A stretch of 63,740 bases of DNA, the filler included, from Stramenopiles sp. TOSAG23-6 (Eukaryota): the NCBI GenBank assembly GCA_900128565.1. It is 12 parts of 12 records of this genome, joined end to end, with 100 filler letters (N's around TTAATTAATTAA, not from the genome) between each part and the next. Parts side by side here need not be neighbours in the genome. Positions count along the whole stretch, not along the records: positions 53,252 to 58,449 come from LT636956.1; 11 more parts are not named here. One strand, 5' to 3'. Below, in pieces: positions 1-63,740 of this stretch (position 1 is the stretch's first letter; every line of letters begins with the position of its first letter). A model generated the notes under the pieces. It did no database searches and was not told the DNA's origin. It saw only the letters and a program-made list of their open reading frames with translations. The translations under genes were made by a program, and so were the position numbers.

Positions 1-345
1 GATACTACCAACAGAGTAAAGACAACAAAAATTGATACTACCAACAGAGTAAAGACAACAAAAATTGATACTACCAACAGAGTAAAGACAACAAAAATTG
101 ATACAGAACAAGAGTTGCCACAATTTTCTCGTATTTTTAAGCAATGGAAAAAACAAAAAATGAAAATTAACAATTCTTTATGGAGTGAATACTTCAATAA
201 ACAATCTAGCATACCAAAAGATTCAAAAGATTCAAAAGATACAAAAGATACAAAAGATATACATATTGATGAAGTTGCAAAGCTAAGATTTTTGGATCAA
301 GTTAATTCTCGTTGTAATATCGAAATTAGTAGTTCTCAATGTGAT
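1..345 (+). CDS. Partial exon of an unknown protein; 33-nt tandem repeat (DTTNRVKTTKI x3) at 1-103
   Basis: Frame 1 is open from base 1 to the GTATGT donor at 346. Confidence 0.55.
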
Positions 346-440
346 GTATGTTTTTTTTTTTCAAATTCGATTTTTTTTTCGTACGAAATTTTGTACCTAA
401 CGATTTTTTTTGTTGTGTGAAATATTTTTCTAAAATACAT
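346..440 (+). mobile_element. Introner-like insert (GT...AT); flanking exon phases do not match, possibly a chimeric join
   Basis: Full consensus GTATGT / TTCGTACGAAATTTTGTACCTAAC / TAAAATAC-AT. Confidence 0.8.
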
Positions 441-735
441 GGATCCGATTCTCTCAAAAGATAATTGGGTGTCATTGACTAATCGAGATCGACTTAATCG
501 CGTTGATTATGTTGTAGATATTGACGAAGTTGGAATATTGTTTGATGCACTTGTACAAAACAGCTCTCTAGATACAATAGAAACAAACTCAGATGCACGC
601 CAAGCTTGGTGTCTTTATGTAAATGCTGTACGAAAAATGTTAAATAGAGCTCTTAAGGCACAGCCTAAAGGCACTGGGAACGACAATAATGAATTTGTGA
701 TGGAGAATTTCTCTGTGAATAAAAGGAAATCATGA
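441..735 (+). CDS. Terminal exon of an unknown protein
   Basis: Open frame DPILSKDNW...NKRKS* directly after the insert. Confidence 0.5.
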
Positions 736-891
736 ATTTGTGATGGAGAATTTCTCTGTGGATAAAAAAAATGGTAAAAACAATCTATAATTGCAATCAT
801 AAAAGAATATCGAAAATTCAAAAATTGGGGAGCACAACAAATAGAATGATTTCAAATACACATCAGAAAAGTTGAGAAAAAAAAATGTTTA

Positions 892-2154
892 TTAATAATA
901 TAAATTTGCGAAACTCTGGTGCTCATTGAAATGATTTCGACGTAATTTAGGAAATTCTCCCGCTTCCACAGCACTCATAGTTGAAGTGGGGATGACTCTT
1001 TGACTATTATCACTAGACTTAGCTGTACTATTAGCGCTTGCTGTTGCTTTTAATACACGGATTGTTCTTTCCAACTCTATATTTTCAGATTTTGTTTGTT
1101 CTAATTCTTGGTTTAATTCATTGATCATTCTATTCTGACTTTTTAATCGTTTTAATAGTTTCACGTAGTATCGAGTTTCTAACCGTAAGCCATCTTTTTG
1201 TTTTATACTGGACTGCTCTCGGGAAGCTGCAAGTCTAAGCTCCGTGAGTCTCTTTTTTAAACTTTCATTTTCTTTGAGTAAATTGTCAATTCTAATTCTA
1301 TTTTCTGCTTCTTTTTTGAACATATCTTTCCATTGGCTTTCTTTAGCACCAAGCTGAGTACATCGACGGTATATTCCATCTGCTTTGGAATTGAGAAAAT
1401 TATTCATTTTTTCAAGTTGGTCGCACTTAGTCTCAGTTGTATTAAGTTTGGATTGTAGCAGTTTCACTTCATCTTCTAGATCTGGTTCCGATTCAAGAGA
1501 ATTTACATCAAGACTATTGTCACTAATGTATGTTTTCACTCCGATTACTTTTCCTTGTGATAATTTTTGTTTGTATTGAGCGTTATCAACTTGAAAACTT
1601 CTTTTGTACTTCGCATCTCCAAGCATAAAACTCATTTGTCGTTCTCGTTCCTTTCTAGAGTTTTTAACAGATATCTCTGAGTAAGGTAGAACCAAATCGC
1701 GACCAGTGTTTGTTAACTCTACTTTAGTGGGATTAGTACAATTATTTTTCAGTTTCAAAGCCTTTCTGTCTCTAATTTCGCGTAACTCAACTCTATCTGG
1801 ATTCACTTTATCCTTGAGATTTGCAATAAAGGTCTGATACTCTTCGAAATTACATTGACACAAGTCTTGTCTAAGTAAATCTCCAATTTTTGCTTCATGT
1901 TCTTTAATAAATGCAAATTTATTATCAACTGGAGTCTCACTTTCTTCTTCACGAATTTTAATATCATTTGTTTTCTTTCCTCCAACTGCAGTGTGCCTAT
2001 TCTTTAATTTCATCGTTTTCTTTTGTCTAGAACGGCAAAGCTCCGCCTTCCTTCTCATCTTCGAAAATTCATGATGTATAATTGCTCGTTGCTCCTTCTG
2101 CATACGCTTAAGCGAAAGACCTGAAGTAAATTTACTATCCTGTGAGTCATTCAT
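892..2154 (-). CDS. Coiled-coil protein of unknown function
   Basis: Long ORF; first ATG at 2154; K/E/L-rich heptad character. Confidence 0.7.
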   Translation of the reverse strand: MNDSQDSKFTSGLSLKRMQKEQRAIIHHEFSKMRRKAELCRSRQKKTMKLKNRHTAVGGKKTNDIKIREEESETPVDNKFAFIKEHEAKIGDLLRQDLCQCNFEEYQTFIANLKDKVNPDRVELREIRDRKALKLKNNCTNPTKVELTNTGRDLVLPYSEISVKNSRKERERQMSFMLGDAKYKRSFQVDNAQYKQKLSQGKVIGVKTYISDNSLDVNSLESEPDLEDEVKLLQSKLNTTETKCDQLEKMNNFLNSKADGIYRRCTQLGAKESQWKDMFKKEAENRIRIDNLLKENESLKKRLTELRLAASREQSSIKQKDGLRLETRYYVKLLKRLKSQNRMINELNQELEQTKSENIELERTIRVLKATASANSTAKSSDNSQRVIPTSTMSAVEAGEFPKLRRNHFNEHQSFANLYY

Positions 2155-2360
2155 AATTGACGGGTCAATTTTGTAAATCTTATATAAAAATCGTAAGGCA
2201 AAAAAGTCAACATCAAAAGAAGACGTTACGGTTACATTTATGATGTCAACAGGTTTTTTATTCTTTTTCAAAATAAATAAATTGTTATTGGATTCCGTAC
2301 GAAAGTTTTGTAACTAAACCTAACGGTAGTAGGGAATATCGATTGATATACAGCAAGACA

Positions 2361-4392
2361 GCTATGCCTTTTCTTCACTTGCTTGAGATTTCTGAAGCAA
2401 TAATTTAGTTTCTTTAACTATTTGTTCATCAGTTTTACGTTGTGACAGTCTGAGCATACGAGACATCTGTCGACTTTTCCCTGAAATTGTTTGGGCAACT
2501 TTATCCATTTATTGTGAATTTTTTTTTTTTTTTGGTTTAAAAAAATCGTTAGGTACAAAAACTTTTGGTACGAAAAAAAATAAATTTAAGTAAAATTTTG
2601 GAATGAATGATGAAAACGTACATAGTCTTACGCCGATGAAAACCACTTTGATCAAACAATCTAATCTTTGAGTATGCAAGGATTACATCGATAGATTTTC
2701 GAAATACATATCTTATATACCAAAAAACATGCGAGAACGTTTCCATAGTATATCCATCACCAGTAAATAGAAGGAAGGTACCTAAATTAAATATAGTTGC
2801 AATAAGTAGAAAAAATGCATTGATGCCAAGCCAATACGTCATATGCTGAAGCTTTAGCATTTGTGCAGAATGTTTATCATTCTTTTTGTTTTTATTTCGA
2901 GATCGTCTCATTAATTTCATTTTCCTCTGTTTTTCACCCATAACTTGAAGAAGTCGCATAAATTGAACAACAAAATATACACCTGATAAAAAACCTCCAA
3001 ATGTATCTTCAAAGAGTCTAAAGACTACGAAATAATATATTGGTATTAATCCAAGTATCATAATGAAAGTTATGACAAAAGGAGGAGGGACTGTCAATAT
3101 AAATGATATTATTAGAGTAGTTCTGTACTTTTTAAAAATTTGAGCTTGTTTTCTCATTCTCTTAGTAGCATTGACTAGTTCCATTACAGAAATTCCGACC
3201 AAGATATTATTGAAAAATGCTACACCGGAAGGACTAAAGAAATTATAACCAAAACCATAAGCGCTACCCCAAATTCCTAGGTGTCTGTGCGAAAGTCCCA
3301 CCCCAAGCATCGGCGATTTGATGACATGAAGTACACAGGTGAAAATTGCAAGCCAAATTGAGACCCGTGGAGCATTTATCGCATTCGATTTTAAGTTCAT
3401 TTCGTCCAATGTATTAAAACCTACTTTCATTACACACATGCCCATCAAAGGCAAAAGAATGTGGGCTTGGCACCATAAAAATGGATTTTTGGCGACAATT
3501 CCTGTTTTCTGATCTTCTTCAAAGATACTTATTCTTATCTTACTCTCACCAACAAAAAGTTTGTCTCTCTTTTTGGCTAATTCTTCATAGAAGTATTTTG
3601 GAATTGGCGCATTGTGGGTAGGTGCACCTGGAAATAAGTAAAAGTCCGTAATCCAAACCAAAAAGATATCAGGTTGATCAACTTCAAGATACTCATATGG
3701 AGTATGAAAACCCTGGCCCTGGCCTATGCCCTCAATTGTAAAATCATTTGCCAAGATTAAGCCGCCGATAGCCCCTTCGGAATGTAAGTGTTGAATCATT
3801 TCTTGGTGTGAGTAAAAAAATCCTCCACCATGTATTGTGAAAAACAAATTTTAGAATTCGAAATTCGTTAGGTACGAATTTTGGTACAAACAATTATTTA
3901 GTTAAAAAAATCATGATGAAAACACACAAATTCAGGTTTATGATCAAGAGAAGCCCCAAAATTTGCAACTGCAATTTTACCGGTTACATTTACTTTAGTG
4001 GGTTGGGTATCACCAGCAAGTAGTCTTGTCGTAGTCGCAAGCCCATCAACCCATACCCACTCCCCTTCGAGTGTTCCATTTTGTTTACCAAGAAAAGGTG
4101 AAACGGAAAGGCAATCATGGCCTCTCTGATTTAACTCTGGAATGGCATTATTTGTTGTTTTGTTTAACAATTCAATATTCCCAAGGTATTCGTCACCAGT
4201 GCCCGGAAGACCGTCAGGATTATGATGGGACATTATATTCCCGCATATGAAGAATATGGCAATGAAAAACAAAGTCAAAGACATGGTGTCAACCCATTGC
4301 AGATACAATTTCTTTAGTTCTTTAACCTTTTTTTGCTTCACTTGTATTTCCGAATCATTCTTACCACTGTTATTTTGTTGTTCTTGATTCAT
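2361..4392 (-). CDS. Multi-pass membrane protein, 3 exons (4392-3928, 3829-2622, 2506-2361), possible PA-like luminal domain
   Basis: Two inserts removed by the family rule give PEF|GGGFF and RKTM-DKVAQ in frame; about 7 hydrophobic segments. Confidence 0.7.
2507..2621 (-). mobile_element. Introner-like intron GT...AT (ends CACAATAA-AT)
   Basis: Consensus motifs; AT/AT flanks; frame restored. Confidence 0.8.
3830..3927 (-). mobile_element. Introner-like intron GT...AT
   Basis: GTGTGT donor, GTACCTAAC, CACAATAC-AT; frame restored. Confidence 0.8.
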
Positions 4393-4954
4393 TGTTAGCC
4401 TTGAAAAGATAATGCTGCCTTTTATATATAGGATACACCCAGTAGTAGTAGGATAAAGTATGGTACCAAAAGTATCGATAGAGGCCTCCGTAGTGCGTAC
4501 TTCCGTATACCCTCCGTGTCCAGTCGGCCCTTTTTAGAAAAAAAATCTCCGATATATCGATATATATAGCTGGATCGCGCGACTTCAAACGTTCAAAACG
4601 GATGACCAACCTTGCTACTAAGTATACTAGTACTAGCTACAGAGAAAATAGAGTAGATGAAGTAGGATTCATCCAGTTTAACTGAAGAAATATTCCTTTT
4701 TTTTTCAGCCTCCAATCAAAAAAGAAAATATGAATAGTCTTAGAAAGTTTTATTGTTTATTATTTAAGCCTGTCCAAACTTTGATGTAATTCAGTTTCAG
4801 TTTCTTGCAAGTCTTTCAGTAACGTCACCCAGTCATATGAACTAACATTTTGCTCGTTCCTGGAAATGCACAGTTATCCCTGGCGACATTTTGTTGATGC
4901 CTNNNNNNNNNNNCACGTAATCCATTTATTTCTAATTTTCTCGAACTTCCAAAG

Positions 4955-5156
4955 TCAAAAAAAACTTTTTTGTTGCTGTTGCTGAAAGTCATTTCTATGT
5001 TTCAAATCTATTTTTCTATTTTTTTCACACCAATTATCAGTTTGATTCATAACTCCATGAGTCAAATTCCATATGATCAACGGATGATCAATTTCGCAGA
5101 CTTCAGATCGACGGTATGAATCAAATAGCCATGGCAAATTTAGTGAATCCAGATGC
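4955..5156 (-). CDS. Exon fragment of an unknown gene, following a truncated insert at 5157-5249
   Basis: Open frame immediately after CACAATAC-AT. Confidence 0.4.
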
Positions 5157-5249
5157 ATGTATTGTGAAAAAAAAAAAACACAATCGAAAAAAAATTGTTA
5201 GGTACAAAATTTCGTATGAAAAAAAAATAAATTTGAAATTCATAATGAA

Positions 5250-5349
5250 NNNNNNNNNNNNNNNNNNNNNNNNNNNNNNNNNNNNNNNNNNNNTTAATTA
5301 ATTAANNNNNNNNNNNNNNNNNNNNNNNNNNNNNNNNNNNNNNNNNNNN
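5250..5349. other. Artificial contig spacer (N run, TTAATTAATTAA, N run); also near 10590, 15926, 21259, 26584, 31905, 37224, 42538, 47849, 53152, 58450
   Basis: Same 12-mer with stops in all six frames, recurring about every 5.3 kb. Confidence 0.98.
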
Positions 5350-5380
5350 TTTCAAATTATAAAACATATTTTCTTCAAAN

Positions 5381-6097
5381 GCATGCTCGATCGGAACGAA
5401 TGAAACAAATCAATAAGGCAATAAAAGAGCAAAGAAAAGCCATGATTAGGGAGGAGAATATGTACGTCTTTATTGTGAATTTTTTATCTAAATGTTTTTT
5501 AAAAACATTTTGTACCTAACGAGTTTCGAATTTAATTTTTTTTCACAATACATCCGTCGTGATAAATGGAAAAATAATTTAACATTAGAAAGGGACATCA
5601 CACCTGGTCCAGGAAAATATTCTTTGCCCGATCTTACTACACAAGTAGCAGGTGGGACTTGGTCTCGAACCGCAGTAAAGAGTGAATTTGAAGAAATTGA
5701 ATATCGAGGTAGAAATATTCCTGGTCCTGGCCATTATGGAATGTTAAAGTCATGTATTGAACCAAAAGGGGGAATTATTGCTAGAAGATGTCCAGGTCAA
5801 TTGGATATCATGTTAAAACGAGCAGCTGAGACACCAGGTCCTGGTCAGTATCAGCCAAGAGAGATTGAAAGTAATAANCCTCAAGCTTTTGCTAAATTTA
5901 AAACTCCAGGAATGTTAGATCAAGCCATTAGAAACTCAAGAGATGTCCCCGGNCCAGGAATGTACCAAACTTCGGATATGCCAACAGCAAAAGCAAAGGA
6001 AGTNTTACGAATGAAAGCAGCAACTAGACAAATAGTACAATCTGCTTTAAAGAAAAATGGTAGGGGACGTCGGCGTCCTAGTACTGCCGCTTATTAG
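5381..6097 (+). CDS. SHIPPO-repeat (PGPGxY; ODF3-like) ciliary protein, 3' part; intron 5462-5553
   Basis: TPGPGKY, IPGPGHY, TPGPGQY repeats; EENI-RRDKW after insert removal. Confidence 0.8.
5462..5553 (+). mobile_element. Introner-like intron GT...AT
   Basis: AT/AT flanks; frame restored only when CAATAC+2 nt is removed. Confidence 0.85.
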
Positions 6098-6233
6098 TAA
6101 ATATAGTATTCTTGTTACATATAACTTTCTTTTTTATATGATATGATATGACATAATAAAACACAGATAATAAAAATGAATCANAAAAAACGATTTTTTA
6201 AAAGTATTTTATTTTTGAGATGTAGAGAAATCT

Positions 6234-9167
6234 TCAAACTTGGACTTTAGGGTTAGTATCATCATTATTTACTTCTTTGGAAGGTGTTACCGCCGCTACC
6301 TTCTTTGCATCATTCAACATTTTTGCAATTCTCTCTTCTGATGTTAAGCGCGAGATTTCTATCGTTTCAGGTTTCATTTTCCTTCGATATTGTAATCTTT
6401 TTTCAATCCGTTTTGGAATGCTATTTTCATCGATACAATGCTTCATATTGATTATATTACCTCTGCGTTGTGCTGCTGAAAACAATCTTGACATATGCGC
6501 TTGCATCATTGTTATTCGTTGTTTATTTGCCTTATGAGAAGATCGAGCGCGAGTTCCAGGTCGCGAACCTTTTTTAGTGAATGAAGCTTGGTCAAGAGGA
6601 GACCACCCACGGAGAGTGATTTCTACATCCAATTTCGGCCACCTTTGTTCGAATTGAGGGAGAGGATCAAGCATATCTTTTGTTGGAAGAATTGCTAACG
6701 TCTGCTTCTTNGTGACAGCTATGCGCGTTTCAGACACGCGGCGTATTGGTTCTGTAACTATGTTGTGCCACTCTTTATCAGCAGCATCTTGACCGCGTTG
6801 TTTAAATATACGATCATATCTTTGTTCTGCCGTTGAAACTTTCATTGCTGAAACTGCCATTAGTGCTGCTATTTTATTACCATGACCAGCTGTATAAGAT
6901 GCTCGTACTGCATCTCTTTGTTTCGGTTGCATTTTNGTAGAATTCTTACTATATCTTTTCATAATTGGATCTATTTTAGCCATATAAGCATCAATTTCTT
7001 TATCACCTATAATATTTGTTTTTGGTCTCCAAATAATACCGTCTAGTTCATTTGCGAGTTTTTGTAGTGCTTCTTTCTTTTCTGCTTTTAATTTTAATTG
7101 TTCTTCGTTTTTTTCTGCATCTGNTATTCCCAAAGATTTTGACGCCTTTTGGTCCCATGCTTCTTGTGCTGCATTAGCCAATTCGCTTAGTTTTAGTGTA
7201 GCTATACCCATTTTTAGTCCTTTTTTTCCTTGCGGTTGCATTAATCGGAATTCGAAAGTAATATTTTCAAGTCGAGATTTCAACTTATTACTATAGACAA
7301 CAAAGGATTCATTCCAAAGAATGTTGTTATTGATATCTNTCAAATTAGTCATTGGAGATATCCTTGTTTTATGCTCGATTTTTTTGTGGCCTAATAATAC
7401 TGTATGAATATACGGCGAACTAAATGGATTTGTTGTCTCTGTTTCTGGGTTTTGATCATGACCATACAAATTTGACGCTGATCTGATTTTTATCCATAAT
7501 TCAAATCCTTTTTCACTCGGTGTTGTCCCATCGAATAGTCGCTCACGGCTTAACCCTTCCCGGTGTTTCATTCGGTCATAGTATGACATTCCTCTTCGCT
7601 CAGCTTCAATTTTATATTTTGGTTTATCCTCAACTGACATCCTAAGACAGTTCTGTCGCGCACGCTTTCGGTTTAACTTTAATATATGTAAGTGTCCCCT
7701 CCTGTATTCATCTACTTTTCTAAGACGTAACTTTTTAGCTCTTACTAATGCAAATGCTTGGTCTTCTTGGAAACGCAAGTCANACACTGTTTTTTCCATT
7801 TTCTCATGTTTTTCTTTTTCCATGTTTAACTCTGCTTCCAACTTTTTATACCGTTTAAAAATTTTATCTTTCAAATGAACTTTTTTATCCAAGTGTACAT
7901 TTTCAGACTTAAGTTCTTCNAGTATATGTTCGAGTATTCCAATGTCATCATGGTAGTCTATCTTCTTTTGTCTTAGTTCCATCTCTTCCTGATTTAATTT
8001 CTTAATTTCTTCTGCAGTTGCTAGATATCCTTCTTGTTGCGTATTAAATCGTAATTTACTTTTCAACATTCTTTTTTCAGCTATTGTTGTGTTTTTCTCT
8101 TCTTTAATTCTTGTTTGAACAGATAAATCAAGTTTCTCCTTGAGTCTCTTCAACTCAGTATCCAAGGCNAAAGAGTCAGCAAGCATTTTTTGTTTNGTTT
8201 TTTCATCCTCGAGACCTACTTTCTCGGCTCGCCGTACAGTAGATGAAAATGGCACTTTTTTTCCATTTTCATTTGTGTAAATATATGAATCCAATGTTTG
8301 CTGCAATACTTTCCTAAATAGTTCTTGACTATTTTTTTCATTCGGTGATAAGTATTGTGAAAAAATATTTTTTTTAGTAAAAAAATCGTTAGGTACAACA
8401 TTTCGTATGAAAACAAAATTTGAAATGGTTAAAAAAAANTCAATTTTGAAAACGTACAAACAGTTTTCTATATAATAACTTAAAAAGTCGAAACATGCTA
8501 GAGTTCGTGCTATAGCTTCGTTCTCGCTCGACAAATCATTTTCATATGTTTTGCAGTATTCAATGGTGTCTCCGAGTGAAGTTGTCTCTGATAATAAAGA
8601 CGATTTCAAAGAACATTTGACTATGCCTTCTTTTTTTCTTCGTTCTGAACGTAAAGTTTTAGTACCAATATANGGAAAGTCNTTATAATTATTTTCTAAA
8701 ACATCTGAAGAAATATTTAGATTTTGTGAATGAGGTTCCTTTAAAGGTATCTTTAAAGGTATCTTTAAAGGTATCTTTAAATCTTGAAACCTTGATTTCA
8801 AAAATGTGTGAAATGTTTTTAATAAATCTTCATCTGGTGGAAGATACTGCCATACAGGTACTTCATCTTCTCTTGGACGCTGATTATTTACNGCATTTGA
8901 TGTATTCGAAGGAAGTGAACGATTCAAAAATGATTTCCCCCATTCCAAACGTTTTTCTAGTGTATTTAAAACAGGTTCTCGAAGTTTTGGCTTCACTGGA
9001 AGTGAATGTCCAAGAGCTTGGCGAACTACAAAAGCAGCTGGAGCTGAATTAGTAGAAGTATTGTCTGTTTTTTTGCGAGATGCACTTCTACGAGCAGCAG
9101 ATTTTGTAGCGTCTGAATCGATCAGATTTCCTGATGATTCTGTGCGTATACTTGGTAGGCGAAGCAT
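6234..9167 (-). CDS. Coiled-coil protein with a C2-like domain; intron 8350-8457
   Basis: Long ORF; LWIKIRSASNL...SSPYI...KTRI...LWNESF resembles C2. Confidence 0.7.
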   Translation of the reverse strand: MLRLPSIRTESSGNLIDSDATKSAARRSASRKKTDNTSTNSAPAAFVVRQALGHSLPVKPKLREPVLNTLEKRLEWGKSFLNRSLPSNTSNXVNNQRPREDEVPVWQYLPPDEDLLKTFHTFLKSRFQDLKIPLKIPLKIPLKEPHSQNLNISSDVLENNYXDFXYIGTKTLRSERRKKEGIVKCSLKSSLLSETTSLGDTIEYCKTYENDLSSENEAIARTLACFDFLSYYIENCLYVFKIXFFLTISNFVFIRNVVPNDFFTKKNIFSQYLSPNEKNSQELFRKVLQQTLDSYIYTNENGKKVPFSSTVRRAEKVGLEDEKXKQKMLADSXALDTELKRLKEKLDLSVQTRIKEEKNTTIAEKRMLKSKLRFNTQQEGYLATAEEIKKLNQEEMELRQKKIDYHDDIGILEHIXEELKSENVHLDKKVHLKDKIFKRYKKLEAELNMEKEKHEKMEKTVXDLRFQEDQAFALVRAKKLRLRKVDEYRRGHLHILKLNRKRARQNCLRMSVEDKPKYKIEAERRGMSYYDRMKHREGLSRERLFDGTTPSEKGFELWIKIRSASNLYGHDQNPETETTNPFSSPYIHTVLLGHKKIEHKTRISPMTNLXDINNNILWNESFVVYSNKLKSRLENITFEFRLMQPQGKKGLKMGIATLKLSELANAAQEAWDQKASKSLGIXDAEKNEEQLKLKAEKKEALQKLANELDGIIWRPKTNIIGDKEIDAYMAKIDPIMKRYSKNSXKMQPKQRDAVRASYTAGHGNKIAALMAVSAMKVSTAEQRYDRIFKQRGQDAADKEWHNIVTEPIRRVSETRIAVXKKQTLAILPTKDMLDPLPQFEQRWPKLDVEITLRGWSPLDQASFTKKGSRPGTRARSSHKANKQRITMMQAHMSRLFSAAQRRGNIINMKHCIDENSIPKRIEKRLQYRRKMKPETIEISRLTSEERIAKMLNDAKKVAAVTPSKEVNNDDTNPKVQV
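8350..8457 (-). mobile_element. Introner-like intron GT...TT, 108 nt, stop-free in frame
   Basis: TT|GTACGT...CACAATAC-TT; junction ENCL-SPNE. Confidence 0.8.
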
Positions 9168-9480
9168 TTTACTCAATGAACTATTTCTCCTGGACCCATT
9201 TTTAGTTTAAAAGCTTTATAGTTGTATAAGTAACTACCTCACAGAAGTAGTTGTTATAAACGATATATAAGTGTAACTGTGATCAATACCAGGCCAGGGT
9301 CCGTTTTTTAGAGAGCGAGTTTTTTTGAATCGAACAAAAGTCGAAGGTGTATCCTTTGTATCCGCTTACTCTCTTCGGGATCTTTTGAGAGGAACGGTAC
9401 AAAGAAGCTTCTAATTGTTGATAAAGATTGGATTCCAAAAGAGCCATATCTTGCCAAGTATGGAAAAAATACATGTAAAA

Positions 9481-10589
9481 ATGCCTAAAATGCCTCTGGT
9501 CAAGAAGAATCCTCATAGCNATCTTCTACGCTCAAGCCTTTTTCTCGCAATTCTTGGAGTCTTTGCNGTCACTTTGACTTTTCACTCATTCTCTCCGAGT
9601 ACGGCCGATAGCTCTTCAGCTGGTCTTCGTCGGCTTGAATCCACTACAGAACTTACTTCGGGTGTTACTCTCACTACGGAAGTTACTTCGGATGTTGCCG
9701 CTTCAGTCGTAAGGCAGACTGACTCAGACTTTGCATGTCCTTCGGGGTCATCGGTCGCTCTCGATGTTACACTCACTTCAACGTCGACCGTTTCACAGAA
9801 AAAATTGCAGAATTGTTCCTCTATAATAAGCCTGACAATAACATCAAGCACACTTACCAAAATTGACAAGAAAGCGTTTAAAAATTGCTCGAATTTGGAA
9901 AGCGTTGATTTATCTGGATGCACTTCNCTTAAAAAGATTAAAAAAAAGGCATTTAAAGGTTGCGGTAAGCTTAGCGACTTTCAATTCCCTGGATCTCTTA
10001 CAGGAGTATCAAAGTATGCTTTTGACGATACTTGTTTTGAAGGCGAGGACGACACAGCTAAATTAAATGACGCCGTATTTGTTGATTGCCAAGAATACGT
10101 TGCGACTGTGACTCCGGCACCAACACCTGCACCAACTGCAGCGCCAACACCTGCACCAACTGCAGCGCCAACACCAGCACCAACTGCAGCGCCAACTGCA
10201 GCACCAACATCAATAACTTGCGACAAGGGCGAGTATGCAGAAAATGGTGAGTGTAATGAGTGTGGTGCTGGTAAGTACTCATCTTCATCTGGTGCAAGCA
10301 AATGCACAGATTGTCCAGCGGGAGCGTACAGCGACGAAGGTGCAAGTGAGTGTGATCTTTGTCCGGCAGGAACGGCAAACATCTCGACTGGTGGCCATGC
10401 AAGTGATTGTGAAGAATGTGCTATAGGAAAATACAGTAGTTCAGCTGGAGCTTCTGTCTGTACTGATTGTTCTACTGTGACAACAACAGGCGCTACTTCC
10501 TGTCCTTGCGACATGGGCGAGTATGCAAGTAGTAATGGTGAATGTAACAAGTGTAATGCTGGTTTCTACACTCAATCATATGATGCGAC
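9481..10589 (+). CDS. Surface protein: N-terminal TM segment, BspA-type LRRs, PT(P/A)A linker, Cys-rich CPAGxY repeats (3' truncated)
   Basis: IDKKAFKNCSNLESVDL; APTPAPTA repeats; CxxCPAGxYS. Confidence 0.8.
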
Positions 10590-11382
10590 NNNNNNNNNNN
10601 NNNNNNNNNNNNNNNNNNNNNNNNNNNNNNNNNTTAATTAATTAANNNNNNNNNNNNNNNNNNNNNNNNNNNNNNNNNNNNNNNNNNNNTTTTTTTTCAA
10701 TTTCGAATTTATTTTTCGTACGAAATTTTGTACCTAACAAATTTAATTTTTTTTTTTTGAAATATTTTTCTACAATACACACAAATGAAATGGATATTAT
10801 TTGGTACAAAATTTGCTAATAAAATACATGTTGAAAAAAGGAAGCAATATGAAAAAGATTCTGAATTATAGTAATAGACTAATAGTCAATAATCGACTAT
10901 ATTATATCATATGTCTCATTCGTTTATATATTTATTTATTGTGCCACGAATAAACGAAGTTTTATAATACAGGGAAATTCCTTAAAAAAAATATATTTTT
11001 TTTAAATTTCGAATCCTTTTTGAAAGTTTTTTTGTGTTCTTCAATCAAAAAAAGAAAAGACGACAACAAAAATAGCAAAAAAAAAATTGAAATCAATCAG
11101 TATTTTTTTAAACTACGACGACTACTGTTACCCTATGTACTACTAGTACTAGCTAGCTATAGGTAGTAAATATGTACGACTCGGGTGTAAAAAATACTTA
11201 TGTCAACATCGGTCAAACATTCGAAAGATTCGCATTGGAAAAAGTTTGAAAACATTTCTATTTTCTTCAATACAATAATTGTAGTATTACCTAAAAAAAT
11301 AGACACTTTCACAAGAATATATTACGTTTTTAAAAATGGATGTTTAGTTTCATTAAATTTAAAATTTTTATATTTTAACGTC

Positions 11383-12042
11383 TTACGCATCATCACAATT
11401 ACCATTAGTAGATACCGAGGAGTCTTCAGGGATAACAACTTGATTTGCTAAAATCTCTGTTGTTGCAGGAGGTGTAGGTGGAATTGGAAATTGTTTTGTT
11501 TGGTCAGGTGTTGGAGTTGGAGGCGTCGTGTTTTTCTCAAATGTTTCACCTTCTACAGCTTCAGAAGCAACAGTAACAGGAGGAGCAGGTGGCTCTTTCT
11601 CCCCAGTTAATTTATTGCGTAAAGAAGCCCAGCCTTGACCAATAGAGTACCAAGCGCTCGATAATGCGCGTTCGGTGGCTTCTTTTGCTTCTATTGTACG
11701 AGTTCTTATCATATGTTTCTCATTAAGATTATTCCAAGCATCACCAACAGCAGAAACCCCTTTACGGACTCCACCTTCAACAGCAGATGCCCCACTACTA
11801 ATTCCTCGACCGACAGCTGAAGCACCTTCGCTTGCCTTTTTACTGACGCTTGATGCAGTATCAGAGTTTACTACACTACTGACACCCTTACTAACACCAT
11901 TCAAACCTTTTCCAACTTTATCGTTCACGTGATACTTTTGTTGCACATAAAAGTTAGCTGCCTTGGCTCCTCGCACAGTTGATTTTGCTGCTGCCTTGGT
12001 CGCGGCACCAGCTGCGGAAACTGCAGATGAAATTGAATCCAT
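11383..12042 (-). CDS. Ala/Ser/Gly-rich protein with Pro-rich tail, unknown function
   Basis: ORF, first ATG at 12042. Confidence 0.65.
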   Translation of the reverse strand: MDSISSAVSAAGAATKAAAKSTVRGAKAANFYVQQKYHVNDKVGKGLNGVSKGVSSVVNSDTASSVSKKASEGASAVGRGISSGASAVEGGVRKGVSAVGDAWNNLNEKHMIRTRTIEAKEATERALSSAWYSIGQGWASLRNKLTGEKEPPAPPVTVASEAVEGETFEKNTTPPTPTPDQTKQFPIPPTPPATTEILANQVVIPEDSSVSTNGNCDDA

Positions 12043-12301
12043 AATATTATCAGACAATTCTCCTAATTCTCTATTAGAAGTTTTCGTCTCGCTCGACTCC
12101 TCGTTTTTGACTGAAGAACGACGAAGAACATCAAAGTCAAGAGCGAGTTAATTAGGTAGGGTTAGTTAGGGTTAGGGTTTTTTTTGTTCCTGAAAAATCG
12201 GTCAGTTCCACGTGTACTCCCCTTGGTACTGAATACCGTATATAGTGATCAACAAGTCTACTACTACTGAGTGTTACCTAAGTAATTACAGCAGGATATA
12301 T

Positions 12302-12859
12302 ATGGTAGGATATAGGGATTTATGTGATAAAGAGACCATACGACGGTTAGAAAAGTCTGCGGAAGAAGGCCATGACGAAGCACAGACCCTTCTTGCTTTG
12401 TTTTATTTTAAAGGTTTACATGGTGTAACTCAATGTTATAAAACTGCAGTAAAGTGGTATAGCAAAGCCGCAAAACAAGGCAATATACATTCACAGTTTG
12501 CACTTGCTAATTTGTATAAAGATGGTCGTGGTGTCACTAAGTGCTTAAAAACGGCAGCAAAATGGCACCAAAAAGCAAACAAGCAGATGAAAGCAATAGG
12601 GAAGAAGACAGATACAACAGATACAACAGATAAAGTACAAAATATCATGAAAGAAAGTATAAAGAACATGTCTAAATCAACATGTATTCAATGTGGAAAA
12701 CGAGGTAAACATTCCAAAATGAAACTTTGTAGTCGTTGTAATGGTGTAGTTTATTGTTCAAAGGAATGTCAGAGAACACATTGGAAAAGTACACATAAAA
12801 AAGAGTGTCGTAAAAAAGAAGCTGAAAATATTGAATTTGTTGACGATGAATCAAAATAG
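12302..12859 (+). CDS. Sel1-like repeats plus MYND zinc finger
   Basis: AVKWYSKAAKQGNIHSQFALANLYKDGRGV; CIQC...CSRC...YCSKECQRTHWKSTHKKEC. Confidence 0.9.
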   Translation: MVGYRDLCDKETIRRLEKSAEEGHDEAQTLLALFYFKGLHGVTQCYKTAVKWYSKAAKQGNIHSQFALANLYKDGRGVTKCLKTAAKWHQKANKQMKAIGKKTDTTDTTDKVQNIMKESIKNMSKSTCIQCGKRGKHSKMKLCSRCNGVVYCSKECQRTHWKSTHKKECRKKEAENIEFVDDESK

Positions 12860-13320
12860 TAATAGTCACTATAGGTAGTTGTATACTACCATAATAGTAG
12901 TATCTTTTAAGATGTTATGTGTTGTGAAACATGAAATATTATAATTATTGTTAAAATGGAGATGTAATTTTTCACTTATATTGTAATAAAGAAAAAAAAA
13001 TATTAACATATAAAAATGGATAAATTTTTTTGTCGAAATTGAACAAATATATTCTTTTGAGTTAACGTTTGCCCTAACTAACCCTAACAAATCGAAATGA
13101 AAAAAATATTTATTGGTGAAAAACGAAATATTTAATATATAGCTTTCAAAACTTCATCAGTCAAAAATTTAACATTGATTTACAAACTCCACAACTAATT
13201 AGTATGTAGCTTTTTCCAAGATTCTACCTTTTTTTTTTAATTTTTTTAAGGGTGATTGCCAAACGTGAATTAGGGTTAGGGTTGTAGAGTGAGGTTTAAA
13301 ACAATTAATCTTGTTATAAC

Positions 13321-14013
13321 TTATTCTTTTTTATATTCTTTTTTAGGGTTACTATTTTTCTCCGTATTAATATTAAACCTATCTTGTTGCTGATGGCTTA
13401 TTGTTGATACAATGACTAGCCAAACAAAAGAAACACAAGCTACGACAGCAATTCTCAACTCTGGTGGAGTTACAGTGAAATTAAAAAAGTGTACAACTGG
13501 CCATATTTTAGCATAATTCAACATTGTTGGAACCACTTCTCCGAAATTAAATTGTCTTGTCTTGCTATCCCAACGACCATAAAATCGTCGCAAGCCTTGC
13601 ATTGGAGTACCACCAAATACCACAGTTTGTTGAAAGGCGTAATACAGTGGCAAGTATATAAGCGGAGTATGCACAAAAAGATCTGCTGCTACTTTTTGAA
13701 ATGCTACCTTCATAGTCTGGGCACTGCCAAATATTCTTGTGAATGCAACATTGTAAATAAAATGCTGCCCGCAACCGAGATATACCCCAGAAAAAAATGC
13801 AAATGCCAAATTCCGACGAAAAGAAAATACTTTTTCAGAAATATGCTTTTCGTGTACTGAAGTAAATCCCTTCAAGTTAAAGCCTTCGAATGTACGCTTT
13901 TCAACAGCAATCTGAGCAACTCCATCGGATAACGATCCCTTTATAAAACAAGTAGCAAATGCAGTAGATAGTACATATTTTTTACTTAACTGACGATACA
14001 AGCGAATCAGCAT
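13321..14013 (-). CDS. Mpv17/PMP22 family membrane protein
   Basis: SDGVAQ, KVAAD, IWPVVHFFNFTVTPPELR motifs. Confidence 0.9.
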   Translation of the reverse strand: MLIRLYRQLSKKYVLSTAFATCFIKGSLSDGVAQIAVEKRTFEGFNLKGFTSVHEKHISEKVFSFRRNLAFAFFSGVYLGCGQHFIYNVAFTRIFGSAQTMKVAFQKVAADLFVHTPLIYLPLYYAFQQTVVFGGTPMQGLRRFYGRWDSKTRQFNFGEVVPTMLNYAKIWPVVHFFNFTVTPPELRIAVVACVSFVWLVIVSTISHQQQDRFNINTEKNSNPKKEYKKE

Positions 14014-14541
14014 TTTCAACTTTATGATGTGGAAATATATACCCGAAACTATAGCGTGAATTTACAATACTAGCCACTATCTAATACGTTTTTTTAAACA
14101 GACGCTATAGTTATCGTTGGTGCACAGTCCTAAACCATTAGCTTGTGCATTAAAGCCAGTAGTACTTTATGAAGTTTGAACACACATACACAGGGATTAA
14201 AACTATGCAACTAGTGTAAACCTTTTTTGAACTCTTTCACTTTAGCTGGTTCCAGAAAATTGGATAGAATTCGAATTGTGTATTATAAAATTGAATTTGA
14301 GGCTAATACGAAGTATGAACCTTGACATCGCGGTGAGTCATATATTGTACAGCGACAAAAAACACGAAATAAATCAAAATCAAAAATTCAAAAAATTGTT
14401 TTTCCTGCGGCACAGGAACGCAGGTTCCTTCATACTTGAAAGATAAACAGTACCTACTAGCTTACAGTATTTGTGTGCTAAACCTTTTACAAGTCTAGAA
14501 TATATATTATAAAAAGTAGGCTGAGATTCTACAGAGTCAAA

Positions 14542-15858
14542 ATGATAAGAAAGCACATCAATATTATTTTCATCTTCATCACAATGCTACCAAAGATATT
14601 CGTGGAGGGTTTACCCGTTCATAAAAACAGTAGTAAGAAAAACATAGTTCAAAATGGCAACTTTTCAGCGGAACAATCTCGATACAAGTCAAAACGAGTA
14701 GAGAAAACATTGGAAAGCAAGTCACCAAAGCGTGGACTTTTCTATGAACTTTTAGACGGAGTTCAACAGTCTTTAGTACAAGATGGAATATCAGATACTC
14801 TAAATTCGTTGCTTCCCGCGGTTAAGCATAATGATGATAATGATGATAAACAACAAAAACAACAAAAAGACGGTGCAGTAAGATCTAATGAGGCAACAAA
14901 AAAACCTTTTAAGGAGACACACAGAGAGAAACAAGAGGTACATGACCCACTACTTGAAAGGAATCAAATTGTAGCTATTGAAGTTAAAGACTGTACGTTT
15001 TTGAAATTTTCATTTTTTTACTCAAAAAAATATTTTTCATAGTAAATTTTGTACCTAACGAATATTTTTTTACGGAAAAAAAAATACTTTTTCACATTTC
15101 TTTAAAAGTTAAATCTAAGTTGTTGAAAGAACATTTGAAGAAAATAGATGACTTAAGTATTCAGGATGAGGTTGATGAAGTAGATAAAAGTATTGATAAA
15201 TTATCTGCTACAATTATGGCCCAACAAGCTTCACAGATACATGAAATCCCAAAGCGATTAATTTTTACGTGTATGTTTTTTCATCCATTTTTTTTTTTTT
15301 TTTTGAAATTTCAAATTTATTTATTTTTAATTGAGGCTAGGGTTATACTAACGTTTTTGATTTTTTAAATATTTTTTCACAATGCATACAAATGGAACCT
15401 TTTTGAAAAAAACAAACCCAAAATTCTTGCTGATAATGCACGGAGAACAATTAAGCTTTATAAAGAGGAATGGAATTTACCCGACGCCCCAGTTGTGATA
15501 CTGACAGATGACGATTGCATTGATTTATTACGAGAAATTGAATCTCAACTTATTCCATTTTTTAAAAAAGAAACACAAGGAAAATACAAAGCCGATGTGT
15601 GCCGAGTCGCAGAGCTACTTAAAAATGGCGGTTATTATTTTGATGTTGACATAAAAGTTGTGAAGCCAGTCACTCTCCAGGTACGTTTTTTCTTGAATTT
15701 TTACATAATTTTTTTTTCGTAGAAAATTTCGTACCTAACAGCACACACATTAAAAAAATATTTTTTTTACTTTCTAGGATGGAATTCAATTTTCCACGGT
15801 TCTAGATGTCAATCGAACAGGAATTTTTCAGGCTTTCCTTGCATCTGTACCAAATCAT
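14542..15858 (+). CDS. Glycosyltransferase family 32 (DxD) protein, 3' truncated; introns 14993-15102, 15271-15387, 15681-15777, 15859-contig end
   Basis: Spliced product IPKRLIFTYKWNL...KADVCRVAELLKNGGYYFDVDI...FQAFLASVPNH. Confidence 0.85.
14993..15102 (+). mobile_element. Introner-like intron GT...TT
   Basis: GAC T|GTACGT...TTCACATTTC-TT|TA AAA restores the frame. Confidence 0.7.
15271..15387 (+). mobile_element. Introner-like intron GT...AT
   Basis: ACG T|GTATGT...CACAATGC-AT|AC AAA gives LIFTYK. Confidence 0.8.
15681..15777 (+). mobile_element. Introner-like intron with canonical GT...AG
   Basis: CAG|GTACGT...TTTCTAG|GAT; AG/AG flanks. Confidence 0.85.
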
Positions 15859-16026
15859 GTATGTTTTATTTTTTTTTTTTACAAAAAAATCGATTTTTTT
15901 TTCGTACGAAATTTTGTACCTAACGANNNNNNNNNNNNNNNNNNNNNNNNNNNNNNNNNNNNNNNNNNNNTTAATTAATTAANNNNNNNNNNNNNNNNNN
16001 NNNNNNNNNNNNNNNNNNNNNNNNNN

Positions 16027-16529
16027 CCATCGGTTTGTATATAAGTACCTTCATTGCATACTTGATGATTTGTACATTCGTCTTGATTGTTTTCAGAAGT
16101 GTATTTACCTGATTCACATTGACTGCACGTTCTATCTGATGTATCAGTTCCATCGGTTTGTATATAAGTACCTTCATTGCATACTTGATGATTTGTACAT
16201 TCGTCTTGATTGTTTTCAGAAGTGTATTTACCTGATTCACATTGACTGCACGTTCTATCTGATGTACCAGTTCCATTGGTTTGTATATAAGTACCTGGAT
16301 CGCACGTCAAAAACGGCGTGCATGATTCAGATTCTTCAGTACTCCACGTGCCATCTTCACATTGGGTGCATTCTGTTGCACCTGCTGATGAATAATATCC
16401 TGCGGTACACTTTTCACACGTATTGTCTGATTTTTTAAACTGTCCGTTTGGACATGAGCCCGCAGTTATAGATAGAAGTATAAAAGTGTGCAGAAAGAAA
16501 CACAATATCCATAGTTTACGTTTAAGCAT
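16027..16529 (-). CDS. Secreted Cys-rich repeat protein (39-aa / 117-nt tandem units), truncated
   Basis: Signal peptide; GTxTSDRTCSQCESGKY repeats. Confidence 0.8.
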
Positions 16530-16881
16530 GATTTATATCATTTCTAGCAAAGAGTAACTTATTATTTTTATTTTAGATAGATGCAATTTATAGTAACCCG
16601 TTATGTGTAGAGCAAGTTTACCGACAAACAGTTGGCTAGCGTATATACCTCACGCTCAAATATGCGAAACTGCCGTTTGGAGGTTTCATTTCAACTGTCA
16701 TATCCAACAGGTCCTATATATACGCTGGGCTTACTACTATAGTATACCCTATCGCTAGATATTGTAGATAATACCTGTGGGTTACGCATATATAAGGAGT
16801 ATAATTGGGATATTGTGCTTTACAACAAATCCAGTTGGAAAAGCGAGATAAACATGATGTAACTTTATATGAAAAATAACT

Positions 16882-19800
16882 TTATTTTTTTATCGCAGGT
16901 AAATGTGTCAAAAGCGCATGTACAGCATCTAGAAGTGTGTCAATTTCTTCCTCTGTTACAGAGATATCAAAGTAATTGCTATCATCAGCCAAAAGAGGCT
17001 GTAAAACTGCATGTAAACCTAGGCAATGTTCTTCGTCGAAAAAGCAAGGGTTATTAATTGCAAAGTTACAAAGAGCTTTTGTTGCAATAGTAGATATTCC
17101 AATATCTTCCTCTAAAGCACTACTAAGAACTTCAAATAAACGACCAATAACATCTAATTTTTCCAGAGTACTATTACGTCGTTTGTTCGCATCGGCCGCA
17201 AAGTTGATCAGTACGCCACATGCATTGTATACAATTTCTCTATGGCAGTGATTAAGCAATATAATAAGCGCTTCATCCCCTCGTCTTTCAACAACAATAT
17301 CTCGAACACAGACAGACCTTGCATAATTAGCCAAAGCACGTAAACTTTCAGAGACAACTTCTTCATTTCCATGCACAAGCATAGTGACAAGTATTTCACA
17401 TATGCTTATTTTAGCTATTTCAATATCTTTGTTATGGGCATCACAGGTATAAAATGAAAGGTTTGTCACAGCACTTACAACATTTAATAGAAGTTCCTCA
17501 CTTGTATTTGAACACTTCAGAAGAGTAGCGAATACCATAGAAATATTGGAAGCCCCAATATATTGTGCTACCTCGGGATCAATGGATACGTTTGCAATGA
17601 GTCGGATTAATTTTATCAATACTTCCTGAACTGCTTCAGCATTGCAAGAATCTTCTTTTAATAAATTTAATCCACTCTCATTACTGTTGTTTATACTAAC
17701 TATTACTCTTTCAAAATTTTCTGTTTTACCTGTGTCAGGTCCATGTGTTTTTGACTGTATATTATTTTTACTTTTGTCAGATCCAGGTGTCTTTGACTCT
17801 ATACCATTTGCATTTTTACCTTCGCATATGTTTTGGGAGCTTTCAGCTGCTTTTCCAGTTTTCTTCAGTAAATAATTTTCATGGATTTGCCCATATCGAG
17901 TCAAGAGTGATTCAAATAATTTAATACCATTTAAATCAAATGCAATCAGTTGACGATTATCTACATTGGAAGCCGTCAAATTACCCAGAATAAAACAGAG
18001 TCGAATCACCAGTCCTGTATGATCTTGGTGAAGTTTCAAAACTTGAATTAATCCTGCGGCGGAAGTTTTTGCACTGTGATTTTGTCGTGTTTTTGAATTA
18101 TTTTCAAAGTTTACTTTTGTTGCATTTATTTGAGCACGACAAAATTTCTCCAAAGAAAGTTTACTTAGAATTCGCGAGACGTTAAACATGAGCTCTGAGT
18201 GAGTCGGAAAATACACACAAAGAGAGCAAAGGGATGTAACAGTTTTGTGTTCTGAAAATTGTTTAAAGTTTTTCTTTTTCATCGATAAATTTCGCAAAAT
18301 AGCGGTAATTTGAACTAAAATTTGGGCAACTTGTTGATGACTCAAATGTGCATTTGCTTCCTTTTTTATAGAGTGTATTATATTCATAAACGGCGTTAAT
18401 GTACCTATACAACCTCCTTTCTCTCCAAGCCAGAGGACGTTTTCCCGACATTGAGATACGTTTTTAATGATTGCAGCAATATATATCAAAACATCGAATG
18501 GCAGAAATATAACCATAGGTTTTTCAACACTTCGATTATTAGATTGATTGAATTTACTTTCTCGTCTTTTATTTACTCTATTGTCTTTTCTGTCTCGTAT
18601 ACTATATTTTTCCTCCTCCAACTTTGTATTTTGGCTTTCTCTTTTCATTCTATTACTCACATCCAGCAAACCTAAGAGAGATCCAAGCACACCTTCATCT
18701 AAGAAAGCTTTGTCAAATTTTTCTTCTTTACTAATTCGATACAACATTTTACAAGTACTGATAAGTGCACCTGTACATCCTCTTAAAGATCTTATAGTCT
18801 GAATACCATGTGTGCTTAATCTGAGAACAATTTTAGAAAGTCTCAATGTATTGTGAAAAAATATTTCAAATTTTTTTTTAAAATTTGTTAGGTACGAAAT
18901 TTCGTACGAAAAAAAAATTAAATTAGAAATTCATATAAAACGTACATAGAAGACATGGCTTATCTTTGTCAATGACACCGGCTACACATAAAAGAGTCGC
19001 TCTTCGAATAGCTCCCATATCATACATCTTATCATCTTGCAGGAGGGTTTGATCAATATTATCTGTGGTTTTACTCATACTTTGTATTCTAAAATTGTTT
19101 TCATCGGAAATATTGCACATAGTGTCTAGAACAACCCAAAGTCGGCTACAAATGGTACGCAATGCAACGGGTAAGTTATTTGTAGTAGTTAAACTGTTTT
19201 TTCCTTCGTATTTTTTTCTAGGACTAATGGAATTTGTACTGCGCGCGAGTCGGGGTAAATCTGATAGAAGACCTTTAAGCTCAGCGGAGTTTTTTTTCCA
19301 TTCATTTTCTAAATGTTTGAATTGTGCCGAGCTGTTTCTAATTTCATCTCTCTTAACAACTTTTTTATTTCTCATTTCGCTAGGAAATCGCTCTTCAATT
19401 CCTCGAGATAGAACATTCAATGGTTGGCGTGATATAGAGGTTTCACTACTTGGTGAAACTGAGCTAGGTACCATACAGGTATCGAAGTTGCTTTCAACGT
19501 CTTTTGCTGCCCAATTCCAGTCGTTCACTGGAGTATTTTTCGCATCTTTTCGAGAATCCTTCAGTTTTGATTCTCTTTCTCGTGACCGAGTATTTCGATT
19601 CATACGGATATCTTTTTCTGAAGGAACTAATTTTGATCCCCAAAGACCTTCACCACTTGCAATTCGAGCAAGGTCTGCACGAGGCGGCGTTCGCACAGGC
19701 GAGCTTTCACCCCTACTGCCAAAACCGTCAAAAAACCCACCAAAACTTGGATTAAAAGTAGAGGCTGGCCGGGAGGAAGGATGATAATCTCCTCCAAAGA

Positions 19801-19957
19801 ACATCTGTCGATCAGATCTTGCAGGTGTAAATGGTCTTGATGGATTTCTGAGGGATGGCCGGATATCTGCAGTATTGCCAGATGCCTCTGCACGGGCTCG
19901 CAGGAGAACTTTCGATATAGCACCTCCAGCCATTGGGAGGGAAGAGTGTCCTTCCAT
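16882..19957 (-). CDS. ARMC2: Armadillo repeat protein, ARMC2-like; intron 18846-18945
   Basis: PSRPFTP; NVSRILSKLS; RLCFILGNLTA; VLIKLIRLIANVSI; NACGVLIN. Confidence 0.85.
18846..18945 (-). mobile_element. Introner-like intron GT...AT
   Basis: CTA T|GTACGT...CACAATAC-AT|TG AGA joins two long ORFs in frame. Confidence 0.88.
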
Positions 19958-20355
19958 GCTCTCAAATTTCACTCAATATACCCAAGGCTTCAGAAATGGG
20001 TATGTATTCATTATTTTGATGTGTCATCTATATCATACATTTTTGGATCGGTTGGTTAAAGTAATGAGAACAAAATGCTTTTTTGTATAGCTGTGTCTGT
20101 GTTCTTTGACGACAGTTTCAAACAAACGCAAAAAAAGTTTAACGGACGAAAAATGCACTGCGCTCTTGCTGAAATACAAAAATCACGAAATAAAAAAAAT
20201 GAATATCTTTTTCAATGCTTTTTCAATTTGCGTTTGCACTCGGCACTCGTATACGTTGCTTATTGCTATTTTGGAATTTAGTCGACTCCTCCCGCAAAAA
20301 AAGTTGAAGACAGTATCTGTATAGCTCTGTCGACCACGATCACTAGAGATTCACC

Positions 20356-21205
20356 ATGTCGTCGAAGTGTATGTAATCATATGATTTACCTTTACATCTT
20401 GTAGTCGATCTCTTTTATCTCTTATTTTTTTGTTTTTCACTATTTTACACGATCTCACTTAAAATCTAACTTAACGTCTTCTACCATTTCCCTTTATCTT
20501 ATTACACAACAGCTAGACCGAGCCATGACGTCAAATCGAAATCATCATCGTCCCACCAAAGTCGTGGACGAAGAGATCGATTGAAAGAGGCTCAGAATAT
20601 GGAAAAATCAGGTAAAATATTTGACGTAAGTTTGAATTCTCAACATATTGATTCCTCCTCGCTTTGTGTTTTCTGCCATTTAGCTCTACCGGCAAAACCG
20701 ACGTACTTTATTTTTTTTCTTTGATAGACCACTTATCAGTTCATCCTCTTTATACATATATTTCACCATACATGGACGCACCGTTAGTTACGCTGCTGAG
20801 AGAATAGTTGATAATGGGTCCTTCGGCGTAGTTTTTCAAGCCATAGTCGTCGAAACGGGACAAGTCGTGGCGATTAAAAAGGTATTACAGGACAAACGTT
20901 TTAAAAACAGAGAATTGCAGATTATGCGTCTTTTAGATCATCCAAATATCGTATCTCTAAAGCATTGCTTCTACTCTAATGGAGAGAAATCTGACGAACT
21001 TTATCTAAATCTTGTCTTAGAATATATACCCAAGACTGTATACAAAATATCCCGAAAATACCAAAAGATGAAAAAGCGAATACCAATTCTCGCCGTTAAA
21101 TTACACATGTACCAATTGTGTAGATCGCTCGCATACACCCATGCACTTGGCGTCTGCCATCGTGATGTGAAACCACAAAATTTGTTAGTAGACCCTTCGA
21201 ACCAT
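20356..21205 (+). CDS. GSK3: GSK3/shaggy-like kinase, 5' part; introns 20369-20512 (GT-AG), about 20626-20773 (ends AT; internal structure uncertain), 21206-contig end
   Basis: [50 protein letters not shown]. Confidence 0.92.
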
Positions 21206-21358
21206 GTATGTTTTATTTTTTTTCAAATTCGATTTTTTTTTTCGTACGAAATTTTGTANNNNNNNNNNNNNNNNNNNNNNNNNNNNNNNNNNNNNNNNNN
21301 NNTTAATTAATTAANNNNNNNNNNNNNNNNNNNNNNNNNNNNNNNNNNNNNNNNNNNN

Positions 21359-24300
21359 CAGAGAGAGCATTGAGTTTGAAGAGTGTCTCTCCCACTAAGC
21401 TTTTCAAGTGGAACATACGCGAGTGATGTGGCATCATAACTACTCAGGGGGATATTCGTTGTAAACTCTTTTTTACCCAAAACTTCATCTTTTAAGAGTA
21501 TTAAATGTCCAAAGTATGATGAAGGGCAATCACATCGACTCTGTGTGTTATCACCAAGTATGAGTGTGTCTCCAGGACATTCAGTAGCAACATAAGAACC
21601 TTCTGCACAAAATTCGCTCCCCTTACAAGCAACTTTTACTGCAGAATTAGCACATCTATGATTTGCTGGGCATATACTTATTGAAGATACACCTTCTGCA
21701 CAATATACAGCTAATGTATTTGTCACTCCCGCGGCTGGTTCACAACTTTGTTTTACTCTCGAGTCAATACAATATGATCCAGCTGAACACTTTTGTGGAT
21801 TATGAGATCCGGCGGGGCAGAAATAGGCCACTTCCTTTGCATCTGTGATGGGATTTTCAGAATCTTTTGGTTCATCAATTTCAGGAAAATCACAATTATA
21901 TTTGTTTTTGCCGTTCTTGCAGTAATACCCAGGAGGACATTTTTCAGGCTTGGTTGACTTAGGTGGACAAAACCATGCAATATCAGCAGATTTCAACTTT
22001 GGATCTGGGTTTTGAGAATCCCATAAACAAGAAAGTTTTGTGGATGTAGTTGGACAATAATACCCCGCTCCACAACCTGAATTAGTTTCTACAGTGGTAG
22101 TGACTACTGGATCGTCATCTGTAGTAACTTCTTCTACTGGGAAATTGGTAGCTTTGAACACACCGGTAAGCACCTTAATTATATCAAGATTTTTTGCATC
22201 ACCATCTGCACCATCTGTACTACCGGAATCACCACCATCAGTAGTACCACCACCAGTACCACCACCATCTGTACTACCACCACCATCTGTACTACCACCA
22301 CCAGTACCACCACCATCTGTACTACCACCACCATCTGCACCATCCCCATCGTTGCCTGTGCTGTCTCCATTATTAGCATCCCCACTGCCTTCGTCTACAA
22401 CAACCTTGACTATTACTTTAAATTCGTGTATTCCTTCTACACAGGAATCCCATACACAATCATATATAACTGCAGGACTTTCACATAAGTTAATGAAATC
22501 ATAAATCCATTGGGTAACCTCAGGGGCATCACATGATGATGTTTCAAGTCTACGCATTCGTCTCCCTTTAGGCATTGAAGCTGTTGTTTTCCATTCCGTT
22601 GTTTGAACCGTCTTAGCAGCCAACGTTCTCGTTCCTAATGGGCAATAATCATCGTCAGCACATTTTTCTTGTACTGCAGCGTTGCTACACTTATGCCCAT
22701 TTGCACATAATTCTAATTTATCCTTAATCGTTCCTTCCTTACAATATGTTTGTGCGTCTGGAGAGGAATCGTTGTTGTCTGAATTATAGATTTTTGTTTC
22801 GGGTCGAGTGGGATCGGCATCTGTGGTTTCACAAGGTTCTTCAAGAGGAGTGGGTCCATCACCAGAATCACAANGATATTCATAGTAACCTCCTTCACAA
22901 TAACACCCTTTGCGACATTTTCTCATAGAACTCTTCCCATTTTTCATTTTACAAACCCACCCCGTAGAACTGTNCGTAAGAAAGTCTTCCTGCTCTTGTG
23001 CATTTCCGACGCCGTCTGCCCAAACACAACTTTTTGCTTCTGATGGTGTTGGGCAATAATAACCATTCGGGCACTCCTGGGGTGTTTTTGATCCTTCAGG
23101 GCAATACTCCTCTAAATCAACACAGTCTACAGGTTGCTCAGATATATTCTGGCAGTATTTTCCAGCCGGGCACTTTACTGCTTGCCTTGATTTTGCTGGG
23201 CAATAATAGCCATTTTTCTGATCGTCGTCATTGTGATAAGCGCAAGCTGTTTTAACCCTCGTTGTTGCACACATGTAACCCATAGGACAATCTTCTTGAG
23301 TCGCCTGTCCAGCTGGGCAATATTTACCTGTTTCACATGCTTTCGCTTCATGTGTACCTTCTGGACAATAATAGCTAATAGGACACTCTTCCTTTTGAGC
23401 TGCGGTTGTACATAAATACCCTGCTGGACACGGTACGCTTTGTTTTGATCCCATCTCGCATAATTTTCCCTTTTCACAAGGTATTGGTTGATCATTTATG
23501 TTAGGGCATTTGCTTCCGGCAGGACACTCCACTGCCTTCGTTGATCTTGTTTTACAGTAATAGCCTTTGGATCCAGCATCGCTAGGATAAGCACAATCAT
23601 ATTTTTCACTTGGTGTCGGACACATAAAATTTGCTGGACAATTGCTTTCAGTTGCACATCCTCCTACTCTCCAATTACATCCATTAGTATCAGTACACTC
23701 AGTTGAAGTCGTTTTATTTCTGCAAGAGTTACTTCCAAAACAATAACCTTCATTCTCACAATTACAATAGCTACCATCAACACATTTTATTTGTTCAAAT
23801 TTACCTGTAGGGCAATAGTATCCAATTTCACACTTCACAGCTGCCGTTGGGTTTTCACAGTAAAATCCTTTTGGGCACGGCGTTCTTGATAATGTTCCTG
23901 GTGGGCAGTAATACGAGACAACGGGTTCAGCATCTACGCAATTTATTTTTTTCCGTGTACTGGGACAATAAAAAGATTCTTCACAAATAGCAGCTTCATT
24001 AGTAAGGTGTGTATTCCCTAGTTTACAATAGGTCGCTAGCTGACCATGTAAATGACATTTTTCAATTTTTTTTCCATAGAAAGTTACATCACCATCAACA
24101 GTTTCAGGACAATAATATCCTTCAGGACAACCTCCTGCAGATGAACTTCCTTCGGGACAATATTGACCTCTCACACACTTTTCTTTTTCTGCACTTGTTA
24201 CACAATAGTGGCCACTTTCACATAGANCGCAANTTTCATTTTTNTCATTAGGAGCATGGGTTCCTGGGCCGCATNTTTCACAATAACCNCAATCTTTCAG

Positions 24301-26583
24301 TGAGGCATGATTATCTATATCGCCACCGCAGCTTTCTTTCACGCCGTCAGATTTTGGCATACATCCTACAGCAACTTTCCAGTTACATCCANTAGTATCA
24401 GTACACTCAGTTAAAGTCGTTTTATTTCCGCAAGAGTTACCTCCAAAACAATAACCTTCATTCAATTTTTTATCAGCTTCTTCATTNTTACAATCTGCGT
24501 CTTCAAGGGTCTCCTTGCATAAGTTAGTTTTCCAATCGCAATTGTTATTTTCAGAACAATTACTTGTGCTAGTTTTCGCGTTAAAACAACTTGAAGAATA
24601 ACCTGTTTCAGCATCCNTACAACCCCACCATTCACATTGTGCAGGGCANTCGGTCTTGGTTTTAAAAGATGAACACNTCACAAGTTTNTTTNCTACACCA
24701 CATTTNTCNTCATTCTTCGTCTCACATNGTGTACCTANATATCCCAAATCACACTGACACCGCGCCTTGATTTGTTCCCCCGTATCTAAAACCTTGCAAA
24801 NTCCATGTTNACAATAATTAGATTCTTCCTCACATTTCGTACAAGAGTCAGTTAAACTNTCGCNTGCAGTACAGTCAAGTGATCTGTTTTCTGAAAATTG
24901 ACAAGCAGTACCTTCATTAANAGCTTGAACAGATATGNTATAGTTTTTTTTGCATTGACNATTACAGGTTTCATGGGATTCAACACAATCTCTGTTACAT
25001 ATTGCAACATAAGGTTTATTGTCTGTTCTGCGACAATAAATTCCATCTTCTGCAGGACAGTGATTGAGGTTTGTTGCGCATTTAGTACAATGATCCGTCG
25101 TAATTGAATCTCGCAACGCATCACTACACATTTGTTCAGGACAACTCTTTCCGTCTCCTACTTTATCAAATATAATATCTTTACCCCGCAAGCAATCCCG
25201 GTAATCATGATGCTGTTTTTCCGGGTCAGCATCCTTGGTTCCTTCGAGAATATCACCACACGAATCAAGCCATTTAACTTTGCAGTCTCGATTACCACAA
25301 TTTTCACCCCACCATGTTACAGTCACATAATTCTTATCAACTAGCTTTGTCTCGCTCTCACAAATACACGTTGCAATACCTTCTGGAGATTTGCCACATT
25401 GGGCATTATTTCCACAATCTAAATCTTCACAATTAATACAGTCATCATACAAAGAGTCTAGAGCTTTACATGTTCCCGTGTCCCCATCATTGGCCTCACA
25501 ATTCTTGCCATTTCCACTTTTTGCTTTAGTAACAATAAATGTTTTACCACAATCACCATCACAGGGACTCCAATGACCTACACAATCATTCTCTTGTGTA
25601 CAATTTGGACCCATGTACCCTTCTTCACATTTACAATATGACAATCCATCTTCAAGGACACATTCGCCTTTCTCACTGCAGTTATTCATTTTGCTACAAT
25701 CAGCTTCGGCAATAGCTTCCTTCACCTTGCTACAAATTACATTATTTTGAAGTAAAACACATTTTTCGTTTGCCTTATTGCATTTGTCGCAAGTCCAACT
25801 AGGTATTTTTTCACATAAGTACTTATCGGTTACTTCATAGGCCCCACAATCCATTTCAGTAATACCACCCCTTGCCAGTGCATTTATTGCTCTTTTATAA
25901 ATGCGGTGATTGTCTAGACTCGTTGGATTACATCTAGTTTCACGTTTAAAGCAGTCGCATTCTCCATCCGAATTAATGGTAAAAAAATGTGACATGTCGC
26001 ATGATGTACGACAGTATTCATCACATTTTACGCTCAGATTTTTCCAGAACAAATCATCTGGGTTGGAGCTACTCTCAAAGGTCATTTTTTGATCACTTTC
26101 TACATTGCCACAATTTTTATCATCATGTAGAAACAGAGGCTCCAATGTTGTAGTTCCTGGCTTGTTCAATTTGAGACATTTTTTCGTATCGGTATCATTA
26201 TGTTCGATAATGCGTTTAGGTTGCCATAAAGAAGTTGATAATTTCGTCGCGTCTAACATTTTAAAGTTTCCAGGCGATGAACAACTAGAGCTACATTTCC
26301 CTCCTATCCAAGTTCCAAAGCTGGTTAAAGATGATTTTGTAACTGCAGTCATTTCAGAAATATCGTTTTTGTTGCGTGGAACTGCTAATTGCATTCCCCT
26401 CAGTTCACATTGTTCTTTCGCCGATTCCCAAGACACCAGTGGTCGATTTTTAAAACCTTGACTTCCTCCCAAGGATTCATAGAATTCAATTTCATCAATG
26501 TAACCAGTTGAACTATTAATTTCATAAGAAACTTTAGTTATCCTAATCGGAGGAGTAAACCTTTTGGACCACTGCCGAGCTGG
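21359..26583 (-). CDS. Large Cys-rich extracellular protein (C-type lectin, EGF, TSP1-like, many CPxGxYCP repeats, GGSTD linker); both ends truncated
   Basis: Uninterrupted ORF of more than 1700 aa with these motifs. Confidence 0.85.
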
Positions 26584-26736
26584 NNNNNNNNNNNNNNNNN
26601 NNNNNNNNNNNNNNNNNNNNNNNNNNNTTAATTAATTAANNNNNNNNNNNNNNNNNNNNNNNNNNNNNNNNNNNNNNNNNNNNGTACAAAATTTCGTACG
26701 AAAAATAAATTCGAAATTGAAAAAAATAAAACATAC

Positions 26737-27247
26737 ATGAGAAAACACCAACTTTCTGTTGACCTGCACGCGGTGGCGATACGAGACTTGGGAAAACTTT
26801 AGTTTCATTATTCTGTTGTTTAGATGCCTTCTTCTTTTTATGTTTATTTGTATTTTCATGAAAGTTAAATAGAATCCAACAATGACTAAAATTTTCTAAA
26901 TTTTGTAAAGACAAAGATGAGATTTTTTTCTTGTTCAATATCAAACGACCTCGAATTGCTGGAGCCAAAAGACCTTGACGGGGAGTGCCGAAACGACGTT
27001 GAAATGGTGATTGAATAACACCTATTTGTATGACATTCATTCCATTGTTTGATTCTTCAATTTGGATTTTTTGTCTGAGACTTTTTTCTGCTGCTATTCG
27101 AGCTCGACGTTCAGATGATAGCTTTGTACGAAGTCGAGCATTTTCTGCTAGCATGTCTTTATAAGAACAACTTAGAGCTTCTTTTACGGAAGAGAAATGT
27201 TGAAAAAATATAGGAATACATTGGCGTCGTGTCAATATAGTCGACAT
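26737..27247 (-). CDS. TRMO: TsaA/TrmO-family tRNA methyltransferase, first exon
   Basis: IGVIQSPFQRRFGTPRQG; LENFSHCWILFNFH; VSPPR...GVFS. Confidence 0.88.
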
Positions 27248-27574
27248 GCTGTTTACGACGATTTATTGGGAAATCATTTAAAATTTAGGACCGTTCCCAT
27301 ATTCAGTTTTTTTTATCGTGGGTACTACACTGAAGAAGTTCGTAGTGTCACCAAGGGAATAGTTGTTTTGATTCTTCTGCGGCAAACCTGTCTCTCTTCA
27401 GAATCTTTTTTTTGAAAAAAAACATCTCCAGGAATGTTCTTGATGCTTTTCCCGGAGATATCGATATCCATCTCATATATCTGGAAGAGGAGCAATCAGT
27501 AACTACCAATAGATTTCACATTTTTGGTTTAGATCAGTTCTGACGCGTTACCCTCGTACGTCATCCTCTGGAAA

Positions 27575-28315
27575 ATGAAATATCTCGTAGTATTATTGTG
27601 TGTTATAAGCTCAGGAAACGCTTATATTTGGGACATCTTGGGTGGAACAAGTAATCCAGAAAAACAAAATGATGACTTGCTAAAAATTGAAACTGCTATA
27701 CTTCAAAAGTTTGCTACAGCTGCTATTCACAACCTTGTACCAAAAAGTATTGAAATAAAACAGCCATTTTCATATACCAAAAGCATCGGATTAATGGATA
27801 CACAACTTGATTTCTCTTCGACTCATCTTTTGAATATGCAAAACAGTACCGTTGTTATTGACAACTTACACTATACACCAAACTCTAAAGGCGTCGCCAA
27901 TATGAAAGTATCAACTCTTGATCCAGAGATGACTTCCAGTGTAACAGCAAAAATGTGTGCGCATGCTACATCAACATGTGCTACTCTGCTGAATAATTTT
28001 TTAACTATGTTTAATTTTTCAAACTTGACAATGAATATTCAAACCAACTTCAAAATGAAAGAATTTGCTGGGATACCTTATGAACTAGCTGGAACTCCGT
28101 GCATCGGTCCGGTGACTAATGTATCTGTAACAGATGTAACAGTTAAAACTGAACTAAACCCAAGTTTAAACAAAGAAATGTCAAAGAGACTGACGGATCT
28201 TTTACACGGTTTTAACAAGAATATTGAACCAATTATTCTTAAAGCTTTGAATGACTCGCTAAAACTTTCACAGCAAGATAATCAAGATTGCAAAGAAGTT
28301 GCTCAAATGGTATAG
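27575..28315 (+). CDS. Secreted protein of unknown function
   Basis: ATG ORF with signal peptide. Confidence 0.7.
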   Translation: MKYLVVLLCVISSGNAYIWDILGGTSNPEKQNDDLLKIETAILQKFATAAIHNLVPKSIEIKQPFSYTKSIGLMDTQLDFSSTHLLNMQNSTVVIDNLHYTPNSKGVANMKVSTLDPEMTSSVTAKMCAHATSTCATLLNNFLTMFNFSNLTMNIQTNFKMKEFAGIPYELAGTPCIGPVTNVSVTDVTVKTELNPSLNKEMSKRLTDLLHGFNKNIEPIILKALNDSLKLSQQDNQDCKEVAQMV

Positions 28316-28652
28316 ATCAGAAAGAGTTTGCATGTATAACTGGTATTTAAATACTTTTTATATTTTCAAAGAGAATATGCAAATATTGTCAATATTGAAT
28401 ATAATATGAAGTTTTTGTTACCAATAAAGCTAGGGTTAGGGTTTTTGTTTGCTACCTTTGCAATATGCATAAAATATTCAAAATATATAATATATATTCG
28501 TCGTTTTACAAGCGTTGAACAAAACAAAATTATCCTTTTGCAATTTCTATAGATTCTTCCACGTACAATACATGTGTCTGTACATGTAGTATCTATTCTT
28601 AGTGACCGCAGGCGTAGTGGTGTTGGAGTAGTGTTGACAAGGTTGAAAGAAT

Positions 28653-29267
28653 ATGAGATCAACATTCGTACTTTTCGTTTTCATTAGGATTTTTTGTTTG
28701 GTGAAGGCCTCACTTTTTTCTGCCAAAGTCATTCCAGGTCGCTTAACAACTAACGTGGCTAAGATAGAGAGCGCTTCCAGGGCTAAATTCAAACGAAAAC
28801 CTTCTCAGCTAACTGGTTCATTTGACCTGCTTGAGTATTTAAAAGGTCAATGCTTCACGTTAAAGGAAGCAAAATACAAGTATGTTGTGTGTCCATTCCA
28901 CAGTGTGACACAAAGTGACTCTACAGATATTCAATGGAATGGAGTGTCAACAGTATATAACCTTGGTATATGGGAACATTGGGAAAGCACTACTGAATTT
29001 CTAAGAGTTATTGGTGCATCGTCAAATACAAAGACGATGTTTTTTACTGATGGTACAGATTGCCAGGGAGTTAAAGGAGGGAGAAAAACTCTAGTGCATT
29101 TTTCCTGTGGCTACTCACCTGAAACAAGAATATTGAGAGTGACAGAACATTCTATCTGTAGATACGTCGTACAAATGGAAACACCTATAGTTTGTTCCAG
29201 TCAACTGCTCATAAATAAGTACAAAAGTAACTACGAAAATGAAACGCGTTCTTGTCATAACTCTTAA
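28653..29267 (+). CDS. Secreted MRH-domain protein (glucosidase II beta / GNPTG-like)
   Basis: LKGQCF...YKYVVCPFHSVTQ...LGIW...FTDGTDC...RKTLVHFSCG...VTE..ICRY. Confidence 0.85.
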   Translation: MRSTFVLFVFIRIFCLVKASLFSAKVIPGRLTTNVAKIESASRAKFKRKPSQLTGSFDLLEYLKGQCFTLKEAKYKYVVCPFHSVTQSDSTDIQWNGVSTVYNLGIWEHWESTTEFLRVIGASSNTKTMFFTDGTDCQGVKGGRKTLVHFSCGYSPETRILRVTEHSICRYVVQMETPIVCSSQLLINKYKSNYENETRSCHNS

Positions 29268-29403
29268 AAAAATCGACAAAACATTTTTTTATTTTATTTA
29301 TTTTTTTTTTACTGTTTAGAAATCATAGAAATATGGGCGAAATATGGGATCATATACCTCTTTATCGGAAATGTACTTAAAATCTACCAACTACATATAC
29401 TGC

Positions 29404-30162
29404 CTAACGGCCACGAACTAGTTTCATCTGCTCACGCAAATTATTTTCACTTTCCTTCATTTTCTTCATCAGATAATTTTGTTGAACTTGAAGCGACTTC
29501 AGATTAGCTTTTAACTCAGTTTCATTTTTATCCAACGATGTACTTGTATCCGACTTCGAACTATGTAGAAACATCTTCCCAACAGCACGGTAAGTATTTG
29601 TTTCATTTGATACTTTTCCCAACTCTTTCTTTGTAAGTACGCTTACTTTAAGTTCTTTTTCAATTCCTTTAATTTTACCGCTACACTGCAACAATTGGGT
29701 TCGATGAGTTTCTTGTTCTTGGGTCAATCGGATTAACTCCTGGTTGACAGCTTGTCCAGTGAGTGCAGTCATATTCTTTCGGTTGTTCTCCTTTTCAACA
29801 CGAGCTATCGCTTTCTCCAGCGCCTTCTTAATAGACTCGTCTGTGGGATGAAGTTCTAAACCTCTCTCGAGCGTAGAGCGTGCATCAATGAACATGCCTT
29901 GTTTCTGCTGCGCTAAAGCTAGACGCACCCATCCCTTCGTAAACCCTGGTTTTAGCTTCACACATTGCGCAGCATCATTTTCAGACTCAACCCACATTTT
30001 TTTACTCTGGTACGCTGCTGCACGATTGGAATAACAGAGGGCAGCGTTTTCACTCTCTGAGTCAACATTAATTGCAGCAGTGTACAGCTTGATAGCCTTA
30101 TCAAAGTTGCGTCCTTTAAATGCTTCATTGCCTTGCGCTTTCAGCTCCTCCATGGTTGACAT
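29404..30162 (-). CDS. TPR domain fused to a prefoldin beta-type (subunit 1-like) domain
   Basis: KAQGNEAFK...YSNRAAAY; TNTYRAVGKMFL between coiled coils. Confidence 0.8.
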   Translation of the reverse strand: MSTMEELKAQGNEAFKGRNFDKAIKLYTAAINVDSESENAALCYSNRAAAYQSKKMWVESENDAAQCVKLKPGFTKGWVRLALAQQKQGMFIDARSTLERGLELHPTDESIKKALEKAIARVEKENNRKNMTALTGQAVNQELIRLTQEQETHRTQLLQCSGKIKGIEKELKVSVLTKKELGKVSNETNTYRAVGKMFLHSSKSDTSTSLDKNETELKANLKSLQVQQNYLMKKMKESENNLREQMKLVRGR

Positions 30163-30506
30163 TATTCTATCTAGTCTCGTATTGTGGTGAAACTCTAATG
30201 CACAAATAATTATTATTGAACGAGATCATCTCATTGATATCGTGGCCGATGATCAATGATCATGTCAAAACGCCACGTGGCATTGAAAAATTGAAATTTT
30301 TCTTTTGAAAATTTGAAAATGAAGTTGAAGAAGACTTGAAGTTGAAGCTTGAAAAGTTGTAAAGAACTTGAGTTATTCACAAACAAACGCACCAGAATAC
30401 TTTATATACGTAATGCTTTTTGTTTTTCAAAAAAATATTATTTAGTGAATACGTCCAGTGAGTGAGACATCAAATTATCGATGTTAATTCATCTTCATTT
30501 CTCTTG

Positions 30507-30926
30507 ATGAATCCTATCCATCAAGTATTCGCTTTCTACGCTGGTAACAAAAACTATCTAGACAAGTACGATTTAAGAGCAGCGTGCAACGCTGTTCTTG
30601 GACATCTTCCTAGTAAACAAGAGCTAGATTCAGCATGCAAATTTCAAACAGATTGTCATGTCGTGTTATCACAATTTCAAGATTTTATCAAAGCAAGTCA
30701 AAGGAGAACAACAAAACGTCAAAGAATGCGAGAACTTTTCAACGCTTTCGATATTAGAAGCAAAGGATTCATTACTGAACAAGACTTACGGTCGGTCTTT
30801 CTTGACGTTTCTGGTACATCCGTCGCAAATGAAACAATTTCTGAAATATTCTCTGAAGCAGATGAAGATAAAGACGGTCGTGTTACGTTGGAAGATTTTG
30901 CACGTGTCATGTTAAATGATAACTAA
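30507..30926 (+). CDS. EF-hand protein (EFCAB11-like)
   Basis: FDIRSKGFITEQD; ADEDKDGRVTLEDF. Confidence 0.8.
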   Translation: MNPIHQVFAFYAGNKNYLDKYDLRAACNAVLGHLPSKQELDSACKFQTDCHVVLSQFQDFIKASQRRTTKRQRMRELFNAFDIRSKGFITEQDLRSVFLDVSGTSVANETISEIFSEADEDKDGRVTLEDFARVMLNDN

Positions 30927-31126
30927 TATAATGTAAAAACATTTGTCGTAGAGATCATAATTTTTATTTCTTAATAAATGAAAAAAAATTAACTATAAAA
31001 TTCCTGATTTGCATATATTTTGCTATTTGTTTCGAGTCGGTGTTTAGATTATTCTAAATCATATTTTTTAGATTTCATACGCTGTCGGTTGTCATTATAA
31101 TTGAATTATTGTTGATGAAACCGTCA

Positions 31127-31852
31127 TTATAATTGAATTATTGTTGATGAAACCGTTAGATTGATAGGCGAGTGCTTGTAACAATACAAATCGTCATCAC
31201 TCCCGATGTTTTCTTCAACCGCTAGTAAATCACAGTCCCCACACGGTGATGTGAATTCACTTTCATTACTATAAATCATTGGGGTACTTATTTCTAAAAT
31301 ATTTTCATTATTATGATTCTTATGATTTGTATGATTATTTTCTTGATTTCCTAAATCTCTTTTTTTAACATCTGTTTGAGACATCTCTGACAAGGCAGAA
31401 TCCTCAACTTCATTTACAAAACCAGACGTTTTCACCTCAGAGTTACGCAAGTCAATCATATTTTGTATGAGTTCAAGAGCCCCAGGATTGTATTGCTGTA
31501 ATGTATGCCACTCACTTTGCTCCACTTCACGCATTACTCTATGTTGTGAAAAAATATTTTTTTCATTTTTTTGTTAGGTACAAAATTTCGTACGAAAAAA
31601 CAAAAATTCGAAATTGAAAAAAAATTGAAAAAAAAAACATACCTAGGTAAAGGTGTTCGTTTTACAGCGGTCGGGTGTCCAAGTTCCGAGAAAGCTAATG
31701 ATACATCTGATACCCATGAAAAACATTCGCCCCATCCTTTTTCTTTTTGCAATGAACATAAATGAACAGCTTCATGAAGCATCTGTTTACTGTTTGCTCC
31801 CCCACCTACAAAAATGACATATTTTGAAGCCACAAGTAGTGCTGCAGCTGCC
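31127..31852 (-). CDS. 3' exons of an unknown (possibly cyclin-like) protein; intron 31539-31642
   Basis: AAAALLVAS; junction PLPR-VMREVE in frame. Confidence 0.6.
31539..31642 (-). mobile_element. Introner-like intron with GT...AG
   Basis: AG|GTATGT...TTCACAACAT-AG; AG/AG flanks. Confidence 0.85.
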
Positions 31853-32004
31853 ATGTATTTTGGAAAAATATTTCAAAAAAAAATCGTTAGGTACAAAATT
31901 TCGTNNNNNNNNNNNNNNNNNNNNNNNNNNNNNNNNNNNNNNNNNNNNTTAATTAATTAANNNNNNNNNNNNNNNNNNNNNNNNNNNNNNNNNNNNNNNN
32001 NNNN

Positions 32005-35000
32005 GATTAGTCAATGTAGTTGGTGATATAGTGATTGCATCTGGTACTGTAGCTTATCTGGGTCCGTTTTCTATGGTATACAGAAAAGATTGTATTGAGG
32101 CTTGGTCTTCTGTACTTCGTTCTCAAAAAGTACCTTGTTCTGAAGTATTTAATATGCAAATTGTTTTAGGAAGTGATATACAGACACGTGAATGGACCAT
32201 CAACAAGTTACCAAATGATTCCTTTTCCATTGATAATGCAATTATTTTAGACAAGTCCGCGCGATGGCCATTGATGATTGACCCGCAGATGCAGGCAAAC
32301 AAATGGGTTCGAAATATGGAGTCTGAAACTGAGCCACCTTTGAAAATATGCAAACAAAATGAAGCAACATTTGTACGTACTATTGAAAANNNNNNNNNNN
32401 NNNNNNNNNNNNNNNNNNNNNNNNCACACCGAATATGATCTCTAAGCATATTTTTGATTAGTGAGTCGTACAAGTTGATAAATGTCTTGATGTGTTCATT
32501 TCTCGTGACCATTAATGGTACTTTTACGTTTCGCATAGCAAAGTCAGCAAGTGGAGGTGTTGAAACAATTCGTGTTGGAGATACGTATGTTGAATATGAC
32601 CAGCGTTTCAAATTGTACATTACTACAAAATTACCTAATCCGCATTTTCCACCTGAGATTTGCGTTCAAGTTAATCTACTAAATTTTGTTGCTACTCAGA
32701 AAGGTCTTGAAGATCAAATGCTTGGAATTGTTGTATCCGCTGAGCGACCTGATCTTGCTACACAGCTTCAGCAACTGGTTGTCGAAGATGCAGCAAATCA
32801 AAAGAAATTGACAGAACTTGAAGACAAGATTTTACATTTACTTGCTTCTGCTGAGGGAAATATTTTGGATGATAGCGTTCTTATTAAAGCTTTAGGAGAC
32901 TCCAAAATTACGTCGGATCAGATTATGGCACAAGTGAAGGTAGCAGCACGTACAAAAGCAAGAATCGAAGAGACTCGTAAAGAGTACCAACCTGTAGCAT
33001 ATGCATCAAGTAATATTTTCTTTTGCATTGCTGATTTGTGTAATGTGGATCCGATGTATCAGTATTCATTAGAGTTCTTTATCAACTTGTTTCTTGTTGC
33101 AATAGAGCGTGCGTTGACGTCGAAGAAAGTGAGTAAGCGAGTTAGTTATCTCAACGATTCCATGTTGAGGGTATTATATCAAAACGTTTGCCGTTCTTTG
33201 TTTGAGAAAGACAAGCTTATGTTTTCATTCATGCTTACCTCCACAATTCTAATCATGTCAAAGAAAATCACAATGTCACATTTGCGTTTCTTTGTTCAGG
33301 GATCAACTTCATTGAAATTAGCAAAACCAAATCCATGCAAAGGTAGAGGCACATCAAAATGGCTTAGCGATAGAAATTGGGGCGACATCTTAGCATTATC
33401 CGAACAAACTGGTTATGAATCATTTGCAGAACTTATGAGTTCAGAGTTATCAAAATGGGCACCGGTGATGACAGGTAACGACAACCCAATAGATTTGATA
33501 ACCGAATTGGTCAAAAGTTCTTTTCCAGAAGTGTGGGATGTGGGTATGATTCTTCGGTGTTTACGACCTGATTATGTGACAGAATGTGTACAGAAAATTG
33601 TAATTGAACACATGGGACGTGAATTTGTCGAACCTCCCGCATTTGATCTCGCAGCTTGTTATGAAGATGCTACAAATGTCATTCCATTGATTTTTGTTCT
33701 TGCACCTGGTGCGGATCCAGTTACTGATTTACTTAATTTTGCGGCCAAAGAAGGATATGGAGACAAACTTATTTGCGTATCTTTAGGTCAAGGTCAAGGA
33801 CCAATTGCAGAGAAAGCTGTAGACGAGTCTATAGATAAAGGTAGTTGGGTATGTTTACAGAATTGTCATTTATGTAAGAGTTGGATGCCTTCACTTGAAA
33901 AGATTGTCGAAAATTTAGATCCAACTCGCATTCATGATTCTTTTCGAATGTGGTTGACTTCAATGCCTGCCCTACATTTCCCAGTTTCTGTGTTGCAANN
34001 NNNNNNNNNNNNNNNNNNNNNNNNNNNATCCGCGCCTCTCTTATTGGAACATACACGAATATGAATCCGGATACATTTGAAGGTTGTCGTCATGAAAAAG
34101 CGTTCAAGAAGATGCTTTTTGGTCTTTCCTTTTTTCATGCTCTTGTGAGAGAAAGATGTTCATACGGGCCTTTAGGTTGGAACATTCCATACGCATTTTC
34201 TGAGCCGGACCTTCGTATTTCAATTGATCAATTGAGAAATATTCTCGATGTGAGTGATTTTATTCCATACAGTGCTTTGAATTATTTAGTATCTGAATGT
34301 AACTATGGCGGCCGTGTTACAGATGATAAAGATAGGAGATATATGACTTATATTAAATCTCTTCCACTTGTTGAAGGACCTGAAATATTTGGTATGCATA
34401 ATAATGCATCTATTACATCAGCAACACAGGAAACGAATTATCTATTTAGTACTATCTTGAGTCTACAACCAAAAGCTAGTGGAGAGGAAGGTATGACTTG
34501 GGAAGATACTTTATCTATATTAGCAAATAAGATTGAGCGCCGAATCCCTGAATTATATGACATTGAAAAAGTAGTCATTGATTACCCAATTACATATTCT
34601 GAATCAATGAATACTGTTCTTGTTCAAGAGTTGGAAAGGTTTAATGTTCTTGTGAAGAGAATTAAAGACTCTCTTCGAGATATTCAGCGTGCAATTACTG
34701 GAGAAGTTGTAATGTCTAAAGCTTTACTCCAAATGGGTACTGAAATGTCTGATGGTTTAGTCCCCGAGATGTGGTCTAGCGTAGCATACCCATCGCTATG
34801 CCCTCTTGGATCATGGGTGACTGATCTATTGAAGAGATTGAAATTCTTTGATGAATGGATTGACGGTGGCGTTCCAGCTATATTCTGGATTTCTGGATTC
34901 TTTTTTACACAGGCCTTTTTGACTGGAACAAGGCAAAATTTTGCAAGGAAATATACGATCCCAATTGATTTGGTTGAGTGGGATTTTTCAGTTCTATCAC

Positions 35001-35359
35001 CCGCAGAATCAAATAAAGTGAATGAACGTGCACCTGATGGTGCATATGTTCAAGGAATGTTTTTAGATGGAGCTGGCTGGGATGTAGAGAGTATGGTGTT
35101 GTGTGAATCGGCACCAAAAGTATTATATACTCCAATGATGACTGTTTTGATTCTTCCTCTGCATATGGATGACAAGGACAGAACCAAGCACTCATACAAA
35201 ACACCACTTTATAAGACATCTGAAAGAAGAGGAATGTTGTCAACTACAGGACATTCTACAAATTTTGTACTAATGTTTGAACTGCCTATGGGGAAAGAAC
35301 ATTCAGAAAAACATTGGGTCAAAAGAGGGGTTGCAATGCTTACCCAACTTGATGATTAA
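32005..35359 (+). CDS. Axonemal dynein heavy chain, C-terminal part (AAA5 to C-terminus); gaps, and a canonical acceptor at 32538
   Basis: RWPLMIDPQ; ISLGQGQG-type motif; WVCLQNCHL; NYGGRVTDDKDRR; LSTTGHSTNFV; HWVKRGVA. Confidence 0.95.
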
Positions 35360-35540
35360 TTTACACGAGCGTAGCGAGTTAAAATAATAGCAAGATTAAA
35401 AGTCAAAAAATAGTAAGATTAAAAGTCAAAATCATTTTGATAATGTAAAATAATAAAAAAATACAATGATTTTCAATCGGGTACCCGGTAATTATATGTT
35501 TTTCATATTTATTTATTCAAAATTTTTTAAAAAAGAGATA

Positions 35541-35630
35541 TCCCTTCGGCCGGAATCGAACCAGCGACCGCTCGGTATATGCTTGTTTAACTATTACAGC
35601 CGAGCGCTCTACCAACTGAGCTACAAAGGA
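35541..35630 (-). tRNA. tRNA-Tyr(GTA) with a 17-nt intron
   Basis: TCCTTTG-TAGCTCAGTTGGTAGAGC, stem CTCGG/CCGAG around CT-GTA-A, GGTTCGATTCC, downstream T-run. Confidence 0.95.
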
Positions 35631-35687
35631 CACGAAAAGTGGCGAAACCAACATTAATAAACGAAAACTTGAATTTAGCTCACTCCA

Positions 35688-36527
35688 TCAGAAATGAAAC
35701 AAATGTTGAAGTTCGCATCCACTAGCATCAAGTTTCTTATGTCCTAGTATACAAAAAAAGTCATCGGAAGCAAGCATAGAATACATACATAATGTTGCTA
35801 TTAAAACAACATATACACAAATGTTGAATGCTAGGTAGTAATTTCTCATACAAAAATGAGGTGACCATTGATTATTTATACCATCTTTACTACACCAATG
35901 AAACATCAGCATGGTTATTGCAATAGTACACACAACCCCAATGATACTTATGAATAAAACTGGGATAGTGACTTCTCCTAGATAAAGTCTTTCCGTTGGA
36001 ACCCCAAGAAATATGAGAAATAGTATAGCATTGAGTTCAGTCCTTTGATTTTGTTTTGAACAAATTGTTGTAGGGTTAGGGTTTCCAGAATTACCAACAG
36101 GTGTTTTTTTATTTACTCGTAGGCCTGGATTAGTACCACTTGGAAGTTTTGTCTTTTTCCCTTTATTGTTTTTTAATTTCAATGTACCATTTTTATTGAT
36201 CTTTACAAATCTAAATGTGGGAGAGGAGATCTTGTCCCAGTGACCCTGGCGCCTCGCCTCGCTTACAACTTTGTTTGGATTTGTTTTTGGATTTGTTGTT
36301 GTATCCTTTATATCTCTTATATTTTGTTGTTGTACACTTTTGACTAATTTAAATGTACCACTGTTATCTATTTTTTTAAGTCTAAACATTGGAGATAGCT
36401 CGATCATTTCTAATAAGCCTTTGTTATGTGTTGTTCCGTGTTTGGTTCTATCTAGTTGGTTTTCTGACTTTGTGACCAACACAACAGAAATTAGAAGCAG
36501 AAATATTGTTTTTTCAAGTCTAAACAT
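35688..36527 (-). CDS. TM2-domain-like membrane protein with signal peptide and SPxFRxxK repeats
   Basis: IFLGVPTERLYLGE followed by TM helices. Confidence 0.65.
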   Translation of the reverse strand: MFRLEKTIFLLLISVVLVTKSENQLDRTKHGTTHNKGLLEMIELSPMFRLKKIDNSGTFKLVKSVQQQNIRDIKDTTTNPKTNPNKVVSEARRQGHWDKISSPTFRFVKINKNGTLKLKNNKGKKTKLPSGTNPGLRVNKKTPVGNSGNPNPTTICSKQNQRTELNAILFLIFLGVPTERLYLGEVTIPVLFISIIGVVCTIAITMLMFHWCSKDGINNQWSPHFCMRNYYLAFNICVYVVLIATLCMYSMLASDDFFCILGHKKLDASGCELQHLFHF

Positions 36528-36926
36528 TGGAGATATATTTTCGTATTTAGACCATTGTTAAACGCAAATGTAGTTCCAGTCTTGAACAGAAACGATGCTG
36601 CTCAAGAGATAATGAGTTGTAGTGAAAACGAGTTCTAGTACCAGCTCTGGATACAACTGATCCGTGCCGACGTATCTTAAAGTAATACAGTTGTATAGCC
36701 TACAAGAGCTGTTGGGAACTTTGTTTCAAAAATTTGCTTCTCTCAGGATCGAAAAACGTGAGACAAACCTGCTCGCGATATCGGCTTTTAATATTTTTTT
36801 TTTTTTTATTTTTTTTGCCTGACCAATTCACAACAAAAAACTAAAATTTTTACGCCTTCTTTGACAAAATCCTGTAATATTTTTTGATTTGTACTATTGA
36901 TATCAAAATAGTACCATCAAAATAGA

Positions 36927-37223
36927 ATGATGAATATTCCTCAGTATTATGGTGGAATCGAAGGTGGCGGGACTTGTTCAAATATGATAATTTTGAACCA
37001 AAAAGGTGTCGTTGTAGGTCAGTCAGAGGGACTTGGTACAAATCATTGGTTGGTTGGTATTGAAGAATGTGTATCAAGGTTGTTTCTGTTAGTAAAAGAT
37101 GCAAAGCTATCTGCGGGACTTGATGTAGACATCCCGCTGACTACTCTTGGTATTAGTTTGAGCGGTGCCGACAAAGTTGAAGAAAAAAAAGCCATAGTGG
37201 AAGAATTAAAAGCCGATATCGCG
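36927..37223 (+). CDS. NAGK: N-acetylglucosamine kinase, N-terminal part
   Basis: YGGIEGGGT; GTNHWLVG; LGISLSG. Confidence 0.9.
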
Positions 37224-37388
37224 NNNNNNNNNNNNNNNNNNNNNNNNNNNNNNNNNNNNNNNNNNNNTTAATTAATTAANNNNNNNNNNNNNNNNNNNNN
37301 NNNNNNNNNNNNNNNNNNNNNNNGATGTAAAAAAAAAAATTGTTAGGTACAAAATTTCGTATGAAAAAAAAAAAAAAATAAAACAAAC

Positions 37389-38303
37389 ATTGTGAATTTG
37401 ACGAAGGCGAAGAAGTTGAAGAATTTTTCTAACCTTTGGTGAAACGCCAATGATACCACGAATACGAATCACAAATGCGATTTTAGGTTCAGGTTCCAAG
37501 AAAAAGTTTCCAGATGCCTTTGCGATACGACGAAAACGGATTAAAGATTTCTCCTCAGTGCGGTATTCTTTAATGTATTTCTCAGCAGATTTAAACATGG
37601 TACGGCGTTTGGCTTTGTTGTTTTTCTTGAAAGCAACCTTTGCAGCAGCGCGCTCTGTTGCGAGTTTATCATCGCGGCGGCGTTTCTTAAGAAGAGTTTC
37701 TGGGATACTGTTCGGTTAGGTTTTATAAAAGTCGTAAGTGTTTCAGGTTAGAATGAGTTAAATACATAGGGGGAAAAAGGGGAAAAATCAATACATCAAT
37801 ACTGCAGACTAAAAGTAGACTACATATAATGTTGTAATACTAAGAATATAATGACTTCAGGGACACGAGTTGGTTATGAACCACTCAAGTCATATACTTT
37901 ACTGGAGTATGTCTGATACGCAATACACACAGCATTTGTTTGGTGGCCAGAAATGAGCGCGTTGCTATTCTGGATATAATTGACGAGAGTTTGATAATGA
38001 TACACATTAGTCACACACATCGCATGTCGCATGCTCATAGTATACTATAAATACTATGAGAAGCATGTTCTTCACCGGCTTGATTCAAGGTGATTCAGCC
38101 TAAATATGAAATTGAACGGAAGGAAACATGGTTGGTGTCAAAAGACTCCAAAATTTGTACATCCTACACGTCATATCCTCAAATGCTTTGCTGTGACAAT
38201 TCTTTTAAAGAGATAGACACATACGAAGCACTGAGATGGGATCTATATAATAGGGGATATAATTGAAAGATCCAAAGTGATCAAATTATACCTACGTTGA
38301 CAT
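37389..38303 (-). CDS. RPL7: 60S ribosomal protein L7 (uL30), 5' part; canonical 588-nt intron 37708-38295; family insert starts at 37388
   Basis: MST-IPETLLKKR...AFVIRIRGIIGVSPKVRKILQLLRLRQIHN. Confidence 0.95.
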
Positions 38304-38646
38304 TGTTTTAGAGAGTTATATCAAATCACGATTAACAATACAGAAACACAGAAGAAAACGAGACAGAGCCACACGAGACGGACAAGCACATGCGCGTCTT
38401 TTTGGACTGACTGGTTCCAGAATTTTAGTACAACATTTTCGTAGTAATTTCTTGAGATTTTGGTATTACCCGGTAACGCTACACATTCACATAAAATTCA
38501 GCGTTTTTGAGATTCATTTTCATTTCTTTCATTTCGGTCAGTTATTTCCTAATTAAATTATATTCGAATCAGCTCTCTCTTGATGAAATACCCAAAGCAC
38601 TAATGGTATCCTACGTCCATTTATTACCACATTGACATAATTGAAG

Positions 38647-38988
38647 ATGTATGTATTCTGTACAAGGTTCGCTGTCCAGCGTATTGTCCAGACGTATCAC
38701 TTGAGTCGACTCCAATCAACGACAACATTATTAGAGTTGCCTCGTGATACGCTTGTCATTTTTACTAGTGAAGTTTGCACCTTGTGTGAACCTGTAAAAT
38801 ATACTGCGAAACGAGTTGCAAAAAGATGTTCTGTGGGTTATATAGAGATTGATATCAAAGCCCAAGGAAATGTCAAATACAATGAATTATTCAAAAATGA
38901 TATACCTGTTGTCTACTGGAATAGCCAGGAGATAGCGAGGCATCGAGTTGAGGAACAATTATTGTTGAAAAAAATTAGACAATACTGA
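38647..38988 (+). CDS. Glutaredoxin-like protein (DUF836 type), probable mitochondrial presequence
   Basis: FTSEVCTLCE; EIDI; DIPVV; HRV. Confidence 0.8.
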   Translation: MYVFCTRFAVQRIVQTYHLSRLQSTTTLLELPRDTLVIFTSEVCTLCEPVKYTAKRVAKRCSVGYIEIDIKAQGNVKYNELFKNDIPVVYWNSQEIARHRVEEQLLLKKIRQY

Positions 38989-39301
38989 AAACAAAACAGA
39001 AAAGATATACCATCCTACATACCAAACGATGCTTGGTTCATTTTAGATTACAATCTTGTACAATTAGATTATTTCTTCAAGAATAAAATTCAAAAAAAAA
39101 CACATTTTTAATGATTTAAAATTTCTTCAAAAGAAAAAAAACACATTTTTACACCTCACCCCAACCCTAACCTTAAAACATATAAATGTACTTACACTTC
39201 ACTTCACCCTATAAATTCCACTCTATTGTATAATTGTATACACACAGTCTGTACTTGTTTTTTCTTTAGAATGTATCAATGTTCATTTTTGAATTGGTTT
39301 G

Positions 39302-39715
39302 TTAAGTTTCAGTTTTCATCGAATCGCCAAAGACTTTCAAATTTTCACTTTTTTTTTCACCATTGTTGTCAATCTTGTTTTCAATCTTGTTGTCAATCTT
39401 GTTTTCTTGAATGTCATCAGCAGAAAAATACAACTCAGCACAACGACCATTAAAGATTGGGTCTGTATTTTGGAAAATATTTCAAAAAAAAAATTGAAAA
39501 TTTGTTAGGTACAAAATTTCGTACGAAAAAAAAATTCAAGTTTTCAAAAAAATAAAATAAAAGATACCCGGTAAATTCTTCCAGCCACTTACGCCACCTA
39601 ATGCAATCGTTTCGTCTTCAGTCATTAAAGCATCATTGAGTTTTCTATGTATATTTTCTTTATCCAACAAAACACCAATAAAAACAATCTCATTCAATCG
39701 ATCTCCCCATGTCTC
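39302..39715 (-). CDS. CobW/COG0523 GTPase, C-terminal exons; intron 39463-39567 (GT...AG)
   Basis: WGDRLNEIVFIG...LNDALMTEDE...WKNLPDPIF. Confidence 0.8.
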
Positions 39716-39824
39716 ATGTATTTTAAAAAAATATTTCAAAAAATAAATTTGAAAATTTGTTAGGTACAAAATTTCGTACGAAAAAAAAAATCGATTTTTT
39801 TGTAAAAAAAAAAATAAAACGTAC

Positions 39825-40811
39825 ATTTACCCGCTTCAACTTCAAGTATCCAACCAGCAACGTTATCCAAAAAATATCGGTCATGAGTAATTGCCACAAC
39901 AGTGCCTTTATATGTATGTAAGTATTGTTCCAACCAAGCGACGGAACGTTCATCTAAGTGATTTGTCGGCTCATCTAACAGACAGTATTGTGAAAAAATA
40001 TTTGTTTTTTGGTTTACAAAAATTCGTTAGGTACAAATTTTGGTACGAAAAAAAAATAAAAGTCAATTTTGAAAACCTACAGCATTTCTGGTCGTTCTAG
40101 TAACAAACGGGCCAGAGCTACGCGACGCTTTTCTCCTCCAGAGAGGTTTGCAGGTTTCGCATCATCTGGTGGACAGTTTAGTGCATTCATGACAAGATCG
40201 ACATCGTGTTTCATATTCCAACAATCTAAATCATCAATCCGAGACTGTAAGCTACCTTGCTCTTCAAGTAATTTATCAAAGTCAGCTTCTGGGTCACACA
40301 TGGCTTCGTTACAGGCGTCATATTTAGCCAAAAGATCGGTTTGTTCTTTGATACCATCCATTACGTTTTCGAGACAGCTTTTATCCTCATCTAATATAGG
40401 CTCCTGTTCGAGATATCCAATCTTCAAGTCTTTTTTACGCCAGACTGTACCATCATAATCTTTATCCGTTCCAGCAATGATTCGAAGGAGAGAAGATTTA
40501 CCAGCACCATTTGGTCCTAAAATTCCAATTTTTGCACCATGGAAGAAGGATAAATTCGCCTTATCAAAAATGACTCGACCTCCTGGAAGAACCTTTCGAA
40601 CATCAGTGATTGACGCAGAAAAGACACCCGGTGTACCACCCCCCTGGTTAGACGGTGTAGATTGACCTTTCCCAGTTTTTTTTTTTTTACGCTTTGAAGC
40701 AAAGGAACGAGTACTGTATTTACCTGGTGTATATTGTTGGACAGAATTCTTGATGTATTTATTGGGCTGTATACGTCGTACTACACGTAAGCATGTAGAG
40801 AAATGCCACAT
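39825..40811 (-). CDS. ettA: ABC-F translation factor, EttA-like, N-terminal half; intron 39983-40080
   Basis: [62 protein letters not shown]. Confidence 0.9.
39983..40080 (-). mobile_element. Introner-like intron GT...TG, within the Walker B motif
   Basis: ATG CT|GTAGGT...CACAATAC-TG|T CTG TTA GAT GAG. Confidence 0.85.
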
Positions 40812-41069
40812 GTATTTGGACTGTACTATATATTATCTAAATGGTTTTGATATACAGTGTACACTGACAGAAATGAAGAGTAGGTAGTACCACGTGTCAC
40901 ATGTCTGACCGTCTGTCTGCCATTTTTTTTTTTTGATGTTTGAGTCATTAATCGTTGCCTCACCTGCATTATTGCTTATCCAAATGCAATTTCTAATCTG
41001 ATGACTCATATTTTCCCTACAACTAATACACGAGATTGATCAATAGATCATCACATCTTATATTTTTAA

Positions 41070-41985
41070 ATGACTGTCAAATTTGAAGCAGTAAATGCAG
41101 TCGAAAGAGTCTGGAACTCAGGAACGAGAGATGATAGCGATGTATTTACTACCCTTAAGAAAATTGGATTTACCAAACTAGAAATTATGAAAGCTCTTAT
41201 TGAAGCTCGCCGTAGAAAGTTTGTAGTTGATTCGTCAGATGAAGATCCATCAGATAGCAGTATTGACGATTCACTTGATAGTGAAGAAATAATTATACGT
41301 AAAGCAATTGCAACTGGCTTGCCTTTGTTATCCGAGTTGCGCTGTAAAGGTGTTTCTCCCCTGATGTATTCTGCTTCAACATGTAATGAAAAATTAGGTC
41401 TTCGAGTTTTAGAAACAGCTCTTCGACAAATCCCTCAAGGATATCCTGACCCCAATGGTGGCGATTTGGCTGATTTTGGGTATACTCCACTTCATTATGC
41501 TTGTCAGCATGGTATGAGTGAGTTGACTTCTGCTCTGTTAAGGGCAAATGCAAACGTGTATTGCGTTACTTTTGATATTCGGCTACAACTTACCATTGTT
41601 CAAAGTGGTGGAAAGACACCACTTCATCTTGCTGCCAAGGGATTCCATTATAATATATGTTCATCACTTCTTCATTATGCTAACGCTAACCCTAAATTAG
41701 AGAATGACATTCAGTATACTCCAACTTTGTTACATACAAAATTTGCTACAAATGTTGATTCTAATAGAACTTCATTATTAACAATGACAGATATTGATGG
41801 AAATACACCATATGTATTAGTATTAATGTCAATCGCACAAAAGTGTTCAACATACTCTCAAAATTATGAAATGTTTGAATCATATAAAGCTGAAGTTTCA
41901 TCACTTTTGAATCTTTTACAACATCCCTTCAAAAAGTTGCCGAAATATATTATAAAAATGAGTGATACATTGAAACATTCACCTT
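41070..41985 (+). CDS. Ankyrin repeat protein, first exon
   Basis: GYTPLHYAC; GKTPLHLAA; DGNTP. Confidence 0.85.
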
Positions 41986-42084
41986 GTATGTTTTATTTTT
42001 TTTTTTACAAAAAAATCGAGTTTTTTTTTTCGTACGAAATTTTGTACCTAACATTTTTTTAATAAATATTTTTTCACAGTACAT

Positions 42085-42485
42085 GAATGGTCTGCTAATG
42101 CGGAACGCGAACAGCGAAATGCCAAGAAGAAATTAGTTTTATCTCACAATGAAGAATTAAAACATGTCACGGAAAACCAAGAGATGAAATATAAATCCAT
42201 CATAGAAGACATCAAATCAAGAAATGTAAAAGATATGTACGTTTTAAAAAAGTGAATTTCAAGTTTTTTTTTCATACGAAATTTCATACCTAACAAATAT
42301 TTTAATTTTTTTGAAATATTTTTCACTCACACATTGAAAAGTTAGAATTGGAGATGGAAGAATGGAAGGCAATGTATGATAAAACTGTTGATGAACATTC
42401 AATTAAAATACGTGAATTGAATAGATCTAATACGGCATTAATTGCTCAAATTAAAGAAGGTCATGAAAAAGGGTTTCATAAGCAT
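42085..42485 (+). CDS. Coiled-coil protein exons; intron 42237-42334 (GT...AT)
   Basis: Junction VKDI-EKLELE in frame; the join to the ankyrin exon breaks the family phase rule. Confidence 0.6.
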
Positions 42486-42637
42486 GTATGTTTTATTTTT
42501 TTTTCAATTTCCAATTTATTTTTCGTACGAAATTTTGNNNNNNNNNNNNNNNNNNNNNNNNNNNNNNNNNNNNNNNNNNNNTTAATTAATTAANNNNNNN
42601 NNNNNNNNNNNNNNNNNNNNNNNNNNNNNNNNNNNNN

Positions 42638-45600
42638 TTTCAAATTATAAAACATATTTTCTTCAAANGCATGCTCGATCGGAACGAATGAAACAAATCA
42701 ATAAGGCAATAAAAGAGCAAAGAAAAGCCATGATTAGGGAGGAGAATATGTACGTCTTTATTGTGAATTTTTTATCTAAATGTTTTTTAAAAACATTTTG
42801 TACCTAACGAGTTTCGAATTTAATTTTTTTTCACAATACATCCGTCGTGATAAATGGAAAAATAATTTAACATTAGAAAGGGACATCACACCTGGTCCAG
42901 GAAAATATTCTTTGCCCGATCTTACTACACAAGTAGCAGGTGGGACTTGGTCTCGAACCGCAGTAAAGAGTGAATTTGAAGAAATTGAATATCGAGGTAG
43001 AAATATTCCTGGTCCTGGCCATTATGGAATGTTAAAGTCATGTATTGAACCAAAAGGGGGAATTATTGCTAGAAGATGTCCAGGTCAATTGGATATCATG
43101 TTAAAACGAGCAGCTGAGACACCAGGTCCTGGTCAGTATCAGCCAAGAGAGATTGAAAGTAATAANCCTCAAGCTTTTGCTAAATTTAAAACTCCAGGAA
43201 TGTTAGATCAAGCCATTAGAAACTCAAGAGATGTCCCCGGNCCAGGAATGTACCAAACTTCGGATATGCCAACAGCAAAAGCAAAGGAAGTNTTACGAAT
43301 GAAAGCAGCAACTAGACAAATAGTACAATCTGCTTTAAAGAAAAATGGTAGGGGACGTCGGCGTCCTAGTACTGCCGCTTATTAGTAAATATAGTATTCT
43401 TGTTACATATAACTTTCTTTTTTATATGATATGATATGACATAATAAAACACAGATAATAAAAATGAATCANAAAAAACGATTTTTTAAAAGTATTTTAT
43501 TTTTGAGATGTAGAGAAATCTTCAAACTTGGACTTTAGGGTTAGTATCATCATTATTTACTTCTTTGGAAGGTGTTACCGCCGCTACCTTCTTTGCATCA
43601 TTCAACATTTTTGCAATTCTCTCTTCTGATGTTAAGCGCGAGATTTCTATCGTTTCAGGTTTCATTTTCCTTCGATATTGTAATCTTTTTTCAATCCGTT
43701 TTGGAATGCTATTTTCATCGATACAATGCTTCATATTGATTATATTACCTCTGCGTTGTGCTGCTGAAAACAATCTTGACATATGCGCTTGCATCATTGT
43801 TATTCGTTGTTTATTTGCCTTATGAGAAGATCGAGCGCGAGTTCCAGGTCGCGAACCTTTTTTAGTGAATGAAGCTTGGTCAAGAGGAGACCACCCACGG
43901 AGAGTGATTTCTACATCCAATTTCGGCCACCTTTGTTCGAATTGAGGGAGAGGATCAAGCATATCTTTTGTTGGAAGAATTGCTAACGTCTGCTTCTTNG
44001 TGACAGCTATGCGCGTTTCAGACACGCGGCGTATTGGTTCTGTAACTATGTTGTGCCACTCTTTATCAGCAGCATCTTGACCGCGTTGTTTAAATATACG
44101 ATCATATCTTTGTTCTGCCGTTGAAACTTTCATTGCTGAAACTGCCATTAGTGCTGCTATTTTATTACCATGACCAGCTGTATAAGATGCTCGTACTGCA
44201 TCTCTTTGTTTCGGTTGCATTTTNGTAGAATTCTTACTATATCTTTTCATAATTGGATCTATTTTAGCCATATAAGCATCAATTTCTTTATCACCTATAA
44301 TATTTGTTTTTGGTCTCCAAATAATACCGTCTAGTTCATTTGCGAGTTTTTGTAGTGCTTCTTTCTTTTCTGCTTTTAATTTTAATTGTTCTTCGTTTTT
44401 TTCTGCATCTGNTATTCCCAAAGATTTTGACGCCTTTTGGTCCCATGCTTCTTGTGCTGCATTAGCCAATTCGCTTAGTTTTAGTGTAGCTATACCCATT
44501 TTTAGTCCTTTTTTTCCTTGCGGTTGCATTAATCGGAATTCGAAAGTAATATTTTCAAGTCGAGATTTCAACTTATTACTATAGACAACAAAGGATTCAT
44601 TCCAAAGAATGTTGTTATTGATATCTNTCAAATTAGTCATTGGAGATATCCTTGTTTTATGCTCGATTTTTTTGTGGCCTAATAATACTGTATGAATATA
44701 CGGCGAACTAAATGGATTTGTTGTCTCTGTTTCTGGGTTTTGATCATGACCATACAAATTTGACGCTGATCTGATTTTTATCCATAATTCAAATCCTTTT
44801 TCACTCGGTGTTGTCCCATCGAATAGTCGCTCACGGCTTAACCCTTCCCGGTGTTTCATTCGGTCATAGTATGACATTCCTCTTCGCTCAGCTTCAATTT
44901 TATATTTTGGTTTATCCTCAACTGACATCCTAAGACAGTTCTGTCGCGCACGCTTTCGGTTTAACTTTAATATATGTAAGTGTCCCCTCCTGTATTCATC
45001 TACTTTTCTAAGACGTAACTTTTTAGCTCTTACTAATGCAAATGCTTGGTCTTCTTGGAAACGCAAGTCANACACTGTTTTTTCCATTTTCTCATGTTTT
45101 TCTTTTTCCATGTTTAACTCTGCTTCCAACTTTTTATACCGTTTAAAAATTTTATCTTTCAAATGAACTTTTTTATCCAAGTGTACATTTTCAGACTTAA
45201 GTTCTTCNAGTATATGTTCGAGTATTCCAATGTCATCATGGTAGTCTATCTTCTTTTGTCTTAGTTCCATCTCTTCCTGATTTAATTTCTTAATTTCTTC
45301 TGCAGTTGCTAGATATCCTTCTTGTTGCGTATTAAATCGTAATTTACTTTTCAACATTCTTTTTTCAGCTATTGTTGTGTTTTTCTCTTCTTTAATTCTT
45401 GTTTGAACAGATAAATCAAGTTTCTCCTTGAGTCTCTTCAACTCAGTATCCAAGGCNAAAGAGTCAGCAAGCATTTTTTGTTTNGTTTTTTCATCCTCGA
45501 GACCTACTTTCTCGGCTCGCCGTACAGTAGATGAAAATGGCACTTTTTTTCCATTTTCATTTGTGTAAATATATGAATCCAATGTTTGCTGCAATACTTT

Positions 45601-47848
45601 CCTAAATAGTTCTTGACTATTTTTTTCATTCGGTGATAAGTATTGTGAAAAAATATTTTTTTTAGTAAAAAAATCGTTAGGTACAACATTTCGTATGAAA
45701 ACAAAATTTGAAATGGTTAAAAAAAANTCAATTTTGAAAACGTACAAACAGTTTTCTATATAATAACTTAAAAAGTCGAAACATGCTAGAGTTCGTGCTA
45801 TAGCTTCGTTCTCGCTCGACAAATCATTTTCATATGTTTTGCAGTATTCAATGGTGTCTCCGAGTGAAGTTGTCTCTGATAATAAAGACGATTTCAAAGA
45901 ACATTTGACTATGCCTTCTTTTTTTCTTCGTTCTGAACGTAAAGTTTTAGTACCAATATANGGAAAGTCNTTATAATTATTTTCTAAAACATCTGAAGAA
46001 ATATTTAGATTTTGTGAATGAGGTTCCTTTAAAGGTATCTTTAAAGGTATCTTTAAAGGTATCTTTAAATCTTGAAACCTTGATTTCAAAAATGTGTGAA
46101 ATGTTTTTAATAAATCTTCATCTGGTGGAAGATACTGCCATACAGGTACTTCATCTTCTCTTGGACGCTGATTATTTACNGCATTTGATGTATTCGAAGG
46201 AAGTGAACGATTCAAAAATGATTTCCCCCATTCCAAACGTTTTTCTAGTGTATTTAAAACAGGTTCTCGAAGTTTTGGCTTCACTGGAAGTGAATGTCCA
46301 AGAGCTTGGCGAACTACAAAAGCAGCTGGAGCTGAATTAGTAGAAGTATTGTCTGTTTTTTTGCGAGATGCACTTCTACGAGCAGCAGATTTTGTAGCGT
46401 CTGAATCGATCAGATTTCCTGATGATTCTGTGCGTATACTTGGTAGGCGAAGCATTTTACTCAATGAACTATTTCTCCTGGACCCATTTTTAGTTTAAAA
46501 GCTTTATAGTTGTATAAGTAACTACCTCACAGAAGTAGTTGTTATAAACGATATATAAGTGTAACTGTGATCAATACCAGGCCAGGGTCCGTTTTTTAGA
46601 GAGCGAGTTTTTTTGAATCGAACAAAAGTCGAAGGTGTATCCTTTGTATCCGCTTACTCTCTTCGGGATCTTTTGAGAGGAACGGTACAAAGAAGCTTCT
46701 AATTGTTGATAAAGATTGGATTCCAAAAGAGCCATATCTTGCCAAGTATGGAAAAAATACATGTAAAAATGCCTAAAATGCCTCTGGTCAAGAAGAATCC
46801 TCATAGCNATCTTCTACGCTCAAGCCTTTTTCTCGCAATTCTTGGAGTCTTTGCNGTCACTTTGACTTTTCACTCATTCTCTCCGAGTACGGCCGATAGC
46901 TCTTCAGCTGGTCTTCGTCGGCTTGAATCCACTACAGAACTTACTTCGGGTGTTACTCTCACTACGGAAGTTACTTCGGATGTTGCCGCTTCAGTCGTAA
47001 GGCAGACTGACTCAGACTTTGCATGTCCTTCGGGGTCATCGGTCGCTCTCGATGTTACACTCACTTCAACGTCGACCGTTTCACAGAAAAAATTGCAGAA
47101 TTGTTCCTCTATAATAAGCCTGACAATAACATCAAGCACACTTACCAAAATTGACAAGAAAGCGTTTAAAAATTGCTCGAATTTGGAAAGCGTTGATTTA
47201 TCTGGATGCACTTCNCTTAAAAAGATTAAAAAAAAGGCATTTAAAGGTTGCGGTAAGCTTAGCGACTTTCAATTCCCTGGATCTCTTACAGGAGTATCAA
47301 AGTATGCTTTTGACGATACTTGTTTTGAAGGCGAGGACGACACAGCTAAATTAAATGACGCCGTATTTGTTGATTGCCAAGAATACGTTGCGACTGTGAC
47401 TCCGGCACCAACACCTGCACCAACTGCAGCGCCAACACCTGCACCAACTGCAGCGCCAACACCAGCACCAACTGCAGCGCCAACTGCAGCACCAACATCA
47501 ATAACTTGCGACAAGGGCGAGTATGCAGAAAATGGTGAGTGTAATGAGTGTGGTGCTGGTAAGTACTCATCTTCATCTGGTGCAAGCAAATGCACAGATT
47601 GTCCAGCGGGAGCGTACAGCGACGAAGGTGCAAGTGAGTGTGATCTTTGTCCGGCAGGAACGGCAAACATCTCGACTGGTGGCCATGCAAGTGATTGTGA
47701 AGAATGTGCTATAGGAAAATACAGTAGTTCAGCTGGAGCTTCTGTCTGTACTGATTGTTCTACTGTGACAACAACAGGCGCTACTTCCTGTCCTTGCGAC
47801 ATGGGCGAGTATGCAAGTAGTAATGGTGAATGTAACAAGTGTAATGCT
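42638..47848. repeat. Redundant copy of the contig starting at 5350 (offset 37288)
   Basis: Same sequence, including the positions of single N bases. Confidence 0.97.
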
Positions 47849-48002
47849 NNNNNNNNNNNNNNNNNNNNNNNNNNNNNNNNNNNNNNNNNNNNTTAATTAA
47901 TTAANNNNNNNNNNNNNNNNNNNNNNNNNNNNNNNNNNNNNNNNNNNNTTGTACCTAACAAATTTAAGTTTTTTTTTTTTGAAATATTTTTCCAAAATAC
48001 AT

Positions 48003-48802
48003 GGGATACCGAATATTCGGAAATGTTGAATAGAAACATGAGATGGCAAGATCGTGCTAAATTTAATGTGTCCAAAAAAATGATTCAACGAAAGCTACAA
48101 GAACGCTCTGGTGATTATCTATCAAATGATCAAAATCCTAACCCTAATAGATCTGATGATGGAAAAAATAGGAAGGAAATAAGTCCTTCAATTAAAAAAA
48201 ACAATATTGCCGATGAACTCAAGAAACGCACTGATAGGTTTGATAGTAACCTTGTACAGCCGCGGTGTAAACATTGTGGTCAATCGTGTACGTTTTCATC
48301 ATGAATTTCGAGTTTTTTTTTCGTACGAAATTTTGTACCTAACAAAAAAAACAATTTCATCCAAGTTTCGTAACAAACCTGACGAATATCAAATTGTAAA
48401 CATATTTTTCACAGTGCATTATTTCTTCCTGAAATGGTGCGATCAGGCACATCTGGAATGCAATGGCTCTTTCAGCAAAAGCCTATTATGAACCAATGTC
48501 CAAATAGTTTTTGTAAAAAGGCATTACCACGATGTTCTGTTTGTTTGCTCAGTATGGGCTCTATCAACCCAACTGTTGCCATCACTGCTTCTGGTAAGAA
48601 TCGAAAAGGAATAAACACAAACATAGATTCAGATGTTTCAATGCCAAGGCTTAATTTTGGAGATTGGTGGACTTGGTGCCAAAGTTGCGGACATGGTGGC
48701 CATGCTGGGCATCTTGCTTCGTGGTTCGATAGTCATGTAACTTGTCCTGTGAGTGATTGTGGTTGCAATTGCTTATTGCGGGATTATAGANCTTTACGGT
48801 GA
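48003..48802 (+). CDS. MIOS: GATOR2 subunit MIOS/Sea4-like, C-terminus; intron 48288-48419 (GT...AT)
   Basis: WQDRAKFNV; CKHCGQSL; CKKALPRCSVCL; WWTWCQSCGHGGHAGHLASWF...CPVSDCGCNC. Confidence 0.9.
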
Positions 48803-48942
48803 CAATATTAGCAATTGTTTATTTCGGGATTATAGAGTTTTACAATATTAGGTTATATAAAATATTAAATGAAATAGAAAGTTACAAAATTCCTGTGAAA
48901 TTTATTTTTTATTTTTATTAGGGAAAATAATAAGTCACTTNG

Positions 48943-51900
48943 TTACTTTACCAGACCTTCTTCTGTTTCTCGAAAAATATCAGAAATATTTAAGTTTTTG
49001 GAAAGTTTTGGCATTGCAAATTTAATATGTCCCATCCCTCGATGTCCGTCACGTGTATTGATACAATTTGCTTCAATGCCTACAAAAGATTTCGGACCAT
49101 TATAATCGTCCCTCGGGTCTTTTTTTGATTGAATGGCAGACATACCAACATTCGAACTTACTTGGTGTGTCATTCTTAAATATTTCAATGCGCCTTTCAT
49201 ACGATGAGTTTGTCTCGCTTTCGAAATTTCCTTGTGTTTTTTCACAATATCACGTTGTCGAAAATGACGAGTTGAAATTTGTGTATTGTCTAAAGACAAC
49301 GTCGCATCGTCGTCGGAAGAGCTAAAATCGGATATATCGCAAAGACTTAAATCTTGATTATCAATTTGATTTTGATGTTTTACTGATAATGGTGCCTCAT
49401 CATCGATCACAATCCAATCTAATTTTGAAAATACTTTTTCCAACGTAGAAAAATCTTCCGAGGAAAGTTTGTTATTGCCTAAATAAACAGTAAGATTTAT
49501 TGAGCTTGTTTTAACTTTGTTTACTTCGGATATTCCAATTTTTGATTTAGCCTAATTATTTTTCCAATCCGAATACCAGCAACATAACTTAGTTTATTTT
49601 TCGCGAATCGTAATGTTTTTACTGAACTGCTTGAGGTCGCTAAGGAAGATAAAATTGCTTCAAACATATCGTCATTTATACCACATTGAGATAGATCAAC
49701 CACTTGCAGTTGGTTGCATAATAATATTCTGCAAAGAAAAGGCGCAACTGAAATGTCTTCTCCAATATTCGGGTTTTCAGAAAGGCTCAAAGCATGAAGT
49801 GTTAAATTATTTTCTAGGCCAGTGCCTAATATTTCTACACAAGAGCGATCCAATCCACAATCACTCAAGTCAAGGTCAATATGGCGTGAGTGTTTAAACT
49901 GCATCATATTTGTCAAAGCCTTGCAACCGCGTGTATAAAACCTATTCCCTCGAAAGCTAATGTTAGTGATAGTTGTATTGTCCATAAGAATTTCGCATAA
50001 TGCTTCTATTTCTAGATAACCTAATGAACAGTCAGCGAAATTTATTTTTTGTGTGCCACTCTTATTCAATAATTGTCTGAAACCAGATTGTTTCATACAC
50101 GTTGCCGTAAGTCCTGGGCCTTTAACAAAACTCAATGAGCTAATTTTCAAAACTTCGCCTAAAGTTCCAGCACACAGCCATGACTTATTCTGACAACCAT
50201 ATTTCTGAACAACTCTCGGTACCCACCATTTATCAGTTGGTCTACAATAGTTTAACAACCATTCGACGTCTGAAATTGAACCTCTCTGGCCAGCGAATAA
50301 GAAAGCTCTATATCCTTTGGATACCCGTAGAGGCAAGCTACTTAGATACTCTGCTGGTGTGTAACCATTAAGATCTGTACAATGTACATTGGCACCGGAT
50401 TCAATTAGCATATTTACTGGAATTCGGCATCCGTGTGCATACGCACAGTGAAGGGCAGTTATCCCACCATTCAAAGGGCTAGAATGTGTGTCTACCATGT
50501 AGCGATTATTTATCAAAAGTCTCAAGCATATCTGATGGTCATGAGCAGCTGCAATCATCACTGCAGTCTTCATACCATGAGATGAACTTCTATACTGCGG
50601 CCGGTGAGCCACCCATGGCTTCAGTTTTTCAATGATTTTTATTCGTTTTAATGCATTCTCAAGAGCGTGTCGATCACCGAGAGCTGCTGCAACAAATATT
50701 GCTTTGTCCTCTACCGCTGGATCCAATAAATTTTTCGATTCTTGCACCACATATGATTTCAATGGCGAATCTCCCTTTCTAGTGGAATTTACTTCTGTGA
50801 AATAAAATTTCCAGCGTAAATTATCTCGTAGTAACTCAGTGTCTGAACGGTCAAGCTCTTCTTCTTTATTCTCACTTTTCACATGCTGCAAATCATTTTT
50901 TCTCCATAAATTATGTTCGCACATATTTGCCAGCTCTTCTAGTACGGTTACACTAATTCGAGTATTCTTTACTTCTATTTCAATAATTGAAGATTTCATT
51001 TCAATCATTTTCAGAAGGCTATAACCAGTCGTATCCCCGATATCGTTATTTGATAAAGTCACATGCACAATGTTTGAAGTTGTCGTTGCTAATGCTTCAG
51101 AAATACATACACCAGTATCATCATTCAAATTGTTGTGAGCAAAGTTAACATGTTTTAAATTACTAAGACTTTCAAGCAGTGGTCTCATAGCCAGACTTAA
51201 ATTCGAGAGTTTACCTAATTCATTTCCTTGTAAACATAAATATTTTAGATCTGAATGACTTTTAAGAAATTTTAATACCTGAAGAATTGGTTCTCTATTT
51301 ATTTCCGTACTGTTGACATTATGGACACTAGAAGAAGATATATTGCTGAAACAATTACTCAAATCAAGATGCACTAAACTTCTTTTTTCTCGAATTCCTT
51401 CAGCAAATGAGTTACCAGTCATTTCATTAAACTTTACATGAGATAAGTCTAATTTAGTCAAACTTTTACAAGAAGCAATTTGATTCAAAAAGTTACTCTC
51501 ATCAGCACCCCCTAAATCTGGTGATACAAATGACTTTAATGAAGTATTTGTGGTAAAACTCTTACCTAAAGCTCTACCACTTTCCCCATCACTACTACTA
51601 TACCATTCAGGATGCTCCGATAGGTTCAGATGTGTAATACTATAGTTTTTTTCGATCATAGTGGTTAAAGATACAACAATACCCACAGCTAAAGCGTTAT
51701 TTTCTAAATCCAACGATGTTAGTGTATTATTTTCAGATATTGCCTGCAAAAGATTTTTCATTCCTTCAATGTTGGATTTCGCGTCATGATTTGACCCAAT
51801 TGTTGCCTCATTCACAGATAATCCCAATGCACACCCAGCTAAATCCAATTCTAATAGAGAGGAATTTTTAGTCATAGTCCTGGCAAATGCTTTGGCAGAC

Positions 51901-53151
51901 TTGTCACCAAGATGATTGTCTCGTATGATGAGCGATGTAAGGCATTCGTTGGTCTCCAATGCTCCGGCAATTGCTTTCCCACTTTGTACACTAAGCATAT
52001 TCCCAGATAGATTAATACTTTTCAGATATTTTTGCTGCTCAAGTGCACTTGCAATAGCTACACAACCGTCATCTTTCAATTGATTTGAAGACAAATTAAG
52101 ATCTACGATATTTTCATTACTCCTTAATAAATTTGCTATTGCTGGTCCAGCAGTAGATGGTATAAGATTACCACTTAAATTTAAACGAGTTAAACTTTGA
52201 TTTAATCTCACTGCATCTATGATGCTAGTTAATCCAGAATCACAAAGAGCCAGTTTGCAATCTGCGAGTAATAATGTCTGTAGTGATTTTTGCTCTTGGA
52301 TATGTGAAGCAATTTCCTGACAACCATCGAAACGAATTTCACAATTCGAAAAATTCAGTAACTCTGTTTTAGGTAAACATTCAAATATTTTCTGTATTCC
52401 TCCTTTCAGTAGTTGATTACCACTAAAATCAACATCTTTTATGAACCGGTCGTCATTTGTTTTCAGTTTTTTGGCCAAATGAACTATTTTTCTGTGTCGA
52501 AGGTTACAATTAGCGAAGCTGACACTCTCAGCACCAGAATTATTTAATAAAATTTCAAATTCTGGATCTAAAATATCAGATTCATTCTTTAATTTTAGAC
52601 CTGAAAAGTCTAAATGCTTAAGACCCTGGACCTGACCGAATGCTGCAGCCGCCGTCCACTGGTGCTGTTCTATACCAAGTTCAATCACAGCTTTATCCCA
52701 CCACCATGTCGTATTGACACGTGGTTCATGAAGCATTTTGGTAGCCCATTGCAAATCATTGCACTGTCCATTAGCACCCCTTTTCGCTGCTTCAAGACAA
52801 GCGTTCCATCCATAATTTAGCTTTAAATTATCAGACGAAATCATTTCTTTTGCAACCAGGCCTTGTGCAGACTTAATATTTTGATCAGCACCAGCTTTTA
52901 TTAGCGTTCGAATCGACATATTTCCACCGAAGAGATATGCACAATGAAGAGCTGTAAACCCCCCGTGTTCTTCAGTTGTCTGGATATTAATTGCTTCAGG
53001 GAATCTTTCTATCAGTATTCTAATACATTTGCAATGCTCTTTCGTTGCTCCCTCAGCTGCAATCATTAAGGCATTTCGACCACGCTTGTCTACATAGGAT
53101 AAATCCAAATGTTTTGTAGACACCACAGAAGTAATACGTTTTAGACAATTA
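48943..53151 (-). CDS. Ankyrin + ribonuclease-inhibitor-type LRR protein with a duplicated module; probable frameshift near 49540
   Basis: TALHCAY twice; LxLSxNxL repeats; LRR-like text continues in another frame into ORF 48943-49443. Confidence 0.8.
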
Positions 53152-53353
53152 NNNNNNNNNNNNNNNNNNNNNNNNNNNNNNNNNNNNNNNNNNNNTTAAT
53201 TAATTAANNNNNNNNNNNNNNNNNNNNNNNNNNNNNNNNNNNNNNNNNNNNTTTTGGAAAAATATTTCAAAAAAAAATCTAAAAAAATTTGTTAGGTACA
53301 AAATTTACTATAAAAAAAAATTCGAAATTGAAAAAAAAATAAATAAAACATAC

Positions 53354-53499
53354 TTTACCATTAGAACAAAGTACGCGGCTAATTTCGCGAAGTAATTGTG
53401 GATATAAGATATTAGGTTTTAGTAAAGTTTTGCACCGATTGTTAAAAGGCATATCAACAATAATTAAATCTACAGAATTTGAACGAAGGGGTAAGAGGG
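53354..53499 (-). CDS. Internal exon of a THUMPD3/Trm14-like RNA methyltransferase
   Basis: LPLRSNSVDLIIVDMPF...LYPQLLREISRVL, bounded by two inserts. Confidence 0.75.
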
Positions 53500-53600
53500 A
53501 TGTATTTTGGAAAAATATTTCAAAAAAAAAAAATTAAATTTGTTAGGTACAAAATTTTTATAAAAAAATAAATTCGAATTTGAAAAACAATAAAACATAC

Positions 53601-54549
53601 ATTATCATCGAATTTGTCAAAAGGGTATTTGTTACTATTCGCAACACATTTAGTGTGAAAAATATTATTTTTTTTTTGGTTTGTTACAAAAAATAGTTAG
53701 GTACGAAATTTTCTATGAAATTTTTTTTTGAAATGATGAAAACGTACACATACTAGGCTTATTATTGAATTCCTCCTCACTAACGCTAGTATCATCTAAA
53801 ACATCATCATTATTATTACAATTATCATCATCAGCATACCATTGGCTGTATTTACTATCTTTCTTTAGAAGTAGACGCAACTGATCAAACTCATTTTGCT
53901 GTAGTTTAGGACGCGCAAAATTTGGATTTTCCTTACATAAATCAACTTTTAGTGTAACACTTGAGGTATCATCACGAAATTCAAAGGCAACCTCCAGTTT
54001 TTTTGTTGTCATTTGCCTTTTTGCTTTTCCATTAGCCTTATATGGCCCCATGAGAATATGTTGGTCCACATTATACAAAAACAAGGGGGTTCCAAGTTTA
54101 ATTGCACTCCCACCCATTGCCCAAAAGTAGTTATCCCCTATAAAAACGTCATCTTTAAAGAATTTTTTTTCTGATTCATTATTACAAATAAACAAAAACC
54201 CCAAACAACTATTACTGTACTTTGGTTTAAATTCATATGATGGGACAGTATGCTGCGCTATACTTCTTTTTGTTGTTTCTTTTGTCTCATGTACAGAAGC
54301 TTCTTGTACATCTCGGGTTTGCTGTAATTCGGACGTCGTTTTCTTCTTTTTCGTCGTCTTGAGGGGAATTTTTATCAGCTTTTTCTTTGATATAACCACA
54401 GTATTATCCGGTTCTTCATTTCCTGACGTATCCTCATTATAGTCAACCTCTTCACTATCTTCAGAAATATTTCCTACGTTGCTGTCTGCAACAGAAAACT
54501 TTTCAAAGTCTTTTGCTACACCGCTTGTATCTGGTAAAAGTATATCCAT
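53601..54549 (-). CDS. DCD-domain protein, 5' exons; intron 53648-53747 (GT...AT)
   Basis: GFLFICNNES...IKLGTPLFLYN...LMGPYKA. Confidence 0.7.
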
Positions 54550-54976
54550 CTTCAACTTGAATGGACGCTTCCAATAAGAATACGTATACAATTTGTAAAT
54601 ACAAACTATTGAATTCAGCTCGTTCTAAAATAACTTAATTTGGATTAAACTTGTAAACACTATGCGGCGCACTTCAAAAGAGAACGCAGCGTAGTATTGT
54701 GTCACAAGTGTTGACATCAGGCAGATCTGATCATGACAGAAAAAATGTTTTGAAATCCGGAGAAACACGAAATTCGTGAAATATAAAAGCAAATGTGCGT
54801 GAAATATTTTTTATTATCGTAATTACTAAGTAATAAACCTATTTTTTTCGATTTCCTCTCAAATCTCAGAAACTCATTATATTCTTACTACTACATATAG
54901 TATATACACTGATAAACAAAATTTATAGTTTTTTCACTTTTTCATCTTGAAGTACCATCACTGTCAACGCTGTCTA

Positions 54977-57096
54977 TCACGCGCCTTGATCATCACCATC
55001 ACCACCATCACCATCACCACCTGCATCACCACCTGCCTTAGCACCTGCTTCACCACCTGCTTCACCACCTGCCTTAGCACTATTTGCATTATCAACATCA
55101 CCACCTGCCTTAGCACCATCACCAGTTGGACCAGCACCAGCAGGATCAGCACCATCATCACCACCTGTATCACCACCTGTATCACCACCATCACCACCAT
55201 CACCACCATCACCATCTGCATTGTCGTCGTCATTTGAATTCTCTTTGCCCTCCTCCGGACGACATCCTTCCAGTTTCCCCTTTCCACAAATTGCCACATG
55301 ACTATGTTTGTCCTCCAAAGCCTTTTCTAATTCTTTTTGTGCTTCTTTTTTCAGCTTGTTTTTTCCCCACCAAGTTTTTTTGGCTTTTTGTTTTTTACAC
55401 TCTGCAATCGCTATATTTTTTTCAATTGTCATCATATGTTTTTCATACCCCTCTGTTTTTCCTTTGTCACCGGGAAAGCTCGGAATATGCACACATTCAT
55501 CACAATTACCCTTCAAGCATTCTTGTAATTTTTCATAGACCTTAAGTGAGTAATATATGCCATTGGGGTGTTTTTTTTTCGCTTCCGTCATTTTGCCATT
55601 CTCCGGACGACATCCTTCCAGTTTCCCCTTTCCACAAATTGCCACATGACTATCTCTGTCCTTCAACGCCATGTCTAATTCTTCTTTTGCTTTTTTTATC
55701 AGCTTTCTTTTTTTCAAGGGATTTAGATTGAAAGTTTTTGTGGCTTTTTGTTTTTTACACTCTGCATTCGCTATATTTTTTTCAATTGTCTTCATATGTT
55801 TTTCATACCCATTTGTTTTGGTTTCGTCACCGGAAACGCCCGGAATATACACACATTCATCACAATTACCCTTCAAGCATTCTTGTAATTTTTCATACTG
55901 AGATGGTAAGTACCCTAGGTCTTTTTCGTAGTATTTTTTTTTCGCTTTCTTCTCGGCACTTTCCTGATTTCTTTTTGCTTGAAGTTCTTCCTCGGCCTTT
56001 TCCTCTTCTCTCTCCAATTTACTTTCCCATAAATTTTGGTAAAATATTTCCAACATTTTTTTATTTTTGTAAGGTACAAAGGTACAAAAACAAACAAAAA
56101 ACAAACAAAAACAAACAAAAAACAACATAAACAAACAAAAACAAACAAAAAAAAATGATTTTGGATTTTGGAGTTGAAAAACATGAAATTTCGAAATTAA
56201 AATGTGAGAAATTTAAAAGAAATTATTTTGTACAAAAAAATTAAATTACGAAATTAAAGTGATGAAAAAGTACAAGATTCACATGGCTTCGGTGCCATCC
56301 CTTGGAAATGTTGGAGTATTGGTATAAGAGCCAAAATATTTCTATGAATTTTCTCATTGTTTCTTTTTTGCTTTCTTTTTTGCTTTCCCACTTCTTCTTT
56401 CGCTTTTTTCAAGTCGGATATTTTTTTTTTTTTCAAGTCGGATATTTTGTTTTTTTCTTTATCCTTTTGTGAGTTGTCTTCGTCTTCCATATGACTGATT
56501 TCTTCCTCGATATCATCGATATTTTCCTCGAATTCGTCGATTTTTCCCTCGAAATTGTCGTTTTTCGCTTTGAGTTGAGAGTGTTTCTGTAATGGTTCCT
56601 CTAACGCTTTTAAACTTCTTTTAACAGCTGCTTCAAATGTCTTTTCACAATTCATTTGATTTTGTTTAAGTTTGTCCACTTGACGGCTGTATGATTCAAA
56701 TGCACTATTAACTCTATCATTCTTGGAGCAATATTTTTTATGTACTTCGCAAAATTCCTGCACAGCACAAAATTTAGCACACTGATCAGAATCGAAATTC
56801 CTTTTGAAGAACGCATTGAAAGATCCTTTCATACCTTTACCAATGCATTCACCGTACTTCTCTATATCGACGTTCATATTATCCTTTAACGGCAAATGTT
56901 TACAAAATTGAGACGCAAGCATTTTATTATTCTCATTCGCGCTCCTTTTCATCCCTTTAAGAATTTTTTTTCCAATGATATAAAGACCTACAGCTGCGAT
57001 TACGTGAGGAAGAGCAGCACCTTGCCCTATAGCTTCAATACGAGCAAATAATGATCCAATGATTATAGCTTTGAAAAGTTTGTTAATGTTAAGCAT
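54977..57096 (-). CDS. Secreted Lys/Cys-rich protein with a ~120-aa internal duplication and Gly/Asp-rich tail; intron 56029-56273
   Basis: Signal peptide at 57096; YEKLQECLKGNCDECV...CGKGKLEGCRPE twice; junction CESW-ESKL. Confidence 0.7.
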
Positions 57097-57452
57097 TTTG
57101 TTTGAGAATTCTTGTGTTGTTTTCTTCAGAAAGTTTTTGCTATAAGATACTTTTACCTTAGTAAGATACGAAATAAAATGTTTTTCGTCTCCAATCACAC
57201 GATCGACGTCGTCCGTTGTTTCGGTGATTATATGTGTTAGCTATGAAATTTCGTATGAAAAATATTGCGCATGAAAGACTGACGAAGAAAAAATCACCGT
57301 CAAACAAAATGAGATTGGACAGGTTTGTTCCAAAACAATTTTTAAGAAGAAAAATTATCAACTGTCTCAAGATAACGTAGAGCAATCTTTCTATCTTAGA
57401 CCATCATCTATCTATTTAAAGTTTATTGATTATGTAGTAGAAGATCTATTAC

Positions 57453-58385
57453 TTACACAAGAAACCCGAAGCTTTTTCGCAATGAAAGCCTAAGAAAAGA
57501 ATTCAAATTATAGTCTACTGGGTGATCAAATTTTGATAAAGTTGACACTTCCTGATCAAATATTGATGACAATTTTTGATCATTTTTTCTGACTCCACAA
57601 ATACTCAATTTACAATTTGGAGCAAGACTTTTCAAAGCCTTTTCATACTCTTTATCANAGTTTATGTTAGGCACAGCGCGGAAGGAATAATCAGAGGTAA
57701 CACAGACCCTAAATAGTAAAAAAATATTTAAAATTTTGTTTTGTTAGGTACGAAAATTTCGTATAAAAGAAAATTTAAAAAAAAAAAAAAATTCGAAATT
57801 CATCATGAAAACATATATACCCGAATGTAGACATCCAGTCTTTGTTTTTGCGAATATTTTTTGATTGAGCATTGCACTAGCAATAAATAATTGATACAAA
57901 GTTGTAGGTGGAGGTCTTATAGGCGGAATTAATGCTTGTATTCGTGATTCATTTTTATCAATATCAGATTTTTTTTCTATAGAGAATTGATTAGCTATAC
58001 AATTACCACACATATGTATCGTGAAAAACATTATAAATTTGAAATTGGTCAAACGTTTTGTTAAGAAATAGCGGATCAATAATGAAATGTATACGAAATT
58101 TCAGTAGTCAAAACGTACATCATAGTCACACAAAGAACAACGGTGAACTGGTGTACGTATTGTGAAAAAATATTTTTTTTCTGTAAAATTCGTTAGGTAC
58201 AAAATTTCGTACGAAAAAAAACTAAATTCAAAATTGAAAAAAAAAATAAAACATCTTGTGAAAAAATATTTTTTTTCTGTAAAATTCGTTAGGTACAAAA
58301 TTTTTATAAAAAAAAAAACTAAATTCAAAATTGAAAAAAAAAATAAAACATACACCTGGACGACACAATTTTTTACATTTATCAC
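57453..58385 (-). CDS. ZZ-type zinc finger protein, 3' exons; introns 58155-58353, 58014-58118, about 57709-57816
   Basis: Spliced CDKCKKLCRPG|TPVHRCSLCDYD|MCGNC. Confidence 0.75.
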
Positions 58386-58549
58386 AAGTATTGTAAAAAA
58401 ATATTTTTTTTTTTTTTTCGTAAAAAAAAACAATTCGTTAGGTATGAAANNNNNNNNNNNNNNNNNNNNNNNNNNNNNNNNNNNNNNNNNNNNTTAATTA
58501 ATTAANNNNNNNNNNNNNNNNNNNNNNNNNNNNNNNNNNNNNNNNNNNN

Positions 58550-59314
58550 AAGGTTGTACAAAATCTGCAAGAGGGAGGACAAAATTTTGTGTTGGACATG
58601 GAGGAATACGTTGAATTTAATTTTTTTTTTCATAGGAAATTTTGTACCTAACGATTTTTTTTACAAAAAAAAAATAGTATTGTACAAAAAAAAATTTATT
58701 TGTTTTTTTTCATAGGAAATTTTGTACCTAACGATTTAAAAAAAAAAAATATATTATTGTACAAAATATGGCAAACGATGTTCCATTCAAGGTTGTAGTA
58801 AATCAGCTAGAGGAGCTACACCTTTTTGCTGCTCGCATGGAGGTGGTCGCCGTTGCCAAATAGTTGGATGTAAAAAATCAGCACAAGGCTGTACAAACTA
58901 CTGTGTTGCTCATGTAAATTATATATTTTTTTTGATTTCCATTTGCCTACCATTGATTGTATACTCAGTTTCACACAGGTTTTCGTGTTTTTCTTCTCAA
59001 ATGTTTCATACAAAAATGTATGCCTAACAAATATAGACATATCTATTAACATTTTGTTTTTACTCTACATGGTGGTGGACGGCGATGCAATTATCCACGT
59101 TGTGCCAAAAGTTGTCATGTACGTTTTTGTAATTATATTCATTTGCTCTTTTTTTATTTTATAATTGAATTTCATTTTTTTATTGTATCAAACTCTTGAA
59201 AAATATTATTGTAGAATTTAGGATAGCACAACATTCTGTCGATTGCATGGACGACAATTGTATTTCAAGTATATGGAACTTAATAATAAGAAAGTACATA
59301 CGATTTCTGGCTAA
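58550..59314 (+). CDS. WRKY19-like zinc finger repeat protein, 3' part; introns 58606-58769, 58914-59070, 59119-59221
   Basis: GCxKSARGxTxFCxxHGGGxRC repeats restored across three inserts. Confidence 0.85.
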
Positions 59315-59672
59315 CTGTGGTGCGCCATTTTTTTTCAATCATTGAATGAGGAATGACCTTACACGACACTTTGTTTTTCTTTCTCTTCAAATAAATTTAG
59401 ACTAAACATCAACTTCTTTTCCGTTAGCGTAACACTATGTACTAATGAGTTGGAATTATCATAGTGCTTTCTTCGTGGCATATAGCTTTGTTTACTCATT
59501 CATATACAACAATAAAAAAGAACATTCAAAGCACAAAGATGGACACGAGAAAGTTCAAAAAGTTTAGAAATATTATAAAGGTAATATATTTATTAAATGT
59601 ATATATAATATTAATAAGTCACATCATTGATACATATGATAGTAAGAAAGATATAGTTTCTTTGGTTTGGAT

Positions 59673-59687
59673 GGTATTAAAAATACC
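59673..59687 (-). promoter_or_regulatory. Histone 3'-UTR stem-loop (H2B)
   Basis: GGTATT-TTT-AATACC followed by ATCCA; shared with H2A. Confidence 0.75.
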
Positions 59688-59749
59688 TTTTGGGGTGTCT
59701 AGTAGACATCTTCAAAGGAAGTTGTCTAGACATTTACAACTTCTCAAAT

Positions 59750-60085
59750 TTAGTTGGAAGAAAATTTGGTAACAGCTTTAGTACCTTCAGAGACAGCGTG
59801 TTTAGCGAGCTCTCCTGGGAGTACAAGGCGGATAGCAGTCTGGACTTCTCGGGAAGACAAGGTTGCTTTCTTGTTGTATCGTGCGAGGCGGCCAGCTTCC
59901 ATGCATACGCGTTCGAAGACGTCATTGATGAAGGAGTTCATGATGGACATTCCTCTCTTGGAGATACCGGTTTCAGGGTGAACTTGTTTGAGTACCTTGT
60001 AGATATAGATGGAGTATGTCTCGACACGGCGCTTGCGGCGGGTGGAGGTTCCAGATTTTTTTCCTTTGCGTGAAGTTTTAGCCAT
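59750..60085 (-). CDS. H2B: Histone H2B
   Basis: [16 protein letters not shown]...[20 protein letters not shown]. Confidence 0.99.
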
Positions 60086-60318
60086 TTTGATTGATTAAAA
60101 GTTTGTTCTAATTTGTTTATGAGGTTTGTGATTGATTTCGAAAAAAAGTGAAGTGGCAGGTTTGTGGTGTGCTGGGAGCACCAATCGAGGCGAACTTTTC
60201 AAATATCGAGTTTCACTCAAGTGGCTTCGACAAACCTGTTTCATCACGTTTGCGCGCCGTTCGAACTTTCTATCACAACAAAACATTTACTTTTTTAAAA
60301 ACTAAATAATACTTTAAA

Positions 60319-60699
60319 ATGGCAGGAAAAGGAAAAGGAGGACGCGGAGGAAAAAACAAGGGAAAATCCACATCCCGATCTGCAAAGGCTGGACTTCAGT
60401 TCCCAGTTGGACGTGTTGCTCGTTATATGAGAAACATGAAAGTTGCATCTCGTCTCGGCGGTGGCGCTCCAGTCTACATGGCTGCTGTCCTCGAATATCT
60501 CGCTGCTGAGATTCTCGAGCTTGCAGGAAACGCTGCTCGTGACAACAAACGATCCCGCATCATCCCACGTCACCTTCAGCTTGCAATCCGCAATGACGAA
60601 GAGCTCAACAAACTCCTCGGTAATGTTACCATTGCTGCTGGTGGTGTTCTTCCAAACATCCACGCTGTCCTTCTCCCAAAAAAGAAAGGCCGCAAGTAA
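60319..60699 (+). CDS. H2A: Histone H2A
   Basis: [14 protein letters not shown]...[15 protein letters not shown]. Confidence 0.99.
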
Positions 60700-60754
60700 G
60701 AAGTTGTATCAACTTTAAAGTAGTATATCTATAGAGATATCAAAAACAAAATAA

Positions 60755-60769
60755 GGTATTTTCAATACC
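60755..60769 (+). promoter_or_regulatory. Histone 3'-UTR stem-loop (H2A)
   Basis: GGTATT-TTC-AATACC followed by ATCCA. Confidence 0.75.
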
Positions 60770-60880
60770 ATCCATTACAAGGAAATCAATGTATACAGTA
60801 TAATCTTTTATAATATAAATAGTAAATCGTATATTCTATTCTCTCTGATTATTTATGTTTCTTGAATGGACGAATATATA

Positions 60881-63612
60881 CTACACGTGGTACCTTGAAT
60901 TATTAATAATGTCGTACCCAGCAGACTCTGCTGGGCTTTGTGCTCTTTTTCTATGTGAAACTTGTTTCGTATTATGTCTATGTCTATACGATTGTGCACT
61001 TGATGTACGTTTTGGGTTGTGTTGCCGTTGATCTTTTGTCATTTGTAAATGTTCATACACGATAGAGTTCAAAATATCCTTTTGCGTATTCTTTTTTCCT
61101 TTTCCAAAGTAACGCAACGGTAATTGTTTATTAGTAAGACTCATATCAACATCCTTTTGATGAAGCATTCTCTTACTTGTGCCAGTAGAGTGAGAGTGGT
61201 GTCCGCTGGGTGCTGTGCCATGTCGACGTTCTCTGTTTTTTTTCCAACTTCGTTTTTGTACTCTTTGACTTCTTGATTCTCTCTCTTGACGTGTTTTACC
61301 CATTCTTTTTACATACTTTTTAATATTGATTGATGAATTAACAGTATCGTGTGGTGGCATTGGTGGTTTATGCTTGTTTATATGTCTTTTTGAAGTTGTT
61401 TTGTGCCGAACCAACTCTCCAAAAGACCAGATATTATTCAAATTGGTACTGTTTGTATCCTTACTGTTCTCTTCCAAGTTCCCCGTTGATCTACCTTGTA
61501 CATTTCGAAGTAATCCAATACCTAAATGTCTCTTACGGCGTTCTTCTATTTGTAACATCTGTCTCTGTTGTTCTTCTCTACGCCTCTGCAGTTGTTTCAT
61601 TCGTAGCTCTGCAATTCGATTTGCTTTTGCTTGTGCTAAATCATTGGCTCTTTTTGTCCTTTCGTAATCCACTATTCTTTGACGTTCTTGTTTTTTTATT
61701 CTTGCTTCAGCAGCTAATTTCTCACGTTGTTCCAATGTCATTTTGATTTTTGTCTTGGCTTGTAGTCGTATTTCTTTGCCTTCGGTTGTCTCTTTCAATT
61801 CAGATTGACAACTTGCTGCATCTCTGTCTGCTTTACGTCTTTGGGTTTCTATTCTACTGCTCTCCTCTCGTTCTCTTCTTTTTTCTTTCTCTACAGCTTG
61901 TCTTGCTAAAAATTTTGGATCTTCTGCTTGAATACCTCTTGGTTTTAGCTTTACAATTGCAGCAAATGCACGCATTGAATCCGGTAAGAGACGTTCAAAA
62001 CCAAACAAAACATGATTTTCATATTGTTTCCGTTTACATTCTAAAACTTCACGTCTGGTTCTTATTATATTAGGATCATCCTGGATATACTCTCGTGTTG
62101 TATCCTTGGACTGTGTGAATGAAGTTGAACGGCGACTGTTGCAATGGAGTGCTAATTTTTTAGCTTTTTCTTTACCAAGTAAATCATCTGCGGTTGGCGC
62201 AGCTAATACCAATGCTTCAAGTACCATTGGAGCCTTTACCAACCAGTCTAATCGAGTTGATGTATTTAACATAGGTGAGAGATTTACTTCAAGTAACCAA
62301 GGCTTTAATAATTCATCTAACAAAATATCAAACCCTAGCAATTCAAAAGTACAAAAACCTTCATCAGGGGAATAATATTGCTTGTGACTTGTTTTTAAGT
62401 CGTGTCTTACGCTTAGCATGGTCTTACTCACCAAATCTTTAATATTATTCCATAATTTTTCAGTATTTTCACCTTTTGTTTCTAAATATTCAAATAATGC
62501 AGTTAAAGTCCATTTGCTTCCGGTTTGTTGACATCGAATTAATGAATCACGTTTTTGTTCAATTATATGTTCTCTTGTAGGATTCTTATTTGTACTATAA
62601 TCACTCGATTTACCAGCCAAATATTCACCATCATACATATATGATAACATTTCATATTCTTCGACATTTTTTTTAGCATCAAAATCATCACTACTATCAT
62701 ATGATTCTTTTTCCATTTCTTCATGTTCAAATCCTGATGAAGTCGTTTCGGAACATTGAGTGGTCAAGGTATTCTTTTTTTTCTGGTTTTGATAATTCTG
62801 AATATTAATCCTTTTTTCCATTTCTCTGATTCGGCGCTGTGGACTATGTCGACCGGCAGAAGCAGCGGCAGCGGCAACAGTTGCACTAGTTTCATTATAT
62901 TGCGGATTTTTTTTATTAATGCTATAATTAGTTAAATGCATAAATGTTTTCTTAATATTACTCTCATCAGGTTTCGTGTATTTTTCAGTACAGAAACGTG
63001 CTAAACCTTCTCTATGTAAGAATACACGCAATGTAGGTGTTGTACTAGTAATCAAAACATATAAACGTAAATCAAATTTCATACCATTAATCAGATAAGG
63101 ATTATCAATGTACTGTTGACACACAAACCTGCTCTGCTCTGATTTTCCTTGTTTTTTACGTTTACGATTTCGTGTAGCATACAAATCTGCATTTGGAATG
63201 TCTTGCATCAACTGAATCCCACTGCCACAGGAGCTAATATTTGGTTTACATATAAAGGTTTTTTTTAAACCATTTTCTTCATTCATTCCAAAAGTTTCCC
63301 ACCAAGTATATATGGTACAAAATATTTCAATTATTTTTGTATTTTTTGTTAGGTATGAAATTTTTTCAAATTTTTTTTTTTTCAAATTTTTTTTTTCAAA
63401 TTTTTTTTTTTCAAATTTTTTTTTCTTAGGTAGAAAATGTACTATGAAAAAAATAAAATTAGGATAAAGAAACGTACTTGAATAGCAGGTATTTCATTTG
63501 GACAATTCCAGCTTAAGGGACTAAAGTCATAGTGCTTTGGCAAATTTCGTTGTAAAATTTTCATATTTCGTGCGAGCATGCATTTGGATGTCAAGGACGA
63601 CATTCCTGGTAT
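60881..63612 (-). CDS. Tubulin polyglutamylase (TTLL6/13-like), 5' truncated; intron 63308-63477 (GT...AT) and a truncated insert from 63613
   Basis: IPGM...LARNM; FICKP...GSGI; KFDLRLYVL; EGLARFCT; HLTNYSINK; FELLGFDILLD; PWLLEVN. Confidence 0.92.
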
Positions 63613-63740
63613 ATGTACTGTGAAACAAAAAAGAATTAATTTTGTTTTGTTAGGTACAGAATTTTGTACTATAAAAAAAAAAAAAAAAAAAAAATCGTTT
63701 TTTTTTTCTTGGTAGGAAATTTGGAACGAAATTTTTTTTT

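What the first reader, a model, noticed from the sequence alone, without database searches (positions are those of the whole stretch)
346..63740. Abundant family of non-canonical GT-NN introns whose acceptor is set by position after (TTC)ACAATAC, not by AG
Seen: ~38 distinct related inserts, typically 92-115 nt, in coding sequence and sense to the gene on either strand. Each has a U2-like donor GTAYGT, a branch-point-like GTACCTAAC and a 3' motif AAATATTTTT(CAC/CCA)AATAC. In about 20 complete copies the frame and protein motifs are restored when the cut falls 2 nt past that motif. Acceptors are AT (2507, 3830, 5553, 15387, 18846, 42334, 48419, 53648, 56029, 58014, 59070, 63308), TT (8350, 15102), GT (58155), TG (39983) and AG (15777, 31539, 39463, 59221). 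Known: the major spliceosome normally needs the 3' AG (U2AF35, Prp8), and mass non-canonical introns are known from only a few lineages such as euglenids, Amoebophrya and Fritillaria. Inference: this organism splices with an AG-independent acceptor rule. I do not recognise this architecture as described, but cannot search the literature.
Basis: partly seen in the sequence, partly recalled or inferred. Interest (0 to 1): 0.93.

Follow-up and report, generated by a model that had tools for sequence, protein, structure and literature searches.

The report
Transposon-like intron family with non-AG ends
A marine protist's genes are peppered with copies of one ~100-base mobile-element-like intron whose 3' end is mostly AT instead of the near-universal AG, which would require an unusual splicing rule if RNA data confirm it.

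Summary
The window is 12 short contigs of an AT-rich marine eukaryote, probably a stramenopile. It carries 40 hits (38 without a duplicated contig) of one ~92-132-nt element. The element has GTAYGTTTT at its start, a conserved TTTTTTCGTACGAAATTTTGTACCTAAC core and a T-run plus CA(C/A)AATAC at its end. It lies sense to the gene wherever the gene strand is known.

Removing the element plus 2 nt keeps long open frames in 19 of 24 complete copies. In the ABCF gene this cut restores the LLL-DEPTN motif found in 116 of 116 homologs; AG or ...AC cuts do not.

New here: the two variable terminal letters copy the last two letters of the upstream exon (12 of 24 identical, 6.7 expected). That looks like a 2-bp target-site duplication. 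The family is therefore best read as an introner. It brings its own donor and branch site and takes its acceptor from the duplication, so AG ends arise only at AG targets.

No RNA contig bridged a junction, so splicing at these exact sites is inferred, not shown. Transposon-made non-canonical introns are already known, so this is a new variant of a known kind.

The parts
346..440 (+). complete copy, GT..AT by the rule; frame exception (needs a length of class 93/96)
2507..2621 (-). complete copy, GT..AT, flank AT/AT
3830..3927 (-). complete copy, GTGTGT donor, ..AT; no in-frame AG within 60 nt
5140..5249 (-). copy cut at its 5' side by the contig end; 3' end ..AATAC AT
5462..5553 (+). complete copy, GT..AT (same sequence again at 42750-42841 in the duplicated contig)
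8350..8457 (-). complete copy, GT..TT, flank TT/TT (again at 45638-45745)
10690..10784 (+). copy cut at its 5' side by the contig end
14993..15102 (+). complete copy, GT..TT
15271..15387 (+). diverged copy (TATACTAAC branch site, ..CACAATGC AT), frames 94/111 codons
15681..15777 (+). complete copy, canonical GT..AG, flank AG/AG
15851..15927 (+). copy cut at its 3' side by the contig end
18846..18945 (-). complete copy in the Arm-repeat gene, GT..AT; no in-frame AG within 60 nt
21200..21258 (+). copy in the protein kinase gene, cut by the contig end
26684..26740 (-). copy cut by the contig end, next to the TrmO_N exon
31539..31642 (-). complete copy, GT..AG, flank AG/AG
31840..31905 (-). copy cut at its 5' side by the contig end
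37335..37392 (-). copy after the RPL7 exon (donor GTTTGT), cut by the contig end
39463..39567 (-). complete copy, GT..AG
39716..39824 (-). complete copy, GT..AT; joins an ABCF exon to a CobW_C-like exon, probably an assembly chimera
39983..40080 (-). complete copy in the ABCF (EttA-like) gene, GT..TG; junction checked by homology
41986..42084 (+). complete copy; its motif reads CACAGTAC and the frame fits the CAG at 42079 (canonical GT..AG), not +2
42237..42334 (+). complete copy, GT..AT; no in-frame AG within 60 nt gives the long frame
42477..42537 (+). copy cut by the contig end
47949..48011 (+). copy cut at its 5' side by the contig end (MIOS-like gene)
48288..48419 (+). complete copy with an internal insertion, GT..AT, in the MIOS-like gene
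53251..53359 (-). copy cut at its 3' side by the contig end
53500..53600 (-). complete copy, GT..AT; after chained splicing the frame stops 9 codons later (possible true C-terminus)
53648..53747 (-). complete copy, GT..AT, in the DCD-domain gene
56024..56105 (-). degenerate copy; donor not fixed
57709..57820 (-). complete copy, GT..AG, 15 open codons downstream
58014..58118 (-). diverged copy (..TTCACGATAC AT), flank AT/AT, frames 110/89 codons
58155..58353 (-). two copies in tandem, removed together by the rule (GT..GT, flank GT/GT)
58383..58448 (-). copy cut by the contig end
58586..58792 (+). two variant copies in tandem just upstream of an ATG (3' block ..TATTGTAC)
58979..59070 (+). degenerate copy, GT..AT, frames 79/31 codons
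59119..59221 (+). related intron, GTACGTTTT..AG, frames 81/41 codons
63308..63477 (-). long degenerate copy in the TTL gene, GT..AT, frames 87/120 codons
63597..63693 (-). copy in the TTL gene; its 5' part is degenerate or lies beyond the window end

Best explanation
The inserts are one family of introners: short, non-autonomous, transposon-like elements that survive inside genes because they are spliced out as introns.

Each copy brings three things. The first is its own 5' splice site (GTAYGTTTT). The second is its own branch site (CTAAC inside the invariant GTACCTAAC, about 33-44 nt from the 3' end). The third is a T-run followed by CA(C/A)AATAC.

Insertion duplicates about 2 bp of target, mostly AT. 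The intron that restores the original message is therefore the element plus the downstream copy of that duplication: GT...AATAC+NN. NN is AG only when the target happened to be AG. Otherwise it is AT (15 of 24), TT, TG or GT.

For genes to work, the host spliceosome must place the second cut at a fixed position after the 3' block or branch region, not at the first AG.

Shown:
- the family and its conserved blocks;
- sense orientation;
- frame restoration;
- one homology-checked junction;
- the flank/terminus repeat;
- presence in independent DNA metagenomes.

Inferred:
- DNA transposition;
- RNA splicing at exactly these sites;
- splicing by the major (U2-type) spliceosome.
For: Family:
- 41 GTACCTAAC hits against 7.1 expected.
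- 40 HMM hits.
- Three conserved blocks, while the copies are only 66% identical on average.

Orientation:
- All 20 hits that adjoin the 11 genes whose strand is fixed by Pfam or homology are in sense.
- A crude ORF-length test gave 21 sense, 1 antisense and 16 ambiguous of 38.

Frame:
- The +2 rule keeps at least 20 open codons in 14 of 19 copies and in 5 of 5 further diverged copies.
- The first-AG rule does so in 6 of the 15 copies where it differs from +2.
- For 3830-3927, 18846-18945, 39983-40080 and 42237-42334 no AG within 60 nt gives the long downstream frame: at most 8, 16, 5 and 22 codons against 118, 117, 74 and 68.

Homology:
- ABCF exons align to P0002-P0005 without a gap across the junction.
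- 116 of 116 homologs that carry the DEPTN motif have LLL before it. The cut GT..TG gives LLL, a cut 2 nt earlier gives CLL, and the nearest AG is out of frame.

Duplication:
- The upstream exon's last 2 nt equal the intron's last 2 nt in 12 of 24 copies against 6.7 expected (p=0.002).
- Position -1 matches in 20 of 24 (p=0.007).
- The non-AT pairs covary: TT/TT, GT/GT and AG/AG twice. There is no match at -3 or beyond.

Reality of the DNA:
- An independent seawater DNA metagenome covers all 30 bins. One of its contigs runs from the ABCF exon 22 nt into the element.

Precedent:
- Introners that carry the 5' site and co-opt the 3' site from the duplication (PMC9860276, passages).
Against: - No RNA evidence. 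In one search no RNA contig bridged any element with a joint, and RNA contigs never reached a junction with sequence on both sides.
- Element cores do occur in RNA libraries, including a polyA one. This could be unspliced RNA or DNA carry-over.
- 5 of 24 copies do not fit the +2 rule by frame. One uses an internal CAG, one sits in a probably chimeric contig, two stop early and one is unexplained.
- Only one junction is fixed by homology.
- Terminal inverted repeats are at best 4 nt (GTAT..ATAC).
- The duplication is only 1-2 nt, and half of the pairs differ, mostly at -2.
- No empty site, autonomous element or polymorphism was seen.
- Short single-cell or metagenome contigs broken in the repeat can be chimeric, which weakens frame tests.
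Confidence: 0.6

Rival explanations
1. Same element, other register. The intron is the upstream repeat plus the element (NN..AC, mostly AT..AC), so the constant end is AC and the variable end is the 5' dinucleotide.
For: In the 12 of 24 copies with identical repeats both registers give the same mRNA. AT..AC is a known workable pair of termini (recalled). Fritillaria uses AG-AC and AG-AT (PMC11282704, passages).
Against: In the ABCF copy (flank CT, end TG) this register gives CLL where 116 of 116 homologs have LLL. The conserved GTAYGT would then sit at +3 to +8, not at the cut. Copies at AG targets would become AG..AC instead of plain GT..AG.
Confidence: 0.12
2. The family is removed by a minor (U12-type) or minor-like spliceosome. 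That machinery is known to choose the 3' site by distance and to tolerate non-AG ends.
For: [quoted passage not shown] There U12-type introns also appear to be made by a transposon with a TA duplication (bioRxiv 10.1101/2020.10.12.336362, passages). GTATGTTTT differs from the Physarum-type GTATCTTTT at one position. ACCTAAC resembles the U12 branch consensus CCTTAAC (consensus recalled).
Against: +5 is G, not the near-invariant C, and half the copies have C at +4. The branch motif lies about 33-44 nt from the 3' end, outside the short U12 window (window recalled). GTAYGT plus CTAAC is a textbook U2-type pair. No minor snRNA is in the window, though 63 kb says little.
Confidence: 0.1
3. Ordinary GT-AG splicing at nearby or cryptic AGs, with the apparent +2 fit arising from chance, assembly chimeras or decaying genes.
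For: 5 of 24 copies end in AG at +2 and one uses an internal CAG. For 5 copies an in-frame AG lies 8-47 nt downstream and would only delete a few codons. Conventional GT-AG introns exist in the same contigs: 20369-20512 and 20626-20683.
Against: 4 copies have no frame-keeping AG within 60 nt. The ABCF Walker-B region would be destroyed. 19 of 24 fit +2, where about a third would by chance.
Confidence: 0.06
4. The inserts are removed at the DNA level (as in ciliate eliminated sequences), or they are amplification or assembly artefacts.
For: A short direct repeat at both ends resembles TA-bounded eliminated sequences (recalled). Many contigs end inside the repeat.
Against: The elements are present at very high summed depth in independent DNA metagenomes, and one DNA contig runs from exon into element. 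Strict sense orientation and splice-like signals are not expected for DNA excision. RNAalifold finds no end-pairing structure.
Confidence: 0.03

Closest known systems
Introners of algae and other protists (Micromonas, Aureococcus, Chrysochromulina, Symbiodinium, Polarella)
   Same: Many related short copies act as introns in unrelated genes. Copies lie sense to the gene. The element supplies one or both splice signals, and a short target-site duplication contributes the other. In Chrysochromulina the introner carries the 5' site and co-opts the 3' site from the duplication (PMC9860276, passages).
   Different: Here the duplication is only about 2 bp and is mostly AT, so most copies would end in a non-AG dinucleotide. 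There is no clear terminal inverted repeat. Nothing has been shown at the RNA level.
MITE-derived non-canonical introns of the tunicate Fritillaria borealis
   Same: Mass gain of transposon-derived introns with non-GT-AG ends, tolerated by a modified host U2 spliceosome. Duplicated target letters sit at the boundaries (PMC11282704, passages).
   Different: Fritillaria termini are mainly AG-AC and AG-AT, so the odd end is the 5' one. Here the donor is a perfect GTAYGT and only the 3' dinucleotide varies. The host is a protist, not an animal.
Non-canonical introns and introner elements of Amoebophrya
   Same: A marine protist with repeated intronic elements, direct repeats overlapping the exon/intron boundary and non-canonical ends (PMC7789003, passages).
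   Different: Amoebophrya shows no dinucleotide signature, has 8-20-nt inverted repeats that pair the intron ends and lacks U1. Here the donor and branch motifs are strong and no end pairing is found.
Transposon-made U12-type introns of Physarum polycephalum
   Same: A transposon with a 2-bp (TA) duplication is proposed as the source. GT-AT occurs among accepted non-canonical boundaries (bioRxiv 10.1101/2020.10.12.336362, passages).
   Different: Physarum introns carry the U12 5' motif RTATCYTT and a branch motif 10-12 nt from the 3' end. This family has neither.

Membership tests
Introner (transposon-derived spliceosomal intron family) | Many related copies that interrupt unrelated genes | tested here: met
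   40 HMM hits, 38 distinct, in at least 11 different annotated genes
Introner (transposon-derived spliceosomal intron family) | Copies lie sense to the host gene and carry splice signals | tested here: met
   20 of 20 hits next to strand-defined genes are in sense. GTAYGT and CTAAC are conserved
Introner (transposon-derived spliceosomal intron family) | Removal restores the coding frame and the protein | tested here: met
   19 of 24 copies by frame. The ABCF junction is confirmed by homology
Introner (transposon-derived spliceosomal intron family) | Target-site duplication with a locus-specific match | tested here: met
   12 of 24 identical dinucleotides against 6.7 expected, p=0.002. Position -1 matches in 20 of 24. 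The repeat is only 1-2 nt long
Introner (transposon-derived spliceosomal intron family) | Terminal inverted repeats | tested here: inconclusive
   Only GTAT..ATAC (4 nt). No covariation between donor position +4 and the 3' block
Introner (transposon-derived spliceosomal intron family) | Shown to be spliced from RNA | tested here: inconclusive
   RNA contigs of three runs did not bridge any copy. Only contigs were on hand, not raw reads
Canonical U2-type GT-AG intron | GT donor matching U1/U6, and a yUnAy branch site | tested here: met
   GTAYGT in most copies and CTAAC in nearly all
Canonical U2-type GT-AG intron | AG at the 3' end | tested here: not met
   19 of 24 copies end in AT, TT, TG or GT under the only frame-keeping cut
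U12-type (minor) intron | 5' motif [AG]TATCCTT | tested here: not met
   The family has GTA[CT]GTTTT, with G at +5. The consensus is taken from the Physarum preprint passages and from recall
U12-type (minor) intron | Branch motif TCCTTAAC close to the 3' end | tested here: not met
   ACCTAAC lies about 33-44 nt from the end
U12-type (minor) intron | Minor snRNAs present in the genome | not testable with these tools
   No whole genome is held. Rfam finds only a tRNA in the window
Euglenid nonconventional / Amoebophrya-type introns | Base pairing that brings the two intron ends together | tested here: not met
   RNAalifold on 15 copies gave a consensus energy of 0 kcal/mol. The only pairing is a 5-bp one between donor and branch motif, without compensatory changes

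The most novel reading that the evidence does not exclude
An abundant uncultured marine stramenopile-like protist has a major spliceosome that no longer needs AG at the 3' splice site. It cuts at a fixed place after a T-run/CAMAATAC block instead. This relaxation let a 2-bp-duplicating mobile element with an AT target preference colonise its genes at about one copy per 1.5 kb. Most of its introns would then be GT-AT and invisible to standard gene predictors.
Probability: 0.5. Interest if true: 0.85.

Novelty: new variant of a known kind. Interest (0 to 1): 0.74.

Why it matters
If RNA data confirm it, this would be a further independent case in which a spliceosome tolerates non-AG acceptors on a genomic scale. 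Fritillaria, Amoebophrya, euglenids and Physarum are the known ones. It would also be an unusually clean case. The donor and branch site are textbook and only the last two letters vary, and they vary as a copy of the insertion target. That makes the link between introner invasion and relaxation of splice-site rules directly testable.

There is a practical side too. Gene finders that demand GT-AG would split or truncate most genes of such an organism. Published single-cell genomes of uncultured marine stramenopiles report few introns per gene and high gene counts (PMC5269757, passages). I did not establish that the window belongs to any of those lineages.

Tried and rejected
- RNA check. One run search and one laying of three RNA runs and one DNA run gave only Logan contigs. 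No exon-exon joint appeared at any element, and no RNA contig had sequence on both sides of a junction. The RPL7 exon contigs stop at 37393, but the adjoining 37324-37392 was masked as repeat. No verdict follows.
- Summed depth. It is in the thousands over element cores against about 2-8 over exons. The tool warns that this is no copy number.
- Protein search with the 402-aa exon between two elements: no hit at all.
- RPL7-based scan of JGI metagenome contigs: 59 loci, none carrying the element. The best, L002, is a GC-rich relative's polyA transcript without an intron at that site.
- Element core 22-mer in genome contigs and viral contigs: 0 hits each.
- MIOS junction against solved structures. 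The upstream exon has no match and the aligned part starts 33 residues after the junction, so this was not decisive.
- Conserved RNA structure pairing the intron ends: none.
- A supposed unique GT-AT intron at 20626-20773. I dropped it because a canonical GT-AG solution (20626-20683) also keeps the frame.
- Literature searches for this architecture in stramenopiles or MAST lineages found nothing that describes it.

Full report
**What the window is.**
- The 63,740 bases are 12 contigs of about 5.2 kb, ordered by falling length and joined by N44-TTAATTAATTAA-N44 linkers.
- Contig 5350-10589 recurs at 42638-47848.
- GC content is about 30-39%.
- The genes are eukaryotic:
  - dynein heavy chain, tubulin-tyrosine-ligase-like, Arm, ankyrin/LRR and protein kinase genes;
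  - a MIOS-type zinc ribbon, prefoldin/TPR and a glycosyltransferase;
  - RPL7 and an EttA-type ABCF with an N-terminal extension.
- The best named RPL7 relatives are stramenopiles at 59-68% identity: a diatom transcriptome, Phaeothamnion, Cafeteria, a bicosoecid and Heterosigma. Unnamed environmental proteins reach 89%. I call the organism 'probably a stramenopile' and no more.
- The stretch is held by seawater DNA metagenomes and, in small part, by metatranscriptomes of several studies.

**The observation.**
- GTACCTAAC (up to 1 mismatch) occurs 41 times against 7.1 expected.
- An HMM from 21 seed copies finds 40 hits, 38 after the duplicated contig is discounted. Many are truncated by contig ends, as expected if the assembler breaks in a repeat.
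- Copies are only about 66% identical pairwise, yet they share three blocks:
  - GTAYGTTTT at the start;
  - TTTTTTCGTACGAAATTTTGTACCTAAC in the middle;
  - AAATATTTTTT-CA(C/A)AATAC at the end.
For 56029 no donor could be fixed.

**Are they introns?**
- All 20 hits that adjoin the 11 genes whose strand is fixed by a Pfam or homology match lie in sense. A crude ORF-length test gave 21 sense, 1 antisense and 16 ambiguous of 38.
- I cut from the family's GT to 2 nt past the ...AATAC block. This keeps at least 20 open codons in 14 of 19 complete copies and in 5 of 5 more diverged copies. That is 19 of 24.
- The five misfits are:
  - 346-440, which needs another length class (unexplained);
  - 39716-39824, where an ABCF exon is followed by a CobW_C-like exon (E=7e-4, below Pfam's cut-off), so the contig is probably chimeric across the repeat;
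  - 41986-42084, whose block reads CACAGTAC and whose frame fits that internal CAG, making it a canonical intron;
  - 53500-53600, where the frame stops 9 codons later after chained splicing, possibly a true C-terminus;
  - 57709-57820, with 15 open codons.
- 'First AG after the branch site' works in only 6 of the 15 copies where it differs from +2.
- For four copies no AG within 60 nt gives the long downstream frame.

**One junction is pinned by homology.**
- In the ABCF gene, exon 1 ends ...PEM + CT and the next exon reads ...[10 protein letters not shown]. Homologs P0002-P0005 align to both exons without a gap.
- All 116 homologs that carry the DEPTN motif have LLL before it; 3 of the 119 examined lack the motif.
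- The cut GT..TG at +2 gives LLL. A cut 1 or 2 nt earlier gives RLL or CLL. The nearest AG cuts are out of frame.
- A cut 1 nt later (TA..GT) also gives LLL but has no GT donor.
- So this copy, if the gene works, cannot end in AG or in AC.

- The two variable terminal letters are not free. They equal the last two letters of the upstream exon in 12 of 24 copies against 6.7 expected (p=0.002). Position -1 matches in 20 of 24 (p=0.007) and position -2 in 15 of 24 (p=0.02).
- In the 19 best copies the figures are 11 of 19 for the dinucleotide and 18 of 19 for position -1.
- The rarer pairs covary: TT/TT, GT/GT and AG/AG twice. No match is seen at -3 to -6, nor between the intron start and the downstream exon.
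- This is the signature used to call target-site duplications in introners (PMC9860276, methods passage).
- The simplest reading is an element GT...AATAC that duplicates about 2 bp of target, mostly AT. The message is restored only if the element plus one repeat copy is removed. An AG target gives an ordinary GT-AG intron (5 of 24); an AT target gives GT-AT (15 of 24).
- The 'positional acceptor' is then a by-product of insertion geometry. It still demands a spliceosome that accepts it.
- Where the two repeats are identical, GT..NN and NN..AC give the same mRNA. Only the ABCF copy discriminates between them, and it favours GT..NN.

**Machinery.**
- GTAYGT and CTAAC look like strong U2-type signals (yeast-like; recalled).
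- The branch A lies about 33-44 nt from the 3' end, and this spacing varies. The 3' block, not a ruler from the branch site, marks the cut.
- No conserved RNA structure pairs the ends.
- A U12-type reading deserves mention, because GT-AT is an accepted minor-type boundary in Physarum and U12 introns there also look transposon-made (bioRxiv 10.1101/2020.10.12.336362, passages). However, the family lacks the U12 5' motif and the short distance from branch site to 3' end.
- Conventional unique GT-AG introns exist in the same contigs (20369-20512 and 20626-20683).

**RNA.**
- Only contigs could be laid. No joint across an element appeared, but no RNA contig reached a junction on both sides either.
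- Element cores are present in RNA libraries, which may be unspliced RNA or DNA carry-over.
- An independent DNA metagenome covers all 30 bins, and one of its contigs runs from the ABCF exon into the element. The inserts are therefore real DNA in natural populations.

**Literature.**
- I read passages of PMC7789003, PMC12130899, PMC9860276, PMC11282704, bioRxiv 10.1101/2020.10.12.336362, PMC5269757, PMC5778133 and bioRxiv 10.64898/2026.04.17.719054. The rest I saw only as search listings.
- Searches found no description of a GT-AT introner family or of non-canonical introns in uncultured marine stramenopiles. Subscription papers and supplements were not searchable.

**Verdict.**
- The family is real and is almost certainly a transposon-derived intron family (about 0.85).
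- That most copies are spliced at non-AG sites 2 nt after the block is the best-supported reading (about 0.6), but it is unproven without RNA.
- It is a new variant of a known kind.

Noticed in passing
window 1-63740 (linkers e.g. 5250-5349, 10590-10689): The window is not one locus. It is 12 contigs of 5191-5249 bases in order of falling length, joined by N44-TTAATTAATTAA-N44. Distances and synteny across linkers mean nothing.
   Followed up: yes
window 5350-10589 and 42638-47848: The same contig sequence appears twice, including its scattered single Ns, so two element copies are counted twice in raw tallies.
   Followed up: partly
window 39568-39826 (-): After ABCF exon 2 the contig continues, across an element, into an exon with a weak CobW_C match instead of the rest of ABCF. 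This is probably an assembly chimera made through the repeat.
   Followed up: partly
window 40080-40832 (-): An EttA-type (bacterial-like) ABCF ATPase with an N-terminal extension of about 70 residues sits in a eukaryotic, intron-bearing gene. Its closest relatives are environmental and Gemmatimonadota-like EttA at 55-63% identity. It is possibly organelle-targeted or of bacterial origin.
   Followed up: no
window 20369-20512 and 20626-20683 (+): Two unique conventional GT-AG introns lie at the start of the kinase gene (GTATGT...CACAACAG and GTAAGT...TTTAG). The first ends in a CACAACAG block that resembles the family's CACAATAC block.
   Followed up: partly
window 58155-58353 (-) and 58586-58792 (+): Elements occur in tandem pairs. 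One pair lies inside coding sequence and seems removable only as a unit. The other pair, a variant with a ..TATTGTAC end, lies just upstream of a start codon.
   Followed up: no
window 35541-35630 (-): A tRNA-Leu(TAA) gene of 90 nt, the only Rfam match in the window.
   Followed up: yes
L002 (metagenome locus, 1-1610): A GC-rich relative's polyadenylated RPL7 transcript is 90% identical in protein to the AT-rich window gene. It has no intron at the IHN|G site and seems to retain an upstream AG-ending intron. Close relatives thus differ sharply in base composition.
   Followed up: no
window 6234-9206 (-): A 990-codon open frame runs straight through the element at 8350-8457, so this copy is open in frame. 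Stop-free read-through cannot be used to tell exon from element.
   Followed up: no

Follow-up and report, generated by a model that had tools for sequence, protein, structure and literature searches.

A repeated intron family with predicted non-AG 3' ends and a candidate two-base target-site duplication in an uncultured marine protist

A repeated intron family in coding sequence

The window, by which we mean the whole 63,740-nucleotide stretch of DNA that was analyzed, comprises 12 short contigs of an uncultured protist, a marine eukaryote, and contains dozens of copies of one repeated intron family. The intron under study lies at 58155..58353 on the minus strand, is 199 nt long, runs from GTATGT to CACAATACGT, and was placed by frame continuity. 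The upstream exon ends in ...CCAGGT, with its final GT at 58355-58354, and the downstream exon starts with ACACCAGTT; the GT that terminates the intron (58156-58155) repeats the GT that terminates the exon. The frame spliced across this site reads CDKCKKLCRPG/TPVHRCSLCDYD/MCGNC, a putative ZZ-type zinc finger. The intron consists of two tandem partial family units (nhmmer 58353-58256 and 58252-58157). A second intron with two tandem units, at 58606..58769 on the plus strand (164 nt), starts with ATACGT, with A at +1, follows an exon ending in GA and itself ends in AT; its removal restores HGG/GKRC. The tandem units of these two introns were considered as nested insertions that might reveal the duplication discussed below, and this was rejected, since each is an internal tandem duplication whose ends are truncated and so carries no information on that point.

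Three further introns lie close by (pairs are given hereafter as exon end/intron end). The family intron at 58014..58118 (minus strand, 105 nt, GTACGT to CACGATACAT) is an AT/AT pair, and splicing at the nearest downstream AG would cause a frameshift. An old, degenerate family intron at 58914..59070 (plus strand, 157 nt, GTAAAT to CTCTACAT; nhmmer 58979-59069) is also AT/AT, and splicing it out restores the 25-residue period GC.KSA.G.T.FC..HGGG.RC. The intron at 59119..59221 (plus strand, 103 nt, GTACGT to AATTTAG) has the family 5' end and an AT/AG pair, and its removal restores KSCH/DSTTFC. The 25-residue periodic Cys/His repeat was restored across three introns in all.

The remaining copies lie elsewhere in the window. 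An EttA-type ABC-F gene is interrupted at 39983..40080 (minus strand, 98 nt, GTAGGT to CACAATACTG) by a family intron with a fully mismatched CT/TG pair, the length of which is fixed by homology: exon 1 stops at EttA M183 and exon 2 supplies whole codons from L185 (chains 9nlb_E and 4fin_A), which leaves exactly one split codon. Other minus-strand family introns are found at 2507..2621 (115 nt, AT/AT), 3830..3927 (98 nt, GTGTGT to ACAT, TT/AT, with 202 and 426 codons of open frame on its two sides), 8350..8457 (108 nt, TT/TT, with an in-frame AG 21 nt downstream, and recurring at 45638-45745 in a duplicate contig), 18846..18945 (100 nt, AT/AT, flanked by open frames of 342 and 653 codons), 31539..31642 (104 nt, AG/AG), 39463..39567 (105 nt, GTATCT to ACAG, GG/AG) and 53648..53747 (100 nt, GT/AT). 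Those on the plus strand are at 5462..5553 (92 nt, AT/AT, duplicated at 42750-42841), 14993..15102 (110 nt, CT/TT, with an in-frame AG 6 nt downstream), 15271..15387 (117 nt, GT/AT), 15681..15777 (97 nt, AG/AG), 42237..42334 (98 nt, AT/AT) and 48288..48419 (132 nt, GT/AT). The junction at 3927 reads either PEF/GGGFF or PEF/HGGGFF; an HGGG hydrolase identity for this frame was dropped, as Pfam matches no family there.

The family is laid out as exon/GTAYGTTTT...CGTACGAAATTTYGTACCTAAC...TTTTTCACAATACNN/exon. The elements, which we take to be mobile, are about 100 bases long (92-132 nt), AT-rich and non-coding. The family alignment indicates that the 5' splice site GTAYGTTTT and a branch-point box, TACCTAAC, within the conserved core CGTACGAAATTTYGTACCTAAC are carried by the element, and that the 3' portion is a T-rich tail with the final letters ...TTTTTCACAATAC. 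A distance of 33-49 nt separates the branch box from the 3' end in the majority of copies, and NN is AT in most copies and otherwise AG, TT, GT or TG. All 22 complete copies tabulated begin with GT, and an AT start is certain or possible in two further introns (58606 and about 57821). Within the window, 34 TACCTAAC cores have conserved flanks. A family profile (nhmmer) yielded about 37 hits at E<0.01, including duplicates and tandem units (best E 6e-17), and about 33 distinct loci in approximately 58 kb of non-duplicate sequence. Copies thus occur at about 1 per 1.7 kb, and about 105 nt of a single zinc-finger coding region contain three insertions. Each of the 22 complete copies seen is genic and in sense orientation, and the reading of these introns as copies of one repeated element, placed in coding sequence in that orientation, is supported.

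The family alignment had no clear terminal inverted repeats of the MITE type (about 10 bp or more). The inverted terminal match is GTAY...RTAC only, or 4 nt (6 with the flanking AT), and 9-bp subterminal pairing was seen in single copies such as 5462. None of the five copies folded had a stable fold or an end-to-end helix (z of -0.4 to -1.7). Neither a transposase domain nor splicing factors were found within the window, and an Rfam search of the window returned no snRNA, its sole match type being one tRNA-Leu. Beyond the window, a 16-base core pattern matched at least 117 loci in metagenomes; the 117 listed matches are taken as random because none of those listed has the element flanks. A 22-base pattern had no match in genome contigs and none in viral contigs.

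Predicted removal of the element plus two bases

Acceptors were placed from frames and homology. Frames alone fix a position modulo 3, and the exact junction is given by homology or internal repeats at five introns only (40080, 58118, 58606, 58914 and 59119). Removal of the element plus 2 nt keeps the frame in 18 of the 22 complete copies, with flanking open frames of up to 342 and 653 codons, and restores conserved protein at 40080, 58606, 58914 and 59119. Because this removal restores both frame and conserved protein where they can be tested, the original prediction that insertion is seamless at sites that need not be AG was supported. These results support the predicted excision of the element together with exactly two bases, at an acceptor that need not be AG. 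Among the 18 frame-consistent copies, the introns would end in AT (10), AG (4), TT (2), GT (1) and TG (1), so that 14 of the 18 are non-AG. Judged from its sequence, the window family is a real introner family with predicted non-AG acceptors.

A word-index search for spliced proteins of the same organism, made with the zinc-finger, EttA and DCD-domain exons, found none. The EttA exon search returned 8000 homologues (79-85% identity among the top-listed matches), none from this organism, and a full HMMER search with the 433-residue frame at 2552-3850 returned 0 proteins.

If the acceptors were instead ordinary AGs nearby, the non-AG ends would have been mis-called from open frames in AT-rich sequence. 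Frame-compatible AGs do occur at 8457 (+21), 14993 (+6) and 48288 (-54), and those downstream at 8457 and 14993 would be equally usable. Of 15 non-AG introns, however, only 3 could use the first AG past the branch box in frame, and in the other 12 that AG shifts the frame. At 40080 its use would introduce a stop and lose LLLD of the Walker B region, and at 58914 and 58606 it would break the strict 25-residue period. We therefore consider this explanation very improbable.

A second possibility places both boundaries 2 nt upstream, which would make the variable dinucleotide the 5' end of AT...AC introns (ATGTAYGT...AATAC) of a U12-like or AT-AC class. AT-AC intron termini are a known class, and the U12 type has the branch box TCCTTAAC 10-26 nt from the 3' end and the 5' box ATATCC or GTATCC. 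An AT...AC notation also suits the matched AT/AT copies, the shifted boundaries give the same mRNA as the family register for every matched pair, and the core ACCTAAC faintly resembles TCCTTAAC. The mismatched copies tell against this shift at the protein level: Cys would replace the conserved Leu184 of EttA at 40080, and HGDG would replace HGGG at 58606. The 5' sequence, GTAYGTTTT, opens with the textbook U2-type GTAYGT rather than ATATCC, and the branch box is, in most copies, further from the 3' end (33-49 nt) than in the U12 type (10-26 nt). An AT...AC class is accordingly a highly unlikely description of the family.

The contigs themselves could also be at fault, in that the pattern might be an artifact of a fragmentary, partly chimeric assembly. 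Of 24 contig ends, 11 lie inside copies, and one contig is present twice. The copies that are frame-inconsistent in the family register are those at 346..440 (plus strand, a young AT/AT copy), 39716..39824 (minus strand, also young), 41986-42084 (plus strand) and 53500-53600 (minus strand); they account for 4 of the 5 copies with the greatest similarity to others and 0 of the remaining 17 (hypergeometric, calculated by hand, p ~0.0007). The copy at 39824 joins an upstream EttA exon to a downstream exon that carries the last third of a CobW_C domain. These four copies (346, 39824, 41986 and 53600) are probably contig mis-joins, and they were left out of the main count. In contrast, the 18 copies in the main count connect long open frames in a consistent frame and are distinct in sequence (best pairwise identities of 54/69 to 93/104), and therefore represent separate loci. 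Of the words sampled from one contig, independent seawater DNA runs contain a fraction of 0.23-0.42. An assembly artifact as the source of the whole pattern is thus extremely unlikely.

The repeat between exon end and intron end

It had been predicted that the last two bases of the intron copy the last two bases of the exon, at a rate above that of shuffled pairs. All ten of the matches listed in the original prediction were confirmed: GT/GT (58353), TT/TT (8457), AG/AG (15681 and 31642) and AT/AT (2621, 5462, 18945, 42237, 58118 and 58914). Nine of the ten listed mismatches held upon re-reading, and the acceptor of the tenth, at 56273, could not be placed. Four of the five described as synonymous thus stand, with exon -2 at a third codon position (14993 CT/TT, 15271 GT/AT, 39567 GG/AG and 48288 GT/AT, all but 56273), as do the non-silent ones (3927 TT/AT, 40080 CT/TG, 53747 GT/AT, 59119 AT/AG and 63477 AA/AT).

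Within the window, NN is identical to the final exon dinucleotide in 10 of the 18 frame-consistent copies, a small sample, compared to 4.77 expected (p=0.0016, 20,000 pair shuffles). Matches number 16 of 18 at position -1 (11.7 expected, p=0.013) and 11 of 18 at position -2 (7.6 expected, p=0.020); positions -3 to -6 gave no match signal above shuffles, and neither did intron +1..+6 against next-exon +1..+6. Removal of the AG/AG pairs left 8 of 16 (4.9 expected, p=0.025), and addition of the four frame-inconsistent copies gave 13 of 22 (7.2 expected, p=0.0006). Of 65 pairs of 5' and 3' registers, the only one with p<0.01 was the register of the original prediction. The non-AT matched pairs (GT/GT, TT/TT and AG/AG twice) are direct, not inverted. 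A 3-bp duplication (ATG) was also considered and dropped, as the next exon starts with G in 6 of 18, no better than shuffles.

The likeliest, if unproven, source of the terminal dinucleotide is a 2-bp target-site duplication. Insertion would proceed by a 2-bp staggered cut and fill-in, with strong AT and NT preference, and the predicted target bias is seen in exon ends (AT in 14 of 27, NT in 23 of 27). The spliceosome would then remove everything from GTAYGT through the second base after the conserved ...AATAC, as frames and homology suggest, these last two bases belonging less to the element consensus than the rest does, and splicing out the element with one copy of the duplication would leave the mRNA unchanged, the 3' splice site being co-opted from the duplication. 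Since the duplicated bases are rarely AG, the host spliceosome would have to accept non-AG 3' ends, and the 3' cut would probably be placed from the branch point and the T-rich-CAC tail, not from AG. The introner family and this origin of its variable terminal dinucleotide, taken as one explanation, strike us as having an even chance of being correct.

The same ends could arise with no 2-bp duplication if the AT, or the A alone, were encoded by the element, with a 3' end of ...AATACA(T) or ...AATACAT and integration after AT or NT with a 1-bp repeat or none. Such integration might come about by insertion at preferred sites, or the excised intron might be reverse-spliced into other mRNAs; the matches would then reflect site preference together with an exon-AG/...AG/ consensus, and GT/GT and TT/TT would be later mutations or chance. 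AT terminates 18 of 28 introns and 14 of 27 exons, and two marginals so biased yield most of the matches. The match is stronger at -1 (16 of 18) than at -2 (11 of 18), where the intron base is A in 14 of 18; AT ends occur on 3 of 4 GT targets; and the young copy at 39567 is GG/AG. The window shows neither clear inverted repeats nor a transposase, and all copies are sense and genic, as are, according to PMC9860276, RNA-propagated fungal introner-like elements. Yet the pairing exceeds shuffles at -2 (p=0.02), dinucleotide matches still do so once AG/AG is set aside (p=0.025), the sole GT end is on a GT target, one of the two TT ends is on a TT target, and the four matched non-AT targets (58353, 8457, 15681 and 31642) all have their bases at first or second codon positions. 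We regard an element-encoded AT as a real possibility that nonetheless falls short of probable.

Several observations sit poorly with the 2-bp duplication. Of the 8 mismatched pairs among the 18, six are confined to a difference at -2 and one more (59119) to a difference at -1, a pattern that a 2-bp duplication with neutral decay does not predict; a later drift of the intron -2 base towards A, or selection for it, would explain many of these. The intron with the best-pinned removed length, 40080, is the full mismatch CT/TG, and 39567, which is among the copies closest to others, is already mismatched. The TT/TT copy at 8457 has the in-frame AG downstream, and the genic, sense placement of every copy seen gives as yet no sign of DNA-level insertion in both orientations. 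The lack of clear terminal inverted repeats, of a transposase in the window and, in the five copies folded, of a stable fold also weighs against it. AG ends had been expected mainly from AG targets, and this was not borne out, as it applies to only two of four (15681 and 31642; the targets at 39567 and 59119 are GG and AT). Because the AT dinucleotide is both a palindrome and the consensus of the family, and AG/AG is ordinary splice consensus, AT/AT (6 of 10 matches) and AG/AG (2 of 10) do not discriminate. Locus-specific support for the predicted transposon-like duplication is thus confined to GT/GT (58353) and TT/TT (8457).

Mismatches had also been said to be often silent. Exon -2 falls at the third codon position in 5 of 8 mismatched pairs compared to 1 of 10 matched ones (Fisher p=0.043), which agrees with that claim, but silent drift of the exon is made doubtful by the exon bases themselves. 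The base is G in 4 of 5 phase-1 mismatches, the codons of which are ACG, CCG, TCG and GAC (synonymous) and ATG (non-synonymous). An AT-rich genome normally has few NCG codons, and therefore the original target may have been GT or GG.

Relation to known introns and significance

Two questions, the birth of introns and the choice of the 3' splice site, meet in this family. The general mechanism of introners was reportedly set out by Huff, Zilberman and Roy in 2016. Known introners mostly keep GT-AG, with one site carried by the element and the other borrowed from an AG-containing duplication.

In an introner family of Chrysochromulina sp., the element carries the 5' site and the 3' site is co-opted from the duplication (PMC9860276). 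Like the introners of that survey, the window family comprises numerous short introns, alike in sequence, at genic positions unrelated to one another, takes its 5' site from the element, lacks clear inverted repeats, and is predicted to be spliced out with one short flanking repeat so that the mRNA is unchanged (PMC9860276). The repeat there is 4 bp; here, as a candidate duplication only, it is at most 2 bp and mostly AT, and therefore the co-opted 3' end would be non-AG in 14 of 18 copies. Canonical introner families keep GY-AG, whereas the window family probably does not at its 3' end. Gozashti et al. raise the same caveat about the repeat as proof of duplication on insertion (PMC9860276). 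Fungal RNA-propagated introner-like elements are described as having no duplication, no inverted repeats, canonical GT-AG and a strong gene bias (PMC9860276); the window family resembles them in its gene bias and in lacking inverted repeats but departs from them in its predicted non-AG ends and its repeat at -1/-2.

Amoebophrya A25 and A120 (Farhat et al. 2021, PMC7789003) are likewise marine protists with repeated intron families and short direct repeats that overlap the borders. Most of their introns are non-GT-AG, and the direct repeats make the exact border ambiguous (PMC7789003). Direct repeats of 3-5 nt and inverted repeats of 8-20 nt, which form a hairpin joining the ends, are described there, with no clear dinucleotide at either end (PMC7789003). 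In contrast, the window family has a strict 5' GTAYGT and branch box and no predicted end-to-end hairpin (no helix in any of the five copies folded), its repeat signal is confined to 2 nt, and only its 3' dinucleotide varies. Fritillaria borealis (Henriet et al. 2019, as cited in PMC11282704; PMC13326754) offers a parallel in its transposon-like insertions and in a spliceosome that tolerates non-AG 3' ends, as is predicted for the window family. Most introns of this animal escape GT-AG, and duplicated U2AF subunits are implicated (PMC11282704, PMC13326754); its termini are AG-AC or AG-AT, non-canonical at the 5' end too, unlike the canonical 5' end of the window family. Euglenid nonconventional introns (PMC11282704) resemble the family in non-canonical borders, duplication-like junction repeats and a suspected mobile-element origin. 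They are described as without GT, branch box or pyrimidine tract and as relying on end pairing (PMC11282704), whereas the window family has all spliceosomal signals except AG. In the literature searched, we found no introner family described as combining GTAYGT at the 5' end with 3' ends that are AT or variable, though the supplementary tables of the surveys (PMC9860276, PMC12130899) may list one.

We tentatively suggest, while rating it below an even chance, that the spliceosome reads no AG here and instead cuts two bases past the branch box and T-rich ...CACAATAC tail at any dinucleotide, so that insertions by 2-bp duplication are excised seamlessly. If true, AG-free cutting would let one element colonize coding sequence at about 1 copy per 1.7 kb, and no change would be required at the 5' end, in contrast to Fritillaria or Amoebophrya. 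For this organism, gene models built on the GT-AG rule would be wrong at most introns, and its short-read contigs break, and probably sometimes mis-join, at family elements. If the family does end in the target's own two bases, AG recognition alone would be dispensable while the 5' site and branch point remain textbook, and the family would offer a simple natural system for what sets the 3' cut.

Repeat unit and assembly context

Listing every GTAYGT and every TACCTAAC in the window revealed one repeated unit, laid out as exon^GTAYGTTTT(CAT..)...TTTTTTTCGTACGAAATTTYGTACCTAAC(R)A...(A-rich)...(G)AAATATTTTTTCACAATAC+NN^exon, in which ^ is an intron boundary and NN the last two intron bases. Complete copies, here named by the first base of their 5' end, are 92-132 nt long. 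The 5' splice site is textbook, the branch-point box TACCTAAC lies 33-49 nt ahead of the unit's end in most copies, and AG is nearly absent between the box and that end. The family thus consists of a genic element, present in many copies, that brings its own 5' site and branch box. A profile made from 19 copies gave ~37 matches at E<0.01, duplicate contig and tandem units included, and the profile search of the window placed ~33 distinct loci in ~58 kb. Alignment of the copies showed no convincing terminal inverted repeat past GTAY...RTAC, none of the five copies folded had a stable fold (z -0.4 to -1.7), and Pfam detected no transposase domain in the window. Insertion density is locally very high at 58014-58449 (-), where three family introns lie in ~105 nt of coding sequence for one putative zinc-finger domain, with exons of 33 and 36 nt. 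Two family introns apparently begin with A instead of G, 58606-58769 (+; ATACGT, ending AT) and ~57709-57821 (-; ATATGT, ending AG, with a GT start also possible 4 nt upstream); the A1/C-1 covariation typical of AT-AC introns was absent in both.

The 12 pieces of the window, each 5.19-5.25 kb and separated by the spacer N44-TTAATTAATTAA-N44, are ordered by falling length, and 5350-10589 is duplicated at 42638-47848 (offset 37,288) with single Ns at the same places. These features indicated that the window strings together contigs of a fragmentary assembly, and copies on the duplicated contig were therefore counted once. Eleven of the 24 contig ends lie within copies of the element (5249, 10690, 15926, 21258, 26684, 31904, 37324, 42537, 47949, 53252 and 58449), so the assembly breaks there and is limited by the family.

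GC content of the pieces is 29-42%, and the genes are eukaryotic by Pfam. They include a divergent, intron-free H2B (-) and H2A (+) pair at 59753-60696, a tubulin-tyrosine-ligase family protein, sperm-tail PG-rich repeats, ankyrin, armadillo, EF-hand and MYND domains, an EttA-type ABC-F protein, and a kinase that we take from its motifs to be GSK3-like. Intron 1 of the kinase gene, 20369-20512 (+), is canonical-looking (GTATGT...CACAACAG) and lacks the family core; intron 2, ~20627-20774 (+), is readable as an old family copy (GTAAGT...CACCATACAT, exon end AC). Ordinary GT-AG introns therefore coexist with the family. The sole RNA gene found in the window is a 90-nt tRNA-Leu(TAA) at 35541-35630 (-). 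A 433-codon open frame at 2552-3850 (-), between two family introns, is an orphan whose product had no relatives among 1.84 billion representative proteins and no Pfam family. Short telomere-like TTAGGG/CCCTAA runs (e.g. TTAGGGTTAGGG) occur inside contigs close to gene ends, and once within an intron copy, at ~13280-13350 (+), 28420-28440 (-), 41690-41710 (-) and 15345-15360 (+); candidate identities are telo-box-like promoter motifs and interstitial telomeric repeats. Seawater DNA and poly-A metatranscriptome runs, and two small runs of one organism, share parts of one contig, which serves as a pointer only.

Intron boundaries and 3' ends

Introns were cut at ^GTAYGT and two bases past ...AATAC, the register of the original prediction, and the longest open frames of both flanks were compared. 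The frames agreed in 18 of the 22 complete copies, with flanking open frames of 342 and 653 codons at 18945, 202 and 426 at 3927, and 292 and 41 at 53747. The four out-of-frame copies, 346-440 (+), 39716-39824 (-), 41986-42084 (+) and 53500-53600 (-), all rank among the five copies with the highest similarity to other copies in the window, and none of the other 17 is out of frame (hypergeometric p ~0.0007, by hand arithmetic on the counts). At 39824, an EttA exon lies upstream and the final third of a CobW_C domain downstream (profile positions 67-94 of 94), and the remainder of EttA is absent from the next 2 kb. We read these four as what seem to be contig mis-joins across near-identical young copies. 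Young copies may instead be spliced differently from the others, as three of the four are in frame if the intron ends at ...AATAC. The main counts exclude all four, and counts including them are also given.

Frames set the intron end modulo 3 only, and the exact end was taken from three kinds of protein evidence. At intron 40080, the upstream exon aligns with E. coli EttA to M183, the whole codons of the next exon begin at L185, and the split codon CT^T encodes Leu, the same residue as in EttA. Exactly one residue is left between them, so the removed segment is exactly 98 nt, GTAGGT...CACAATACTG; use of the first downstream AG shifts the frame into a stop. On contig 12, in-silico splicing of 58606-58769 (AT..AT), 58914-59070 (GT..AT) and 59119-59221 (GT..AG) produced a strict 25-residue period: GCTKSARGRTKFCVGHGGGKRCSIQ / GCSKSARGATPFCCSHGGGRRCQIV / GCKKSAQGCTNYCVAHGGGRRCNYP / RCAKSCHDSTTFCRLHG. 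The protein at 58550-59300 (+) consists of repeats of the form GC.KSA.G.T.FC..HGGG.RC, with its three introns at differing repeat positions; the repeats presumably resemble those of plant 'WRKY19-like' and stramenopile proteins. The gene containing intron 58155-58353 (-) has the predicted splice product CDKCKKLCRPG^TPVHRCSLCDYD^MCGNCIANQF, whose cysteine pattern, C-x2-C...C-x2-C-DYD-x-C-x2-C, we take to be that of a ZZ-type zinc finger.

Intron ends among the 18 frame-consistent copies are AT (10), AG (4), TT (2), GT (1) and TG (1), and are thus predicted to be mostly non-AG. Of 15 non-AG introns, only three keep the frame when cut at the first AG past the branch box, 8457 (+21), 14993 (+6) and 48288 (-54), and at these the acceptor is ambiguous between AG and non-AG; in the other 12 that AG breaks the frame, so these need a non-AG end. 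An AT...AC reading, with both boundaries two bases upstream, gives the same mRNA at matched pairs. It fails wherever it is testable: in EttA it puts Cys in place of Leu184, and at 58606 it turns HGGG into HGDG. The 5' boundary is therefore the fixed one. Going by the reading frames and the three kinds of protein evidence, taking out the element plus 2 nt is seamless at the protein level, and the copies are very probably element-derived introns with non-AG 3' ends.

The terminal dinucleotide repeat

On the minus strand, the intron at 58155-58353 reads ...CCAGGT^GTATGT...CACAATACGT^ACACC, so that its last two exon and last two intron bases form the pair GT/GT. All ten such matches listed in the original prediction were recovered on re-reading, as were nine of its ten mismatches; the acceptor of 56273 is not placeable. 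When exon-end/intron-end pairs were shuffled among the 18 copies, the dinucleotide matched more often than by chance, as had been proposed (10 vs 4.77 expected, p=0.0016). The excess was present at position -1 (16 vs 11.7, p=0.013) and position -2 (11 vs 7.6, p=0.020), and the same 18 copies showed none at positions -3 to -6 and no match signal between intron start and next-exon start. All 22 copies gave 13 matches (7.2 expected, p=0.0006), and removal of the two AG/AG pairs left 8 of 16 (4.9 expected, p=0.025). Among 65 combinations of 5' and 3' registers, p<0.01 was obtained in the register used here alone. These results indicated that the short direct repeat at -1/-2 is real, at most two bases long and specific to this register, and the observation, which rests on few informative pairs, is beyond chance.

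The share of this signal owed to duplication is less than the headline count suggests. AT/AT makes up six of the ten matches. AT is the most frequent dinucleotide at exon ends (14/27) and at intron ends (18/28) and is its own reverse complement, so these pairs suit three readings equally well: duplication, an element that encodes AT and prefers AT targets, or an inverted repeat of 6 bp, ATGTAY...RTACAT. The two AG/AG matches are the same as the ordinary exon-AG^GT...AG^ consensus. According to Gozashti et al. (PMC9860276), matches common across introns cannot show duplication and locus-specific ones can. The locus-specific matches are GT/GT (58353) and TT/TT (8457, which has an in-frame AG alternative). 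Mismatches comprise AT ends at GT targets (15271, 48288, 53747) and at a TT target (3927), CT/TT (14993), AT/AG (59119), GG/AG in the young copy 39567, and the full mismatch CT/TG at 40080, the best-pinned intron.

Six of the eight mismatches are confined to -2, and a seventh (59119) to -1, a pattern not expected if a 2-bp duplication had decayed neutrally. Either intron -2 is driven to A, or the A comes from the element and the repeat is just the last base. The tendency of mismatches to fall at synonymous positions, noted in the original prediction, is borne out by the numbers, but as support for exon drift it is doubtful. Third codon positions coincide with exon -2 in 5/8 mismatched and 1/10 matched copies (Fisher p=0.043), which supports only an exon that once had A or constraint masking change at other positions, and is expected under both models. 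Of the five third-position mismatches, four have G as the exon base (ACG, CCG, TCG, ATG), three of them in NCG codons. Such codons are normally rare in AT-rich genomes and so would be unexpected outcomes of drift; it is simpler to assume a GT/GG target. The strongest single point in favour of true duplication is that all four matching non-AT targets have their matched bases at first or second codon positions. We give the transposon-like 2-bp duplication originally proposed about even odds of explaining the repeat. A less probable alternative is that the element encodes A(T) and prefers certain targets, with no more than 1 bp repeated; other origins take small shares.

Mechanism and known introner systems

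The general introner mechanism was reportedly set out by Huff et al. 2016. In the scheme known for introners, the element carries one splice site and the duplication the other, and the element is spliced out with one copy. PMC9860276 describes a Chrysochromulina sp. family that lacks inverted repeats and draws its 3' site from a duplication of 4 bp. The transposon-duplication reading has precedent and is plausible, though not established, for the window family. Non-canonical introns are reported to be the majority in some genomes, including Amoebophrya, with 3-5 nt direct repeats, hairpin-forming inverted repeats and both ends undefined (PMC7789003), and Fritillaria borealis, with AG-AC and AG-AT introns (PMC11282704) and divergent U2AF paralogues that are described as binding non-canonical 3' ends (PMC13326754); euglenids are reported to have nonconventional introns (PMC11282704). 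Compared with these systems, the direct repeat of the window family is very short. No account of a family with a canonical 5' site and branch box but a free 3' dinucleotide was found in the article texts of the literature searched.

Splice signals suggest that the spliceosome would remove the element, with the 3' cut set from the branch box and the T-rich CAC tail and not from AG, and a 2-bp staggered insertion could be the source of the repeat. Unlike the introns of Amoebophrya, Fritillaria and euglenids, the window family has a canonical 5' site and branch box, both strictly kept, and the 3' dinucleotide alone is free. The predicted non-AG acceptors on these otherwise canonical introns are both more surprising than the duplication reading and better supported.
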